IMG/VR virus record: IMGVR_UViG_3300044941_000276
Coordinates: 1-64,000 of that record
DNA: 64,000 nucleotides
DNA from: a virus
Reading direction: 5' to 3' (one strand)
How positions within the stretch are numbered: position 1 is the stretch's first letter; each line of letters begins with the position of its first letter. Below the pieces are notes generated by a model. That model made no database searches. It was not told the origin of the DNA and saw only the letters and a list, made by a program, of their open reading frames with translations. Shown in pieces: positions 1-64,000 of this stretch. Position numbers and translations under genes: made by a program.

Positions 1-3000
1 TTTTCCATCAAGGTAAACACTTGATTGATCTGTTACTACACCTCCTTCTATATCAATTACTCCATCGTGTATCATTTGAGCTATAAACATTATCTCCCTA
101 AATTTTTGGTCACCTATGGCATTAAACCACATCATATTACTTGATGCCCAAGCCATACCTGTTATTTGTTGTCGTCTTGCATATAACATAGACTCTACGT
201 TCATATTATCCATGTTATATTTAAGTCTAAGTTGTAATAAAAACTCTTCGTTATCTGGATTAAAAACAAACCTCATAGCTTTCATTACACCTCTTCTAGT
301 TACTCTATCGCTTCCTATACCTCCGTTTAATATTGGAAGCGTAGAAAACATAGTACTCAATAATTGAATAAAAGATGTACGAGCAGATAGACCCAATTGT
401 TGAAGAGTTACAGCTGATTTAAACGCGCTAATGTTACGAGCTAACATTTCTTCTTCTTCTTTAAGACCCGCTTTTCCAAATACATTGGTTCTAATAAATG
501 TATCCATCAAATCGGTTATTTCTGGGAAGTTTTTATGCCATACAAAATTACTCATCGATATCATACTACGAGCAGCCATGATTTGAGGAAGAGATTTATT
601 CCACTCTCTGGTTTTATTTTCTTGATAATTAGCCCATAGATATAAACTTTCTATATCGGTTTCCCATTGATCTTGTTGTGTTTCATCTAACATTTTTTGT
701 CTATTCTTAGGGTCTTTTTGATACATCATAGAACTTTTAATCTTAGCTTTGAACACATTGTTATCGTCAATGGATCTTTCGTTTTCATTTTGTGCAGCAA
801 TAGTCTCATTAAAACTATTTTTAAAAGACAAAAGAGCTTCTTTAAAATTTCCTTTTTTAACAGATTCTGCAAACTTTGCACTTGCTGATTTTTCAATTAA
901 AGGCAGTTCTCTTACAGTTACATCATCCAAGTTATCATCGGCTCTCATTTCTCTTAGATTTTCAATCATCTTAGAAACGAGGTTTCTTTCAGCGTTAGTT
1001 AGCTCGGTTTGATTAAATTTTTTATAATCATAATTTTGATCATAAGGATCGCGTAACCTAAAAGTATTTCTTATTTTTATAGTTCCATCGGGAGCTTCTA
1101 TTTCTTCATATTCATATAAATTATTAAAGTGATTTGATGTTGTAAGACTTGTTAATTTTCCCTTTTCTTTGTAATATTCTGCAAATTCTTCTCTTATTTT
1201 ATCAAAATATTTATTATAAGCCATTTTAAACCTTTGTCTCATATTAAGAACGATAGATCTAATACTTTGAAACATAGGAGATCTAACTTCATCAGGAGGA
1301 GTAATGCTTTTAGAAAGTCTTGACATGTCACCTTCATCTGCGTATAATTCAATGTTACCAACAGTAAGAATAAGTTCATTTAACAATTTTAATTCATACA
1401 AGTCTTCTTCGGTCACTCTACCTTCCATTCGTTGACGTTCAAGTTCTTGTTGTCTTTGTACTATATCGTTATAAAAATTATTATCTATTGAGTTGTTTAT
1501 ATTTAATGTTCCTACTGATTGACCAGGTTTTGCTTTTAAATTGTTTAGTAATTTATATTGAAATGCTGCTCTAGGGGCACCTATATTACTTACACCAATG
1601 AATCTCGATTGATAAAATGAATATATATCGATTATTCTATCTCTTACACTTTGTCTATTAGCATAACTATTATATGATTTTATAGCATCATCCATATCGG
1701 TAGTTTCTCCTGAAACCTCGATAAGTTTTTTAACATCTCTATCAATTTTAGTTATATTCATTATAGTGGGTTTAGAAGTTACTTGATTAGATATCGATAC
1801 AATCGACCCTATTTTACGATCACTGTTAAACTTTTGATTTATTATAAATAGATATGTTTTAATAGCTTCTATATTTCCATAACGAGCGTCCATAAGATTG
1901 TACATATTATCTTGCTCGGCATTTAAAAAGTTACCAGCTATACTACCCGATGATACTTTTTCTCCAAATATAGGCATGGAACTAAACGATGTGTTGTTTA
2001 ATATATCGCGGTCTTCATTGGGTTTAGGATGAAGATTTAAAAAGTCTATAACGTTGGTTTCTGTGTTTAACATCATTACAATACCCAATTCTAATGATTC
2101 TGGTGTAGATACATCGGTCCACAATGGCACATAAGTTACATGTTTAGTTGTAGGATCATATTCTGCTTTAAACTCTGACCAATACTTACTAAAAGCTGAA
2201 TTAAATACCTTTCTATATTCACTATCATCATAATCACCTGTAAAGTCAAAACTAGGTTCCGGCATAGGTTTGTTATTATAAGTGTATTGACTATTTAATT
2301 GATCAGGTCTAAATCTATTTTGCAAACTATAAATTTGCATCATGTTAAAATAATTAGATAATAACAGACCATAATCTTGTTTTTGAGAATAAGTGTATTC
2401 AAGATAATCATCTAATAATTTTTCATAATCGTTTACATCTTGGCTGCGTATTACTTTACGTTCGATAGCGTTAAAGAAATATCCTTTAGCCATAGCTTTT
2501 TCTTTTTTCTTTGCTTTTTGCTTAGCTATATCATCAGGATCATCCGTTAGCGATTCATAATTAAAGTATTTTTTCATGAAGTTTCTGATAGGTTTATTTT
2601 TTATAGAAACTTCACCTTTATTTAACAATGGAGTACCGTATCTTGAATTTAACTGATGTTGCATATTACGGTAAGTTCCAAGCGTTTTAATATTTCTTGG
2701 AGCTACATCAACTCCACTTTTATTATCGAGTTGTAGATTTTTAAAACTAGTGATAACTCCTTTATCAACATTAGTATGATTAACTGTAAGTTGTATAGGA
2801 ATAGGAGTGATAGTAGATACATTGATACCATTTTCCGCTAACATGTGAGCATATGTAGCCATTTGAGCTTGTACGGCTTTATCTTTACTTTTACTCCAAA
2901 ATTCTCTAGGTTTAAGCGATGTTTTATAGTCTATAATGTGAGCGTCCCCTTTACTATCTATTACAAGTAAATCTATGGTACCAGCCACATTACCTAGTCC

Positions 3001-4278
3001 AGTATCACCTACTCCAGTAATTTTAAGTTCTGGATAGACATGTACAGCATCTTTTGGTATAACAGGTAATATCCGTGTTAAAAAAGTATCGGCTATTAAC
3101 GATTTAAAACTTTCAAGATCATCAATATCTTTAAATTTTTTAGTACCGTCATCTTGTACAGGTAATTCATCAAGAGATGTGAGTGCTTCAAATATTTCTT
3201 CTTTAGTAATATTTCGATTAAAGCTATTACCCATAGAAGTTATTATTACTTCAAATCCTTTATGTACAGCTGTACCTACCAACGATATATTCTTTTTCCA
3301 TTGGAGATCAGCTTTTACATATTGTTTTAATTGATTTTGCATTCTTTTGGTTATAGCTATACTATCACCTATTATATCTTTACTTTTTACATTAAAATCA
3401 GTGATTTTTATTTTACTAACTGTTTTCTTAACACTATCGGATATATCGGGATCTTTTTTTACTTCTTCAACCCACTTGTTATAATCGGCTATAAACTTAG
3501 GTGTCTTTGATCTAACTTCTAAACTATTATTAAACTTATATTTGCCATTTTCAAAATAGAAAAGATCAGGTACTATTTTTGTTAATTTATTATAAGACTC
3601 GGCATCGATATATTCCTCTTCGTTATATTCTTGTGATGTTTCAAGAAACATATCTTTTATAAAATTACTAACCCTTTCATAAGTCTTACCATCTTTAACA
3701 TATACCGATGATTCCTCGGTACCTTTTAATTTCATTTTTTGATTACTTGTTATTATATCGTTTATCTTTTTAACTACGTTAGAAAGATTATCGATACTTC
3801 TTCTTCTAAAACTGTCTATTCCCTTTTTACGTTTTGCTTGAAAACTTTCATCGAGGTATACAGCAAGATCATTTATAGTAGTAAACTTTGATAAATCTTG
3901 TTCTATACCTAACCATTGTTTTATAACATCCATCAATCTTAAAAACCATGATTTAGGGGGACGATCTTTCTTTACTTCTTCGTGAACGCCCCTAGTAAGA
4001 ACTTCTGCGATTAATTCTTTTCCAGAAAGATAAGGATAATTTAATTGAACGTATGATAAAACTTGTTTACCTTCGGTAGTCATGATATAACTATTATATA
4101 TCTTCTTTATAGATTTTTCATCCTTATCATATATTTCATCTATAAATGGGTGTATTGCTTCGTGAAGTAATATATTATTATCAAGCTGTCCTACAAAATC
4201 AAGATTGTTATTGATATAATCAATGACTTGATCCAGCGTATAAGTAGTATTGTTAAGTATGTAATAGCAGTTCTTCAT
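1..4278 (-). CDS. Giant virion cargo protein (partial, runs off the window) with N-terminal HExxH zincin-like domain and PD-(D/E)xK nuclease domain
   Basis: Absent from the ORF track, consistent with no stop in the window. Hand translation from ATG 4278: MKNCYYILNN...LLHEAIHPFI...AEVLTR; ~2820-3050 reads VYPELKITG...AGTIDLLVIDSKGDAHIIDYKTS...QAQMATYAHML (RecB-like PD-(D/E)xK with QxxxY). The same frame reads ...YLDGK at position 1. Only segments were translated. Confidence 0.8.
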   Translation of the reverse strand, partial: MKNCYYILNNTTYTLDQVIDYINNNLDFVGQLDNNILLHEAIHPFIDEIYDKDEKSIKKIYNSYIMTTEGKQVLSYVQLNYPYLSGKELIAEVLTRGVHEEVKKDRPPKSWFLRLMDVIKQWLGIEQDLSKFTTINDLAVYLDESFQAKRKKGIDSFRRRSIDNLSNVVKKINDIITSNQKMKLKGTEESSVYVKDGKTYERVSNFIKDMFLETSQEYNEEEYIDAESYNKLTKIVPDLFYFENGKYKFNNSLEVRSKTPKFIADYNKWVEEVKKDPDISDSVKKTVSKIKITDFNVKSKDIIGDSIAITKRMQNQLKQYVKADLQWKKNISLVGTAVHKGFEVIITSMGNSFNRNITKEEIFEALTSLDELPVQDDGTKKFKDIDDLESFKSLIADTFLTRILPVIPKDAVHVYPELKITGVGDTGLGNVAGTIDLLVIDSKGDAHIIDYKTSLKPREFWSKSKDKAVQAQMATYAHMLAENGINVSTITPIPIQLTVNHTNVDKGVITSFKNLQLDNKSGVDVAPRNIKTLGTYRNMQHQLNSRYGTPLLNKGEVSIKNKPIRNFMKKYFNYESLTDDPDDIAKQKAKKKEKAMAKGYFFNAIERKVIRSQDVNDYEKLLDDYLEYTYSQKQDYGLLLSNYFNMMQIYSLQNRFRPDQLNSQYTYNNKPMPEPSFDFTGDYDDSEYRKVFNSAFSKYWSEFKAEYDPTTKHVTYVPLWTDVSTPESLELGIVMMLNTETNVIDFLNLHPKPNEDRDILNNTSFSSMPIFGEKVSSGSIAGNFLNAEQDNMYNLMDARYGNIEAIKTYLFIINQKFNSDRKIGSIVSISNQVTSKPTIMNITKIDRDVKKLIEVSGETTDMDDAIKSYNSYANRQSVRDRIIDIYSFYQSRFIGVSNIGAPRAAFQYKLLNNLKAKPGQSVGTLNINNSIDNNFYNDIVQRQQELERQRMEGRVTEEDLYELKLLNELILTVGNIELYADEGDMSRLSKSITPPDEVRSPMFQSIRSIVLNMRQRFKMAYNKYFDKIREEFAEYYKEKGKLTSLTTSNHFNNLYEYEEIEAPDGTIKIRNTFRLRDPYDQNYDYKKFNQTELTNAERNLVSKMIENLREMRADDNLDDVTVRELPLIEKSASAKFAESVKKGNFKEALLSFKNSFNETIAAQNENERSIDDNNVFKAKIKSSMMYQKDPKNRQKMLDETQQDQWETDIESLYLWANYQENKTREWNKSLPQIMAARSMISMSNFVWHKNFPEITDLMDTFIRTNVFGKAGLKEEEEMLARNISAFKSAVTLQQLGLSARTSFIQLLSTMFSTLPILNGGIGSDRVTRRGVMKAMRFVFNPDNEEFLLQLRLKYNMDNMNVESMLYARRQQITGMAWASSNMMWFNAIGDQKFREIMFIAQMIHDGVIDIEGGVVTDQSSVYLDGK

Positions 4279-4280
4279 TA

Positions 4281-4496
4281 TTAGTTATAGTTTAAATATC
4301 CTATTATTTTAACTTTATCTTGTTCGTAAAAATAAATGGCTCCAAAATTATTGAGATAACTTGAAACAAGAGGTCGATGTTCTTTCTTAACTTTGAAACT
4401 AAATCGCGTATTGTAATATAGATATAAAGATGCTTGAGCCAAATCATATCCAAATTGGATGTCACTATTATCGGTTTTTAACTTTTTCATTAACAT
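4281..4496 (-). CDS. Small hypothetical protein (71 aa)
   Basis: Fills the gap between flanking - strand genes, overlapping the upstream stop; no recognisable motif. Confidence 0.55.
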   Translation of the reverse strand: MLMKKLKTDNSDIQFGYDLAQASLYLYYNTRFSFKVKKEHRPLVSSYLNNFGAIYFYEQDKVKIIGYLNYN

Positions 4497-5236
4497 ATTG
4501 TTTTAATATTAAATCGTTTAAGTATAGACTCCCATTCTTTATCGCTAGGTCGATAATTTATTTTATCTCCATCATACCAAGCCTGAGTTGAATCTTCAAG
4601 TTTTCTAGCCCACGATACTATATCAGGCCTAGTTGATAATATAACATCTTGATCATAAAATCCAAATTGATTAATTATTTCTTCTTGATTGCGTGATAAT
4701 ACATCTTGGTCACTCATAGGTAATGATGATACAATCGCTATACTTGTACCTACTCTTGAAAGTATATTGTTTAATTTACTTTGTGTAGCTTTACCTTTGT
4801 CAGACTCGATATAGTATATACTATCTATAGTAGGTTCTAAATTATCATCTACCATTGTTTCATCTATACCATTACTTCTAACAGCTTGTATCCAAGTTTT
4901 TTCTCCTGATAACCACTCGGCCTGTGCTTTTCTCCAATCTCCAAAGTGTTTTATAAAATCATGACTGTGTACCATTTCATAATCTCTCATGGGATCATCA
5001 GATCTGTTATAGAGAGCTTCCCATAATCGACTTTGATTATTATTAGCAGCTTTTACAAACGGTCTGTTATTCCTATAAACTATTTGACCGTTCTTTATTA
5101 ATTGTTTCTCGAAATCAGATCTATTGGCTATATTAGCGGCTAAGTTGTCCGACTCTAATTCTAATATATTGTTTACATATGAGTCTTCAACTACATCATG
5201 ACCCATAACATTTAATAAACATATTTGATTACTCAT
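4490..5236 (-). CDS. Cargo-associated protein (~248 aa) with a polyvalent-protein-like FxxxFGDW...D.N.EP module
   Basis: ORF 4490..5386, probable start ATG 5236 (MSNQICLL); the extension is antisense to the + gene. Motif KAANNNQSRLW...HSHDFIKHFGDW...VDDNLEP resembles modules of phage large polyvalent proteins (recalled). Confidence 0.7.
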   Translation of the reverse strand: MSNQICLLNVMGHDVVEDSYVNNILELESDNLAANIANRSDFEKQLIKNGQIVYRNNRPFVKAANNNQSRLWEALYNRSDDPMRDYEMVHSHDFIKHFGDWRKAQAEWLSGEKTWIQAVRSNGIDETMVDDNLEPTIDSIYYIESDKGKATQSKLNNILSRVGTSIAIVSSLPMSDQDVLSRNQEEIINQFGFYDQDVILSTRPDIVSWARKLEDSTQAWYDGDKINYRPSDKEWESILKRFNIKTIC

Positions 5237-8200
5237 GGCTTTATGTATTAATTTAACTGATATCAATAATAATGGTAACGTTCGTTTAAAATTTGCAGAC
5301 GACGTAAGTGTTCGTGATATGATAGATATACTATCTAAGTTTGATAAAGATCTAACAAAAATTATAACCCAACGCAAATATAGCAATATCCAATCACTTA
5401 CTACTATAATAGATACTAATTTAAAACTGTTAGATCAGAATCAAAGAGATAGAGTATTTTTTGAAGTTATGACCGATGATGGTTTTTATATATCGGATCA
5501 GCGATATGATACTAACGTTGAAGAAATAAAAGAAGAAGTTAAAAATGAAAAAGCTGAAGATGTTTTAAAAGAAGTAATTGATGCAAAAGCTCAACAAAAT
5601 ACAACCGATATAGACGACGAAGAAATAAGATATTACGAGCAAGTTGTTGAATCGACAGAAGAATCTAGTCTTGTAATAAGTAATTATATCAACGGTGAAG
5701 TCGATCCAATAATAGAAGGAGTTATCAATCAATATATAGACGAAACACAATCATATGTAGATGAAGAAGATAATAGATCATCAATTCGAGAAAACATAAT
5801 AAATAGACTTAAATCGTTTAAAGTTAAAATATTATCTGAAAAAGAAGCTGCTGAAAACGGCATATTATCTAGTGAAGAAAATAAAAACAAAAAAATAAAA
5901 GGATATGTATCGTATGAGGATAATACAATATACATAACTCCTAATACAACCGAAGATGAAATATCAGAAGTAATATTACACGAACTTACTCACACAGTAT
6001 TAAGATTAAAAGATAATGTAGGAGACGAATCTTTCTTACAAGGCGCTGAACAAATAAAACAACTATTATCTTCTAAAGAAGATGAAATACTTAGTAGTAA
6101 TAATCAGTCGCTGATAACTATATATAATAGAATAAAAAATAGCGAAGGTGATGATTTAATAAACAATGTTGAAGAGTTGGCTGTACGAGCTTTAACAAAT
6201 AAAGCTTTTGCTGATAGTTTAAACAATATACAACTTGATAAATCCAATGTTACATATGGCACATTATGGAGTAAAATAATTGATATAATAAGATCAGTTC
6301 TTAATATTGGAAGTAAACAAAACACATTAAGATCAGCGATACTTAGTCCAGTTGTTGAGTATATTGATAAAAGAGAATCTATAGAAACTCAATTTGAAAA
6401 TGACATATCATATCAATTGTATGAAGAAACTCTTACAATGAGTGATTATGTCAACGGTAGAATAGTATGGGAAAATTATACAAAAGATGTAACCGTAAAT
6501 TACAAGAAAGACAATAAAGAACAATCGTTTAAAACATTTGATCGTTATTATCTTGAACGTATAGATAGACACGTACCAAAAAACAAAAAAGAACTTACTC
6601 GATATGACCAATATCAATTATCTCGTTGGGATTATGCTATAAGCAATCTTGAACAAGGAGATCTTGTATTGGTTCCTAAAATGAAAAAGGTTGGCGATCA
6701 ATGGCATTATGAATATAAAGATGCCGATGGTAATTGGAGGAGTCATAATGTAAATCAAGGTATAAGACCTAACCTTGAATACAAAACTATGTATCTTCCA
6801 GTATTATATCCAACTACTCCTTATTATAATACAATTGCTGTAGCTACACCTAATAGTGAAGAAGGTGGTCGAGTTTCAAAAGTAGATAAGTCTACTATTA
6901 TATCAATAAGAAAACGAGATAGTAGCAATATAAAAAAATTAGATAAAATAACTCGATCTGGAAATGAAATTACTGATGAATTTAGAGCCCATGCCGATAC
7001 AGTATTTGAAGAACTAGGAGAATTTAGAGATAGTAGAAGTAGATTTTATAAAAAAGACGAAAAAGGTCGATATGTAAAATCTTGGATTGATAAAGATGGA
7101 AATCCTGATAATGATAAATTAAAACAATTATTACAAGAACATCAATGGGTAGCTTTATTTTCTCCTGATAGAAATTTTCAAATAAAAGATTTTCAAGAAG
7201 GAGACATTGTAAAAATAAGCTTTAAAAAGTGGGATTCGGTTAATAAGAGATGGGTTGCAAGAGATGATAGAGAAATAAACGCTAGAGTTAATTTCACTGT
7301 TGGAGGTAAAATAAGCGTAAGTTATATAGCCAGTGATTCTGATGATCCATTGAGTGTAAGTAGTTTTCTTATAGATCCAGAAGATGTAATAGAATTAAAC
7401 AAGAAGAAAAGTAATATATCAATTGATTCTCTTAATAATATTAAATTAGGCACTAAACTAAAAGAAGATCCCAACTGGTCAATTAGATCTGTAAAAGGAT
7501 CGACATTGATGACAGAAGAAGAATATATCAATTATAGAAAAGAAAAAGATAGTAGATTAACTGAAGACAAATTAAGAGAAGATTATAAAAAATATTTAGA
7601 CAAAGAAGAACAAAGAAAAGAAGCAGGTCAAGAATACGTAGGGAATCTTAATCCTGGAGACGCAGTACTTTTACCTTGGAGAGGTGAAAAATCAAACGGT
7701 GAAATAGTTGAAGGATTTAAATGGAGAAAGGTATTATTTGCTTCTACCAATGGGGTATTTGTAGAAGAAATTAATAAAGAAGGCGATCCTTATCCGAAAT
7801 ACTATCCGACTAGTAGTGTAAAACACGTAGGTATATATGTAGGCGACGATAAAAAGATATACCTAGAACACGAAAGAAAATTTCCTAAAATAGAGGATAG
7901 TGACAGCGATAGTGTAAAAATATCTAAGTATAAATTAAAAAACGATAGCTTTTTATCTATACCTATATACATACCAAAGCTTACTGAAGATAATGAAATT
8001 GAAGTAAGAATCGCCAGAGAAGAATCAATGAGGTATATTAAACTTCTAGAACCTGGAGATCTTATAACTGAAAATGTAGATATCGATGGTAAAACAGTAA
8101 CTCTCGAAAAAGTAGTTATATCAGTAGATGGAGGTATTGTAAAAACAGCTTATAAAACAAAAACTGGTGATATTATAATAACAAGAGTAACAATAGATAA

Positions 8201-10310
8201 TATAAGAAAGATACAATATAAAGGTCCCAGACATGTTGATTATAAAACTACTGGTTATACCAGAGATGGTATACAAGATATGTTTGAAAGAAAATCTGCT
8301 AGATTTAGCGAAAATTTATTTAGTAAAAAAGTATTTAAACATTTCAAACCTGTAACATGGGAAGGATATACTAGTATTCAAGTTAATAACATAAACGATG
8401 CTAAGTATCTTTTTGAAAGCGACAATATACTTTATAATCGGTATAACGACGATAGACCAAAATATAAAGTAAAATCTCTTTCTGGTGGAAAATTTGAAGT
8501 TGTAGCTTTATCACCGTATGATCCATCAACCGGACAACAAAATGAATTATATGTTGTTTTTTCAAGTGATGGTAGTGGTAAGCAAAGTGATGATAGCGGT
8601 AAGCACGTAAGACTTAAAAAACTCAAAGGTGGCGTAATGATCGATTCTGGGAAAACTAGAGCATTTGACTTTAAGTACTTTTATACTAACGAAAATGGAA
8701 AAAGAAGACCTAAAAGTAATATCGACGAAATGATGTTATCGGCTCGACCAGGAGAATTATTAACTTATACTTATGAAAACAAATCTGGTGAGTTGGTATA
8801 TGTTGACGCTCAAATATTAAATGTTGGTTATAAAGCTACTGTAGTAGGCAAAGTAGGTAATAAAAATGTATACGAAGATCAGCCTATTATAACTGTACTT
8901 ACAATGTCAAATGGAGAGTATATAACTATAGATGTAAGTAAAAAAGATGTAGTAGCAATAGGTAAATATAGAACACTTGGAAGTTATGTTAAAGCCAAGA
9001 AAAAAGTAGAAATTGTTTCCGACGATGACACGATAGATATAGATGCAGAAATAGTAAACGACGATGATGATTTTGAAGATACAACATTTACTGAAAATAA
9101 ACAGAAAACTGTTTATGTTCAACCATCAGATATTTATACTGGAGAAGTGCCATTTTATGAAGATTTGAGCGTATCGTATGAACCTAGTCAAAGTAACGAA
9201 AAACCCATAGGTGCTAAAAAATCAGAAATCTTGATGGGTAGTCCAGATGAAAGAGCTATTATATTAAAACCTAGCGATAAACAACCAAAATCAGGATTGG
9301 TGTTACCTATAGGTATAAGTGGTAGCGGAAAATCTACTTGGATAAACACTCTAACTAATCGTACTGTTATATCTCCAGACGAAATAAGAAAGGAATTAAC
9401 TGGTAATATATCAGACCAATCTAGAAATAAAGAAGTATTTGCTATAGCTAAAAAAAGAGCAATAGAAGCTCTAAAAAATGGTAAACTTGTAGTATTTGAT
9501 GCTACCAATCTTAATACGAAATTAAGAAACGATCTTATATCAGAAATAGAATTTGGTGTAGGAGGACAGATACCTATAGCTTATAAAGTTTTTCCTAGCG
9601 ATCCTGAAATATCTAAGAGTAGAATAAGAAAAGATCTACTCTCAGGTAAAGAGAGAGCCGCTGTACCAGATAACGTTATTGATATTCAATATAAACAATA
9701 TTTACAAACATTGGCTGATCTTGGAATTGAACCTCCACCACCTATTAATCAAGTAACAATTAAATATCATCCAGATAAAAATCATCAAGGATATCGTTCT
9801 ATGGTTAGAACATTTTTAGAGATTATAGGTAATCGATTACCTTCGGTAGATATATCGGTAGTGAAAAACAAAGATATGAGTTTGTATCAAATGGTAAACG
9901 GTAAGTTAAGTATAAATGAAAGTTATCCAATGAAGGACTTAACGATACAAGAATTAATTATACCGATATTAGATAAATCATCTCTTGTTAATCCAGATCT
10001 CAGTGGGCTATCGATATTTGAAGAATACACCGATAACAGAGATGAACAATTGATATTGTTATCAAAAATTGTATCTAATCTTGATGCTTATAGTAAAGAT
10101 GTACAAGATGTAATTACTCCAATACTTGACCAATATAAAGAAATATATGAAAGTTTGGTTAGTTATAAATGGGAAGGAACTTTGTTTGATAATGTAAAAA
10201 ATGATCCTATATTTAAAGGATCGTTATCTGAGTTGGAAGTAGATATAACTTTGAATGAAGATCAATTAAGAGATTTAGAAATAATAAAAGAAGTAAAATG
10301 TTTAAAATAA
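5235..10310 (+). CDS. Giant virion cargo protein (1691 aa): HExxH zincin-like domain, repeated SH3/KOW-like units, PNK/AAA_33-like P-loop kinase
   Basis: ILHELTH...VEELAVRAL; five xxG[DE]x[VIL] units; IGISGSGKSTW...ISPDEIRKEL...VVFDATNL...VPDNVI (nt ~9295-9720). Confidence 0.8.
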   Translation: MALCINLTDINNNGNVRLKFADDVSVRDMIDILSKFDKDLTKIITQRKYSNIQSLTTIIDTNLKLLDQNQRDRVFFEVMTDDGFYISDQRYDTNVEEIKEEVKNEKAEDVLKEVIDAKAQQNTTDIDDEEIRYYEQVVESTEESSLVISNYINGEVDPIIEGVINQYIDETQSYVDEEDNRSSIRENIINRLKSFKVKILSEKEAAENGILSSEENKNKKIKGYVSYEDNTIYITPNTTEDEISEVILHELTHTVLRLKDNVGDESFLQGAEQIKQLLSSKEDEILSSNNQSLITIYNRIKNSEGDDLINNVEELAVRALTNKAFADSLNNIQLDKSNVTYGTLWSKIIDIIRSVLNIGSKQNTLRSAILSPVVEYIDKRESIETQFENDISYQLYEETLTMSDYVNGRIVWENYTKDVTVNYKKDNKEQSFKTFDRYYLERIDRHVPKNKKELTRYDQYQLSRWDYAISNLEQGDLVLVPKMKKVGDQWHYEYKDADGNWRSHNVNQGIRPNLEYKTMYLPVLYPTTPYYNTIAVATPNSEEGGRVSKVDKSTIISIRKRDSSNIKKLDKITRSGNEITDEFRAHADTVFEELGEFRDSRSRFYKKDEKGRYVKSWIDKDGNPDNDKLKQLLQEHQWVALFSPDRNFQIKDFQEGDIVKISFKKWDSVNKRWVARDDREINARVNFTVGGKISVSYIASDSDDPLSVSSFLIDPEDVIELNKKKSNISIDSLNNIKLGTKLKEDPNWSIRSVKGSTLMTEEEYINYRKEKDSRLTEDKLREDYKKYLDKEEQRKEAGQEYVGNLNPGDAVLLPWRGEKSNGEIVEGFKWRKVLFASTNGVFVEEINKEGDPYPKYYPTSSVKHVGIYVGDDKKIYLEHERKFPKIEDSDSDSVKISKYKLKNDSFLSIPIYIPKLTEDNEIEVRIAREESMRYIKLLEPGDLITENVDIDGKTVTLEKVVISVDGGIVKTAYKTKTGDIIITRVTIDNIRKIQYKGPRHVDYKTTGYTRDGIQDMFERKSARFSENLFSKKVFKHFKPVTWEGYTSIQVNNINDAKYLFESDNILYNRYNDDRPKYKVKSLSGGKFEVVALSPYDPSTGQQNELYVVFSSDGSGKQSDDSGKHVRLKKLKGGVMIDSGKTRAFDFKYFYTNENGKRRPKSNIDEMMLSARPGELLTYTYENKSGELVYVDAQILNVGYKATVVGKVGNKNVYEDQPIITVLTMSNGEYITIDVSKKDVVAIGKYRTLGSYVKAKKKVEIVSDDDTIDIDAEIVNDDDDFEDTTFTENKQKTVYVQPSDIYTGEVPFYEDLSVSYEPSQSNEKPIGAKKSEILMGSPDERAIILKPSDKQPKSGLVLPIGISGSGKSTWINTLTNRTVISPDEIRKELTGNISDQSRNKEVFAIAKKRAIEALKNGKLVVFDATNLNTKLRNDLISEIEFGVGGQIPIAYKVFPSDPEISKSRIRKDLLSGKERAAVPDNVIDIQYKQYLQTLADLGIEPPPPINQVTIKYHPDKNHQGYRSMVRTFLEIIGNRLPSVDISVVKNKDMSLYQMVNGKLSINESYPMKDLTIQELIIPILDKSSLVNPDLSGLSIFEEYTDNRDEQLILLSKIVSNLDAYSKDVQDVITPILDQYKEIYESLVSYKWEGTLFDNVKNDPIFKGSLSELEVDITLNEDQLRDLEIIKEVKCLK

Positions 10311-10313
10311 AAA

Positions 10314-10337
10314 GAGACCCTCAAGATTGAGGGTCTC
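10314..10337. terminator. Bidirectional intrinsic terminator between convergent giant genes
   Basis: Perfect inverted repeat GAGACCCTCAA-GA-TTGAGGGTCTC with A-rich left and T-rich right flanks, between stops at 10310 (+) and 10344 (-). Confidence 0.85.
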
Positions 10338-10343
10338 GTTATT

Positions 10344-13300
10344 TTAACATTCTTGAGTTAATATCTCCATATTTATTAAACCTAAGAAAACAGCTTTTCT
10401 ATTTTTTTGCGATTCTAATATTCGTTCTAGTTCTATTTTTTTAGCTTCTTGTTTTTTATAATCTTCTGCTTTTTTGTTTAAAGATACCATCTTATTTCTA
10501 GCTGTTTTCTTTTCACTATTTGATAGAAGAGGTTCTATACTACTAGATATTTCAATTGTACTTTTTTCTAGTTCGTTGTTTGTGCTATCTTCTTTAATTC
10601 TACTTATAGTAACAACAGCTTTATCTTGATTTACTTTTACTTTTACTTCAGGTTTTTCTTTAGTTCGGTAATCGTCTTCTGGAAAATAAAAATCATCAAA
10701 ATCTTGATCGTAAGATCTATTGTATTCAAATGAACCAAATCCAAATCTTGTAGCGTAAGCTATAATTGTATTTTGTACGTCTACACTTTTCATTTCTTCA
10801 TTTAAAGCAGAACCATAATTGGCTTCATAAGTCCAATAATCAGTCATAATCTCAGGGATATATTCGAAATATTTTGTAAAACTACCTTTTTTAAGAGTAT
10901 CCCCAAACAATATAAGATTATAAAGACGCAAAGCTTCTTGAGTTTCCCTATCTAAATCTTTTATACCAGCTTTCATTGATAATTCTTCAATAACATCTCT
11001 TTGTGACATACCTGTAGGATTAGGATCAAAACTTACTTGAGCTACCCCAGATAAACTCATACCCACTCTATCTCTTTTTGTAGTATCAACTGTTACTTTA
11101 CTTAAAAATCCTGGCGCTACTCCTTTTTGTTTCAAGTCCATCAAATGTTCACTTACATCTTCTATAAAAGATTTTCTACCGTAAAAAACAACTTTGTTAT
11201 TCTTGTCTTTATCGTCGTCTAATACATCGAGTCTATATTTTTTTCCGTTAAATTCTATTTTTTTACCGTTCAAATATTTATCGATTATATATCGATTAAT
11301 CCCGTTATACAAAGCTACAAATTGCTCTTCTTTAATTCTGCCAGTAAATATTTTAGCTTCACGTAAAGCCTCGATTAATTTTATAGTCATATCTAATTTT
11401 TTACCTATAACTCTTTGTGCTTTTAATGAGTTAACTGCTATACTTAATTGAGCAATTGTATCGGGTTTATTATTTAACACACTTAAAATATTAACGCCTC
11501 GTTTTACTTTTTCGTATTCTTCTACAGCTTTGGATCTGTAATCACTATCTAAAATAAATTTCTCAAAGCTAAAAGGTTTATCGTCTACTAATAAACCTTC
11601 TTCGCTTATTTTACTCATAAATACATCAATGTTGTATATCCTTGTATATACCCCATATGATGTAGGCTTTAACCCTTGATTTATACCTAATATTTGACCT
11701 AATGTTGTTAATTCTTCTCCTATTAATAACATATTTTGATAAAAAGGTAGCAATGTTCTGTACATATCTACGCTTTTTTTCGCATCATCGTCAAGTTGTT
11801 CATATTTTAATCCAAGTCGATTAAGATATATCTCTTCTCCTTTTTCTAATTGATCACCCAAGCTTACATAATCACCCTTTTCTTTAAATATTGATCCAGA
11901 ATAATCGTCAATAGCTGCTTTGAATACATTATTTGTGAGTAATTCACTCATTTGTTCAATATTCATACCCATCATAATCATGGCGTTTGCGATACCTGTA
12001 GTAGTAAGATTTAGGTTAAGACTTGATAGATATAGATACTTAGCGTTATCAGTAGCAGCGTTAAGTAATTGACCTAGTTCGTCTGCAACTTGAGGTTGTA
12101 TATTTCTAATATCTTTTAATTTATTTTTAAACCCTTCTTTATCTTTTTTTATTTCTTTTACAATATCTTCATATTTTGGATTAGTGTTATACTGAAGAGC
12201 TTCAACTATTGTATCGATATCGTTAGCAGGTAAGTTAGGTAAAAATATACTCATAGTTATATCTTTGTTACTGAGTAAACTTTGAACTTTATTTCCTTCA
12301 ACAGTATCTTCTATCGATATAAGAACATATTCAATTAATTTACCAGCTTCTTTTACTTTACCTTCAGTTAACAATTGTCTTATAGTATTGATTGTTTGTA
12401 CAAACGAAGAAGTTATTGCGCTAAACGACTTGATCGATACAGCTTCTGGACCAATGTTTACTTTGCCATCAACGTTAGCATATCGAGCTTCCATTCTTGC
12501 TACGCTACTGTCTTCATTTAAAGATCTGGAAGTGCTTCTTTTTTTTGCGTTATCGGCAGCGGTTTTAACGTCGCCCATATCAACCCCCGATTCTCTTTGA
12601 ACATAGTTTTTATGATTCATAGCTGCTTCTTTTATTGCATCAAATAAACCATTAACTATAGCTTTTTTGTTAAATTCTTTACTATCTTTTGAAGATAATT
12701 CTTCAAGGGTAGGGGATTGGTAAACAATGCCCTCATTATCTACAAAATAAGTCATCAATGTAGTCTTATCCACGTCATAGTCACCACCAGTTAATATTTG
12801 ATGTTCGTGATTAATCATAGCTGTATTTTCAGCAGTATCAATAAATCCTACTATTTTATTACCCATAACCGAAGCTAAAGACTGAAGTGGAATACGTGTA
12901 GTAACTGTTTCTGTAGCCTTTTTAAACGAATTGTATAAATCAATAGCGTATTGTTCTTTGCTATAATACTCGCTATAATCCCCATTGTAATTTTCATCAA
13001 CTTGACTTTCTCCTATTTTCTTAGCTCTTCTTTTATATGCGGCATTTATTTTTTTACCTCTATCACTTTTATCATTTAAAAGGTTAATGTAATATTCTAC
13101 ACTTATATCATTATAATCAGTTTGATCTTCCAAGAAAAATCTACTTTTCCATATTTTAGGAGCTAATATTTCACCTGGGTAATTTATTATAAAATTATCT
13201 TTTGATAACTCATTTAAAGTGTCGTTTAGTTTATTTAGTAAAACAGCTCTCTCTTGAGAGGTTAAATCTTCATTTTGTAATCGGATAACTTCTTCCAATC

Positions 13301-15989
13301 TATATATATCGGTTACAACACCGGTTTCTTTGTTTATTATCTTACTTCTTGCAGGTCTAAGATCTCTTGGTTTATTTGTGTCTATATAAAAATTAACAAA
13401 ACTAGTGTCTTTTAATTTATTGCTTATATTATTAAGTTTATCTTCCATTTCTTCAAAGGTCAAAGAAGGATCGATCGTCTCTCTTTTTATTTCTCCACTC
13501 TTGTTTTCTTTATATTCTAAAACGTAAGTCGATTTTGTATCCATTAATAATAAAAGTTTTTTAATACTTACATCTTGAGAATACAATCTATTAAAATCTT
13601 CTTCGCTAATTTGCGATTTTATATAATCGGGTAAATCTTTATATTCAAGAGAAATAGGTTTAAGACTTTCTCCTTCGATAGATCCAAATCTTATACCTCC
13701 CTCTCCATTATCAAATACTTGAATAGGAGGAGCTAATATAAATTGACCGCCCGATACTTTTTGTCTTATGCCCTCGGAAGTAAGATAGCTATTTAAAGCA
13801 GCAGTAACAATAGTGATTAATTGAGGATTGTCATATGGTATATTAGTTTGTGATAATATGCTACTAGCAAGAGTGGATATATTGGTAGTAGCCAATGCGT
13901 TTAAAGTAAGATTTCTAATAAAATTTTTTATTCTATCAAGCTCTTCTGGAGTTATATTATCTCCTATGTTTAGTGATATATCATTAATAACAAGTTCTTT
14001 TAGATACCCATATGCTTTTTTTGCTTCTTCTTGTGTAGCAGAAGCAAGACCTAATGCGCCCAGTACCTGAGTAGGTAACGATGCTTCTTTATCATCGGTT
14101 TCTTTTGAAGCGTTTAATTGTATACCCTCGTGACCTCTATCTACGGTAAATGTTACAAAATCATTATTTTTTAAATCATCCAGAGTGTTCAAATTAGGTT
14201 GTGAAGATTTTAACGATTCCTTAAAATTAAAACCGTTAATAATATTTGGTCTCACATCTTTTTTATTCATGACACTGTGAGCTATGATATCGTTGAGTAT
14301 AGTACTACTATGCCCTTTTTCGCTCATGATAGTGTATCTTTTATTTATATTGTCATAAGTATACGCTCCACCTAAAGCATCGTATAATTGACTAAGGTTT
14401 TCTATTTTAATTTTAGACTCGGAAGTTTCTTTTATCGATCCGTCTTCATTTAAAGTTGCTTCATTTACAATAGCGTATATATAATCTTTAAATCCATCAT
14501 TTTGTTTTGTAAAAACAACTACTCTTTTTTTAATTTCATTTTTATTAGGATCGGGTTTTACATATACTGTTAAATTTTCACCGTGTTCGTTAAAATAAGA
14601 GGGGCCGAAATTATCTAAATTTATATCACTTATGTCACTATTTTTAAACATATTGTCTTGTATCAATCCAAAATCCAAATCGGTACCTTTTGTTTTCCTT
14701 ATCATTTCGTGAGTTATTGTAAAATCGTTGTGTTTTTTAAACGTCATAGTTTCAGTATGGGGATCGTGATATACACCTATAGTTTTCATACTACCATTTC
14801 CTGATGGTTGTCCCATAGTATTACCAAGACTATGTTTCATCTGGCTCATATGAAGCTCTGTTGAGTAAGAAGCACCATCATAAGCCCATTCTTTTTTTCT
14901 ACCTGTTACAGTTACTATTTCTACTTTTGGATTAATAACAGCTACAAATTTTCCATTCTTTGATATACCATAAGGATTGGTAGTATCGAAAGGTACAATA
15001 GTTGACATCAATGCTGCTTCACGTTTATTTTTTTCAATAAACATAGCTTCTTCATTAGCTCCTTTGTAAAAGTAAGTACTTCCCATCAAAGCTGTATTGT
15101 GCATTCTTGTGGCTAACATTCTTTCAAGAATATATTGTCGATATACATTATCACCGTAATCTTTTTTAATATATAAATTTGAAGAACCACTATCAGAGCT
15201 ACTTACTCTAAATGACTCAAAGTATTCATCGGTATCACCCTCTATATTATAAGCTTCTCTTATATCAGATGTTGTGCTAGTGGTATTTAATTTATTAACA
15301 AGATATGCGGCATGGGTTCCTAATGGAACCATTTGTTTAAGAACTTTTAGATCTTCTTCCATAGTGGTTATTACATTTTTTCTTATTTCTTCTTTAGATA
15401 AAGAAAAAGCGTCAAATAGTGAATTTTTTAAGACAATACCATTTTTTGTTTCTACATAATGATAATCTAATACGAAAGGTATATTGTTTTTATTAAATGC
15501 TTTTATTAGTTTTTTTCTAACCTTATTTATATTTTCATTATTATCGACATATAATTGATTTAACGCAGCGTTTATAGCATTTTTCTTATCTTGATAAGTA
15601 GCCGATGGGTCAAATAATATATTGATGCCCATAGATTGAAGGGCTTTTTGATAATCGTCTATTATTTTATCAAGATGTTTTTTATAATATGTTTCTTTTA
15701 AATTTACTATTTCATCAATAAGATAATTTATTCTATTATCGGTAAACTCTTCTATTTTATCAGGATAACTTCTTTCAAATACGTGAGTAAAAGTTCTTGA
15801 TTTATCCGATCCAACACTAGTAATAACTTTTAAATTCTTGCCCCCACTTTCACTTAACTCTGTAAGGTAATCGTATATTATTTCATGGGTCGCCATTTCT
15901 TTTACGTTATACTTTGATGATTTTTTAACTCTATCACCAAACTTGGCGCCATCTCTCATACGAGTCTCTTTAAGTTTTATACAGAACAT
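10344..15989 (-). CDS. crAss-type virion two-barrel RNA polymerase (1881 aa)
   Basis: Catalytic DxDxD in TRIPLQS...LTGGDYDVDK (nt ~12765-12790), upstream YDGASY/KTIG/FKKH motifs and AATDNAK, typical of Crassvirales virion RNAPs; position in the cargo block. Confidence 0.88.
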   Translation of the reverse strand: MFCIKLKETRMRDGAKFGDRVKKSSKYNVKEMATHEIIYDYLTELSESGGKNLKVITSVGSDKSRTFTHVFERSYPDKIEEFTDNRINYLIDEIVNLKETYYKKHLDKIIDDYQKALQSMGINILFDPSATYQDKKNAINAALNQLYVDNNENINKVRKKLIKAFNKNNIPFVLDYHYVETKNGIVLKNSLFDAFSLSKEEIRKNVITTMEEDLKVLKQMVPLGTHAAYLVNKLNTTSTTSDIREAYNIEGDTDEYFESFRVSSSDSGSSNLYIKKDYGDNVYRQYILERMLATRMHNTALMGSTYFYKGANEEAMFIEKNKREAALMSTIVPFDTTNPYGISKNGKFVAVINPKVEIVTVTGRKKEWAYDGASYSTELHMSQMKHSLGNTMGQPSGNGSMKTIGVYHDPHTETMTFKKHNDFTITHEMIRKTKGTDLDFGLIQDNMFKNSDISDINLDNFGPSYFNEHGENLTVYVKPDPNKNEIKKRVVVFTKQNDGFKDYIYAIVNEATLNEDGSIKETSESKIKIENLSQLYDALGGAYTYDNINKRYTIMSEKGHSSTILNDIIAHSVMNKKDVRPNIINGFNFKESLKSSQPNLNTLDDLKNNDFVTFTVDRGHEGIQLNASKETDDKEASLPTQVLGALGLASATQEEAKKAYGYLKELVINDISLNIGDNITPEELDRIKNFIRNLTLNALATTNISTLASSILSQTNIPYDNPQLITIVTAALNSYLTSEGIRQKVSGGQFILAPPIQVFDNGEGGIRFGSIEGESLKPISLEYKDLPDYIKSQISEEDFNRLYSQDVSIKKLLLLMDTKSTYVLEYKENKSGEIKRETIDPSLTFEEMEDKLNNISNKLKDTSFVNFYIDTNKPRDLRPARSKIINKETGVVTDIYRLEEVIRLQNEDLTSQERAVLLNKLNDTLNELSKDNFIINYPGEILAPKIWKSRFFLEDQTDYNDISVEYYINLLNDKSDRGKKINAAYKRRAKKIGESQVDENYNGDYSEYYSKEQYAIDLYNSFKKATETVTTRIPLQSLASVMGNKIVGFIDTAENTAMINHEHQILTGGDYDVDKTTLMTYFVDNEGIVYQSPTLEELSSKDSKEFNKKAIVNGLFDAIKEAAMNHKNYVQRESGVDMGDVKTAADNAKKRSTSRSLNEDSSVARMEARYANVDGKVNIGPEAVSIKSFSAITSSFVQTINTIRQLLTEGKVKEAGKLIEYVLISIEDTVEGNKVQSLLSNKDITMSIFLPNLPANDIDTIVEALQYNTNPKYEDIVKEIKKDKEGFKNKLKDIRNIQPQVADELGQLLNAATDNAKYLYLSSLNLNLTTTGIANAMIMMGMNIEQMSELLTNNVFKAAIDDYSGSIFKEKGDYVSLGDQLEKGEEIYLNRLGLKYEQLDDDAKKSVDMYRTLLPFYQNMLLIGEELTTLGQILGINQGLKPTSYGVYTRIYNIDVFMSKISEEGLLVDDKPFSFEKFILDSDYRSKAVEEYEKVKRGVNILSVLNNKPDTIAQLSIAVNSLKAQRVIGKKLDMTIKLIEALREAKIFTGRIKEEQFVALYNGINRYIIDKYLNGKKIEFNGKKYRLDVLDDDKDKNNKVVFYGRKSFIEDVSEHLMDLKQKGVAPGFLSKVTVDTTKRDRVGMSLSGVAQVSFDPNPTGMSQRDVIEELSMKAGIKDLDRETQEALRLYNLILFGDTLKKGSFTKYFEYIPEIMTDYWTYEANYGSALNEEMKSVDVQNTIIAYATRFGFGSFEYNRSYDQDFDDFYFPEDDYRTKEKPEVKVKVNQDKAVVTISRIKEDSTNNELEKSTIEISSSIEPLLSNSEKKTARNKMVSLNKKAEDYKKQEAKKIELERILESQKNRKAVFLGLINMEILTQEC

Positions 15990-16000
15990 ATATATAATAT

Positions 16001-19000
16001 TTATTTTGAACAGTTATTTAAATCATTCCACATAGTAGCAATGCGATTGTATATATTTGATAATATAACATTGGTGTTAGAAAATATACCACTACTATTG
16101 CCATCTACTGTAGAAAAAGTAGTTTTTGTTTTTAACGATTGTTCGCTTTCCATTTTAATAGAAGCTAATTCATTTAAAGCTTGAGATCTAATTTCTGGAT
16201 CATTTCCACCATTAATAATGTTGTTTACAAAATTTATAATCTTTTGTGGATTAATAAATAAATTATTTACTTCTTTTTCTTCGAGCACTTTAAATAATGA
16301 GTTCACTAATTTTAAAATTGCTTCATTTTCCGCTTTATCTGATTTCAATACAATAACATTTCTCTTGGTTATTTTATTATAAGCAATGTAATAATATTCT
16401 TCGATGTACTCTCGGATATCATTTATCATTGAACCTATATCTAAACTTTCAATTTTTTCTGTGTAACGAGAAACAATAGTATTTTTTATTCTATCGCTTT
16501 CTTTTGTGGCTTGACCGTTGATAACCATATCGGGTTTTACTTGTTTGAGTTTAAACATATTTATAAAAGCAGATCTTAGATCATACAGAGCTTTGATTTG
16601 ACCCGATGTTAAATTTTTATTGTTAATCATATTATTTATACTATATCGTTTACTAGACGATGTTGATGTAAACGCAGATGTAGAGATATTAATAGGATCG
16701 GTGGAATTTTCAACACCAAGTATCATGTTAAGTGTAGCTAGAGTGTTTAAAGCTCTATAACTAAATTTGTTAGGATTTGCTTTTGCAGTTTCCATACCTT
16801 TAACTAATACATCATTGATATCTTCGCTATCATATTTTATATTAAGAGCGTTTAATGTATCGATTACCTCTTCCCATCCATATAATAATTCACCTTTATT
16901 TACAAAAACATTGCTTACTGTTTGTACATTATCAAAATCAATTACAACATTTCCTTTATCATCTTTTGTTACTGTAGGCGATACCTTTTCGTAACGATTT
17001 AAGAAAGCTGTTAAGAATTGACTTCCTCCTTCTAATCCGTCCACTTCCCCTGATTCTTGCATATAACTATGCTCTTTTACTATATTTGTCATAGAGTAAA
17101 CAATCTTTTGATTTTTATCGGTTGTTACTTTTATTACTCTATTTAAATCAGCAAAAACATTTCCTTTTATAAGATGATGTCCTACATTGTAGGCTAAGAA
17201 TACAGCTATTTGTTTCTTAGCGTTGTGATTAATTTTTCCAGGGTCAATGTCTAGTAATAACTTTAACATTAAAACAACATCGTTATTTAAGTCACCTGTA
17301 CTCTTAAAACCCATCTCGGTAAATAATTGTAACGTGTCTTTGTTAACCTGTTCTCTTGTAGCTTTTATTTTATTATTTAATTGTTTTACTTTATCGTGAG
17401 TAAGTCCCATCTCTCCCGTTCTTGGATTATATAAAAATATATCTCCAAACATTCCATTTAACATCTCATCGTATACAAGAACTTCAATATCAGTATTATT
17501 ACCAAATATCATTTTTCTTAAATCTGCTGGTGGTATTTTTGATGTTTCTATACCAACATCATCTCCAAAACTATTAACCCATAAACCCAATTGATTTTCT
17601 AAAGCTTCATTTATTTCTTGACCAGTGTTAGTAAACACATAAGTATTAGGCACTGGTGTGTTTTTATCAGTAGGATAAGTAACGTTAAGTATATACGGTT
17701 TAGCGGGCGGGGTAATCTCATCAATCTCTGTATCTAATTCAATCGTAGGAATACTTTTAACATCAGTGCTGATTACAGCATCGGTGCTAGTAGGTCTACT
17801 AGAACTTTCTGGTGTAACAACTGTACTACTTGTTATTGAAGAACTTGAAGTACCAGGTGTACTAGTAGTAGTATCAGGAGTAGGAGTTGTTGATGTAGAT
17901 TTAGAAGGAGTAGGAGCGATCCCAATAAACTTACTTATCTTACTTTTTGGTATAGCTATAGTAGGGAATATTTCTTTATTGTTTTCATAATCAAGATCAG
18001 CATCTGGAGAAGCAGCGGCTGAATAATTATCTTTATCTAACTTGTTCCATATAATACCTGTTCTATAATTAATACTACCGATAGTGACACCTAACATAGA
18101 TAAAGCGTTTTCTATTTCTTTTATAGAAGATGCTTCATCACTAGCATTATTAAGATTATCTGTGTTAATTGCATCTATTAATTGATAAAGTAAAAAAGAA
18201 CTATTTACTCTACCTCGATCGTTATTAAATTTATAAGTCCCCAGTGAAGTTATTAAAGTACTATCTTGTGTATAATCCAAATTTTTACCCATATCCATTG
18301 CTATTCTTGTACTTCTATCATCACTATTTTGCAATATTATAGGTACATCGGTATTATTTATTTTTCTAGATTTGATATATGGTACTTTTTTACCATCTTT
18401 TTTATCACCTTCTACAGGATAATGTTCGGTAATGTAGTATTTTCCTGATGGGTCTTTATCTACACTAAATCCAAAAAGAGCTTCTGTTATAGATATAGAA
18501 TCACCAACCTTATATTTTTCTACTACTTTACCAGAACTGTCTTTTGTATATACAGGTTCTCCTAAAGTTATTCTAGTACTTGCATCTTTACTTATTAATT
18601 TTGCTAATAAAGGATCGGTATAATTTCCAGCTTCCAATTGTTTTACTACATGTTCATATATAGATAATCCTATCCTTCTAAGATCTGAAATATCCATAGC
18701 TGCTTCAAAAAAAGCGTCTATTTCAACATTAGGATCTTTTTTTATAATTTGTTTAATCAAATCATATTTTTGTTTTACTCTGTATAGATATCTAGATAGA
18801 GAGTCTTTTTTAGCTTTTCTAAAAATGATACTCATTCTTTTATTAGCGTACTCATTTTTAAATTTGTCTATTCTAGACAAAATATTACTTAACATGTATT
18901 GTTTTAAAATATTTTTTGTTGAGGTTGCGTCTTCAGGGGATGAGTTTTTAAATTCAATGTCTGTAGTAACAAATGAAATAGCTCTACCTAATAATTTTCT

Positions 19001-22000
19001 ATATCTATTAAATTCTGAGCGTATGATATTTTTAATGTTTTCATCAGGTATATCATCGATTGTATATATAGGAATATAACCAAATGCTTTTTTTAATTCA
19101 CTTAATAAAAGTGTTTCTATAGTATTACCATCTTCATCAAGAACAGTATTTATAGGATCAACAGTTAATATGAATGTAGGTGTAATATATACACCTTGTT
19201 CTTCATGAATTTTTAAATAATCTTCTTGATTTAAAGGTGACGATAAACGATTTCTTTTAAAAGGCATAACTGTAGGCTCAACACCTTCACCATTTGTAAA
19301 TAACAATCCTATTTCGTTTATTTCTTCTTTTGTAAGAGGTGTGGGTTTTATAAGACTTTCTAATTTATTTTTTAAAGCTGTTTTTTCAGCATCTGTGAGC
19401 GAACTTATTCCATCAATCCCAGGGAATCTAAATAAAGTAGTATCGCCATATTTTATTTTGTAGAATAATTTATCTTCATAGTTTTCTTTAACTATTCTTA
19501 TAGAATTTCCTATGTTTTTACCATTTAATGTGACATCATATAAACTTGTACCGTTAATTAATTGATTAAATACATCAATAGCGTCTTTAAAAGATGGTTG
19601 TTTGCTTTCTCCAAAATAAAAGAAAACGTTTTGTTTAGCAAAATCATCTCCGTCATCGGAATAATCATCTTCATCTAATTTATCATCTATTCGTTTTAAT
19701 CCAGCATAAGTTCCTGCCGGAACTGATAAAGCTTCTTCTTCTGGGGACAGCTCTTCTTTTGATGTTGACGAAGTAGTAGATGAAGAAGTTCCTGATTTTT
19801 CAGGTGTAGGTACACCTGTTCCTATTGGTGATCCAGAAACTGGTACCGACCCTTTTATTGTTCCACTTGATGTTCTAGATGTAGCGGCCAGACTTATGTT
19901 TTTCATAGATTCGGCTTTTTCAGGAGTCATTACAAGCTGATCCACTACCTTTTCAACATCATTGAATTTTACCTCTATACCATAATAGTTATTATTTTTT
20001 GATACAGGTAACAACATAGCTCTCTTATAACGAGAAAGAAGTGTATTTAAAGTTTGAATCTTTTCAAAAGGATTCATACCCATACCTGTATCATCAGGTA
20101 ATTTTCTTATGATAACATAGTCAAATTCTCTGCCTTGTATCTCTTTAAAAGAAAGAACATTGGGATCGGTTGATTTACCAATTACATCATCAATAATTAC
20201 ATAAGAAGCTCCCTCGGCGTTTGCTTTTGCTATTATCTCATCTTCTAACTCTTTGCTATAAACAGTAACACCTTTTGTATCTTTTTTGCTATAATTAAAA
20301 AACAAAGGATTGTTTTTAGCATTAACTTCATAAACGTTATCGATTTCGCTTATATTAGCATCGTGAACCGTATTAGATAATCTCGCTAAAGTCATAGCAT
20401 TACTATCGTAATTTTCAGTTCTATTTCTAAAACTCATAGTAATGCGAGGAGATCTCTCTATTCCAGGTAAATAACTTAAAGTTGGAGTCTTAACAGGAGC
20501 GCTTGTGCCGTTTTCTAGATTTATTGTAGCCCCAAGTTGGTTAGTATCACCAAACATGAATACAAATTGATCCGAGTCGTGTAATAATTGTATATCTGAC
20601 TTTGTAAGATGAGTTGCTTCGTCTAAAATCAGATATTTATTTACAGGTTTATCTGTTTTTTTGAGATCATAGTCGGGTACAATAACGTCGCTTTTGCTTG
20701 TAAAAGCACTTTTTTCAACCATTCTTGGCGTAGATTTGTTATCTACTTGACCAGTTATTTTGACCAATGAAGGGTTTTTTATTTTCTTTTTGATTTTACT
20801 TTCAACACTACCTGGTTCACTAGTTGATTTAAAAACTCCATATAATACATTATCTACAATTTCTTGTTTTGGACTAGATATGGTATAATCGGCAGTTACA
20901 GATTCTAATAATCGAGCCAAATAATTTATTAATACTTCGGTTTTTCCTATACCTGGGTTGGAATTAATAAATATACCTCGATTAAATCCAGGTGTTTCTA
21001 TTTCTGGAATGGTATTGTCAACGGCAGTAACTTTACTTCCTCTTGACTTAACGCTCTTGATTTTTAATTTTTCGTGATATTGATAAGCGCTAAACGCTTG
21101 AAACAATACCATCTCTTGTTCAAAAGTAGGTACTTTTCCATTTGGATCTTTTGTTATTTCTTTTTTTATAGCGTGTATTTTTTCAAAGAATGCGTCAATA
21201 TCGCCTCTCATCATTGACACTAACATCATGTCGGCTAAATCTTCAGGATTATCCATTGATCTCTCAGACCCAACATCGATCATTGATTTTTTAGATGCTT
21301 TTAAAGCATTTTTTAATTTATCCGCTTCTTCACCACCCTTCTTATATATTTCGTGAAGTTTTTTATTTAGTTTAATTAATTCCTGATATGATTTAAAAGC
21401 AAGCTGTTCAAGATTAGATTTTGCAGCTATTGTTTTTTCATCGCTGTTTAATATTTCAATTAACTCGTCATCATAAGAATATCCCGATATACCTACTTTC
21501 GCTACTATATTTTTTACAACTTGTAGCGCTCCGTATATATAACGAGCTTCTATACTTTTAGTTTGAACTTTACCGTTTAATCTGGCTAATTTAAGTAAAT
21601 CGCTTGCTTGTTTTAATTGAGCCCTATACATGTTATCTATAACATTGGCTTCATCTTTGCTTATATCGGGCGTTTCGGTTTCTCGTTTTTTTCCAGAAAA
21701 ATAACTAGGTTCAAGAGATTTAAGTTTATTTATAATAGGTTTTATATAAGCAGGTATTTGAAGTATTGCTCTTTTTTGATTTATTTTATCAATCAGTTCT
21801 TCTAATTCATTTTCTATATCGTCTCCTTTAAAATCCGATTGCATTGTGTCAGCTTGCGATCTAAGCTTTTCAATAGTTGATTGAACTTCATTATCTACTA
21901 TTGATCTAGGAACAAACGACGAGTCAGGATTGTTACCTACTTTTTGAGCAATGGTGTTGTAAAGAGGTAGATTTTCTTTAACATCTAATAGATGTTCTTT

Positions 22001-25000
22001 TACTTTTTCTTCGCTATTTTCTATTATAAGATCTAATAATTCATCTAATGATTTTAAATTTTTAATTTTATTTTTTAATTCCAGATAATCATCATCTAAA
22101 TCTTCATCTTCTAAGAGATCTAGATGTTTTTTTAACTCTTCAAGTTTTTCTGATTTTGTTTTATCCGATCCTAACTCGATGTATAATTTATTTAAAGGAT
22201 CATCTTCAAAAAGATCTATAACGGGACTATTGATTGGTAATTTGCTAATATATTTTTCAAGAGTAAATTCTTTATCCTCTAAAATTTTACCATCTTTATC
22301 TTTTACATAATAATTATCGAAACCTATATCGTTTTTACCTGTATCGCTAGACACTTTATATCCAGGATATATATAAGGCAGAACGTCCGACGACGGTATG
22401 TAACCAGGCGTTGATATTATGGTATCGATTTCTTTTAATATTTCTTTTTTCCTTCCCTCGTCCGATTCTTTGTATTCATTAGCTAACCTAAATAATTTAT
22501 TATCAAGAGCCGCTTGTTTTATTTTAATTTTTTCATCACTTTCTTTATCACCTTGATTATATAAAGCTCTGAAATAAGGATCTCCCTCAGGAGATTTGCT
22601 AATCTTTGATTTTGCTTGTATAAAAGCTTCTCTCAATTCTTTTGGTCTTTGAGTAGTACGATATTTTTCCCAATCATCCAATGCTTTTTTAAGATCGGCG
22701 CCTTTTTTCATACTACCGTCTTCATTGGTTATAAAGTCAATTTTATTCTTAACGTTAAATCCTTGTTGAAGAACATAGTTTTTATTAAATAAAGCTTCTT
22801 CCAGATAATCTTCTATTATAGGATTGGCATCTTTACCAATAGAACGATAATATTCAAACTTTTCTTGAAGTTCTTTTTCTTTAGCTTCTAATTGTTTTAA
22901 AATTTCTTTATTTCTAGCATCGCTTCCAGCTGGGTCTCTTCCAGCAATGTCGTTAAGTACTTTTTCTTTTTCAAGTTGAACTTTTACTAGTTCTCTCGAT
23001 ACTGATCGAGCGTCATTAACAATACTGCTAAGAGATGCTGCTTGAAACAAATTAGCTCCTCCTGCTACTTTATTAAATCTTTGACTTATACCATCAAATT
23101 CATCTTTAGTTGCACCTATACCTTCGTAAGCCGTTTTCAGTTTTTTAATATCGGCTGCCATAGTATTGGCTATATAATCAGCTTGTGATATATCGGTAGG
23201 GTCATTGCTATTATATGATCGGTATACTCTTTTACCATCAATAGTATCATAATAAACCGCAGATAGATTATTTGATGCTATATTGGCTTTTCTAAGATTC
23301 TCTATTTGTTTTAAAGCAGTATCGGTGTATCCTGATTGAACTATATCGGATAAAGTTTGAAGTCGATCATTATTTTTACCATTTTGAATACGATCAACTA
23401 TACCAGTAGTACCGCCAGCAAGAGCTCCCGCTACAGCCGATACAGCCAATTCACTAAAGAAATCTTCTCCCCACGGATTAAGAGCTTTATACTTACTAGC
23501 ATCTTTTTCGTCAAGTAAATTAAACTTATTCATTACTTGAGCAGCTGTCTTAAAAACTTCACCAAATATAACTTCGGTTGGTTCTTCAAGACCTTCTCCT
23601 ACAACACCTTTTATAATTTCATTTCCGCTATAACCTTTACCTAAGAAATCACCTATCCCTTGAAGCTTCTTTTTAACAGTGTTCATAAAACTAGAAGCTA
23701 CTGCCGCTTTTTGAGGCTCTGACATATTATTGATAGCTTGAGGACTATATACTTTCTTAAAATCATCCATAGTCTCTTTAAGAATCTTTTTCACTTGACT
23801 CTTAGCTATCTTGTCATCAAATTTATCCAACATCCATGTTTCAAAAGGAGAAATTTTATAAAAGGCACCAAGTGTAATAGCAGCAATACCCATAAAGATA
23901 TCCTTTGTACCTTTATCAAAACCAGCTCTCTCAAATTGTTCTCCTACTTCTTGAGCAGATTGTGCTGTCATATATGCAGTTGCTGCATTTTTAGCAACAT
24001 TTAAAAATCTTTTAGCTGATTTGTCGCCAGCTTGTAACGCTTTTTGAAAGTTAGGGTCGGCTACCGATTTAATAAACAACGGAGCCTCCATAAGTAATCT
24101 TTGTCCTGCAATTTGAGTAGCTCCACTACCTATCATACTAAGTATACCTTCCATAGAGAAAGGATCGCGTTGAGCTTGTTCTGTTTGACTAGATATAGTC
24201 AACATTTTACCCCAATTAGTAATTGTGTTACCAATATCTTCTGCTTCTTTAGAAGGTTTATATTTATCAGGATCAAATGAGCCGTTAGCAAAAGCGTTAC
24301 TTAAAGCGCTTACTGATTTATAAGCTTCTCCAAAAAGACTCATGCCTGTTGTAGCTAACCAACCAGCAGCTAATAATCCTTTTGTTACAGGGTTAAATAA
24401 TGAAGCTACTTTTAATCCTTCTTTTATAAGAGATCTTCCAACATTTTGTTCTATTTGATCGCTATCCATGAAATCAAAATTGTTAAGCGCAGAATCTTCA
24501 TCTGTAATAGCATTATCAAAAGATAACATCAAGTGTTCTTTTCCAGAAGTATCCCTTGTACCTATAGTTTCATAATAATAGTTTCCGTATATATCGGTAA
24601 CTGGATTTTTATTTTCATCGTGAGCTAACCATAATCCGCCCTTTTTAGCACCAATAGAAAAAAAGTCCAATATTCCTCCAACACCATCACCATTATCGAT
24701 CATTTTACCGGTATCGTGATCTTTGTAATAGGTGTTTTTTTGAGCAACTTCGTGCATACTATATCGAGCCTTTTCTATATTATCGTAGCTTTTGGTATAT
24801 TCTCTTTTATTAGGTAAGAAGCTAACGCTCAAATTTGGAGCCGATACCAAACCTATAGTTCTAGAAATAGGATCATCGAGCGCATAACCAGCAGAAATAC
24901 TAGTAGGATTGGCAACTCTACCGTTTTCATATTCATTATACGCTTGTTCGACACTTTTGTACCACTTATTAAAATCTTCCTCAGGTACATTTTTAAATGT

Positions 25001-25126
25001 ATCGGTATTACGATATTCTTTTGCAGGTTTTAATTTAAAATTTTCGTAATTACCATAAGTACCAGTAAGTACGCCAAAATCATAATTTGATTGATGAAGC
25101 GCAGCGGCAAAATCTTTTTCTTCCAT
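16001..25126 (-). CDS. Giant virion cargo protein (3041 aa): hydrophobic N-terminal region, SF1 helicase-like domain, S/T/P-rich linkers
   Basis: SF1 motifs NSNPGIGKT, LILDEATH, MFGDTNQLG, SFRN, IQGREFDYVII, TLLSRYK (nt ~20020-20970); Ala/Gly-rich hydrophobic helices (LLAAGWLATTG, LAVSAVAGALAGG) and EGLEEPTE in the first 600 aa. Confidence 0.8.
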   Translation of the reverse strand: MEEKDFAAALHQSNYDFGVLTGTYGNYENFKLKPAKEYRNTDTFKNVPEEDFNKWYKSVEQAYNEYENGRVANPTSISAGYALDDPISRTIGLVSAPNLSVSFLPNKREYTKSYDNIEKARYSMHEVAQKNTYYKDHDTGKMIDNGDGVGGILDFFSIGAKKGGLWLAHDENKNPVTDIYGNYYYETIGTRDTSGKEHLMLSFDNAITDEDSALNNFDFMDSDQIEQNVGRSLIKEGLKVASLFNPVTKGLLAAGWLATTGMSLFGEAYKSVSALSNAFANGSFDPDKYKPSKEAEDIGNTITNWGKMLTISSQTEQAQRDPFSMEGILSMIGSGATQIAGQRLLMEAPLFIKSVADPNFQKALQAGDKSAKRFLNVAKNAATAYMTAQSAQEVGEQFERAGFDKGTKDIFMGIAAITLGAFYKISPFETWMLDKFDDKIAKSQVKKILKETMDDFKKVYSPQAINNMSEPQKAAVASSFMNTVKKKLQGIGDFLGKGYSGNEIIKGVVGEGLEEPTEVIFGEVFKTAAQVMNKFNLLDEKDASKYKALNPWGEDFFSELAVSAVAGALAGGTTGIVDRIQNGKNNDRLQTLSDIVQSGYTDTALKQIENLRKANIASNNLSAVYYDTIDGKRVYRSYNSNDPTDISQADYIANTMAADIKKLKTAYEGIGATKDEFDGISQRFNKVAGGANLFQAASLSSIVNDARSVSRELVKVQLEKEKVLNDIAGRDPAGSDARNKEILKQLEAKEKELQEKFEYYRSIGKDANPIIEDYLEEALFNKNYVLQQGFNVKNKIDFITNEDGSMKKGADLKKALDDWEKYRTTQRPKELREAFIQAKSKISKSPEGDPYFRALYNQGDKESDEKIKIKQAALDNKLFRLANEYKESDEGRKKEILKEIDTIISTPGYIPSSDVLPYIYPGYKVSSDTGKNDIGFDNYYVKDKDGKILEDKEFTLEKYISKLPINSPVIDLFEDDPLNKLYIELGSDKTKSEKLEELKKHLDLLEDEDLDDDYLELKNKIKNLKSLDELLDLIIENSEEKVKEHLLDVKENLPLYNTIAQKVGNNPDSSFVPRSIVDNEVQSTIEKLRSQADTMQSDFKGDDIENELEELIDKINQKRAILQIPAYIKPIINKLKSLEPSYFSGKKRETETPDISKDEANVIDNMYRAQLKQASDLLKLARLNGKVQTKSIEARYIYGALQVVKNIVAKVGISGYSYDDELIEILNSDEKTIAAKSNLEQLAFKSYQELIKLNKKLHEIYKKGGEEADKLKNALKASKKSMIDVGSERSMDNPEDLADMMLVSMMRGDIDAFFEKIHAIKKEITKDPNGKVPTFEQEMVLFQAFSAYQYHEKLKIKSVKSRGSKVTAVDNTIPEIETPGFNRGIFINSNPGIGKTEVLINYLARLLESVTADYTISSPKQEIVDNVLYGVFKSTSEPGSVESKIKKKIKNPSLVKITGQVDNKSTPRMVEKSAFTSKSDVIVPDYDLKKTDKPVNKYLILDEATHLTKSDIQLLHDSDQFVFMFGDTNQLGATINLENGTSAPVKTPTLSYLPGIERSPRITMSFRNRTENYDSNAMTLARLSNTVHDANISEIDNVYEVNAKNNPLFFNYSKKDTKGVTVYSKELEDEIIAKANAEGASYVIIDDVIGKSTDPNVLSFKEIQGREFDYVIIRKLPDDTGMGMNPFEKIQTLNTLLSRYKRAMLLPVSKNNNYYGIEVKFNDVEKVVDQLVMTPEKAESMKNISLAATSRTSSGTIKGSVPVSGSPIGTGVPTPEKSGTSSSTTSSTSKEELSPEEEALSVPAGTYAGLKRIDDKLDEDDYSDDGDDFAKQNVFFYFGESKQPSFKDAIDVFNQLINGTSLYDVTLNGKNIGNSIRIVKENYEDKLFYKIKYGDTTLFRFPGIDGISSLTDAEKTALKNKLESLIKPTPLTKEEINEIGLLFTNGEGVEPTVMPFKRNRLSSPLNQEDYLKIHEEQGVYITPTFILTVDPINTVLDEDGNTIETLLLSELKKAFGYIPIYTIDDIPDENIKNIIRSEFNRYRKLLGRAISFVTTDIEFKNSSPEDATSTKNILKQYMLSNILSRIDKFKNEYANKRMSIIFRKAKKDSLSRYLYRVKQKYDLIKQIIKKDPNVEIDAFFEAAMDISDLRRIGLSIYEHVVKQLEAGNYTDPLLAKLISKDASTRITLGEPVYTKDSSGKVVEKYKVGDSISITEALFGFSVDKDPSGKYYITEHYPVEGDKKDGKKVPYIKSRKINNTDVPIILQNSDDRSTRIAMDMGKNLDYTQDSTLITSLGTYKFNNDRGRVNSSFLLYQLIDAINTDNLNNASDEASSIKEIENALSMLGVTIGSINYRTGIIWNKLDKDNYSAAASPDADLDYENNKEIFPTIAIPKSKISKFIGIAPTPSKSTSTTPTPDTTTSTPGTSSSSITSSTVVTPESSSRPTSTDAVISTDVKSIPTIELDTEIDEITPPAKPYILNVTYPTDKNTPVPNTYVFTNTGQEINEALENQLGLWVNSFGDDVGIETSKIPPADLRKMIFGNNTDIEVLVYDEMLNGMFGDIFLYNPRTGEMGLTHDKVKQLNNKIKATREQVNKDTLQLFTEMGFKSTGDLNNDVVLMLKLLLDIDPGKINHNAKKQIAVFLAYNVGHHLIKGNVFADLNRVIKVTTDKNQKIVYSMTNIVKEHSYMQESGEVDGLEGGSQFLTAFLNRYEKVSPTVTKDDKGNVVIDFDNVQTVSNVFVNKGELLYGWEEVIDTLNALNIKYDSEDINDVLVKGMETAKANPNKFSYRALNTLATLNMILGVENSTDPINISTSAFTSTSSSKRYSINNMINNKNLTSGQIKALYDLRSAFINMFKLKQVKPDMVINGQATKESDRIKNTIVSRYTEKIESLDIGSMINDIREYIEEYYYIAYNKITKRNVIVLKSDKAENEAILKLVNSLFKVLEEKEVNNLFINPQKIINFVNNIINGGNDPEIRSQALNELASIKMESEQSLKTKTTFSTVDGNSSGIFSNTNVILSNIYNRIATMWNDLNNCSK

Positions 25127-25133
25127 TTTTTAA

Positions 25134-27062
25134 TTATTTGTTATTAAAGATGTCAATAGTAGGAGCGTTATTAGATTTAATTGGTCTTCTGTCAAAATTA
25201 AGAGCTTGTTGTTGTAAATAGTAAGCATCATCTGACTGTGGTGGAGTTTCAACTTTCGATACAGTTTCAGCCCCTCTCGATCTCATTGCAAACTCGCTTG
25301 AAGCTGGAGCAAACATTGTAACAACAGCAGCTCCATCTTTTGAAAGAAGTTCTACACCAGTATCGTCACCATATACTTCTTTTATCTTTCTTTCATAGAT
25401 GTCTGCTTCCTCGCCAGTAAGTTTACGAAAAGCGGGGTTTCCTCCTGCCCAACTTCTTGTCCAGTCTGATAACCAACTAGTACCTCGATATTCCGAAGAG
25501 TTAGGTATTACAGCTTTGTATATTACAATAGGAACTACTTCATACGATTCACCTAATTCTTTTTGTAATTTTTGATTTAGTGCTTTTATTTTAGCAAGCT
25601 GTTGTTCTTGTGTGCTATTACCTCTCTCACTCTCAATTTTTTTCATCGCTTCGGCATATCTTTTACCAATTTCAGAATCTTCGTTTATAATATATCTATC
25701 AGTACCTTTTCTTCTTAATGTATAAGTATAAACAAGACTTCTTGGATCATAAGCAAGCTGTTCTCTAGGAGGTACGGGTTTAGCATCGCTCGATGCGCCA
25801 ATAACTCTTGATTTATTAAGATCACCTACTTCATTTATACGAGTATTGATTACACTTAATACCGATCGGTTATCTCCAGTACCGGTAAAGATGTCATCTT
25901 TGCCGTACATTATATTAGCAAAATTACTACCTCTTATATTCATAACCATTCCACTGGGAAGAGTGATGTCGAAACTAACAGGATCACCCATAACCGCCTC
26001 GGCTTGATTAAGCGATAAATCTGCCATCTTATTACTACTACCCCCTGAACCAAGATTATTACCTATAGAAGCACCGTCTTTATTTTCATATTCGTATATA
26101 TGTTGTCTATTCATACTAGATACTAAGTATTGATTTACAACAGCCGATATGTTATCGGAAGTAACTGGTCTACCCGATCTCATGAGATACATAACAGCGT
26201 TACTTTTCATAGTATCTATTTCCTCTTGAGTAAATGATTTCATCAGTGTATTAAACGCTTCTTGTAATCTTGAGTAATTATCTTTTAATCTATACCCTCC
26301 TTCTGAATTAATTTCATATAAACTTCCATTTATTTCTCTAATATCAAAAGATTTATTATCTTTTCCTGTTAATTTGTAACCAACATTAGCAAAAACATCT
26401 CTTACTCTATTTCTTAATTGATCACCATTAACTCCCCAGTTAATATAAGCATCAAGATCATATCTCCCAGCTAATTCTGGTACGTAATCCCTTAAATCAT
26501 TAAGTTCTTGTACACTAACCGGACTATAACCAGCTGCTTGATATTCGTCTAGTTTATCGATGGGTATTGTTTTAATTTCATTTTTATTATTTTTTACCAT
26601 CATCGAGTCTTCTTTAACTACATATTGTCCAGTTATTCCTTTTTTAGCTGCATCTTGATAAGCTTGATCGGTTCTGCTTTTTGAAACAATAAGTTCATTT
26701 AAAACACTTGGGGATGTAAGTTTAGCATATCCGTTCATAATAGCTTGATATCGCTCGCTATTTCCTAATATATCAAGATCACTTAAAGATTGTAATTGAG
26801 AATCGAGGGCTTTTTTCATTTGATATAGCTGATTTACTTCATTTGTGTGACCTTTACCTTTTAATTCGGCTATCATTCCGTCAATGTTTGGAGATAATTT
26901 AGATTTATCTATATTAGGAAATTGAGCAACAGGTGCAGGTTGAAGAGCTATTCCTGTTTGTCTTGGTTTAAAAGTAGATCTATTGGTCATAGTAATAAAA
27001 TTACTACCACCACCGATCATTCCTCCCGATTGATAACGTTTTTTAAATCTCAGCAATCTCAT
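25134..27062 (-). CDS. Putative ejected cargo protein (642 aa)
   Basis: Directly upstream of the giant cargo genes; N-terminal RYQSGGMI motif; no Cys. Confidence 0.6.
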   Translation of the reverse strand: MRLLRFKKRYQSGGMIGGGSNFITMTNRSTFKPRQTGIALQPAPVAQFPNIDKSKLSPNIDGMIAELKGKGHTNEVNQLYQMKKALDSQLQSLSDLDILGNSERYQAIMNGYAKLTSPSVLNELIVSKSRTDQAYQDAAKKGITGQYVVKEDSMMVKNNKNEIKTIPIDKLDEYQAAGYSPVSVQELNDLRDYVPELAGRYDLDAYINWGVNGDQLRNRVRDVFANVGYKLTGKDNKSFDIREINGSLYEINSEGGYRLKDNYSRLQEAFNTLMKSFTQEEIDTMKSNAVMYLMRSGRPVTSDNISAVVNQYLVSSMNRQHIYEYENKDGASIGNNLGSGGSSNKMADLSLNQAEAVMGDPVSFDITLPSGMVMNIRGSNFANIMYGKDDIFTGTGDNRSVLSVINTRINEVGDLNKSRVIGASSDAKPVPPREQLAYDPRSLVYTYTLRRKGTDRYIINEDSEIGKRYAEAMKKIESERGNSTQEQQLAKIKALNQKLQKELGESYEVVPIVIYKAVIPNSSEYRGTSWLSDWTRSWAGGNPAFRKLTGEEADIYERKIKEVYGDDTGVELLSKDGAAVVTMFAPASSEFAMRSRGAETVSKVETPPQSDDAYYLQQQALNFDRRPIKSNNAPTIDIFNNK

Positions 27063-28506
27063 CGTATATTAGCTAATTTGTTTAATAAACTATTGATTCT
27101 TTTTAAACTATTGTCTTGTCTTGATCTTTCTAGTTTTAAAGCTTGTTCTCGTTCTTTCAAATATACTTTATCTTGAACAGTCATTTCTTTTTTATTCTTT
27201 TTTTCTATCATTCTTAGTTTAGATTTGTGACTTTCAAGATCTTTTAGTTCTTCAAGTGTCAAGCCTCCTTTTTTATAAGTTTCTACTCCCATAGAATTGA
27301 GTACGCCAGCTCCTTCTTTTTTGTAAGATGTAACTGGTATCATGCCTTCCCCTGGACGCCGTCCTCTAAGGTTCATTTGTCTTTCTTGCATATATTGTGA
27401 AAAGAGAAGTTGAGCTTGCTGCTCCCATCTTTTTTTGTTCTCTTCGTAATCTTTATTTGCATCGTCGTAATCTTGGTTAGCTTTTTCTATTAATGGACGA
27501 TATCTTTCAACTATTTTTTCTCTCTCTTCATCAGTAGTAGCTTTAGCTATATCATTTTGATAATTTTTTAATATTTCATTTTTTTCTTTTGTTGATTCTT
27601 TTAATTTTTCAGCGTATTCTTTAATTTTATTATTTACATACGATTGAGTGTATTGTTGTATTTCTAATGCCGCTTGATTCTGAGCATTTAAGTCATTGAT
27701 TTGATTATCATATTCATTACCATATGCAGCATCGACCATTAATTTTACTCTTTCAGCATCGTTCATCTTTTGTTCCTCAAAATTAGCTTGAGCTGCTATA
27801 TTTTTTGCGTCTATTAAATCATTTTCAAAATTAAGTCTATTTCTATTATTTTTATTTATAGCATCTGTTTGATACAAATAAGCTTTAGATAATTGATCTT
27901 GTATATTACTTAAAGTCTTCTCTCTAAAATCGTTTGTGTTAGCTTGTTGAGCTGTGCTTTGAATAATATTAGCGTGTTGATCAGCACTATTAATATTTGT
28001 AATATTTTGATTTGCTATCTGTTGATTAATTTTATTTGGATCAAATGTCATAGGTTGAGGTACAATGTCATCTCGATATAATTTATTTTTTACTTCAAGT
28101 GTTCTTTTATTAGCTTGATTTAATAGATGTTCATAAAGATCCCTTCTAAAGTTTTCGTTAGTTTTATAAAACTTATCATTACCATCTTTGTTTTTACTTA
28201 CTATTACTTGAGTTTCGACTTGAGACTCGTTTGGTGTTTCTTTAGACTCGGTTATTATTTGACCGCTTTCCGGTAAACTTCCAGACTTCATACTTTCTAA
28301 TCTATTCTTCATGGAGTCAACAAGGCTTTTTTGAGCTATATCGGTTATGTTATTTTTTATTATAGGATCTCTTCTAATGGGTGTAACATCACCAGAAGAC
28401 AAAGAAACGGGTCGATCTCCCTTATTTTGAGAAACCAACCCTCCCTTTAATCTATTTATAAAACTATTAGTTAATTCTTCAGACTTTTTTTTTTAAACAC
28501 GTTCAT
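27059..28506 (-). CDS. Putative coiled-coil cargo protein; likely start ATG 28506 joined across an A10 run by a -1 shift (ORF track starts at TTG 28438)
   Basis: Q/N/K-rich coiled coil with TYKKGGLT; the ATG at 28506 is one base out of frame across T10 at 28485-28494 (+ coordinates). Confidence 0.6.
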
Positions 28507-28530
28507 ATCTTTATTAATAATTAATGATTA

Positions 28531-28538
28531 CAAAATTA
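28531..28538 (-). promoter_or_regulatory. Bacteroidota sigma-A-type -7 element (TAnnTTTG)
   Basis: - strand TAATTTTG in an AT-rich intergenic gap, ~25 nt upstream of ATG 28506. Confidence 0.45.
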
Positions 28539-28630
28539 AATTATTTATAGGATAACTCTTATTATTTTTTATTTAGTACTTTATTTATTTAAGAGTTAAT
28601 TTTTTTATTCAACCTATTTAATGATTGTTT

Positions 28631-30814
28631 TTATGGATTATTCTTTTGTATCTTATTTATATTTCTTCCTTGATTAAAAGCTGTTGTAGTAGCATCATAT
28701 AACCTACCCGCGCCAATAACAGTGTTTTTAGCTATATTTGAAATATTATCACTTAATTTAGACCAAAAACCTGGACCTTTATCTTCAAGTTTAGCTTTTG
28801 GTTGAGGTTGAGGTTTAGGTTTAACATTTTGAGAAGGTGATCTAGTTAAACCAAATTGTTCTTCTGCCCTTTGTGTATAAGTAAGTCCCTTTTTACTTTT
28901 ATCTATAGGGTCAAGTTTTACAAAGTTTTTAGCTTTATTACTAATACCCATAATAACTTGTCCCAGATTGAGTAATATATTGGCTACCTCCGGATCTCTA
29001 AAAAATTCACTTGGATCATTTTGATATTTTTTTACAGCATTGTTTAATGTATCGCTAATATATGTCGCATCGGAAGCATTATACAATCCTGTTGCTGTAA
29101 TTGCTCCAATGATTACATTTCTATTAGTGACTATATCTTTTAATTTTTTAAACACTCTTGGTAAAAGAGCAACGTCGCCTACTATAGGTACGATGCTGGC
29201 AATGTTTGCTCCTGCGTTAGCTGCGCTGTATAGAAAATCGTTAATTCCATAACTTTCACCTTTTTTCTGTCTTAACAGATATCTAGCCCTTTCATCAAGT
29301 CCTTGTGAACCAATAGCGGCAACACCAGCGCTAATAGGTTCTGGACTTATTATAGATAAAGCGTCAGCGACAGCTGAAGCAAAGTATAATTTATCAGGAT
29401 CATCCCAAAAAGATTTATCAACCTTATTATTGTCTCTATTTCCAGGTTTATCCGTTACAACTTTAGCAGTATCAGATTTAACACCGGATGAATCTATTTG
29501 TGTATTTCTAGTAGTTGTATCGGTTTGAGTTTTTGTTTTTAGTTTAGCAATTTCAGCTCCTGTTTGATATAAAACAAGTCCTCCATTTTTATTTGAAGGT
29601 ACTTTGTTTTTTGCCACATTGGTATTTCTTCTATTTTCATTTTGAAACAGTGTTCTTTCTAATAAATCGTCGGTATAAAATCCATCACCTTCTAATAACT
29701 GAGAAGTTCCTTTTTTAAACGGAATTAATCTATTATTTCCAGGAAAATATCTATAAGTAACTGTTCCTATATTATTACCTACATCAACATCTAAATCATA
29801 AACTTCTCCAATTTTAGGAACGTTTTGTTTTTTATATCCTATGATTTCTAAAAGAGCTTCTTTTATTTGTTGATCAGTAAATTTGTTTAATTCTTCCATC
29901 ATTTTTTTGTGAAATTTTATATACGCATCTCCTTTAGCTGTTTGCATCTTATCCATAAGATAAGCCTTCTGATAATATAATCTTTTAATTGGAGAAAGAC
30001 TATTGAATTCTTTTTCAATAGTTACATAAGTTTCCGGTTTATATTTAGGTTGTCTTCTAGACGGTTTTTCTTCTTTTTTAACGGGTTCCTCTTTCGTTAC
30101 ATCAGGTTTCGTTACATCAGGTTTAGAAACAGGTTGTTCTTCAATAGGATCTTGTTTAACCGATTCTTGTTTAGCCGGTTCTTCTTTTTTAGGAAAATAT
30201 TGATCAAGTAAAGAACTATCGTTAGCTACAGCATCGGAAACAATATTATGAATAAGTTGTGCTTTATTTTCACCAAAGTTTCCTAATTGTTTTAGTATAT
30301 TAGGTTTATCTTTAGTAAAGTTTTTTCCAGATCCTACTGATGTATTCCAACCTTTACCAAGATATTCTATCTGTCCGTTTTTATATACTCTTATTACTTT
30401 ACCTTGCGTGTTAGCAAGATTACTAATTTCTTCTCTACCTCTTACAGCTCTACGAGATGTATCTTTTCCAGTTATTTTATTAACAAGATCAAAGTATTCG
30501 GTACCTGTAAGGTCTACATAATCAACTCCCGACGGTACTCCGTTTCCAGTTACTCCTTTTTGATAAAAGAGAGTACCTCCTTTCTCAAAGGACTCATAAC
30601 CAAAGGTTGATTCAATAATATCTCTTGCTGCAAGTTCATGCATCGTCTCATATACATAATCTTTAAATTGATTATATGTCATATCAGGATAAGCAGATCG
30701 AAAATCAAAATCCTTTAACATATAATCTAACGCTTGTTCGTCATATTCTGTCCACACAGGTTTACTTTCTGTCCCGAGTGCACTTTGTATATTATTTAAT
30801 ATCAAATCTTTCAT
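28631..30814 (-). CDS. Putative ejected membrane-inserting cargo protein (727 aa)
   Basis: Hydrophobic helices LYFASAVADALSIISPEPISAGVAAIG and FLYSAANAGANIASIVPIVGDVALL; SFEKGG and NKNGG motifs; no Cys. Confidence 0.6.
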   Translation of the reverse strand: MKDLILNNIQSALGTESKPVWTEYDEQALDYMLKDFDFRSAYPDMTYNQFKDYVYETMHELAARDIIESTFGYESFEKGGTLFYQKGVTGNGVPSGVDYVDLTGTEYFDLVNKITGKDTSRRAVRGREEISNLANTQGKVIRVYKNGQIEYLGKGWNTSVGSGKNFTKDKPNILKQLGNFGENKAQLIHNIVSDAVANDSSLLDQYFPKKEEPAKQESVKQDPIEEQPVSKPDVTKPDVTKEEPVKKEEKPSRRQPKYKPETYVTIEKEFNSLSPIKRLYYQKAYLMDKMQTAKGDAYIKFHKKMMEELNKFTDQQIKEALLEIIGYKKQNVPKIGEVYDLDVDVGNNIGTVTYRYFPGNNRLIPFKKGTSQLLEGDGFYTDDLLERTLFQNENRRNTNVAKNKVPSNKNGGLVLYQTGAEIAKLKTKTQTDTTTRNTQIDSSGVKSDTAKVVTDKPGNRDNNKVDKSFWDDPDKLYFASAVADALSIISPEPISAGVAAIGSQGLDERARYLLRQKKGESYGINDFLYSAANAGANIASIVPIVGDVALLPRVFKKLKDIVTNRNVIIGAITATGLYNASDATYISDTLNNAVKKYQNDPSEFFRDPEVANILLNLGQVIMGISNKAKNFVKLDPIDKSKKGLTYTQRAEEQFGLTRSPSQNVKPKPQPQPKAKLEDKGPGFWSKLSDNISNIAKNTVIGAGRLYDATTTAFNQGRNINKIQKNNP
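30092..30123. repeat. 15-bp tandem duplication encoding KPDVT-KPDVT
   Basis: TTTCGTTACATCAGG occurs twice in tandem within a P/E/K-rich linker. Confidence 0.75.
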
Positions 30815-31425
30815 TATTTTATAAGATCGTTTTCGTTAATTAACGTATAGGTAAATCTTTTTTGACCGGATAACTTGCAAAGATTTATAAATTCTTCAAA
30901 TTCTGACTTACTTCTAAACACTTGACAACCTGCACTAAAAGTATCAATTGTTTCTGTAATATCAAACCAAGGGGAAGCTCTATGAATATTTAATCCAAAT
31001 AAACCTTTGTCCGATCCTACAAAATCATGTCGGTCATCTTTATTGTTATCTCTATAGACTTCTACAGGAAGTACTTGTATCAGCGCTTCATGTCTAAATC
31101 TACCTTTACCATGAAAACCTAATGTGTAGGCGTCAATATATTGTCCAGGTTTCAATATAGCAGCACCTTTTTGATTAAAAGGTTTCAATAACCAAGGTAG
31201 TCCGGGCTCTGTTGTAATAATATATCTAAAATAACGTTCTAACCGATTATCTTTATCCAACCAAAACATAAATAAACTATCATTAAAAGTATTATTACTT
31301 TTAATATTGTTTCGTATGGATATTATGTTAGGTCTATCGTTGTATAATCGATATCCCAACTTATTTGCTGTCGGTATTATCCTGTTTGTTATCAGTCTTG
31401 CCTGCGGGGTTTTCAAGTTCATCAT
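30814..31425 (-). CDS. Putative endolysin, L,D-transpeptidase (YkuD)-like
   Basis: FGLNIHRA...FSAGCQV fits the YkuD His...SxGC motif; adjacent to a 2-TM holin-like gene. Confidence 0.6.
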   Translation of the reverse strand: MMNLKTPQARLITNRIIPTANKLGYRLYNDRPNIISIRNNIKSNNTFNDSLFMFWLDKDNRLERYFRYIITTEPGLPWLLKPFNQKGAAILKPGQYIDAYTLGFHGKGRFRHEALIQVLPVEVYRDNNKDDRHDFVGSDKGLFGLNIHRASPWFDITETIDTFSAGCQVFRSKSEFEEFINLCKLSGQKRFTYTLINENDLIK

Positions 31426-31741
31426 TTTTTATAGTTGATCCAAAATAATACGAAATTATAATACTTCTTTCTGTAAGTAAGTTACTTAAAATCATTGTTA
31501 TAAGAGCCAAAATAGCATTGGCAGCTCCAGGTGATATTGCTGGTACGGTTAATTTAATATCTTGATATTCAAAAGAAAACTTATTAGACCCAGAGAACAT
31601 CAAAGCTAATGATGCAATAAGAATTAAACTCAATATTAGCTTTGTGTTGTTGAATAATTTTAGAGCTATGTTTCTTTTTAATAACCCATTGGTACCTATA
31701 TCAATTTTGTCTTTTCGCTTTATCCACCGCGATAATATCAT
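31361..31741 (-). CDS. Holin-like protein with two TM helices
   Basis: Hydrophobic LILSLILIASLALMF and AANAILALITMILSNLL, then IISYYFGS and a charged C-tail; overlaps the endolysin candidate. Confidence 0.55.
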   Translation of the reverse strand: MILSRWIKRKDKIDIGTNGLLKRNIALKLFNNTKLILSLILIASLALMFSGSNKFSFEYQDIKLTVPAISPGAANAILALITMILSNLLTERSIIISYYFGSTIKNDELENPAGKTDNKQDNTDSK

Positions 31742-32543
31742 TTTCTATTTTTAATTTTAATTGCTCTCCAAAATAAGATAACTCTTGCATTTTACTTAAA
31801 TCATCCATTGCAATATAAGGAATATCTATATCGTAATTCTTATATCCAAATTTACCTTGACATTGTTCTATCACTATATCGTGAGAACTGTCCATAAACG
31901 CACTTATTAATGGAGTACGACCCCATACTAACCATTGTCCAATACCCCAATTCTTTGGTCTAAATGATTCGCTAGTACGACCTGTACCTAAGTTAATGAT
32001 AGTACCATCCCATCCTTCTCTTTCAAACTCTCTTACCAATATCCCCGATGGATTATTAGCATACACACCACCATCAACAAGACACCCTCGGTTCCATTCA
32101 TGACATCCAAAGAATGTTGGTGCAGCACAAGATGCTGCAATAGCATCTATTAAAAGTACATCTTTAAACTGTGGTTTATATGATTTAAAAAGAACTGGTT
32201 CTCCTTTCACTGTATCGTAAGCAGTGAGAATCAATTTGATTTTTAAATCTCCTAATTTTACATCACCTATTACTTTTCTTAATTCTTCATATAAGTTTTG
32301 AGTAGAATATTTAGCACTCAATGTTCCTGGTAGAAACCTTGATTTTTTAAAAGCTGAGGTAGCCAATTGATTATACAGTTGGGTAATCTCAGAAGGTTTC
32401 TTACCAATGGCTAATAACCCAGCAATTATACTTCCTGTAGAAGTACCAGCAACTACATCCCAAGTCTCGTTTTCAAAAGCTTTTAGAGCTACGGTGGTAA
32501 GTAATCCTCTTATACCGCCCCCATTTAATGATAATCCTTTCAT
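31701..32543 (-). CDS. Patatin-like phospholipase
   Basis: LSLNGGGIRG, AGTSTGSIIA (nucleophile Ser), ASCAAPTFF, LVDGGVYANNP. Confidence 0.92.
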   Translation of the reverse strand: MKGLSLNGGGIRGLLTTVALKAFENETWDVVAGTSTGSIIAGLLAIGKKPSEITQLYNQLATSAFKKSRFLPGTLSAKYSTQNLYEELRKVIGDVKLGDLKIKLILTAYDTVKGEPVLFKSYKPQFKDVLLIDAIAASCAAPTFFGCHEWNRGCLVDGGVYANNPSGILVREFEREGWDGTIINLGTGRTSESFRPKNWGIGQWLVWGRTPLISAFMDSSHDIVIEQCQGKFGYKNYDIDIPYIAMDDLSKMQELSYFGEQLKLKIENDIIAVDKAKRQN

Positions 32544-33307
32544 TCTATACCAATGTTAAATCCGTATCTTTTAATGTCTTTAATAATTTGTCTTTTATCG
32601 GCTTCCGAGTTTTTTCTAATTTCTCTTAATGTTTTTAACACTTCTTTTTCTCTTACTTCTAATATTTGTAAAGTACGATTATTCAATTCGTTTGCTTGTT
32701 TTATAGCCTCTAGCATTTGAATTTTAACTTCGTTTTGTTCAACTATAAACTCGGACATGCGTTTTCTATCCTTTTCGTACTCTCCAATATAATAGTCTTT
32801 AATTAAATTTGATATCAGTCCTAAAAATACAATAAAACCAAATAATATTTGTATTATTCTAGAAGATAATATCGACCAAAGTCTTATGTTTTTCATAAGA
32901 AGATATTTTCTACTTTTTTCTAATTCTTTCAACTCTTCATTTTTTTCTTTGTAGTTTTTTAAAAGTCTTCTTACTTGCGTTACATCAACAAATAATATGA
33001 AATATGCAGCGCTGTTAACTATCTGTGTTTTTATAATCACGTCACCTATTTCAGATTCGTAGCTATATACTTGTGTTTCACGAGTTTTTTCTACAATGTC
33101 AAGAAAAGTATTATACAAATCTCGAGGATAATCTTTTATATTTTCTAAATTATCAGGTGATATTTTAAAGTAATTTAATAAGAATATTCTGTATGCAATA
33201 TTCCAATAAAGAACGTCGTATGTTTCCTTATCTACTAAAAGAATAGGATTGGGATTATCGTTTAACGAACGCTCAAATATTTCGATATCTTTAACTCTAC
33301 TGTACAT
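32540..33307 (-). CDS. PAS-like domain + single TM + coiled-coil protein
   Basis: FERSLNDNPNPILLVDKETYDVLYWNIAY and FILFVDVTQVRR match PAS entry and exit (DxT) patterns; TM IIQILFGFIVFLGLISNLI; C-terminal heptads. Confidence 0.55.
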   Translation of the reverse strand: MYSRVKDIEIFERSLNDNPNPILLVDKETYDVLYWNIAYRIFLLNYFKISPDNLENIKDYPRDLYNTFLDIVEKTRETQVYSYESEIGDVIIKTQIVNSAAYFILFVDVTQVRRLLKNYKEKNEELKELEKSRKYLLMKNIRLWSILSSRIIQILFGFIVFLGLISNLIKDYYIGEYEKDRKRMSEFIVEQNEVKIQMLEAIKQANELNNRTLQILEVREKEVLKTLREIRKNSEADKRQIIKDIKRYGFNIGIE

Positions 33308-33726
33308 TAAATTCGAGTTTCAAAGTTATTATCTTCTAAGGCTTGATTAATATAATTAACCTCTTCTTGGCTAAACGGCTCATTCATAACAGGTAACAAC
33401 ATACTTAAAGCAAGTTGTAAGGCTTGTTCTGATGCGCCTGTTGTTTTGCCATCAGATAACACCCGCAACAAAAACATAGCCGCGTTGCCTGTTGAATTTA
33501 AAACCTTAGATACTATACCAAAGTTTTTATACAATTCTCTTTCAAGATTTAACCAATTATCACTTGTTAATTCTGGTCTTGGGGGTACGTATTCTTCATA
33601 CTCTTGCTCTACTTGCCTAACACTCATATTATTCTGTTGCGCATAACTGGTTGCATCAGCTTCTTGTAAAAATTGCGCAATGAAAGTATTATCTTCATTA
33701 TGCACTTCGTAAATTGTCCGTATCAT
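33307..33726 (-). CDS. Small acidic protein, possible tail-fibre assembly chaperone
   Basis: Translationally coupled downstream of a fibre gene; function inferred from position. Confidence 0.45.
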   Translation of the reverse strand: MIRTIYEVHNEDNTFIAQFLQEADATSYAQQNNMSVRQVEQEYEEYVPPRPELTSDNWLNLERELYKNFGIVSKVLNSTGNAAMFLLRVLSDGKTTGASEQALQLALSMLLPVMNEPFSQEEVNYINQALEDNNFETRI

Positions 33727-36617
33727 CGATTTGTTGTTTTTATAATAGCACTAAAATAATCTATATCTAAATTGCGTACAGCACCTGTTGTTGTTGTAAT
33801 TAAATTACCAAAGTGTAATAAGTCAGTACCATCTGGAATATTAGTTGTTATTGTAGCAACCAACTGATCATCTATTTTATATTTAATAGTATCACCATGT
33901 TTTTTAATTTCAAGTTTATAATATTGATTCTGTACCACTGGAATAAGTGTATCTACTTTTGTTTGAATACCATTATTTCTAGAAACAGCTTGCCAAGTAG
34001 TATCTGATTCTGTTTTTTCAAAATAAAAACTATGAGCGGGGTTAAGCGCGCCCCAGTTTGAAGAAGCTCCTATTTGAATTACAGTTGTAGCAACATCATC
34101 TACTAATCTCACTATCCATATATTAGATACATAATCGTTGTATGAAAAATTAGGAGCGTTAGTAGCACGACCCATATAAAATGAACATATTTGATTAGCT
34201 GTTGTACCGCTTGCTCTTCTGACAACCCCGGGTCTTCCTGTTTCAGCTGCGTTAGTGTTTGACATGGAACCGTTAGTAAATTGCCAATTGTATTGTCCAA
34301 TTTCACCTGTCTCAATACCACCTACCATGAAATCATCAGATAATACTTTAATTGTGTTAGGTGAATATCCATCAGAAGTACTTACTAACCCTGTGTTATT
34401 CTCTAAAATCCAAAATGTAGTGTCATCTTCAATTCCAACAATTCGATTTGTTGGTGATGCAAGACCTGAAAAGATATTATCAGTAATATGTCCACCGCCT
34501 TGAGTGGTAAAGACAACGTTAGGGTTAATTTCAATACCTATATTATTAACTCTAAAATCATTATCTGATATTTTAACAGTTCTAAATGTGCCAGAAGGAA
34601 TGTATAATATTCTTGCTGCGGTTTCATTAGCAAAATAGTTAGTCGATATACCTAAGTTTCTTACTTGTCCACTTATGGTCAAACCTCCTGACATATTAAC
34701 CGAGCATATATTATTATTGAAAGCTATAATGTTTCCTCCTTGAACAGTACCTATGCTACCCGATCCAATAATACACTCACGTATTTGCAAACTATCTAAA
34801 CCCTCTCTACCAATGAACTGTATTAAAGATCCGTTACTGTGAGATGTAAATATATTAGATATCGTAAGAGTTTGGTTTATTGATACTATTGCAGAGCCTG
34901 TTCCGGTGTAAATAATACCATCATCGGACTTATCATATCCTAATATAGTATTACTCTCATCAGCAATTATTTGACTATCGCCTAAATATATCAATCCTTT
35001 TAATATATAAGTGACTCTTGGTTTAAGTTTATAATTATTACCAACTCTTGGAAGTTGATTACCATTGGTTATTTCTTGTACTTTATCGGTAACATTTATT
35101 TTCTTATAACTTTTTACACCTTGTAGGGTTGATTTAATGATGACTTCGTTATCATAATATCTTCTTTTTAATATGTTGGGTGCGTGATGAATGTAAATAT
35201 TGGCTATTTTATGGTGACTTGTTGCATCAGGGTGTATGTTATCGGTATTTACTACATCAACTTGAGGTAACAATACATATTGGTTATAAGCCAACGTTAA
35301 ATAATTATTAAAAGGGTTTACATCTATAACACCCTCGTTTAATAACAAAGAAGGATATACTCGTACTCCCGACGCTGTTATAGTTGCGTATAGAGTATCG
35401 TAATTAATTTGAATATTAGGATTATTAAATCTTACGTCATTTGAACCAAGTGCTATGATAGCAGTAAGAGGTCGAGATTCAGGAATATTAATATTAAAAT
35501 ATCTTGAATTGTTTACAACCATCTGCAAATCAGATGCTGTGTTAGCAATACCTGATAGGACTACAGTTCTTGGATTATAGGTTTTAATAATACTCGTCCA
35601 TCTATTAGAAAAACTACCGCTATTATAACCCTTTACTTTACTATCACCAATTATAATCAAATCAGGTTTTTCAACTTCATTCACTTGATAAGAAAACTCA
35701 TAGATTTCAAAACTACCACCAAAAATCCATAAAGCTGGTGATCCCATATTAGGTAAAAAATAAGGATGACCAGTGGTCAATGGAAATGAGTATTGTACGG
35801 AACATTGATTATCAGTAGTCTCATTAAGCGATGTTACAGTAAACACTTGATCTCTTAACGATACTTCTACAGAAATCACATCGTTGTTTGATATTGGTAT
35901 AGTATTGGCTCCGCTGTCTGCAATGTTTACGTTAAAGTTACCATTTTGATTATGGGATATTATAGATCTTCCCAAAAAAGGATCAGCAGCTGTACCTACT
36001 CTACCTAATAATGAGTATTTTTCTACTTGACTCATGCTTTTTAATCCTACACCTATTCCAAATGTATTACCGCCTGGTGTAAAATTAACTCTTGCTCTTA
36101 CTTTAACACGCCATCGATCACTTGCTATATATTTGTCAAGTAGATTTAAATTAGCTACACTTTGATTCAAATTAAAAGAAGCGTGATTGTTTGTAATAGT
36201 CACTGTATTACCGGTAACTTGCCAACCATTGACCGTTTGATCAGTTAACATACTTGTTAAGTCACCGCCAACAACATTAACAGGTGAACACAGATTGTTT
36301 TCATCAAATCCTGAGCTGTATTGGTTGTCATCTATTGGATAGTATACATTTCCTAATCCGTCCCTGATTAAATCATCGTTTACTACTTCAGGAAGTGGCG
36401 AATAACTTTCAAAAACATCAGTGGCGTTATTAGATTTCAGTAGTTGATAATTACCTCCTGTCCAATAGTAATTTTGATTACTTGATGCGTCTATATATAT
36501 CTTCCCCGACTCTCCAGGTATTGGAAACTGGTTAATATCGGGGTAGGTGAATACTTCTTCATTTGCTTCACTTGCAAAATCAAGATTTCCAGTGAAAGGA
36601 TTAAATTTATACGCCAT
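33723..36617 (-). CDS. Tail fibre/spike with lectin-like domains, SGNH esterase and beta-helix-like segment (964 aa)
   Basis: SGNH blocks IIIGDSK, IALGSNDV, DNIHPD; N/I/S-rich repeats; C-terminal ConA-like pattern (YYKLEIK...YKIDDQLVATITTNIP...LDIDYF). Confidence 0.7.
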   Translation of the reverse strand: MAYKFNPFTGNLDFASEANEEVFTYPDINQFPIPGESGKIYIDASSNQNYYWTGGNYQLLKSNNATDVFESYSPLPEVVNDDLIRDGLGNVYYPIDDNQYSSGFDENNLCSPVNVVGGDLTSMLTDQTVNGWQVTGNTVTITNNHASFNLNQSVANLNLLDKYIASDRWRVKVRARVNFTPGGNTFGIGVGLKSMSQVEKYSLLGRVGTAADPFLGRSIISHNQNGNFNVNIADSGANTIPISNNDVISVEVSLRDQVFTVTSLNETTDNQCSVQYSFPLTTGHPYFLPNMGSPALWIFGGSFEIYEFSYQVNEVEKPDLIIIGDSKVKGYNSGSFSNRWTSIIKTYNPRTVVLSGIANTASDLQMVVNNSRYFNINIPESRPLTAIIALGSNDVRFNNPNIQINYDTLYATITASGVRVYPSLLLNEGVIDVNPFNNYLTLAYNQYVLLPQVDVVNTDNIHPDATSHHKIANIYIHHAPNILKRRYYDNEVIIKSTLQGVKSYKKINVTDKVQEITNGNQLPRVGNNYKLKPRVTYILKGLIYLGDSQIIADESNTILGYDKSDDGIIYTGTGSAIVSINQTLTISNIFTSHSNGSLIQFIGREGLDSLQIRECIIGSGSIGTVQGGNIIAFNNNICSVNMSGGLTISGQVRNLGISTNYFANETAARILYIPSGTFRTVKISDNDFRVNNIGIEINPNVVFTTQGGGHITDNIFSGLASPTNRIVGIEDDTTFWILENNTGLVSTSDGYSPNTIKVLSDDFMVGGIETGEIGQYNWQFTNGSMSNTNAAETGRPGVVRRASGTTANQICSFYMGRATNAPNFSYNDYVSNIWIVRLVDDVATTVIQIGASSNWGALNPAHSFYFEKTESDTTWQAVSRNNGIQTKVDTLIPVVQNQYYKLEIKKHGDTIKYKIDDQLVATITTNIPDGTDLLHFGNLITTTTGAVRNLDIDYFSAIIKTTNR

Positions 36618-36621
36618 AATA

Positions 36622-36945
36622 TTAATTGTTTAAAGTTGCAAAAAAACCAAGAGTTTTTGATAAATTAGACTCAGGGTTATTTAATAACAGCGATGCTTGT
36701 TGAGCCAATAAAGTTCTAATTGCTTGTCCAGCCTCACTATTATACCAATTGTTAAAATCTTCACCAGTATCGTTACCAGTAACCAGTTCTGTTTTTATTA
36801 CATTATTATCTTGATCTACTATCTCAAGTAACCAAGGTGTTGTAATAATAGGTTGTTGTGTACCTATATACAACTCATTTAATACAAGATTTACTTGAAA
36901 GCCTTGTATAGTAGTAGCTATGTTATTTATTCTTACTAAGTTCAT
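36622..36945 (-). CDS. Small hypothetical protein downstream of tail fibre
   Basis: 107-aa ORF tightly packed between two fibre genes. Confidence 0.55.
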   Translation of the reverse strand: MNLVRINNIATTIQGFQVNLVLNELYIGTQQPIITTPWLLEIVDQDNNVIKTELVTGNDTGEDFNNWYNSEAGQAIRTLLAQQASLLLNNPESNLSKTLGFFATLNN

Positions 36946-36965
36946 AGTTTTATTTTTTTTAAAAA

Positions 36966-39900
36966 TTAATGTAAATTAACCCATCCTGAATTGGTATAAC
37001 CTTGAAATTTGTTATCTGTAGTGTTGTAAATCATCATTCCAATATCAGTTGTAGCGTTCCAAGCCACAGCATTTCTTTCGGCAGTTGTAAGACGTGGTAA
37101 TTGGAAACCGCGATTAGTTGAATTTACTTCTAGTTGTGCACGCGGATTAATACTTGTAATATTACCAACTATTATTCGCGGTATTGATAAAAAACCATTA
37201 GTTCCAAACTCCAACCATCCATTATCGTATAATTGCATTAATAATGTACCAGCTGAATTTTCCAATCTTTGTGTGATTGTACCTTGTGTTGCACCGAAAC
37301 CCCGAATAAAAACGCGAACACCTGATAATGTCAATGTTGTACCAAAACTAAATCGGCCATCGTTGCTAATGGCTTGTCTTATAATGTTGTTAGTTTTAAA
37401 CATTAAGGCCGTGTTCTCAATAGAGCCAATAATTATGCTTGTGGTTGGGCCAAAATTGTTACCGTTTTGTAAGATTGCATTAGTTATATTAAAAGTAGTC
37501 AATGTAGCTGATAGGTTACCGCTAGAATCAGCAACAACAATACGATTACCTGATCCTGCAAGATTGGCTATATTAACACCTCCGCCTGAATTTATTGTAA
37601 TTCGTGGAGTGTTATTGGTTTCTATAATTACAGGATGGTTATCATTGCTTCCGATTGTTATAGTTGTACCAAAACTGTTACCGTTTTGCAGAATAGAATT
37701 TGTTATGTTAGTTATACTTGTAACATCTATCGTAGCAGACAAATCACCGCTATCATTAGCTACAACAACTCTATTGCCAACTCCTGAAAGATTTCCAACA
37801 TTAACGTTACCACCAGAACCCACTGTAAAACGCGGAATATTGTTAGTTTTAATGATTACAGATTGTGAATCATTAGAACCAATAACTACATTGGTTCCGA
37901 AACTATTTCCATTTTGAAGTATAACTTGGTTAAGATCAACAGTGGTGTTGATGCTCATTGAGTTGTTAGTGTCATCGTAACTGACTGTAACTCCACTATG
38001 ACTACCAGCGGCAAATAATTGTCCAACAATGTCTTGTATAAACTCTGCGTCAACAGGAATTTGGGTATTTTCAATTAATATCTCGCCCGATATATCGTTA
38101 TAAGTTACACTGATACCTGTACCTGCTGTTAATGAAGCGCCTACAACATCTTGAACGGCTTCTTCAAAGTCTGTTATATCGTTGGATACGTGAGTATGGT
38201 TAATATCGGCTTTATTATTCAAAGCAGGTTGTAAACCTACTATATCAGATATACCGTGGGTGTGTATTGTTAATTGAGAATTTGGTAATCTTCCTGATGA
38301 ATCAAGACTTGCATAACCATTGGGTTGTCCTTTTTGGGATGTCAACTGATAATTAGATAACAAATTAATCAAGTCAAGTTGATTAATTATGTTACCGTTT
38401 ATCTGACCCCATACAGCATTAGGGGCTGTTAGTGTAGTAGTCGTAACGCCTGTTACTATACCTCTATCATTTACAGTGATAACAGGAATAAGTGTAGAGC
38501 TACCATAAGTTCCAGGTGTTACGGTAGATATAGGTAAATCATTATTTACAAGTGCTCTAAATAAAGGTTGATTTGAAGGTGGACTTATAGGGCCAGCAAA
38601 TACAGTGTTAGGTGTTTGATTACCAAATGTAGGTGTTACAACAGCAAATTGTCCATCTCCTCTTAAAAATGTATTGGGTTGAGGATTAACACCTAATCTT
38701 GCTACATTGATTATACCTGTGGTTATATGACTACCATCATGATTGTGAACAGGTATGTCACTTGAAGATAAAAATGTACCTGTTACAATTCTACCTTTAC
38801 TGTCTACCGATACTTTTGTATAAGTACCTGCTGTAACCCCTGTGGGTTGTAATACCGCATCGATTTGATTTAATGTATCGTTGTATCTAAATTCAATTTC
38901 TGATGAATCGATTAATGCGTTGCCCACTGCATCTTGCGCAGCTTCTGTAAAGTCGGTTACTTGAGAAGCGTTTATTGTTGCTGCTGCCCAATTAATATTA
39001 ACCAATCCTACATTAACTACTCTTCCTTTTACGTCGGTAGTGATAACAGGTATGGTCGATCCATCGCCATATGTACCTAAGGTTCCAACATTTGTAAGAT
39101 CTGCTAATATTTGATTAGTTACAGGATTCCAAGTTAAAGCTATGTTAGATGTATTTCCAACACTTGTAGATAAAACGTTCCTGACACCAGTTACAAAATC
39201 AGCTATCTGTGCTGTAACAATATTAATATTAACATTACTCGCAGCTGTTAATCTACCTTGTGAGTTCACTGTAAAAGTTGGTATGGTTGATTGACTTCCA
39301 TAAGTACCACTTGTTACAGGCGTATTGGGTATTTCAATTGTTGTTAATCCGCTGGGGTCATCATAACTTATATTTAAAGTTGTTGAATTTAAAGATGTTC
39401 CAATAATATCTTGTACATCTTCAATGAAGTTAGGATTACCTGTTATAGATGTAGTGGTTATAGACGTTACTCTACCATATTGATCTATTGTTATGATTGG
39501 AAAGTTAGAACTATTACCATAAGTGCCAGCTGTTGTCAATGTAGGCAAATCTATCGTTCCACCGGTTACATCCAATGTACTCGATGTGATAATAGTTGGA
39601 AAATTATTGGTTATGTATGATACTAGATCACCAACTTGACTTGCTGATATCTGTATTGGTTGCGATGTTACATTTGTAACTCTACCTCTATCATCAGTGG
39701 TTATCGTTAATGTTTGATCAACATCTCCCACAGTGGTTGCTGTACCAATAACTGGTAATGAAAAAGTAAGCGATGTGGTATTATCAGTAATAGTTATACT
39801 ACCATCACTCAATAACCGATTGAACAGTTGAGGTACAAGGGTATCACCAAAGTCAGTTGATTGTAAAAAGTTAAATAATTTTAATGGTGTTACAGCTGCA

Positions 39901-40235
39901 TCGTCCACAGAACCCTGTTCTGTTTCTGCAATGGTTGCCACTCTTATACTACCATATATAATTTCAGTGGCCAAAGGTATTGTTACAGTACCATTGGGGA
40001 TAATTTCCCAACCATTAACTGTATATAAAACAATATCACCTATGACAACAGGTTCACCACCAACAGTACCGTCATTATCAGCTACTAACCACGCTTGGTT
40101 AGGTAAAGGTGTAGGTGTTGGAAACCCAGGGTTTAAATTTGCGTTTCTAATTACACCTACAAATTGTATACCTGTGATTAAACCTGATACACGGTCTAAG
40201 TTTTCTACGAAAGGGTTAAATATATACTGACTCAT
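36966..40235 (-). CDS. Long tail fibre protein (1089 aa)
   Basis: T/G/N/V-rich; repeated GTYG...P.(I/F)T.(D/N)..GR units, HxH motifs (HNHD, HTHG, HTHV), three ILQNGN.FG units, C-terminal STNRGFQLPRLTTAER...GMMIYNTTD typical of Bacteroidota phage fibres. Confidence 0.8.
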   Translation of the reverse strand: MSQYIFNPFVENLDRVSGLITGIQFVGVIRNANLNPGFPTPTPLPNQAWLVADNDGTVGGEPVVIGDIVLYTVNGWEIIPNGTVTIPLATEIIYGSIRVATIAETEQGSVDDAAVTPLKLFNFLQSTDFGDTLVPQLFNRLLSDGSITITDNTTSLTFSLPVIGTATTVGDVDQTLTITTDDRGRVTNVTSQPIQISASQVGDLVSYITNNFPTIITSSTLDVTGGTIDLPTLTTAGTYGNSSNFPIITIDQYGRVTSITTTSITGNPNFIEDVQDIIGTSLNSTTLNISYDDPSGLTTIEIPNTPVTSGTYGSQSTIPTFTVNSQGRLTAASNVNINIVTAQIADFVTGVRNVLSTSVGNTSNIALTWNPVTNQILADLTNVGTLGTYGDGSTIPVITTDVKGRVVNVGLVNINWAAATINASQVTDFTEAAQDAVGNALIDSSEIEFRYNDTLNQIDAVLQPTGVTAGTYTKVSVDSKGRIVTGTFLSSSDIPVHNHDGSHITTGIINVARLGVNPQPNTFLRGDGQFAVVTPTFGNQTPNTVFAGPISPPSNQPLFRALVNNDLPISTVTPGTYGSSTLIPVITVNDRGIVTGVTTTTLTAPNAVWGQINGNIINQLDLINLLSNYQLTSQKGQPNGYASLDSSGRLPNSQLTIHTHGISDIVGLQPALNNKADINHTHVSNDITDFEEAVQDVVGASLTAGTGISVTYNDISGEILIENTQIPVDAEFIQDIVGQLFAAGSHSGVTVSYDDTNNSMSINTTVDLNQVILQNGNSFGTNVVIGSNDSQSVIIKTNNIPRFTVGSGGNVNVGNLSGVGNRVVVANDSGDLSATIDVTSITNITNSILQNGNSFGTTITIGSNDNHPVIIETNNTPRITINSGGGVNIANLAGSGNRIVVADSSGNLSATLTTFNITNAILQNGNNFGPTTSIIIGSIENTALMFKTNNIIRQAISNDGRFSFGTTLTLSGVRVFIRGFGATQGTITQRLENSAGTLLMQLYDNGWLEFGTNGFLSIPRIIVGNITSINPRAQLEVNSTNRGFQLPRLTTAERNAVAWNATTDIGMMIYNTTDNKFQGYTNSGWVNLH
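37270..37925 (-). repeat. Three ~69-aa internal repeats (ILQNGNSFG...IGSND...TNN.PR) in the fibre
   Basis: Three copies in the translation; the DNA copies are similar but diverged. Confidence 0.75.
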
Positions 40236-40318
40236 AATCTTATTATTTGATATCGAATATAAAAAAAAGTTACAAGGATGTTTACCTTGTAACTTTTAAA
40301 TCCAAAATGTTTATTTGG

Positions 40319-40786
40319 TTATGAATAAACAAGTGAAAGATAATTATTAAATACAAAGTTTGGTAGGAGAGTCCCTCCTGCATATGTTGTAGTAACATTA
40401 CCTGACGCTGTTTCGACTGTTCTAGCAACTCTCCAACCTGTAGATCCTGGGGCAGTTCCAGGTAAAGCCCAGCCTCTATAATAAGTAACATCTCCTACAT
40501 TTGGCGTATCGGCTAATCTAATAACTCTAAGTAATTCTAAAGGATCAGTAGATACATGAAGTCTACCTGTATTATCAGTCTTAAGAGGCTGATAATTATT
40601 ATCACCAGACGTTGTAACAGTAGGTATAGTTGAACGTACGGTAAATATGGGTACGCCCGTATCACTTATTGTAGATGGAGTGTTACCTGATTTTATAAGA
40701 TTTTCGAGTATCGAAGATACATTACCACTTTTTAATTGAAGTTCAAGTAATATATCTATTACCCGTTGAGCGTTAAATTCTGTCAT
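40319..40786 (-). CDS. Putative tail/virion protein (155 aa)
   Basis: T/G-rich, TYYRGWALPG...WRVAR; directly upstream of the fibre gene. Confidence 0.5.
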   Translation of the reverse strand: MTEFNAQRVIDILLELQLKSGNVSSILENLIKSGNTPSTISDTGVPIFTVRSTIPTVTTSGDNNYQPLKTDNTGRLHVSTDPLELLRVIRLADTPNVGDVTYYRGWALPGTAPGSTGWRVARTVETASGNVTTTYAGGTLLPNFVFNNYLSLVYS

Positions 40787-40800
40787 GATTATTTAAGAAA

Positions 40801-41127
40801 TTAATCTTGATAGTCCATGTAGTCATAATCTACTTTTCCTCCCATACCCATGGCGGGCTGTTCTTCTTGAGCAGCGGGTTCTCGTTTACTTGAAGTTTGT
40901 CCAGCTTGACCTTGTACAAATTCTACAAGCATTTCACAAGCTTCCATTGCCAAGTCGCTATTCTTTTCTTCTACAGCTTGCATTGCCATCATTACAATGT
41001 CTTCCATAGGATTTTTTTCAGTATCGGGAGTACCTTCTTCAAGAGGCATTAAAGCTCCACCACTTTGATATAAACCAAGTACATGAAGAGGTACATATGG
41101 CGCTTGATCGTTATTTTTTACAAACAT
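40801..41127 (-). CDS. Small acidic protein with GG motifs (~108 aa)
   Basis: Likely start ATG 41127 (MFVKNND); LYQSGGAL, AMGMGGKV, helical MAMQAVEEKNSDLAMEACEML. Confidence 0.6.
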   Translation of the reverse strand: MFVKNNDQAPYVPLHVLGLYQSGGALMPLEEGTPDTEKNPMEDIVMMAMQAVEEKNSDLAMEACEMLVEFVQGQAGQTSSKREPAAQEEQPAMGMGGKVDYDYMDYQD

Positions 41128-41149
41128 GTTTATAATTGATTTTATTTTA

Positions 41150-41392
41150 CTAATTTTTAACGTATTCTTTTTTTCTTGCACGCTGTTTCATTCTAACTTG
41201 GTGCATATATTTTCCTAAATTTATAAAATCATCTTCAGATGAAGCTGATTTTGCCATTTCAATAAGCTTTTTAGTTTCTACTCTTGATATAACTAATTCC
41301 CCTCCTCTTAGATACATTTGAGGATTTCCGTTATGATCAAGAAGTACCATATTAGCCCCCGGTGGCTTTAATAAGTTTTTTTTTGATTTCAT
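41150..41392 (-). CDS. Small crAss-type protein (80 aa)
   Basis: MVLLDHNGNPQMYLRGGELVISR...LGKYM resembles the C-terminal part of crAss DUF192-containing proteins (recalled, unverified). Confidence 0.5.
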   Translation of the reverse strand: MKSKKNLLKPPGANMVLLDHNGNPQMYLRGGELVISRVETKKLIEMAKSASSEDDFINLGKYMHQVRMKQRARKKEYVKN

Positions 41393-41666
41393 TTATAGTA
41401 TTGTTATTAAAAAACGGATAAGTTTCTATAGCATAATACGCATCATATTCTTCTACTTTTTGATTAGGTTTCATATAGTAACTAGTTATAACTTGAAAAT
41501 CTTTGTCAGTAAATATAACTTTTATAGGGAATTTCATTCCCGATGTATGAATATGTTTTGTGTTGGGAAAAACAAATATTTCATTGGGTGATATTTTACT
41601 ATGACCTAACAAACCCTTTTTCTTTTCTTCGATGGTATTAAATACTGTAATTTTAAAGTCTCTCAT
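41352..41666 (-). CDS. DUF192-like protein
   Basis: Start ATG 41666 overlaps the upstream TGA; NTIEEKKKGLL...IFVFP...MKFPIKVIFTDKD...YYAIE follows the DUF192 pattern. Confidence 0.6.
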   Translation of the reverse strand: MRDFKITVFNTIEEKKKGLLGHSKISPNEIFVFPNTKHIHTSGMKFPIKVIFTDKDFQVITSYYMKPNQKVEEYDAYYAIETYPFFNNNTINEIKKKLIKATGG

Positions 41667-42022
41667 CGTTTTAACAAACAAACTCCGTTAATATCACATT
41701 GATTATCTGACAAATTATCTATAACAAACTTAGTCAATTTTCCAAGTTGCAATAGTACCATAGGACATTTACAATCATTATACTCATCAACTAAGCGATT
41801 TATTTCTTTTGCGTAGTTATCCCTGATAATAATTTCACCTACTTCTATTTCAGCAATTTTAAGTTGATTATCGTATCGAGTTGTTTCTATTGGTACTAAA
41901 GGGATACCTTTGTCACCAATGTTATTCCTTTCTCTATGCAATACACCTGCAGTAATTATACCGCCAATCTCATATTTTCGTTTCAGTGTACTAGTAATAT
42001 TTTTAAATACCAATCCCCCCAT
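41663..42022 (-). CDS. crAss-type small virion protein (119 aa)
   Basis: KYEIGGII, AGVLHRERNN...KGIPLV...AEIEVGEIII, similar to a domain I recall from crAss head-cargo proteins. Confidence 0.55.
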   Translation of the reverse strand: MGGLVFKNITSTLKRKYEIGGIITAGVLHRERNNIGDKGIPLVPIETTRYDNQLKIAEIEVGEIIIRDNYAKEINRLVDEYNDCKCPMVLLQLGKLTKFVIDNLSDNQCDINGVCLLKR

Positions 42023-42052
42023 TGCGAACTATAATGATTTTTTATAAATTTG
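42021..42052 (+). promoter_or_regulatory. Bacteroidota sigma-A-type promoter for the + strand gene pair
   Basis: TTG at 42022-42024, 20-nt spacer, TAAATTTG at 42045-42052, ATG at 42080. Confidence 0.6.
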
Positions 42053-42079
42053 TATGTAATAATTAATCGACACAAATAT

Positions 42080-42325
42080 ATGAAAACTTTAATTTTAACA
42101 ACTATATTATTTATTTCTTCTTCAGTTATAGAATTATATTATAACGCTATTAATGTTTATCGTCTTTTAAATGATCAGAATGAACTATACTATGCTGAAA
42201 ACATGGATACAAAAGGTATTGAGCCAATAGTAGCAGAAGAATTTGACATTGATGATCGCTATTTAAAAGATGCCGATAGCGTAAAGATAGTTTATGATTC
42301 TGTGTTTTATGTTTATTTGAAGTAA
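42080..42325 (+). CDS. Small exported or membrane-anchored protein (~81 aa)
   Basis: MKTLILTTILFISSSVI signal/anchor-like N-terminus; ATG 42080 is in frame with the listed ORF. Confidence 0.6.
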   Translation: MKTLILTTILFISSSVIELYYNAINVYRLLNDQNELYYAENMDTKGIEPIVAEEFDIDDRYLKDADSVKIVYDSVFYVYLK

Positions 42326-42326
42326 T

Positions 42327-42674
42327 ATGAAAAAAATACTTATAGTTTTTGGATTCTTAATCTTTGCTTTGAAAGGTGTTGCGCAAACTTCTTTACCTGT
42401 AGAAGACTTAAAAAACACTTTATCTAAGTATGCAAAAGTAGAATATAGCTATTCAGAAGACGACTTCTTTTCAGTAGATGAAAACAATTCTTATTTTTAT
42501 AGTTTAAAGTTTCATTTAAACAGCCAAAAAGAAGTATATGAACAATATAAAAATAAGTTAGTGGAAATGACAAAACAATACAAAAAAATAAAAATCTACA
42601 ACAGCAATAAAACACTAGTTGAACATAAATCAGAACCTTATTACAGTTGGACACATTTTATGTTTTATAATTAA
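42327..42674 (+). CDS. Secreted protein with Sec signal peptide (115 aa)
   Basis: MKKILIVFGFLIFALKGVA-Q: SPI-like signal with Gln at +1, common in Bacteroidota. Confidence 0.7.
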   Translation: MKKILIVFGFLIFALKGVAQTSLPVEDLKNTLSKYAKVEYSYSEDDFFSVDENNSYFYSLKFHLNSQKEVYEQYKNKLVEMTKQYKKIKIYNSNKTLVEHKSEPYYSWTHFMFYN

Positions 42675-42700
42675 CTTCTCATCTTATAAATTATAAATAA

Positions 42701-42736
42701 AAAAATAAGCCTCTACTTGATAGAGGCTTATTTTTT
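42701..42736. terminator. Bidirectional intrinsic terminator
   Basis: AAAAATAAGCCTCTA-CTTGA-TAGAGGCTTATTTTT between convergent genes. Confidence 0.85.
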
Positions 42737-43721
42737 ATTTACCGTAGTTTTTTCCTGGTTGTATTTGCCCTTTGTTTACTTTTCTAAAATTATTTCCTGG
42801 ACCTATACCTTCTTTTGTTTTTCCTTCCATTTCAGCAGAATAAGGCGCTAATCGTTCGCTATTCAAAGTTTCATCAAATTCTGGAAGCCTAATTAGTTTA
42901 CCAGTTTCTTCATCTTTGTAATATGCTTCTTTTACACCAGGATAATTCTCAACACCCATGTAAGATCTACCTTTCCAAGTTAGTGGAATTCTGCGACTAC
43001 CAGAATTTTTAATTACGAAATAGTTAGGTTTATATTGTTCAGTAGGTGGAGGTGGGGGCGGAGGCGGAACAATTTTTGGTTGTTGGTTAACTACTCCAAG
43101 ATCATATTCCATATCTGAAGTTAAATTGTCAAAACCTCTGAAACTGCGATTTTTTTCTTTTGCTTTTTTTGCAAGATAGTTATTAAGTTCATCGCGATAC
43201 GCTGTTATTGCACCGTTTTCTTTTAAATCAAACGTAATGCCAGTGACATCATCTTTATATTTTGGAGTTATTTTACCTTGTTGACCAAGCTCTCTTGCTC
43301 TTTCAATAGCAATTGCTTGTATCAATAGCTGAGCTTCATACGGTTTAATTCTACCAGCATCGAGAAGATCTATTATCTGCTGTTGACTATTTACTTCTGG
43401 AAACCTTGATCTAATTGTAGCTAAAGCTTGATTGTTTTTATTTACTTGCGCTTGAGTTTGAGCGCGTCCACGACGAACATAGTTGCTTTTTTTACCAACT
43501 ATATCAACGGTATTAAGATTAAAGTTAACATCGTTTGTTGTTTGAGAACCAGTGTTTTGATTTTTTGGAACAGTACTTCCTCCTTGTTGATACATCATCG
43601 GGTTCATACCTCCATTTCTAAATGATGGAAGTACACCGCCAACTTGAAAACTATATCCCAAAGCAGTTGGAGATTTTAGTATATCTATAGCGGGTCTCGG
43701 AATCAATCTTTTCTTTCTCAT
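42735..43721 (-). CDS. GG-motif hypothetical protein (328 aa)
   Basis: Three N-terminal motifs FQVGG, FRNGG, YQQGG; poly-Pro linker; N-terminus similar to 43960..44427. Confidence 0.65.
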   Translation of the reverse strand: MRKKRLIPRPAIDILKSPTALGYSFQVGGVLPSFRNGGMNPMMYQQGGSTVPKNQNTGSQTTNDVNFNLNTVDIVGKKSNYVRRGRAQTQAQVNKNNQALATIRSRFPEVNSQQQIIDLLDAGRIKPYEAQLLIQAIAIERARELGQQGKITPKYKDDVTGITFDLKENGAITAYRDELNNYLAKKAKEKNRSFRGFDNLTSDMEYDLGVVNQQPKIVPPPPPPPPTEQYKPNYFVIKNSGSRRIPLTWKGRSYMGVENYPGVKEAYYKDEETGKLIRLPEFDETLNSERLAPYSAEMEGKTKEGIGPGNNFRKVNKGQIQPGKNYGK

Positions 43722-43898
43722 TTTCTACTTAATATTTGTACGTACAAATTTTTATTGTTAGCTAATGTATTTAGTTTTATTTTTAAAAAAAATTCTTTTT
43801 AAATAAATATTGTATAATTATAATAATCGCGCGCTATTCTTATATATTAATCGTCGTAAAACAAAATAAAATTATTTTTTTGTTTTATTTAAAATAAA

Positions 43899-43937
43899 AA
43901 TTAAAAGAGTTTCTATTATACAGAAACTCTTTTAATT
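43899..43937. terminator. Intrinsic terminator hairpin
   Basis: AATTAAAAGAGTTTCT-ATTATAC-AGAAACTCTTTTAATT just downstream of the stop at 43960. Confidence 0.7.
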
Positions 43938-43959
43938 TATTGATTGTAAAAAACTATTA

Positions 43960-44427
43960 TTATCTATCTTGTTTGAATTTACCACCAGAAGCAATACTTT
44001 TTAATTTAGCGTACTGAGCGTCTGTTAGTTGACTCATTCCTTGAGGATTTGCTCCAATTGACTCTAAGTAATCTACTATAGCCATAAAGTTTGGATGATT
44101 TGGACCTATTTCCATGTCTTGTGAATGACGGGTATTGTTACCATAAAGATTATTATAAGTCATTTTTTTTCCTGCTATTATACTTCTAATGCCTCTAGAT
44201 CCATTTTGGATATGTACATAATTTTGTTCAACTTCAGGTACTCCAACTCCTTGTTTATTAGTCCAAATGGAAGGTTTTCCAGTCTCGCCACGATACCTCA
44301 AATCTTCTTGTTGTCTTTGGCTAGGAGACATCGGAAACATGCCTCCGTCTTGATAAAAAGAAAGTCCCAACGGGGTAAATTCTGAAAGAATAGATCTTTT
44401 TCTTCTAGGTATAAGTTGTTTTTTCAT
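43960..44427 (-). CDS. GG-motif hypothetical protein (155 aa)
   Basis: MKKQLIPRRKRSILSEFTPLGLSFYQDGGMF; partial paralogue of 42735..43721. Confidence 0.65.
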   Translation of the reverse strand: MKKQLIPRRKRSILSEFTPLGLSFYQDGGMFPMSPSQRQQEDLRYRGETGKPSIWTNKQGVGVPEVEQNYVHIQNGSRGIRSIIAGKKMTYNNLYGNNTRHSQDMEIGPNHPNFMAIVDYLESIGANPQGMSQLTDAQYAKLKSIASGGKFKQDR

Positions 44428-44492
44428 AATTTTAAAATAAATTGTTTAAACGTTTATTTAGTTGAATTAAATAATTATTTATTATAACATAA

Positions 44493-44500
44493 CAAATGTA
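44493..44500 (-). promoter_or_regulatory. Bacteroidota -7 element (TACATTTG)
   Basis: In an AT-rich intergenic gap ~65 nt upstream of ATG 44427. Confidence 0.4.
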
Positions 44501-44616
44501 CATTAAAGTAATAATATTAGAAATAATAAGTGTAATCAGTAAAGAAAAAATATTTCATCGTATTTTATTTTAAAAATTAAACTTGTCATCTAATATTTTA
44601 CATACTTCACTCACAT

Positions 44617-44991
44617 TTATTTTCCAATTGACGCTAAGTAATTATAATAATCAATATCTTTTTCTTGCGAACCAAAAAATTGATTTATTACCGTTCTGTT
44701 TTCTGGATCATCTTTTGCATAAAATAAAGATTCTTGTTCAGCCAATGACTTTAAATGCTGATGTTCTGGTTTAAAATCTACAGACAAACACCAAACTTGT
44801 TGGTAATTATATAAACGATTATCGTTTAATTCAAACACTAACTCGTTTATTTTAGTGGCGTTCCAAAAAGACAGATGTCCAATTTCATCTCTTGGTACAG
44901 AATTTAAAACTTCTATAAAAGTTGAAATCTTATCCAATCCAAATACATAAATAGTTGGTGCTCTTTCTATTTGTTCAATCTCTTCACTCAT
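44617..44991 (-). CDS. Small acidic hypothetical protein (124 aa)
   Basis: ORF downstream of a fibre-like gene. Confidence 0.55.
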   Translation of the reverse strand: MSEEIEQIERAPTIYVFGLDKISTFIEVLNSVPRDEIGHLSFWNATKINELVFELNDNRLYNYQQVWCLSVDFKPEHQHLKSLAEQESLFYAKDDPENRTVINQFFGSQEKDIDYYNYLASIGK

Positions 44992-45009
44992 ATCGTTTAA
45001 CTTATAATA

Positions 45010-45858
45010 TTACAAAGAATAAAAATCTGCGTATGTAGTGCCTGCTGTGTCTGGCGTTGTGTTGTTATACGGTGTAACAGTTAATTGTCTTGTGCTTGGG
45101 CGACAAATGGGTGCTTGCCCGTTCACACGGTTGAAGTCTATACTGATAAGATTCTTTAAGTCTGATATAGCTACTTTACCAGCTTGGTGAGCAGCGTAAA
45201 TTGTTCCATAATTATGAATAGCACGTAACTCTTCTGATGAACATTCTTTTTCTAACAAAATTTCAAAACTGCGGATATATCCTAAAAACGCGTTTTGTGC
45301 TTCTCTTGGCACAGGCCCTAACCTGCGATTTGGATAAGCTCCAATAGCGGCAAAATTACTTGTTGTATTTCTTCTTACATTAAAATTGTATTGCTGTGTG
45401 TATCGTCTACCGTTGAAAGTATTATTTGGATTTTCTACAATCGGATTTGAATTATATGCAACAGAAAAAATAGAACGTCTGTTTGATGTATTAATATTTA
45501 CTCCCACTGATTTTCGCCCTGTTAATACAGTAGATGGATGTAAAGCTAATGAAATTTGCGAAAGGAGTTCAGTCCCAGCATAAAGAATGTATAAATTTAC
45601 TCTTCCTTCCCCTGATACCCAATCGCTCAGCCCCTGATTAAATATTACGTTGCCGCCATCATTAAAGCTAACTGGCTCCGTCCTTTGATTAAAAAATGCT
45701 ACCGAAACTGTTAAAGGTATCTGCAAAAACGGCAAAGTATCTGCGCCGTCGCCAAGCAATATCCACCTGTTTACGTTAAACAACATTGCATTGCCCGCCA
45801 ATGCGCTGCGGTGAAATTGGTTATCTCTATCGCCTAAAACTTTAACTAATCTACTCAT
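45010..45858 (-). CDS. Putative lectin/LamG-like structural protein (282 aa)
   Basis: Beta-rich; AIGAY...FLGYIRSFEILLEKECSSEELRAIHNYG resembles a LamG C-terminus; locally higher GC at the 5' end. Confidence 0.45.
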   Translation of the reverse strand: MSRLVKVLGDRDNQFHRSALAGNAMLFNVNRWILLGDGADTLPFLQIPLTVSVAFFNQRTEPVSFNDGGNVIFNQGLSDWVSGEGRVNLYILYAGTELLSQISLALHPSTVLTGRKSVGVNINTSNRRSIFSVAYNSNPIVENPNNTFNGRRYTQQYNFNVRRNTTSNFAAIGAYPNRRLGPVPREAQNAFLGYIRSFEILLEKECSSEELRAIHNYGTIYAAHQAGKVAISDLKNLISIDFNRVNGQAPICRPSTRQLTVTPYNNTTPDTAGTTYADFYSL

Positions 45859-46706
45859 ATTTTATTTACAACAAACGTTCCTATTGCACTAGTATTACTT
45901 CCTGAATAATTAACCCAAACTTGAACAGCATATGGTTGATTTGCAGGTACAGCATTAATCGCTGAGTTCAAAGCTGCTAAAGTTGTCAAATCCCCAACTG
46001 TAAAATCATTTACATCGTTATTTATTATCAAATTATAAACAAACGTACTACCATTATTGCTTGTGGCTGATACAAATTGATATTTTGCAGAACCATCAAA
46101 ATATAAAACAACATCTTGTGAAATACCTTGAAAGTTATATTGAAAATTAGCAGGAAGAAAAGTTGATGCGTAGTTTAAACAGATACCACAATCTGTTCCT
46201 TGTGTGTAATCTTGTACAGTGATTCTAAGAGAATAAGGTAAAGAAGTTGTACCAAGAGCAGATATAAGTTGAGCTTGGGTTAATTGAGGAATACCCGTCC
46301 AGTTAGTTATACCTAATCCTGATGCTAATTGATATTGAATACCTACACAAGAATTGAAAACATTTACAAATGATGGATTGTTTAATCTAACGTTAGATTC
46401 AAATACTAATGATTTACTTTGTCCTCTAAAATGAAAAGAAACCCACTGTTCTATGAATAATTCAGGTAATATATCAATAATTTCTTTAGGACAAGATTCT
46501 CCGTTGTTATCTACGATCAGCCGCACTCTGATAGTTATTTCACCTGTAACTTCGTTATCTGGTATATTAGCAGATATTGTTAGAGTATTAACAGTTTCAG
46601 TAAGAGTACTTGATCTTACAACATTACCTACTAAAACCTCTGCGGTTTTAGTAAAAGGTAAACCTGAAGAATTAGTAAAAGTATATGTTTTATTTAATAC
46701 TGGCAT
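45855..46706 (-). CDS. Putative structural/decoration protein with an internal two-fold repeat (283 aa)
   Basis: N/T/V-rich; LTQAQLISAL...PYSLRITV and LTTLAALNSAI...PYAVQVWV; N-terminus similar to 48002..48223. Confidence 0.5.
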   Translation of the reverse strand: MPVLNKTYTFTNSSGLPFTKTAEVLVGNVVRSSTLTETVNTLTISANIPDNEVTGEITIRVRLIVDNNGESCPKEIIDILPELFIEQWVSFHFRGQSKSLVFESNVRLNNPSFVNVFNSCVGIQYQLASGLGITNWTGIPQLTQAQLISALGTTSLPYSLRITVQDYTQGTDCGICLNYASTFLPANFQYNFQGISQDVVLYFDGSAKYQFVSATSNNGSTFVYNLIINNDVNDFTVGDLTTLAALNSAINAVPANQPYAVQVWVNYSGSNTSAIGTFVVNKI

Positions 46707-46709
46707 CTA

Positions 46710-48002
46710 CTATGTTATAGTTAATCTTGGAAAACTTAAAAACGGATTTTCTCCATATATATAAGGATAACTCGACACCATATCAAATTGACCTCTTATG
46801 TTTGTACTATTATTAAATAAGACTAAGGGTCTAGTACCTTCTGGTAAACTTAAATTACATGATATTAGAATAGGTCTTGTGTTATATCCGCCTGTTATAA
46901 AAGGAGATATATATTGATTATCGTGTAGTGTATTATAAGTATGAGAAAATCTATTACCATAATTAAACTCTACGTGATTTGTAGCTGAATTAAAATTGAA
47001 AGTTAAAAGGTCAGATAGTTCTAATATTATGCTACCACAAGAAAGATTAAAAGGTCCCTCAAATGGAAGAAATGAATCGGTATATACACAAGTAGTTCTT
47101 TTTTTAATCTTATACCAAGCTCTAAACTTTGTGAAACGACTGTCAGGTAACATAGATACATTTAATTTTAGACCCGCGTATGTCATACTACCTATTTGCA
47201 CATTATACGTTACAAACGCATCAAAAGAAGCATCCATTTCTTCCCTTGTTAATTCAAAAAGGTATCCATAAAATCCACAAAATGCATCTTCTTCGTTATA
47301 ATTATTAGGGTTTGTTGGTACTCCCACAAAACGAGGAGTACAATCATACCAGTTACATCTACGGTGTCCATGCTCAAGATATAACCACCAAGATTTAGTT
47401 AGATTTGAATTAAAAAATGCTACTAATAAACCTCCGTCTAATGGAGGCACTCTTAATGTATTAGTTAAATTATCACTGACTGCATCAGTTCTAAGTCTAT
47501 AATTTTCATCTGTATATATAATGTTTGGAAATCTAGCAAGATAACTTTCTGGATTAAATGCGCAATTAGGATAACCGTGAAAAAAAGCACCTTGCCCCCA
47601 TCCTATATGTTTAATATTTACTATTAAATTTCTTCCATAAAAATATGAGGCGTTTTCGGGACGAGAAGCATTTCTAAGCATAGATGATTGTCTACTAGAG
47701 CCACTGGTTAGACTCATATAAGGAAAATTAAATCGATATAACCCAGATTCTTCTGAATAATATTGATTCATATTAAGGCTATTGTTACTATATTGTGTGT
47801 AACAAACAGCTGGTAAACCTAAACCTTCAAAATTATCTTCGTCTGTGTATCTCCTATTATTATCACTAGGAACAAAAAGCGCACCGCCACCGGCTACACC
47901 TTGCATTCTTATTCTTTCACTTGGCGATGAGAAATTGATTCTATTACTCTCCGAATAACTGATATTATCAGTTATTGTTTTATTACATTCAATACAAGCC
48001 AT
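46710..48002 (-). CDS. Hypothetical aromatic- and Cys-rich structural protein (~430 aa)
   Basis: Probable start ATG 48002 (MACIECNK) overlapping the upstream TGA. Confidence 0.6.
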   Translation of the reverse strand: MACIECNKTITDNISYSESNRINFSSPSERIRMQGVAGGGALFVPSDNNRRYTDEDNFEGLGLPAVCYTQYSNNSLNMNQYYSEESGLYRFNFPYMSLTSGSSRQSSMLRNASRPENASYFYGRNLIVNIKHIGWGQGAFFHGYPNCAFNPESYLARFPNIIYTDENYRLRTDAVSDNLTNTLRVPPLDGGLLVAFFNSNLTKSWWLYLEHGHRRCNWYDCTPRFVGVPTNPNNYNEEDAFCGFYGYLFELTREEMDASFDAFVTYNVQIGSMTYAGLKLNVSMLPDSRFTKFRAWYKIKKRTTCVYTDSFLPFEGPFNLSCGSIILELSDLLTFNFNSATNHVEFNYGNRFSHTYNTLHDNQYISPFITGGYNTRPILISCNLSLPEGTRPLVLFNNSTNIRGQFDMVSSYPYIYGENPFLSFPRLTIT

Positions 48003-48223
48003 CAGGGACAATAATCTATACTGTTTATACTAATCTTTATTTGATAATCACCAACATTCCCAATAGGAAGTGAGCCGCTACTAACTGTTATTGTTGTTGG
48101 AGTAGTAGTTACAATCAAAGGTATAACTGTAGATCCTTGAACAAAATCAGCTGATATTATATAATCAGACAATTTAGATGGATCAGATATATTGAGATTA
48201 TATGTTTTATTTACAATTGGCAT
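48002..48223 (-). CDS. Small beta-rich hypothetical protein (~73 aa)
   Basis: MPIVNKTYNL...CP, similar to MPVLNKTYTF...CP of 45855..46706. Confidence 0.55.
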   Translation of the reverse strand: MPIVNKTYNLNISDPSKLSDYIISADFVQGSTVIPLIVTTTPTTITVSSGSLPIGNVGDYQIKISINSIDYCP

Positions 48224-48228
48224 AATTT

Positions 48229-48942
48229 TTACCATTTAACGCGATCAGACCAGAACGCAGCACTCATTTTACCCTTTGCTATATTTTTAGCATGACGTGC
48301 TTTAAACGCTTCTCTTCTTTTACGATAACTTTCTGATTCACCCTCTTTTTTAGGTGAACCTTTTACACCTTGTTGACCAAATCTAATCAGTTTTTGTTTT
48401 CCTCCTTCACAAGCCAATACAACATGGGACTTGGTTTTATGATCAGGGGTACGCTTTGGAGTATTGCATTTTAATGCTCCACCTTGTTTAAAATATCCAA
48501 CTCTTTTTTTAAAGTTTTCAATATCAGTGGATATGTTTTCTCTTTTAAATTGAGCTATTACATCATCGGTAATATCTCTTCTATTCTTTTTATCTCTAAT
48601 TTTTCTTATGATATTAACGATACCATCAACCATAGCTTTATCTTGTTTGTTTACAGTACCGCCGCTTTTCATTTTAGAATACAGATTTTTTCCATATTGC
48701 TTCATTCCAGAAATGTCATCTACTGGTCTAAGATAACCTCGTACAGAAGATTTATTGTCGCGACGTAGTTTACCGTTCACTAACTTGTATCCGTCTAAGG
48801 TGTGATCTCTATTAGTCTTGGTTCTTACAAATTCCATAGGTCTATCGCCTTGATTTAAAGTTCCTCCCTTTTTTAAAATCGCAGCAATCCAATTGGAACC
48901 ATTGCAAGATTTTTTATTTTTTTTATACCTGATGCCTGCCAT
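48229..48942 (-). CDS. Basic GG-motif protein with a conserved phage C-terminal domain (237 aa)
   Basis: LKKGG, MKSGG and FKQGG separate modules; C-terminal PKRTPDHKTKSHVVLA...KLIRFGQQGV...FKARH...SAAFWSDRVKW is a widespread small basic phage domain. Confidence 0.65.
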   Translation of the reverse strand: MAGIRYKKNKKSCNGSNWIAAILKKGGTLNQGDRPMEFVRTKTNRDHTLDGYKLVNGKLRRDNKSSVRGYLRPVDDISGMKQYGKNLYSKMKSGGTVNKQDKAMVDGIVNIIRKIRDKKNRRDITDDVIAQFKRENISTDIENFKKRVGYFKQGGALKCNTPKRTPDHKTKSHVVLACEGGKQKLIRFGQQGVKGSPKKEGESESYRKRREAFKARHAKNIAKGKMSAAFWSDRVKW

Positions 48943-49744
48943 ATATTAATCCTCCATACTCTTTCTTTTCTTTATCCCATTGATCTTCACTGCCCCAATT
49001 ATACACAAAAAGATCGGGATCGATATAACTAGTTTTAACTACTTGAGGTGTGTTATTTAGTTTTTTTGAAACCATAGTACACACATATTTTACTGATTCT
49101 TTGTATGTTTTCTTATCGGTAGGTGTCGGCAAAGACATAAGATACCTATATCCGTAAACGTTAGCTCTAAATGTTCTAAAATCTTTAGATGAGAAATATG
49201 GAGACGTTTCATCTTTAATAAATTTAGTAAGAGTATAATCATCTATATTAAAAACAGGATCATATCCCGATTGATAAATAGATATAACATATTGACTAAG
49301 CTCTTTATCAAGAACAAAATGATTATCTACATGCTTTTTGCCAATAAAATCAAACGATACAATACCATTGGGAGATATTTTTATGTGATTTCGCTCCATA
49401 GTAGTAAGACCATAAGTCTTAGCAAGAACTCTCTTACCTTTTTCTTTGTATTCGGAATAGAAACCCTCAGCGCTATCTTCATTTCCTATTCTGATACCAG
49501 TTTTTAATATAATCAATGTTGCTACTGCACAATTATATCTTATTGATGTTGGGATTGATTTACTGCTATTAATAATATTTCTTAGTTTATTAACAATTTC
49601 GGTATATCTGCTAGCAATCATAGCAACCCTGTTAAATTTTACATCGGTTGACCCATTTACATTCCCGTAAAAACCTACTTCTCGTCCATCTATTAAAAAA
49701 CGATGACTATATTTAACATCTCCTCCCTTTTTAAATCCTATCAT
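48923..49744 (-). CDS. DNA topoisomerase IB (bacterial/poxvirus-type catalytic core)
   Basis: TGIRIGNE (R), YGLTT, FDFIGKKH (K), SSKDFRT (K/R), KLNNT (N at the His position), VVKTSYIDP (catalytic Tyr). Start ATG 49744 overlaps the upstream TGA. Confidence 0.9.
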   Translation of the reverse strand: MIGFKKGGDVKYSHRFLIDGREVGFYGNVNGSTDVKFNRVAMIASRYTEIVNKLRNIINSSKSIPTSIRYNCAVATLIILKTGIRIGNEDSAEGFYSEYKEKGKRVLAKTYGLTTMERNHIKISPNGIVSFDFIGKKHVDNHFVLDKELSQYVISIYQSGYDPVFNIDDYTLTKFIKDETSPYFSSKDFRTFRANVYGYRYLMSLPTPTDKKTYKESVKYVCTMVSKKLNNTPQVVKTSYIDPDLFVYNWGSEDQWDKEKKEYGGLIYGRHQV

Positions 49745-49986
49745 TTCCAATTAACGTTTTTACCCATCGACTTTTTTCTTTTAATTGCTTCAAGTTTATT
49801 ATTATCAGGACAATCAGATAGAGTTGGTCGGCATAATCTTTTCTTTCCAGCTCTATCTCCACCACACGGACCTCGTGATATACAATCTACCCAACCTTTT
49901 CCGCCATTTCTACTAAACCATCCACGCAGTCCTTGCTCTCTTTCTTTATCAAAGATACCGCCTTTTTTAAACTTTAATCCCTTCAT
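49741..49986 (-). CDS. Small basic Cys-containing protein (81 aa)
   Basis: FKKGG, GLRGWF...GWVDC...PCG...LCRP, a recurrent small phage domain; ATGA coupling at both ends. Confidence 0.65.
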   Translation of the reverse strand: MKGLKFKKGGIFDKEREQGLRGWFSRNGGKGWVDCISRGPCGGDRAGKKRLCRPTLSDCPDNNKLEAIKRKKSMGKNVNWK

Positions 49987-50141
49987 GACTTTTTCTTTCT
50001 ACATTTAGACATGTACCCAGAACGATAAGCGCTGGTTTTTGGACCATATATCTCTACAGCTTTGCGATAACAATCATCCTTAGTACCAGAACCTTTATAT
50101 CGAGGTATCGATTTGCTCTTTTTAAACTTTAATCCTCCCAT
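49983..50141 (-). CDS. Small basic protein (52 aa), below the ORF-track cutoff
   Basis: Hand translation MGGLKFKKSKSIPRYKGSGTKDDCYRKAVEIYGPKTSAYRSGYMSKCRKEKS*; start overlaps the upstream TAA and stop overlaps the downstream ATG. Confidence 0.7.
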   Translation of the reverse strand: MGGLKFKKSKSIPRYKGSGTKDDCYRKAVEIYGPKTSAYRSGYMSKCRKKKS

Positions 50142-51946
50142 TATTTTTTAAATCCTTTTAAAGTCTTTGCCAAATTACAACGTTGTTTACTCTTAGTTGA
50201 AAGATTAGATTGCGCACAATATTCTGATATACTCATACCAGCACGTTTAGCCGATGCTGTTAAAGCACCAGGTTTCTTGATTGCATTTTTAATCCAGCCA
50301 CCTTTTTTGAAAGACAATGGTTTCTTTTTTTTATTTTCTTGTGCTTGTTTATGTAATCCCAATCCTAATGTTGCTCCGACAACTGCTTTATGAATATTAG
50401 GATCATCCCAGTTCCATTTTGCAAGATGTTCACGAAATAGTGATTTTACATAATTTGGATAAAATGTTGCTATTTGAGGTTCTGCGTAGTTCAAATCATT
50501 AACAACAACTTTCATATTATCATATCCTTTTTTTATAGAATCTTTAATAGATTTACTCATTGCTGTACTATTATATGGAGGAATAACATCTTTATTATTT
50601 GGTAGCAAAGATTCGTAATACTCTTGAACATTTCTTCTATTATTATTTTTAGTTAGTAATGGGAATATAGTAGGAGAAAATTTTCTATTTTTTGGAAATG
50701 CAAAACGACTATAATCTTTCGCAACTTTTTTAAAAGGTGTTGTGAATATAGCTGGTTCTGGTGCAGTTATATCAATGTTAAATTCGTCACCATCTAATCT
50801 TTCAACCCCTGTACCATGATACTCTAAATTATCAGTTGCTTCTTTTAAACCTTTTCTGGCTTGTTCGGTTTTAGTTGATAACCATAAACCATCAGCTATT
50901 TGTTGATCAGATAATTTTGGATTTATTTTTTGAAAATAAGTATTTGACTTTTCATCATAAATAGCGTTTCTTTTTTTCCAAAATGATTCGGCAGCTTCGC
51001 TTCTGAGATTATCTGATTGCAGTCCTTTACTAGAACTATAGTTGCTAATAATATTATTTAATCTATTATAAACTTCATTTGTAATTCCTTTTCTTTGATA
51101 TTCTGGTTTTAGATTTGCCATTTTTATTTGGGAGGCTCCTTGCCCAACAAAATATTCTCCAACTCTACTTCCGTTTTTATCTTTTAATATTATAGAAAAT
51201 TCACCGTCAGGTTGTTTTTTAATTTTTACTACAATGTCATCTTTAAAGTTAGAAAATTCTTTTATTAAATCTTCTTCTATATTATTTGTTGCAACGCTGT
51301 TATTAAAATCTTTATAATATTTTCTTGCTCCTGGTACTTCTTCCAATATTTGTTTGTACAGATTACTTTCTCTATTGACTTTTATTCCTTGTTCTTCTGC
51401 CTGTTTTATTATATCTAAAAACATTTCGGTGCTATTACGGTATTCTTTTATTACTGGTTTAAACACTTTTGCAGCATCACCAGCAATACCTAACACAGGC
51501 AATATTGCAGCAATAGATATTGGACTAACTGTTCCTTTTGATTTATATTCATTCCAAACATCATAAAGTCCTTTTATATCTCCAATACCAGGTATAAAAT
51601 CAATACCTCCTGTTATAGTTTTACTCAGCCCTCGAGCATTGGTTGCTTCTTGTTTATTAGAATACCCTGTGTATCTTCTAACTGGTTTTCCATAACCAAA
51701 TCCCCCATCATTTGTTGTTTGAGCAGTGGGTATAAAGCTACTCTTGATTTCCACCTCTGGTAAAGTAGCTCCTTCGTATATACCATACTTATATTTTAAT
51801 TCTTTTGCTTTTTCAGGATTCTTTTCTTGATATGATTTCCACATCAATCTGCCTTGATTTGTACTTAAATCAAAAGGAAAACCTCTATCATATCCTACTA
51901 TTTTTTTAGGACTAGGAATATTATTGCCTTTTTGAAATCGTAACAT
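50141..51946 (-). CDS. Multidomain effector-like protein: pre-toxin TG-like, GNAT-like, ADP-ribosyltransferase-like, basic tail (601 aa)
   Basis: IDFIPGIGDIKGLYD...IAAILPVLG (PT-TG-like); LKPEYQRKGIT...AAESFWKK (GNAT motif A); EYHGT...IFTTP...VAKDYS...GYDN...FYPNYVKS (polyvalent-protein ART-like); FKKGGWIKNAIKKPGAL tail. Confidence 0.65.
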   Translation of the reverse strand: MLRFQKGNNIPSPKKIVGYDRGFPFDLSTNQGRLMWKSYQEKNPEKAKELKYKYGIYEGATLPEVEIKSSFIPTAQTTNDGGFGYGKPVRRYTGYSNKQEATNARGLSKTITGGIDFIPGIGDIKGLYDVWNEYKSKGTVSPISIAAILPVLGIAGDAAKVFKPVIKEYRNSTEMFLDIIKQAEEQGIKVNRESNLYKQILEEVPGARKYYKDFNNSVATNNIEEDLIKEFSNFKDDIVVKIKKQPDGEFSIILKDKNGSRVGEYFVGQGASQIKMANLKPEYQRKGITNEVYNRLNNIISNYSSSKGLQSDNLRSEAAESFWKKRNAIYDEKSNTYFQKINPKLSDQQIADGLWLSTKTEQARKGLKEATDNLEYHGTGVERLDGDEFNIDITAPEPAIFTTPFKKVAKDYSRFAFPKNRKFSPTIFPLLTKNNNRRNVQEYYESLLPNNKDVIPPYNSTAMSKSIKDSIKKGYDNMKVVVNDLNYAEPQIATFYPNYVKSLFREHLAKWNWDDPNIHKAVVGATLGLGLHKQAQENKKKKPLSFKKGGWIKNAIKKPGALTASAKRAGMSISEYCAQSNLSTKSKQRCNLAKTLKGFKK

Positions 51947-51951
51947 TTTAA

Positions 51952-52962
51952 TTATTTTTTACTTTTTTCCCATTGTTTAATAAAATCAGCTACTCTTTTA
52001 TCTATTGACATCACATAACTTCTAAGATTCATATTATCAGGCACGCTATATTTAAGTAGCATTTTTACTTTATTACTATAAGGTGTGTTTTCAGGTAAAT
52101 TTATTCTCTTTAAAACTAAATTAAATAGTTTTTTATTCATTGCGTAAAATACATCGGTGTCAAGCCCGTCTTTATCCTTAGTGCAACCACATTTTGATTT
52201 TGGTATCATAGCTCCCTTTTTAGCATAAGTTCCAAAAGCAGGATTAAGAGCTACTCTTTGCAATCGATTAGCCTCTGCCATAGCTTCAGCTTTCTTTTGA
52301 TTAAGTTGATTACTATAATCAAATCTATTCAAAGATGAAATGTTTGCAAGATTGATCTTTCTGTTATTTATATCATCTTGTATTCCATATATTTTTCCAA
52401 TAGGTGTACTTGCAAATATACTAGACGCTACATCTTTAGCGCTATGACCCTTGCCTATATTTTTTAAAGAATTAACAAAATCTTGTACATTACCAGCAAA
52501 AGATAAAGCATCGGCTTTATTTTTCTTTTTTAAACATTGACCTGTTGTAGGATCTATCATAGGCTCTCCTGTAATAGGATCAAGGACGCAATCATCTTTT
52601 GCAAGAGCTGTTTCTCCTATGCTAATAAGATTACCTACCGTTTCTCCTACCATTCCTCCAAGAGGTCCAAAAGCTGCGTTACCTGCTGTACTTAATATTT
52701 GTTTTCTAGTACCTTGAACGAAATGAGCGGTTGGATTATTTTTATTAAAATCGGGATCGATTTTATTTTGAGCTTTAACAGTCAAGATATTTGCTAAATC
52801 CGATCCCATGCTCATAGCATCTTGTTTCAATAAATTTTTACCAATATCTCCTTTATATTTTTCTAACCCGCCTAATCCACCGCTCATAAAATTTTCTAGA
52901 AAAGGTACAGATCCGATACCTGATTTTCCTTTTATATGTCTCTTTGTACGTTTTTTAAGCAT
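51952..52962 (-). CDS. Putative head cargo protein with glycine-zipper segment (336 aa)
   Basis: Directly after the muzzle gene; AGNAAFGPLGGMVGETVG; YAKKG motif. Confidence 0.55.
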   Translation of the reverse strand: MLKKRTKRHIKGKSGIGSVPFLENFMSGGLGGLEKYKGDIGKNLLKQDAMSMGSDLANILTVKAQNKIDPDFNKNNPTAHFVQGTRKQILSTAGNAAFGPLGGMVGETVGNLISIGETALAKDDCVLDPITGEPMIDPTTGQCLKKKNKADALSFAGNVQDFVNSLKNIGKGHSAKDVASSIFASTPIGKIYGIQDDINNRKINLANISSLNRFDYSNQLNQKKAEAMAEANRLQRVALNPAFGTYAKKGAMIPKSKCGCTKDKDGLDTDVFYAMNKKLFNLVLKRINLPENTPYSNKVKMLLKYSVPDNMNLRSYVMSIDKRVADFIKQWEKSKK

Positions 52963-55900
52963 CGCTTCTTCTCATTAATGTTAATATATTTTTAATATAC
53001 AAATATTGGTTAGTTTTATAAGTGATCCGTATTTTACAATATTTGTCTCTAATTCTTCTGTTTATAAAGTTAGATAATTTTCTTGTATCGCTCTCATCTT
53101 TTATTACTGTTATATACATGCGATCTTCTTTATATACAGCATCATAAGTAAATAAAGAATTGGCAGGATTTTGTAAAAAAGGTTTTGATCCATTATCTAC
53201 TACGTTTCTGGGACGTATTGTTTGTATATAAGTACCACTGTCAGTAGTATATTCTATGGTATGAGGATATATATGATTGCCAATTATAATAAGATTGTCT
53301 ATTATTACTTGTGTTTGAGCATCAAGAGATGCAACAAATTCAATTACTGTATCGTATTGATTACCATAATAATTGGAATGATCTTCTGACACATAATGTT
53401 GATATATCAGAGAGTCTTTGATACCATATATCTCATCTCTTATATTAAACATTATATCGGGATATATAGGTTTAAAACTTAACCACCTACCTATCGGCAT
53501 TTCATTATACAATAATGATTGCGATACACCATCAGCTAAAAACGAAAACCATATATTTTGTTTAAATGTATCGTAAGTAGCTCTTATTTGTGTGGTTTGA
53601 TATACATCGGGAACATCTATAAACTTTTCGCTTATTGATCTAAGATACTTTTGAACCCTAAGATCAGATATTAGTTCCAATTGATTTCCTCCTACTCTCC
53701 ATATTTTACTTCTATCAATATCTACCCCATATACAGTATTATCGCTAGCTACTACTGAAGCTTGCCAACGAGATCCATATCGTTCTGATAAATAATTAAT
53801 TGCTCCTTCTGGTGGAAGAACTCCAGCTGATTGAAAAAACACAGCGCCTGCGCTGTCTCCAGTTTGAGCAATGCGTTGATTTACAGGAATCATAGCTACC
53901 CCGTGAGAAAACACTACGATTAAACCTTGACCGTTATAAGGTCTTATAGCTACTATATCTCCTACGTGATTTGGATAATCTCTATAATTTAACCCAGAGA
54001 ATCTTCTATATCCATTATCAAATGATTTTGAAACAAATAACTCAGAATATTGTATACGTGTTGAAAAATCAGTTTGTATAAAAGGTATGCGATTTCCTAA
54101 TGATTTATATATGGTATCGCCTTTTACTCTATTATAACCAGTATTGTAATTATCTGATTCTAAAAATTGATATTGTCTCCAAGTATTTTTATTACCAGTC
54201 CATTCTATCTGTTCATATGGAGGGTTGGGTTTAGTATAATATGGAGCCCATTCTCTTATACCTTCTGCTACATCAAATATCTGTTGGTTTCTAATATTTA
54301 TGTTTACATTACTATCTGAAGCAAATGATATCGTAGGTCCCAATCTAACATATCGAGATAAGTTGCCATCGTTCACAAGAGGATCGAGTTGATTTTTATA
54401 TAATCTTCTAAAAGTAATCGATACAAAATTATCTCCATTGTAACCTTCTATTTTACCATTGGTAAGTACTTGACTACTAGCCGATCCTTGATTTTCAGAA
54501 ATCGATTGTTGATTCCAATATGTCCAATGAGTTATTGGCATATAATCCTCTGCTTCTGGAAGATGGGTATCGATAAGAGCTTTACCATCAACTGGACCAA
54601 ATCTTGGATATATATTAGCGTGGGCCGCTACTACTCTTCTTGTAGTTTTTACACTAGCTCCGAACATTTCATATTCTTCATTGGGTGTATCGCTTTTACT
54701 AGATATAAAAAATCCAGACTCAGCATTACCTACTCTTGATGAATAAAAACTGTTATTGTAACCATTAAAAGGAGATAATAAATTTTCATTACTAGTATCG
54801 ATTGTTACACCTACATAATCATTATATGATAAAGGATGATAGCTGTAAGCACCTGATCGATCTCTATTTCCAGTAGCAAACATGACTTTATTGAAAGCTT
54901 GAAATAAAGCTCTACCTGTGAATCTATTTTTAGTAACAGTCGACGAATCTTTATCTATAAACTCAAGCTCTGCACTCTTAATAGTGAGAGTGCGTGTGTT
55001 AGTCGATACCTCTTTATACAGACTAAACATTGAAGGTAATGGTTCAAAATCTCCTCTTGATATACCACTTTCAAAATCTTCAAAGCTATCCATGTTTCTA
55101 GAACCGGCTATATTAGGTTGCGTCACACTATATACAAATTGACTATTTTCATATACTAGCAAACCTTTATCTCTTCCACTTAATCTTTGAGAAAATATAC
55201 CTTTTTCCCCCATAAAATCAGGGCTGATAAAAGCATATCTTTTATTAATATACAATGGTATAGAAGCGTTTTGAGGATAAGCTGCATTATTAAGATCTCT
55301 TACATAATTATTATTATTCATTAAAAACTTTACAGCTTCTACCGAATAACTATATATCGTATCGGTTCTATTAATTTGTCTACCGTTATTTGATTGATTT
55401 GCTTTGTATATACCTGCCGATTCCAGTATGTATTCTGGTGCAGGTATAAACTTAGAATTTAATTCACTATATCCTCTTTTTGACTGATCGGGTATATTAT
55501 TATAAGTAGTTAATTCTCCACCTCCGTCTCCGTTTCCCATTTTTTTATAAGAAGTATCAACATAATCGTTTTCTGGTATAATAAAAGTGTTTATTATTAT
55601 ACCTGATGATATCGCATCGCGTTTTCTTTCTTTTGCTCTGTGAATACGAAAACCCACAGTGTTTTCCTTTATATAATCAGAGACTTCGGGAATGTTAAAT
55701 ATCGGATGGATTATCCCAACACTTCCATTTTCAAGAATCTTATTCAAATAACTTCTTAACGGAAATCGATATATACCTCTTACATTTTCGTAATTATTAC
55801 GTTCATCATAATCAATATCTCCGCTAAGATCAGACATATTATATGACGCATCGTTATATATATTATCGATACCTCTAATTGGAAATACAGGACTCAACGA

Positions 55901-57316
55901 ACCATTTTTAAACATATATTGTATACCAAACATATAGGGTTCTCCTGGCCAATATCCAAGCCTGTCATGTACATTTCTTGGATTGGCATAACCCGATGGA
56001 TAGCCATCAAATCCTGCTCCTGATGTTATGGGGTCATATATATCAGAGATCACATTGTCAAAAGTAGCACCCTTTACGCCCAATCGTTTTTGTGCATAAT
56101 CTATTGTAACTTTATTAGAAAATTTTTTAAGTTCGTTATAATCAAAACCTGCTGTTTTAATATTACCTACAAACAATCTACCTTGTAATTCTGCACCTGT
56201 ACGATAAGTCAAAATGTTAGACGTTGTTAGTGAGAGATTGTTTATATTAATTTGATTCGCTATTTCTGTACCTCTATGAGTATAAGATACTTCGGTTTTA
56301 CCATCTATTACTATTTCTTGTTGTACTTCAAATAATGATGGTTGAGGTTCTACATCTTGCCCCGATACATAAGTATAATATAACTTTAAAGCGTAATAAT
56401 CAGGATCTATATTATGAAATACTAGTTGATTAGCTTTTGTTGTTAATTCATTTGGTACACCGCCTCTAATATCAGCTACAGTATTTCCAAAAAATACAGG
56501 AATTGAAAACGATTGACATATCACATCAGTAAGATTACCATCTCTAGTGCTATATCGTATATAGTAAGTATATGTACCAACTGGCAATCTACCTGAGTTA
56601 TCTTGTCCTAAAAACTCTATCCATCCCAATCGGTTAGATGTAATAATATGATTAAGATTGGAGTCAAAATCAGAAGCTTCATATCGATTATCATCGGTTG
56701 CGCCAATGCGATTTACCATAACATATCGATTGTTAGGCATAACGGAAAACCCACTATTTATTAACCGAGGTTTATTGTAATTATCTGTGAATATAACATT
56801 AACTGACCCATCGTAGCTTGGTTGTATAGCTACTATCTCGCAATGGTTTGTTTCTTTAAAATTAAACAAGTCGGTATTAAAATCACCGTAACTTCCTATT
56901 TTATTATCTCCATCTTTATAATTTTTAAAAGGTTGATATCGATTGACCATTTCTCCCAATCGCGAACAATTATCGACATCATTTCCTCCAATACACGATT
57001 CGAGAGTATAATTATCATAATCTGGACTAGGATAACTACCTATCTCTCCTCTACCTGTAAACACACCATTGATACTCTCTGCTGAAATTATATAACATAC
57101 GTTACCGTATGTTTTCCAAGCAATAGGATGATAATTTTGTTTTAATTCCGATCGCAATAGAGTACCTTTTTCATTTTGAAGTATAAGCTCGTTTCCATTA
57201 TGAGAAACAAAAGTAACGTTCTCAGCATAAGTATATACGTTATCAGGGGTAGCATATATTGCGCTATCGGTAGTTAACCCATCGTTAAATACATTATTTT
57301 TTACTTCTTTTGACAT
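52955..57316 (-). CDS. Tail muzzle / tail stabilisation protein (1453 aa)
   Basis: NVFNDGLTTD...ENVTFVSHNGNELILQNEKG, FTDNYNKPRLIN, GYWPGEPYMFGI, RIRDKYCKIRITY: hallmark crAss stabilisation-protein segments; synteny. Confidence 0.8.
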   Translation of the reverse strand: MSKEVKNNVFNDGLTTDSAIYATPDNVYTYAENVTFVSHNGNELILQNEKGTLLRSELKQNYHPIAWKTYGNVCYIISAESINGVFTGRGEIGSYPSPDYDNYTLESCIGGNDVDNCSRLGEMVNRYQPFKNYKDGDNKIGSYGDFNTDLFNFKETNHCEIVAIQPSYDGSVNVIFTDNYNKPRLINSGFSVMPNNRYVMVNRIGATDDNRYEASDFDSNLNHIITSNRLGWIEFLGQDNSGRLPVGTYTYYIRYSTRDGNLTDVICQSFSIPVFFGNTVADIRGGVPNELTTKANQLVFHNIDPDYYALKLYYTYVSGQDVEPQPSLFEVQQEIVIDGKTEVSYTHRGTEIANQININNLSLTTSNILTYRTGAELQGRLFVGNIKTAGFDYNELKKFSNKVTIDYAQKRLGVKGATFDNVISDIYDPITSGAGFDGYPSGYANPRNVHDRLGYWPGEPYMFGIQYMFKNGSLSPVFPIRGIDNIYNDASYNMSDLSGDIDYDERNNYENVRGIYRFPLRSYLNKILENGSVGIIHPIFNIPEVSDYIKENTVGFRIHRAKERKRDAISSGIIINTFIIPENDYVDTSYKKMGNGDGGGELTTYNNIPDQSKRGYSELNSKFIPAPEYILESAGIYKANQSNNGRQINRTDTIYSYSVEAVKFLMNNNNYVRDLNNAAYPQNASIPLYINKRYAFISPDFMGEKGIFSQRLSGRDKGLLVYENSQFVYSVTQPNIAGSRNMDSFEDFESGISRGDFEPLPSMFSLYKEVSTNTRTLTIKSAELEFIDKDSSTVTKNRFTGRALFQAFNKVMFATGNRDRSGAYSYHPLSYNDYVGVTIDTSNENLLSPFNGYNNSFYSSRVGNAESGFFISSKSDTPNEEYEMFGASVKTTRRVVAAHANIYPRFGPVDGKALIDTHLPEAEDYMPITHWTYWNQQSISENQGSASSQVLTNGKIEGYNGDNFVSITFRRLYKNQLDPLVNDGNLSRYVRLGPTISFASDSNVNINIRNQQIFDVAEGIREWAPYYTKPNPPYEQIEWTGNKNTWRQYQFLESDNYNTGYNRVKGDTIYKSLGNRIPFIQTDFSTRIQYSELFVSKSFDNGYRRFSGLNYRDYPNHVGDIVAIRPYNGQGLIVVFSHGVAMIPVNQRIAQTGDSAGAVFFQSAGVLPPEGAINYLSERYGSRWQASVVASDNTVYGVDIDRSKIWRVGGNQLELISDLRVQKYLRSISEKFIDVPDVYQTTQIRATYDTFKQNIWFSFLADGVSQSLLYNEMPIGRWLSFKPIYPDIMFNIRDEIYGIKDSLIYQHYVSEDHSNYYGNQYDTVIEFVASLDAQTQVIIDNLIIIGNHIYPHTIEYTTDSGTYIQTIRPRNVVDNGSKPFLQNPANSLFTYDAVYKEDRMYITVIKDESDTRKLSNFINRRIRDKYCKIRITYKTNQYLYIKNILTLMRRSDA

Positions 57317-57611
57317 CTCGATATAATTTTTCTAATTTACTACTGTCAAGGTTTTCTCCTAAAACCGTTATAGGGGATTCTCTTAACTTTGTTAAAAAAT
57401 CCCACATTGTGGAACGAGGTACTAATAAAAAATCTTCTTTTAATCGAGTTCCTATTTTTACTATAATACGATAAACTATTGCAAAAGATATAACAGTATC
57501 TACTGCAAATATTAATATTTTTGCTTGTTTACGAGTCATTCCTGGATAATATCCCATCATTATATCGTAGTAATCACTAGGTCTTTTAAAAAATAGCGAC
57601 TTTTTTTTCAT
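57294..57611 (-). CDS. Small basic protein, possibly IHF/HU-like
   Basis: Basic 105-aa ORF at the position where crAss-like phages carry IHF-like genes; similarity not verifiable by eye. Confidence 0.35.
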   Translation of the reverse strand: MKKKSLFFKRPSDYYDIMMGYYPGMTRKQAKILIFAVDTVISFAIVYRIIVKIGTRLKEDFLLVPRSTMWDFLTKLRESPITVLGENLDSSKLEKLYRDVKRSKK

Positions 57612-58035
57612 CTATTGTTTTATCTAAACGGTCCATATATTCTTTTTTAAGTAATAATTCTGATCTGACATTACTTCTTATAAACAATATACAATACATC
57701 TTAAAATTTCTTTTAATTATATTACCTTTATAATAAGGCATAAGTCTTTTAGCTGTTTTTTCGTGTCTAGCAGCTATCCTGATTTGATATCCGTTACCTC
57801 TATATATTTTACCTTCATCTATTACGTCTTCTATAACATGACTCATGTATCGTCTAGCAAATTCGGAAAGAAATTCGCTATAAGTACTATACTTCCCCCA
57901 TTTTCTTATACCTATTTTGGCAGAAGTTAATATTTTTAATTTTAATTTTGAAAACAATTGTATAAAACTTATAGACCCCAAATCAAGCAGAGCTATAAAA
58001 GTTTTAGCTGATCGTATACGGTTTATAAGGTACAT
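57586..58035 (-). CDS. Basic protein, possibly IHF-like
   Basis: Synteny between ring genes and muzzle; exact start uncertain. Confidence 0.35.
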   Translation of the reverse strand: MYLINRIRSAKTFIALLDLGSISFIQLFSKLKLKILTSAKIGIRKWGKYSTYSEFLSEFARRYMSHVIEDVIDEGKIYRGNGYQIRIAARHEKTAKRLMPYYKGNIIKRNFKMYCILFIRSNVRSELLLKKEYMDRLDKTIDEKKVAIF

Positions 58036-58708
58036 TGAATCTTTTTCTATTAGATGATGATAATACGTCTAGATATTGATTCATAAAGTTTTGACTAAAT
58101 CCTTCACTTATATCTACTCGCGCTTGATTAACCGCCTTGTTTTTATCTTTTTCTACTAGTGGTAGTATACTCATAGCAAGTTGATTACCTTGATATAATT
58201 TTCTTCTAGTATCAATCCATTTCCACCAATAAGCACAAGCTTCAGCCTCCGATTCTGTGATCATCGGTAAACCTTCATCATCGTGTACAAAAGTTCTATA
58301 TATCACTTGAAGATTAGTATTAGGAGTGGATATTATATGATCTCCATAAAACTCATATCGATTATAAAATCCTCTACCGTGAAGGTTAGAACTATTTATC
58401 CACAAAGAATCCTCTATTCTATCAACAACTGTAGGTACAGTTACCGATTCTATTTTAAAAGCTCTGACAGGCAAACATAATTTACCCTGATTATCAGTTT
58501 TGCCGTTTATTGCTTCTATTCTAGGATACATATTACCTATTTGACGTAGACAATTTAATGCGTTGTCTAGATAATCATCTACCGAAGGATTATCGCCAAA
58601 TAGATAATTTATTTTAGTCATTCCCATATAAATAGAATGAAGATCATATGATGAGTTGTTTTCTACAACCATCATAGGTCTGCTATGGTTTGGAAAATTA
58701 TTACCCAT
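58004..58708 (-). CDS. Tail ring/tubular protein
   Basis: QIGN...LCLP...IESVT...DDEGLPMITESEAEACAY...SQNFMNQYLDVLSSSNRKRF matches the crAss ring-protein pattern. Confidence 0.65.
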   Translation of the reverse strand: MGNNFPNHSRPMMVVENNSSYDLHSIYMGMTKINYLFGDNPSVDDYLDNALNCLRQIGNMYPRIEAINGKTDNQGKLCLPVRAFKIESVTVPTVVDRIEDSLWINSSNLHGRGFYNRYEFYGDHIISTPNTNLQVIYRTFVHDDEGLPMITESEAEACAYWWKWIDTRRKLYQGNQLAMSILPLVEKDKNKAVNQARVDISEGFSQNFMNQYLDVLSSSNRKRFNVPYKPYTIS

Positions 58709-59373
58709 TAGATTTGACTATTTGCGTTATACTTACTAAATCTGTAATACCAATTTGCCCAATTACTTGTTATTTCATTTATTATCATATTAACCATCTC
58801 AGGAGATACTGGAAATCTGTCTGTTTCTGGATTTAACGGACAGCAACCATATCGATTTACCTCAAATGGGTTTTCTAAAATCATAGAAGCCGATATATAT
58901 TCAATATTAAAAGTTGGAGGGTTTATTAAAAATCCATGATTAACTCCGTCTTTTCTACGTAACCATACGTAGGGTCGATTTCTTAAAGCTTGATTCCTAT
59001 ACTGATGATAATTCCACATTTCATCAGTATATATTTTAAATTCAATAGTTCTATGAGGAGTTCCTATAAAATCAAGCTCTAGATAATTGGGTAATATAAA
59101 ATGAAGAGCTGTTTGCTTACTAGGATCACAACATAAACTTAACGATTCACAATCAAGAGGAATGCAATTTATTTCTTGCATCATACCAAATTTATTCAAT
59201 TGTCCGTTCAGTTTTTGTTTTTCGTATAACTCATTTCTTACAGCGATAACAGTATGTTCCAACTGTTCTATACTAAAAGGATAACCATTGCTGGTTTTCA
59301 TACCTGCTTCAAGGTTGTTTTGAACAGCCGATACAATTTTAGCTAATGTCCAAGTTCCTAAAAAATCACTCAT
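58708..59373 (-). CDS. Tail ring/tubular protein
   Basis: SIEQLEH...INCIPLDC...RPYVW...ILENP; synteny. Confidence 0.6.
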   Translation of the reverse strand: MSDFLGTWTLAKIVSAVQNNLEAGMKTSNGYPFSIEQLEHTVIAVRNELYEKQKLNGQLNKFGMMQEINCIPLDCESLSLCCDPSKQTALHFILPNYLELDFIGTPHRTIEFKIYTDEMWNYHQYRNQALRNRPYVWLRRKDGVNHGFLINPPTFNIEYISASMILENPFEVNRYGCCPLNPETDRFPVSPEMVNMIINEITSNWANWYYRFSKYNANSQI

Positions 59374-59402
59374 ATTTTTTTAATTTGCCAATAAATATAA
59401 AT

Positions 59403-59435
59403 AAAAAAGTCGCTCTTTATGGGAGCGACTTTTTT
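59403..59435 (-). terminator. Intrinsic terminator
   Basis: AAAAAAGTCGCTC-TTTATGG-GAGCGACTTTTTT downstream of the stop at 59450. Confidence 0.85.
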
Positions 59436-59449
59436 TAATTTAATTACTA

Positions 59450-60430
59450 TTAAGCGTTTGTCTTAAATTGTGCTACAGTAGCTGTATCTTTAACATATGT
59501 ACCAGAAACCACAGCGCTAAATTGTGTACCTGGAACTTGATTAAAGAAATCAGCAAGGTTATCGATCAATGGTTCACAAGAAGACTCCTTGATATACAAT
59601 ACCATAGTAGGACGATTGCTCAAACGAGATGATTTTGGATCAGGTCGGTTAGATACATCATATCCCCAATAGATTTCAGTATATAACTCGGTTTCATGAG
59701 GAATATCTGCAAAATCAAAACCATATGGTATATTGTTATTTCCTGTAACTTTTTCTCTAAATTCTACATCGCTACCATAACCAATACCTTCACTGCTATT
59801 TTGTATACGAGTAGGGTTAAAAATAGTTACATAATTACTAGGTGAACCGTTATCATTGGTTACACGGAAACTTTCAATATAGCTACCACGTTCCAGCAGT
59901 TCAATTTCTAACTCAGTTAATGTAGTAGCTACATCATTAGCACTGATAGTACCAGCAGTACCAGAACCAGGTGCAATAAATAAATCACGATTTTTATCGT
60001 TACGTAGCGTTACAATTGAGTTGTACAATTTTGCTAAGAAGGTGTTAGCTGTTTCGCCAGTAGATAACATCACTGAGAAGGTGAAAGTACGACCAAATTC
60101 GTATTCTGGACGAGCAAGAGCCAGTGCTCTACGGCTACTTCTTACTACCATCTCTACGTGAACATAGGTATTATTTGGAATAGGACCAGAGATAGTAATC
60201 TCTGAGGGCGTAGCGGCGGTTAACGACCACTTTTCAGTTGTTGGAAATTGACCGCGAGTTAGACGAGCACCAAAAATGTTACTTAAACGGAAACGACCGT
60301 AACCTTGTATATCAAGTTGAGTAGCTGTAGCAGCTGCAGTCACATTGTTGTTATTGTCTAAGAAACGGAAATTATATCTTGTTGGGCTGTTTATAATCCG
60401 GGTCTTATCTTCTAATCTAAATTCTGACAT
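59450..60430 (-). CDS. Auxiliary capsid (decoration) protein candidate (326 aa)
   Basis: Beta-rich, third gene after MCP, followed by a strong terminator, as in crAss gene order. Confidence 0.55.
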   Translation of the reverse strand: MSEFRLEDKTRIINSPTRYNFRFLDNNNNVTAAATATQLDIQGYGRFRLSNIFGARLTRGQFPTTEKWSLTAATPSEITISGPIPNNTYVHVEMVVRSSRRALALARPEYEFGRTFTFSVMLSTGETANTFLAKLYNSIVTLRNDKNRDLFIAPGSGTAGTISANDVATTLTELEIELLERGSYIESFRVTNDNGSPSNYVTIFNPTRIQNSSEGIGYGSDVEFREKVTGNNNIPYGFDFADIPHETELYTEIYWGYDVSNRPDPKSSRLSNRPTMVLYIKESSCEPLIDNLADFFNQVPGTQFSAVVSGTYVKDTATVAQFKTNA

Positions 60431-60456
60431 GGTTTTTTATATTTTTATTTAAACTA

Positions 60457-61203
60457 TTATGTAGGTTGAGTTGGTGGTATTGTAGGTTGGACGGTGGTCA
60501 AAGAAGCATGAGTTGCATATCTTTGATCCATATTTCTTTCCATCACTCTCCTAATTACCATCTTAAGTATATGATTACAACTTATTTCATCAAATTCTAA
60601 TTCTTGAGATGTGTCGGTTCCTTCTTGTTCTACCTGATCATATGTAAGAGCTATGCGTTCTGGGGTTTTAATGTAATCAATATTAACTTCTACCAGTTCT
60701 ACGGGAGCTCCACTTCCAACTAATCCTGTGTCAGGTCCAAGAAAGACTTCACATTCGTTACCAATAATACTATATTTTGGAGCAAAAAACCTAGGGCGTA
60801 AAAAGTAATTTCTTACCAATGAAGCTTCGAGATTTGGACTTTGAAGTTGTGCTCCAAAATGAATAATGCTAGGTGATGGTGGATAACAGCGATCCCTGAT
60901 TTCTTTAACTACTCTTATTCCTACAATCACATTGCTCATGTGACGATAATCATCGGGTAAAGTAAATTTAAAAGATCTTTTTAAAGAAGGTCTAAACTCT
61001 TCTATTTTTTTATATCGTTTTACCGACTTTATAGTATCAAGAATTTTTTGATCCTGTTCTACTCTAAATGTCAATACTTGATTGTCAATCCATTCGTTTA
61101 TAACTTGATTGACATAATGATTAAATTCTCTAAGGTGAAAGTGAGGTGATTCTTCTTTAATTACCTCAATTAACACACCTTCAAATAGTTCTCTTGCTGT
61201 CAT
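60457..61203 (-). CDS. Neck/ring protein (248 aa)
   Basis: MTARELFEGVLIE...FNHYVNQ...FTLPDDYRHM...IDYIKTP; synteny after MCP. Confidence 0.6.
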   Translation of the reverse strand: MTARELFEGVLIEVIKEESPHFHLREFNHYVNQVINEWIDNQVLTFRVEQDQKILDTIKSVKRYKKIEEFRPSLKRSFKFTLPDDYRHMSNVIVGIRVVKEIRDRCYPPSPSIIHFGAQLQSPNLEASLVRNYFLRPRFFAPKYSIIGNECEVFLGPDTGLVGSGAPVELVEVNIDYIKTPERIALTYDQVEQEGTDTSQELEFDEISCNHILKMVIRRVMERNMDQRYATHASLTTVQPTIPPTQPT

Positions 61204-62012
61204 CGTTTATTTAATTCTTCATTAAGCATGTAAAGAAGGTCTTTATCTGCCTCATTAGCGTTTTCTCGAGAAGCTGTATCTAAGAATGTAATGAAGGCTT
61301 CTCTGCTAGGGAAAGATTTATCTTTAAATTTAATTTCACCTGTTTTGCTAACAACTTTAATTACACCTTTCTCTATTAACCTAGAGGCTAGATCTTTGAA
61401 ATCTGCGTTTTTATCTGCCAATACATCTAGTATCGCTTTGGAATTACTAGTTGCAACTTCATAAAGCATTATGCGAATATCTCCTGGGTCTTTATCAGCT
61501 ACATTAAGTCCTAACAATCGAGCGTATTTAGCAAGATATGCTTCTGGTAAACTAGCAACCGCATCCATAGCAGCACGATATGTTTCAAATTTAGTAAGCT
61601 GTGTTTTTTGAGCTGTTGTTTTATCATATATAAAATATTTTTTGTTAGGATCACTCTGTCCCTCTTCGTAAGATAATGCTAATTCGTCTGTTTCAACTAA
61701 CCATTTTAAAATTAATCTGTTAGATTCATCGCTCAAATCCATTCTAGAACCATGACTTATTGTATATCTACTAAGAGTGTTATTTTCATCAAATGGATCT
61801 ACAAAAGGTTTTCCTGATTCTTTATATTCTCTGCTAACGCGATCTACGCCTAAAAACCATCCTGATTTATCAGGCACAGGACACGCGCTCCAACCTTTAT
61901 CTCCACGACGAGTGTGTCCATAATAAGAGTGAAATTCAATTTCACCCGATTTCATTTTCAATAATTGTTCTTTTAACGCTTTTCTTACACTTTCCATATT
62001 AATATATTTCAT
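61200..62012 (-). CDS. Conserved crAss-type protein following MCP (270 aa)
   Basis: Position directly after MCP; ARLLG motif; function unknown. Confidence 0.55.
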   Translation of the reverse strand: MKYINMESVRKALKEQLLKMKSGEIEFHSYYGHTRRGDKGWSACPVPDKSGWFLGVDRVSREYKESGKPFVDPFDENNTLSRYTISHGSRMDLSDESNRLILKWLVETDELALSYEEGQSDPNKKYFIYDKTTAQKTQLTKFETYRAAMDAVASLPEAYLAKYARLLGLNVADKDPGDIRIMLYEVATSNSKAILDVLADKNADFKDLASRLIEKGVIKVVSKTGEIKFKDKSFPSREAFITFLDTASRENANEADKDLLYMLNEELNKR

Positions 62013-62055
62013 TATTTAAACTATTTCCCATTTAAATTATTTCCCTAATTAAAGG

Positions 62056-62078
62056 GAGGGAGAGATCCTCTCTCCCTC
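62056..62078 (-). terminator. Hairpin after MCP (terminator or mRNA stabiliser)
   Basis: GAGGGAGAG-ATCCT-CTCTCCCTC, 14 nt downstream of the MCP stop; weak U-tract. Confidence 0.55.
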
Positions 62079-62092
62079 TTATTTTGTTTTAA

Positions 62093-63598
62093 TTATCGAG
62101 CTACGTTCTCTACCATGATAGTAGCAGCATATGGGTTCATTACGCGTATACCGCGCCATCCTACCACTTCATAGCGAGATGCGTCCAAAGCTGTAGCTAC
62201 AGGTCCATTGCTGCCGCCTGTTGCACCACCCATACCATAGATATAGTTGGCTACAAGACTACGACTCTTCAAAGTCATCAAGCTAATAGCTGGAGTAGTA
62301 CCACTATCAGTTTCATATATACCAGTATCAATAAAGATAGCGTATCCACGATCTTGATAGTAGTTGGTCAAGGCTTCATCGACTACAAATGTAATAGTGT
62401 TGCCTTCATATATATAAGAATTAAACGTTGCGCCTACTGTAACTTCATTAGCCATTACTCTATTTGTCTTCTTGGCTTTAGTTATAGGATCGGTCATATT
62501 TAGACGATCTTTTGTAAAGAACCATGCACCGTAAGGGTTAATGTTAAACACTTCTTGTTGCAAAGCGCGAGCTTTTTGACGAGAGAATCTACGATTACAC
62601 AATACAGTGATATGGTTTCCAGTTGACATACCGCGACGTTCAGCTACGTTTTCAACAGCATCTTGGAACTGCTTAACTGTTAACGTATTATTGGTATAGT
62701 TAATATAGTGAGCATAACGCTCATATTGAGCAATAAGACCATCGCCAGCAATTACATCTTGCATGTTTTCTGTTTGCAACATGCTACGACCATTTTCTTC
62801 GTTCATTGCGCTACGACCGAAAATAAGGGCCGCGTTAGCGCTACGAGTAAAATGTTCCATTACTTGTTGCTCAATAGAATTGAGAGAGTAGATGCGGTAT
62901 TGACCACCATTAGCTCTCTCTGCTTTTTTCAAATCAGCCTCAGTCATGAAGAACTTATCTGACAACACGCGCAAATCAGAGCTATATTGTTGACCGGCTC
63001 TGATTTTCATCAGCCAGTTAATATGCTCTTCCATATTGTACCATTGTTTGTTGGTACCATACTCAGAAAGTTCAGGTTGCAAGTTATATACATAACGAGC
63101 AGTTGAGTTGATTTGAGTAAACGCTGTGTTAAGACGTTCAGTTGGCTTGTTAGTTACTAATTTACACTCATACAAATATTCATTTCCTGAAATTCGTTGA
63201 GGTTCACTAATTACATACAACAACTGAGTGTTTTGCAACGCAAACACATCATATTTGCTGAAGAAACGGTCATCGAGATAAATGTTAAGAATCTCTCCGT
63301 TTGTTCCACTTTGAGTGCATGGACGTTTAAAACGCAGTGTTGGAATTTGACTAGTGTCAATGCGCCACTTGAAAGAGTAGCTATCGATTTCTGAAAGACG
63401 AGTAAAAGATTTTTCATCTTCCATATAAATGTTACCTACTAACTCGGTGATAGTCAAAAGACCTAAGTCCTTTTGCTTGCTAAGACGCACGTAACCAGGA
63501 ATCAATGCGGGTTGTTGACCCATAAGATTCATGAAACGTTCTACCGTATAGTCAGTGTTTGAAAATTTAGCAATTGTTTCTTTTTGTACTAAACGCAT
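62093..63598 (-). CDS. Major capsid protein, crAss-like (501 aa)
   Basis: EIDSYSFKWRID, LQPELSEYG, IAGDGLIAQYE, VGATFNSYIYEGNTITFVVD, GIRVMNPY match crAss-like MCP segments; distinct high-expression codon usage. Confidence 0.88.
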   Translation of the reverse strand: MRLVQKETIAKFSNTDYTVERFMNLMGQQPALIPGYVRLSKQKDLGLLTITELVGNIYMEDEKSFTRLSEIDSYSFKWRIDTSQIPTLRFKRPCTQSGTNGEILNIYLDDRFFSKYDVFALQNTQLLYVISEPQRISGNEYLYECKLVTNKPTERLNTAFTQINSTARYVYNLQPELSEYGTNKQWYNMEEHINWLMKIRAGQQYSSDLRVLSDKFFMTEADLKKAERANGGQYRIYSLNSIEQQVMEHFTRSANAALIFGRSAMNEENGRSMLQTENMQDVIAGDGLIAQYERYAHYINYTNNTLTVKQFQDAVENVAERRGMSTGNHITVLCNRRFSRQKARALQQEVFNINPYGAWFFTKDRLNMTDPITKAKKTNRVMANEVTVGATFNSYIYEGNTITFVVDEALTNYYQDRGYAIFIDTGIYETDSGTTPAISLMTLKSRSLVANYIYGMGGATGGSNGPVATALDASRYEVVGWRGIRVMNPYAATIMVENVAR

Positions 63599-63644
63599 GG
63601 TTAATTTAATTAAATTTTAAATATTATTTCTCCTATTATTTTTT

Positions 63645-64000
63645 CTAAATATCTACTCCGAAAAAGAAATCGGATACATCTTCTACTTCTTCATCTAATT
63701 TACTATTATATCGCTGTTTGCTATTATAATTGTTTTTATCATCTACAACAACTCTTTTCTTTTTTAATTCTGCAATTTCGTCAGTTAACTTATTTACATA
63801 TCCAGCGATTTTAGGTAATATTGCATAAGCTGTAGCTATTTCGAGTAATCCTTCTCTTGTATCGAGTAGATCTATTAATTCTGATCTGCCATTGTTGCTA
63901 AATATAAGTTGCCTTACATTATTTTTTACATCATCATCTACAATAAAATTATGGATGTGACTTATATTATCTATGAGCTCATCAACTACTTGATATTCTT
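63645..64000 (-). CDS. Partial gene upstream of MCP (scaffold-like)
   Basis: Hand translation ...EYQVVDELIDNISHIHNFIVDDDVKNNVRQL...DEEVEDVSDFFFGVDI*, stop TAG at 63645-63647; function by synteny. Confidence 0.55.
   Translation of the reverse strand, partial: EYQVVDELIDNISHIHNFIVDDDVKNNVRQLIFSNNGRSELIDLLDTREGLLEIATAYAILPKIAGYVNKLTDEIAELKKKRVVVDDKNNYNSKQRYNSKLDEEVEDVSDFFFGVDI

Follow-up and report, generated by a model that had tools for sequence, protein, structure and literature searches.

Terminal cysteines and a probable end-to-end disulfide thread in the RNA polymerase block of a divergent crAss-like phage

Introduction

How crassviruses pack, order and inject about 1 megadalton of protein through a narrow tail is a question that bears on their RNA polymerase (RNAP) block. 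In Crassvirales, this block (g067-g066-g065 in phi14:2; gp47-gp50-gp49 in crAss001) comprises a head giant, a two-barrel RNAP and a further giant, giving three members and two junctions in these two phages. Mass spectrometry places gp47, gp49 and gp50 in crAss001 virions, which are rich in disulfides, and the cargo proteins gave no clear density in the 2023 structural atlas (PMC10172136). The sequence record of phi14:2 likewise flags g065-g067 as detected by MS/MS. Cargo cysteines are unmentioned both in the papers on the crAss block consulted here (PMC10172136; preprint 10.1101/2020.03.07.982082) and in a 2026 N4 paper, which states that how the three proteins associated with the crAss RNAP relate to the one-chain N4 enzyme 'warrants further investigation'.

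Two other ejection systems are relevant for comparison. The ejection operon of Schitoviridae (N4, DEV) encodes a virion-packed RNAP that is ejected together with helper proteins; this RNAP, of another polymerase class than the crAss enzyme, is an unbroken polypeptide of about 3,500 aa that lacks terminal Cys (PMC11445570, PMC13434306). All ejected proteins of this family show strong Cys suppression, which has been ascribed to passage through the periplasm (PMC11445570). The cyanopodophage A4 (Anabaena phage A-4L) provides a structural precedent for a covalent link, as cryo-EM of its pre-ejectosome revealed a disulfide between Cys1715 of gp27 and Cys5 of gp26, which are packed in the capsid and ejected (PNAS 2025, PMC12002296). 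These are the sole Cys of gp27 (1717 aa), the upstream giant, and of gp26 (1114 aa), the product of the next gene. The A4 authors interpret the bond as a local stabiliser and draw no general rule from it (PMC12002296).

A five-protein block in a crAss-like genome

The DNA analysed here, referred to as the window, is a stretch of 64,000 nucleotides (positions 1 to 64,000 of IMG/VR record IMGVR_UViG_3300044941_000276). It belongs to an uncultured phage from hot-spring or microbial-mat metagenomes, with a genome of 105.6 kb and a long one-strand structural module. The Pfam family crAss_MUZ, the crassvirus muzzle protein, matches a 1453-aa protein at 52955-57316 (E 2e-40), and the genome is crAss-like as judged by its signature structural genes.

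Like the Crassvirales block, the block in the window contains a head giant, a putative two-barrel-type RNAP and further giants, follows Cys-free, probable cargo proteins and, as in crAss001, is split over both strands. The RNAPs have the motif R-x-P..G-x-D-[FY]-D-[VI]-D in common, and the same terminal-Cys rule applies. In contrast to the known Crassvirales blocks, the window block has five members with four junctions, including an extra 248-aa two-ended coupler, and carries kinase-like, zincin and PD-(D/E)XK domains. It also differs from the single-chain N4-type RNAP in being split into five genes. BLAST, PHROG, Pfam and profile searches gave no match between its proteins and those of the known Crassvirales block. 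Synteny, the muzzle-protein match, the catalytic motif and the relatives suggest that the block would be packed in the virion and ejected.

Upstream of the block lie proteins of 642, 459 and 727 aa (25134-30814, minus strand), which have no Cys, as the first-pass annotation had claimed. Their counterparts in a Dojkabacteria-MAG contig are syntenic, 30-33% identical and also Cys-free. The three window proteins probably correspond to the cargo proteins found ahead of the RNAP block in crAss phages.

Cysteines confined to protein ends

The five proteins contain eight Cys in the 8,287 residues read in the window, against about 87 expected from the remaining 82 ORFs of the genome (1.05% Cys), a deficit with P ~1e-27. 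All eight lie within 6 residues of a protein end, a placement that, given the counts, has P ~1e-16. Among the 82 other ORFs, Cys occurs within the first 8 residues in four and within the last 8 in five. The interiors thus hold no Cys at all in 8,287 aa, a suppression of the Schitoviridae type; several other window proteins are likewise Cys-free. The first-pass annotation had reported terminal-only Cys on a tally of seven out of seven; the placement holds, and the count is eight.

Four of these Cys are at C-ends and four at N-ends, the correspondence that had been proposed, although the N-end positions are contingent on the chosen start codons. The set comprises a head, with Cys at its C-end alone, a tail, with Cys at its N-end alone, and three two-ended links. 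Conservation, the point on which the earlier reading had been staked, went in its favour: homologues with 20-61% identity keep the terminal Cys, and so do all block families (RNAP, 248-aa protein, tail giant, head and convergent giant) despite divergence elsewhere.

Members of the block

The head is a 3041-aa giant (16001-25126, minus strand) whose sole Cys, residue 3039 (codon 16010-16012), lies in the terminal sequence NNCSK; an N-end Cys is lacking, as first described. It contains a Walker A motif (GIGKT, aa 1392) and a DEATH motif (aa 1502). A relative of 2971 aa in the Dojkabacteria-MAG contig, with 31% identity, has its sole Cys at 2970.

The 1881-aa protein (10344-15989, minus strand) is a two-ended link with Cys 3 (15981-15983) and Cys 1881, its last residue (10347-10349). 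Its catalytic motif, TRIPLQSLASVM followed after 28 residues by GGDYDVDK (aa 1031-1075, nt 12765-12899), identifies it as a putative two-barrel RNAP of the DFDxD type, an assignment based on this motif and not on a family match. The spacing at which TRIPLQS precedes GGDYDVDK is common to crAss001 gp50, DAC15 gp63, crAss002 gp33, LMMB, Fpv1 gp33 and phi14:2 g066, and GGDYDVDK is invariant in four homologues. P0002-P0004, homologous to the 1881-aa protein at 31-42% identity, each contain two Cys and no more, one at position 3-8 and one as the last residue. Pfam, PHROG and PDB contain no family match, searches for RNAP homology beyond the motif found no matches in INPHARED, IMG/VR or PDB, and hhalign against crAss001 gp50 and gp49 gave nothing. 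Local BLAST matches to crAss-like RNAPs are restricted to the motif (E 0.004-0.017 against very small databases). For the core, an AF2 model (pLDDT 50) is too poor for a structure search.

The second link, of 1691 aa, is encoded at 5235-10310 on the plus strand, a correction to the earlier reading. Its Cys are residues 4 (5244-5246) and 1689 (10299-10301; terminus VKCLK). The protein carries the zincin motif HELTH (aa 249; nt 5979-5993) as well as an AAA_33/polynucleotide-kinase-like domain (aa 1355-1487; nt 9297-9695). Its C-terminal 400 aa are 46% identical to a convergent giant in the Dojkabacteria-MAG contig, which ends in SKCL and has no further Cys in at least 3252 aa. The 1691-aa gene converges on the RNAP gene; it and the 248-aa gene are divergent, and their start codons overlap within CATG (5234-5237). 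Between the convergent stops lies a G+C-rich hairpin (GAGACCCTC..GAGGGTCTC, 10314-10337) with T or A runs on both sides. This hairpin is likely a two-way terminator, and it argues that the convergent arrangement is real.

The third link, the 248-aa coupler (4490-5236, minus strand), carries its two Cys at residue 6 (5219-5221) and at the C-terminal residue, 248 (4493-4495). Its start (MSNQIC) was placed at the first ATG; an upstream TTG start would make the first Cys residue 56. Against the TTG start, the three homologues P0011-P0013 (29-41% identity) begin M-x-x-C and contain just two Cys apiece, residue 4 and the penultimate residue. The AF2 model (pLDDT 70) predicts a disordered arm (residues 1-34) carrying Cys 6 and a folded core (35-244).

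The tail giant is represented by the first 1426 of its 1716 aa (1-4278, minus strand), the C-end lying off the contig, and has a sole Cys at residue 4 (4267-4269). An HEAIH motif occurs at aa 39, and aa 333-487 (nt 2818-3282) form a PD-(D/E)XK nuclease domain. The full-length version from a near-identical assembly, P0006, has 1716 aa with Cys 4 only and none at the C-end. Two homologues likewise have C-ends without Cys, namely P0007 (61% identity; Cys 4 and 1245) and P0008 (20% identity; Cys 3).

Co-folding of termini, which the first-pass annotation had suggested for every pair, was run on one junction. Paired with the tail giant's residues 1-330, the 248-aa protein scored 0.38, against 0.01 for the best control; at least 61% of contacts recur between runs, and the partner's pLDDT is at least 66. 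In the benchmark, 58 of 80 solved complexes reach this mark, as do 2 of 110 mismatched pairs; scores of 0.60 or less among those passing belong to 7 of the 80 solved complexes and both mismatches. These counts hold only roughly because custom alignments were used for the prediction. The predicted contact weakly supports this junction.

One cysteine pair per gene break in other crAss-like phages

In crAss001, DAC15, phi14:2, crAss002, LMMB and Fpv1, a single Cys pair accompanies each gene break, and the outer ends are free of Cys. For example, crAss001 has Cys 2339 only in gp47, Cys 5, 1334 and 2404 in gp50, and Cys 5 only in gp49, and phi14:2 has Cys only as the last residue of g067, at 3 and 2179 in g066, and only at 3 in g065. 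In L001 (TGA=W), one protein ends in VIKIC and the next begins MNFC 9 nt on. The gene breaks are placed differently among lineages. The counterparts of gp50 and gp49 are fused in crAss002 and LMMB, and Fpv1 gp33 is a head-RNAP fusion of 4401 aa with a sole Cys at 4400 and thus none where the two parts are joined. Among the nine heads and eight tails compared, no head has Cys at its outer N-end and no tail at its outer C-end. This pattern is common to lineages without detectable mutual similarity.

A proposed disulfide thread and its alternatives

The reading considered probable is that the five proteins are an injected RNAP block whose members are tied end to end by terminal disulfides. The block of a very divergent crAss-like phage would be divided among five polypeptides, where two or three are usual, with interiors kept Cys-free as in other ejected phage proteins and one Cys retained at each end that a break creates. 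Within the oxidised virion, every C-end Cys would most likely be disulfide-bonded to the N-end Cys of another member, forming a linear thread of 8,577 residues (head, 3041; links, 1881, 1691 and 248; tail, 1716 aa). The thread could leave through the tail as if it were one chain, comparable to the undivided 3,500-aa N4 polymerase, and cytoplasmic thiols would reduce it, so that it falls apart.

That the bond in the window block is most likely a disulfide is argued by analogy with A4, the same system that answers the first-pass remark that it knew of no such demonstrated mechanism. A4 and the window block have an identical signature, a C-end Cys in one protein and an N-end Cys (about residue 5) in its partner in otherwise Cys-free sequences. 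However, the A4 link is a single junction, joining two proteins that belong to an ordered, pentameric pre-ejectosome, and the set includes no polymerase, whereas the window would have a series of four junctions, and its proteins would be packed in the capsid as gp27 and gp26 are. The window proteins have no detectable similarity to A4 gp26 or gp27 (best BLASTP E 0.91), and the likeness appears to be one of mechanism and not of family.

The head-to-tail pairing of the first-pass annotation fits the number and placement of the Cys and the behaviour of breaks and fusions; that annotation also proposed that the thread would fix stoichiometry and ejection order. Gene order cannot give the chain order because the 1691-aa gene is on the other strand, and six linear orders are compatible with the Cys counts, with 3041>1881>1691>248>1716 as the best guess. 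Nor do equal numbers of N-end and C-end Cys by themselves prove heterotypic pairing, since parity is a trivial outcome if every end arising from a split bears a Cys. Heterotypic pairing, the order, threading and reductive release are proposed here at the level of inference.

This parity is compatible with terminal Cys that link copies of the same protein (N-N or C-C dimers) or anchor the proteins to fixed components of the virion, for instance the portal, other cargo or the inner wall of the capsid. Each protein may be packed in several copies, and the crAss001 virion has many inter-subunit disulfides, including a homotypic 47-47 bond in gp57 (PMC10172136). Such linkage is nonetheless improbable, as it leaves unexplained why only break-made ends carry Cys, the outer ends of nine heads and eight tails being free, and why both Cys are absent at the fusion in Fpv1 gp33; the A4 link, moreover, is heterotypic. 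Chance, gene calling or composition in Cys-poor proteins could in principle produce the pattern with no function at all, given the AT-rich genome and the additional Cys-free proteins in the window, but this is exceedingly improbable in view of the conservation data and the P ~1e-16 for the positions.

Terminal thiolates might instead bind a metal, for example the zinc of a neighbouring zincin domain, thereby holding partners together or keeping a protease latent until ejection. The cysteine switch of matrix metalloproteinase pro-forms is a known arrangement of the latter kind. HExxH motifs often occur near a junction Cys: in the window at aa 249 of the 1691-aa protein and aa 39 of the tail giant, 35 residues from Cys 4; in phi14:2 g065 at aa 245; and towards the C-end in crAss001 gp47 (2157 of 2341), crAss002 gp32 (1814 of 2020), LMMB (1743 of 1957), Fpv1 gp33 (4179 of 4401) and P0005 (3017 of 3185). 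Yet HExxH is missing on either side of crAss001 gp50>gp49, throughout DAC15 and at 3041>1881 in the window. A cysteine switch uses one Cys and not a pair, two thiolates alone make a poor zinc site, and A4, the sole solved case with the signature, shows a disulfide; a metal clasp is therefore unlikely. An end chemistry without tying, such as a redox-sensed activation switch, processing or ligation, or membrane-targeting acylation after ejection, would accord with the view that the phi14:2 RNAP needs activation, for which the neighbouring zincin protease has been proposed (preprint 10.1101/2020.03.07.982082). It is quite improbable, however, because the N-end Cys lie at 3-8 and ligation chemistry needs position 1, family searches found no intein or Hint family in the window proteins, and a single role would have to suit both N-ends and C-ends, at breaks only.

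Implications

Terminal disulfides between block members, the reading preferred here, lead to a wider and more tentative proposal. CrAss-like phages may rebuild a single-chain injection thread by end-to-end disulfides, with the window lineage having gone furthest, through four junctions and a dedicated 248-aa coupler whose chief function would be to bear one Cys on a flexible arm and one at its C-terminal tip. The payload would comprise polymerase, helicase-like, kinase, zincin and nuclease activities, and cytoplasmic reduction would both release and activate the enzymes. What is new in the window is the set of four junctions, the two-ended coupler and the very divergent hot-spring lineage in which they occur.

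For giant phage proteins, terminal Cys pairs also aid annotation, as they flag where genes are truly broken and which start codons are true; by this criterion, the likely start of crAss002 gp33 is M33. Where divergence defeats homology search, as in the window phage, they further flag proteins that are likely to be ejected cargo. If the proposed thread is true, a conserved covalent tether would account for how split polymerase blocks act as one chain and would provide them with a built-in redox release.

Cysteine distribution in the block of giant proteins

Positions 1-25126 of the window are occupied by five open reading frames (ORFs) in which Cys is found only near protein ends. The first, or head, giant is a 3041-aa protein (16001-25126, minus strand) with Cys 3039 only. 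It is followed by an RNA polymerase (RNAP)-like protein of 1881 aa (10344-15989, minus strand) with Cys 3 and Cys 1881, a 1691-aa protein (5235-10310, plus strand) with Cys 4 and Cys 1689, and a protein of 248 aa as counted from the first ATG (4490-5236, minus strand) with Cys 6 and Cys 248. The last member, the tail giant (1-4278, minus strand; at least 1426 aa), has Cys 4, and its ORF leaves the contig. These positions, recounted from the ORFs, bear out those reported by the first-pass annotation in all five proteins. Elsewhere in the 105,641-bp genome, the remaining 82 ORFs have a Cys content of 1.05%, by which about 87 Cys would be expected in the 8,287 residues of the block, versus 8 found (P about 1e-27); with the counts fixed, the probability that 8 of 8 lie no more than 6 residues from an end is about 1e-16. 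The pattern is confirmed and highly non-random. The head carries a C-end Cys only, three members carry both, and the tail carries an N-end Cys only, which gives four of each kind in 8,577 residues when the full-length tail is counted.

The 642-, 459- and 727-aa proteins encoded upstream of the block have no Cys. We infer that the block proteins are packed in the virion and ejected. Additional structural-module proteins are also Cys-free (36966-40235, 32540-33307, 40319-40786, 42735-43721 and 43960-44427), including a 1089-aa tail-fibre-like protein; consequently, Cys-freedom alone is no marker of cargo.

A near-identical assembly supplies the complete tail giant (P0006; 1716 aa), whose sole Cys is Cys 4. 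A C-end Cys is absent from this copy and from homologues of 61% (P0007) and 20% identity (P0008), which corrects the initial reading of the last giant, made on its partial frame. A circular closure of the contig, tried as a way to reach the C-end of the tail giant, was rejected, as P0006 reaches 1716 aa and a simple circular join would yield a false end at 1434 aa. A 52-kb contig of run X1 extends 8.7 kb past window position 1. The contig of 105,641 bp does not represent a closed genome and lacks the last 290 residues of the tail giant.

The strand of the 1691-aa gene also differs from the initial reading. This plus-strand gene converges with the RNAP-like gene, with a G+C-rich hairpin (10314-10337) between them, and diverges from the 248-aa gene, the two start codons overlapping in one CATG (5234-5237). 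Because no intergenic DNA separates the divergent genes, each promoter must sit within the other gene. No RNA data set is among the sequencing runs listed as containing the sequence. The possibilities that the 1691-aa gene lies on an invertible DNA segment or reflects faulty assembly were rejected, because flanking inverted repeats are absent, assemblies are collinear and relatives have convergent members. Three assemblies of the source sample, one representing a strain about 1% divergent, are collinear over the arrangement; a 32.9-kb contig of the roughly 1% divergent strain and a 4.8-kb contig, both from that same sample, are collinear across the divergent starts. Convergent members likewise occur in crAss001 and in a relative binned with a Dojkabacteria metagenome-assembled genome (MAG). 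A sequence check for inverted repeats flanking the 1691-aa gene found none.

Identity of the block proteins

The genome is identified as crAss-like through its 1453-aa protein (52955-57316), which matches Pfam crAss_MUZ (E 2e-40). PHROGs and Pfam return nothing for the 3041-, 1881-, 248-, 642-, 459- and 727-aa proteins. For the 1881-aa protein, tblastn against INPHARED and IMG/VR, a profile search against PDB sequences, and hhalign against gp50 and gp49 of crAss001 give no match. This protein carries TRIPLQSLASVM, followed after 28 residues by GGDYDVDK, a motif that is invariant in its family and equal in spacing and residues to the catalytic segment of crAss001 gp50, DAC15 gp63, phi14:2 g066 and others. 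Because motif and spacing agree, the RNAP label is accepted, at motif level only; the AF2 model of the core has a pLDDT of 50, too poor for fold comparison.

The 1691-aa protein contains HELTH at aa 249 (5979-5993) and an AAA_33/polynucleotide-kinase-like domain. A homologue search with this protein recovers a near-identical copy only, and BLASTP of its N-end against that of phi14:2 g065 finds no match. The tail giant has HEAIH at aa 39 (4150-4164) and a PD-(D/E)XK domain. In the head giant, a Walker A motif (GIGKT; aa 1392, 20950-20964) and DEATH at aa 1502 (20620-20634) are present, and weak matches to SF1 helicases (UvrD_C_2/viral helicase) are seen in its relative on the Dojkabacteria-MAG contig. 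The head giant may contain an SF1 helicase module.

Conservation of terminal cysteines

Loss of the terminal Cys in homologues would have spoken against the pairing of ends proposed in the first-pass annotation. Instead, they are retained in the RNAP-like family, the 248-aa family and the Dojkabacteria-MAG contig. Each RNAP-like homologue of 31-42% identity contains two Cys and no more, one located at position 3-8 and the other forming the last residue, and a distant 3185-aa relative keeps both terminal Cys along with internal ones. Two is also the exact Cys count in members of the 248-aa family (29-41% identity), in which residue 4 and the penultimate residue are Cys. The Dojkabacteria-MAG contig (JANWZV010000004.1, L004; 44.5 kb) is syntenic and encodes three matching proteins: a head of 2971 aa with Cys 2970 only, an RNAP of 2066 aa with Cys 3 and a last-residue Cys, and a convergent giant (3252 aa or more; L004:2-9757, plus strand) with a single Cys next to last. 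This giant contains SF1 helicase (AAA_30/UvrD_C_2), poly(A)-polymerase/CCA-adding head, nucleoside diphosphate kinase, HD and AAA_33 kinase domains, and resembles a toolbox for RNA repair and nucleotides that would be injected and is kept Cys-free. It was considered as fusion or split evidence on gene order within the lineage and set aside, since it matches the 1691-aa protein over the last 400 aa only and is thus silent on order.

In a further, metagenomic locus, OGRD01000281.1 (2-12427), TGA must be translated as Trp to obtain two giant frames, whose lengths are at least 1645 and at least 2494 aa; table 11 splits the locus into six ORFs. The first frame ends ..VIKIC*, and 9 nt on, the RNAP-like frame begins MNFC..; both have internal Cys. 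The locus probably belongs to a crAss-like phage with a recoded genome.

Terminal cysteines at protein breaks in known crAss-like phages

The same distribution is found in known crAss-like phages. In crAss001, gp47 has Cys 2339/2341 only, gp50 has Cys 5, 1334 and 2404/2412, and gp49 has Cys 5 only. In DAC15, gp61 has Cys 2220/2222 only, gp63 has Cys 5, three internal Cys and one at the last residue, and gp62 has Cys 4 and 619. In phi14:2, g067 has a last-residue Cys only, g066 has Cys 3 and 2179/2180, and g065 has Cys 3 only. Where members are fused, the corresponding Cys are absent. The gp50 and gp49 equivalents of crAss002 and LMMB form one protein of 4,070-4,245 aa, leaving a single break at which the head C-ends read ..VCS* or ..SCM* and MSC opens the fused protein. 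In crAss002 gp33 (L010:11088-11190), the first Cys is residue 35 from the annotated start and MSC.. begins at internal Met 33, which is probably the true start, the deposited one being 32 codons too early. In Fpv1, head and RNAP are fused (4401 aa) with Cys 4400 only, and the next protein has Cys 3. Break positions therefore vary by lineage, with one Cys per side of each break and none at the outer ends.

HExxH motifs occur near the junction Cys in phi14:2 g065 (aa 245), crAss001 gp47 (2157/2341), crAss002 gp32 (1814/2020), LMMB (1743/1957), Fpv1 gp33 (4179/4401) and the RNAP-like homologue P0005 (3017/3185).

Mass spectrometry places gp47, gp49 and gp50 in crAss001 virions, and many disulfides are described elsewhere in that virion (PMC10172136). 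Cargo Cys go unmentioned in this atlas, in the phi14:2 RNAP preprint and in the 2026 N4 paper, and a full-text search likewise returned no mention.

The proposed 248-aa coupler

The 248-aa protein has no counterpart in three-protein blocks. Its AF2 model (pLDDT 70) consists of a 34-residue disordered N-terminal arm with Cys 6, followed by a folded alpha/beta core, with Cys 248 at the extreme tip; Foldseek finds no match in the PDB at E <= 0.001. Complex prediction of the coupler with residues 1-330 of its downstream neighbour, the tail giant, scores 0.38 versus 0.01 for the best control, and runs share at least 61% of contacts with a partner pLDDT of at least 66. Of 80 solved complexes and 110 mismatches, 58 and 2, respectively, attain the score mark; at 0.60 or below, it is attained by only 7 of the 80 and by both passing mismatches. 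These counts are only rough here because our own alignments were used. The prediction thus hints at a contact between coupler and tail giant.

A faint counter-lead comes from residues 82-122 of the 248-aa family, which resemble phi14:2 gp66 33-76 (L013:265-6807; hhalign E 0.0014, probability 17%) and share the motif [DE]Y..S..[DE]FI..FGDW with its N-terminus. If this likeness is real, the coupler would precede the RNAP instead of following the 1691-aa protein, and might be an N-terminal polymerase piece that was split off. No match to crAss001 gp50 or DAC15 gp63 was found by hhalign.

Mechanism and significance

The first-pass annotation knew of no demonstrated mechanism of this kind, a view overturned by the cyanopodophage A4. 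Its ejection proteins gp27 (1717 aa) and gp26 (1114 aa) have Cys 1715 only and Cys 5 only, respectively, and cryo-EM reveals a disulfide between exactly these residues; in this structure, gp26 accommodates the C-terminal gp27 helix in a cleft (PMC12002296). In the one solved case, the signature seen in the window thus corresponds to a real inter-protein disulfide. A published rationale for the depletion of interior Cys comes from Schitoviridae, whose ejection operon, virion RNAP included, shows conserved suppression of Cys (PMC11445570).

On balance, we favour heterotypic disulfides, by which C-ends would be joined to N-ends in the oxidised virion to form a single thread whose members would be freed by cytoplasmic reduction. 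This reading is preferred because Cys occur only at ends made by breaks, are absent where members are fused, and form such a link directly in A4. The equal numbers of C-end and N-end Cys, by themselves, prove nothing, as each break yields one end of each kind. The first-pass interpretation is partly supported: a tether is very plausible for crassviruses, with conserved terminal Cys, the break and fusion rule and the A4 analogy in its favour. A pattern without function is excluded by the conservation of the terminal Cys. Alternatively, these residues could form a metal clasp or act as a cysteine switch on a nearby zincin; in eight proteins, an HExxH motif and a junction Cys are about 35-250 residues apart, but the motif is missing from several junctions. 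Such a zincin domain may be a socket that takes the partner's end. Other rivals to the heterotypic thread are homotypic links, binding to fixed virion parts, or another end chemistry.

The type of link is already known from A4. New in this block are a proposed chain of four junctions, the longest so far, that would include a dedicated two-ended coupler, and the extension of the terminal-Cys rule to a hot-spring lineage too divergent for homology searches.
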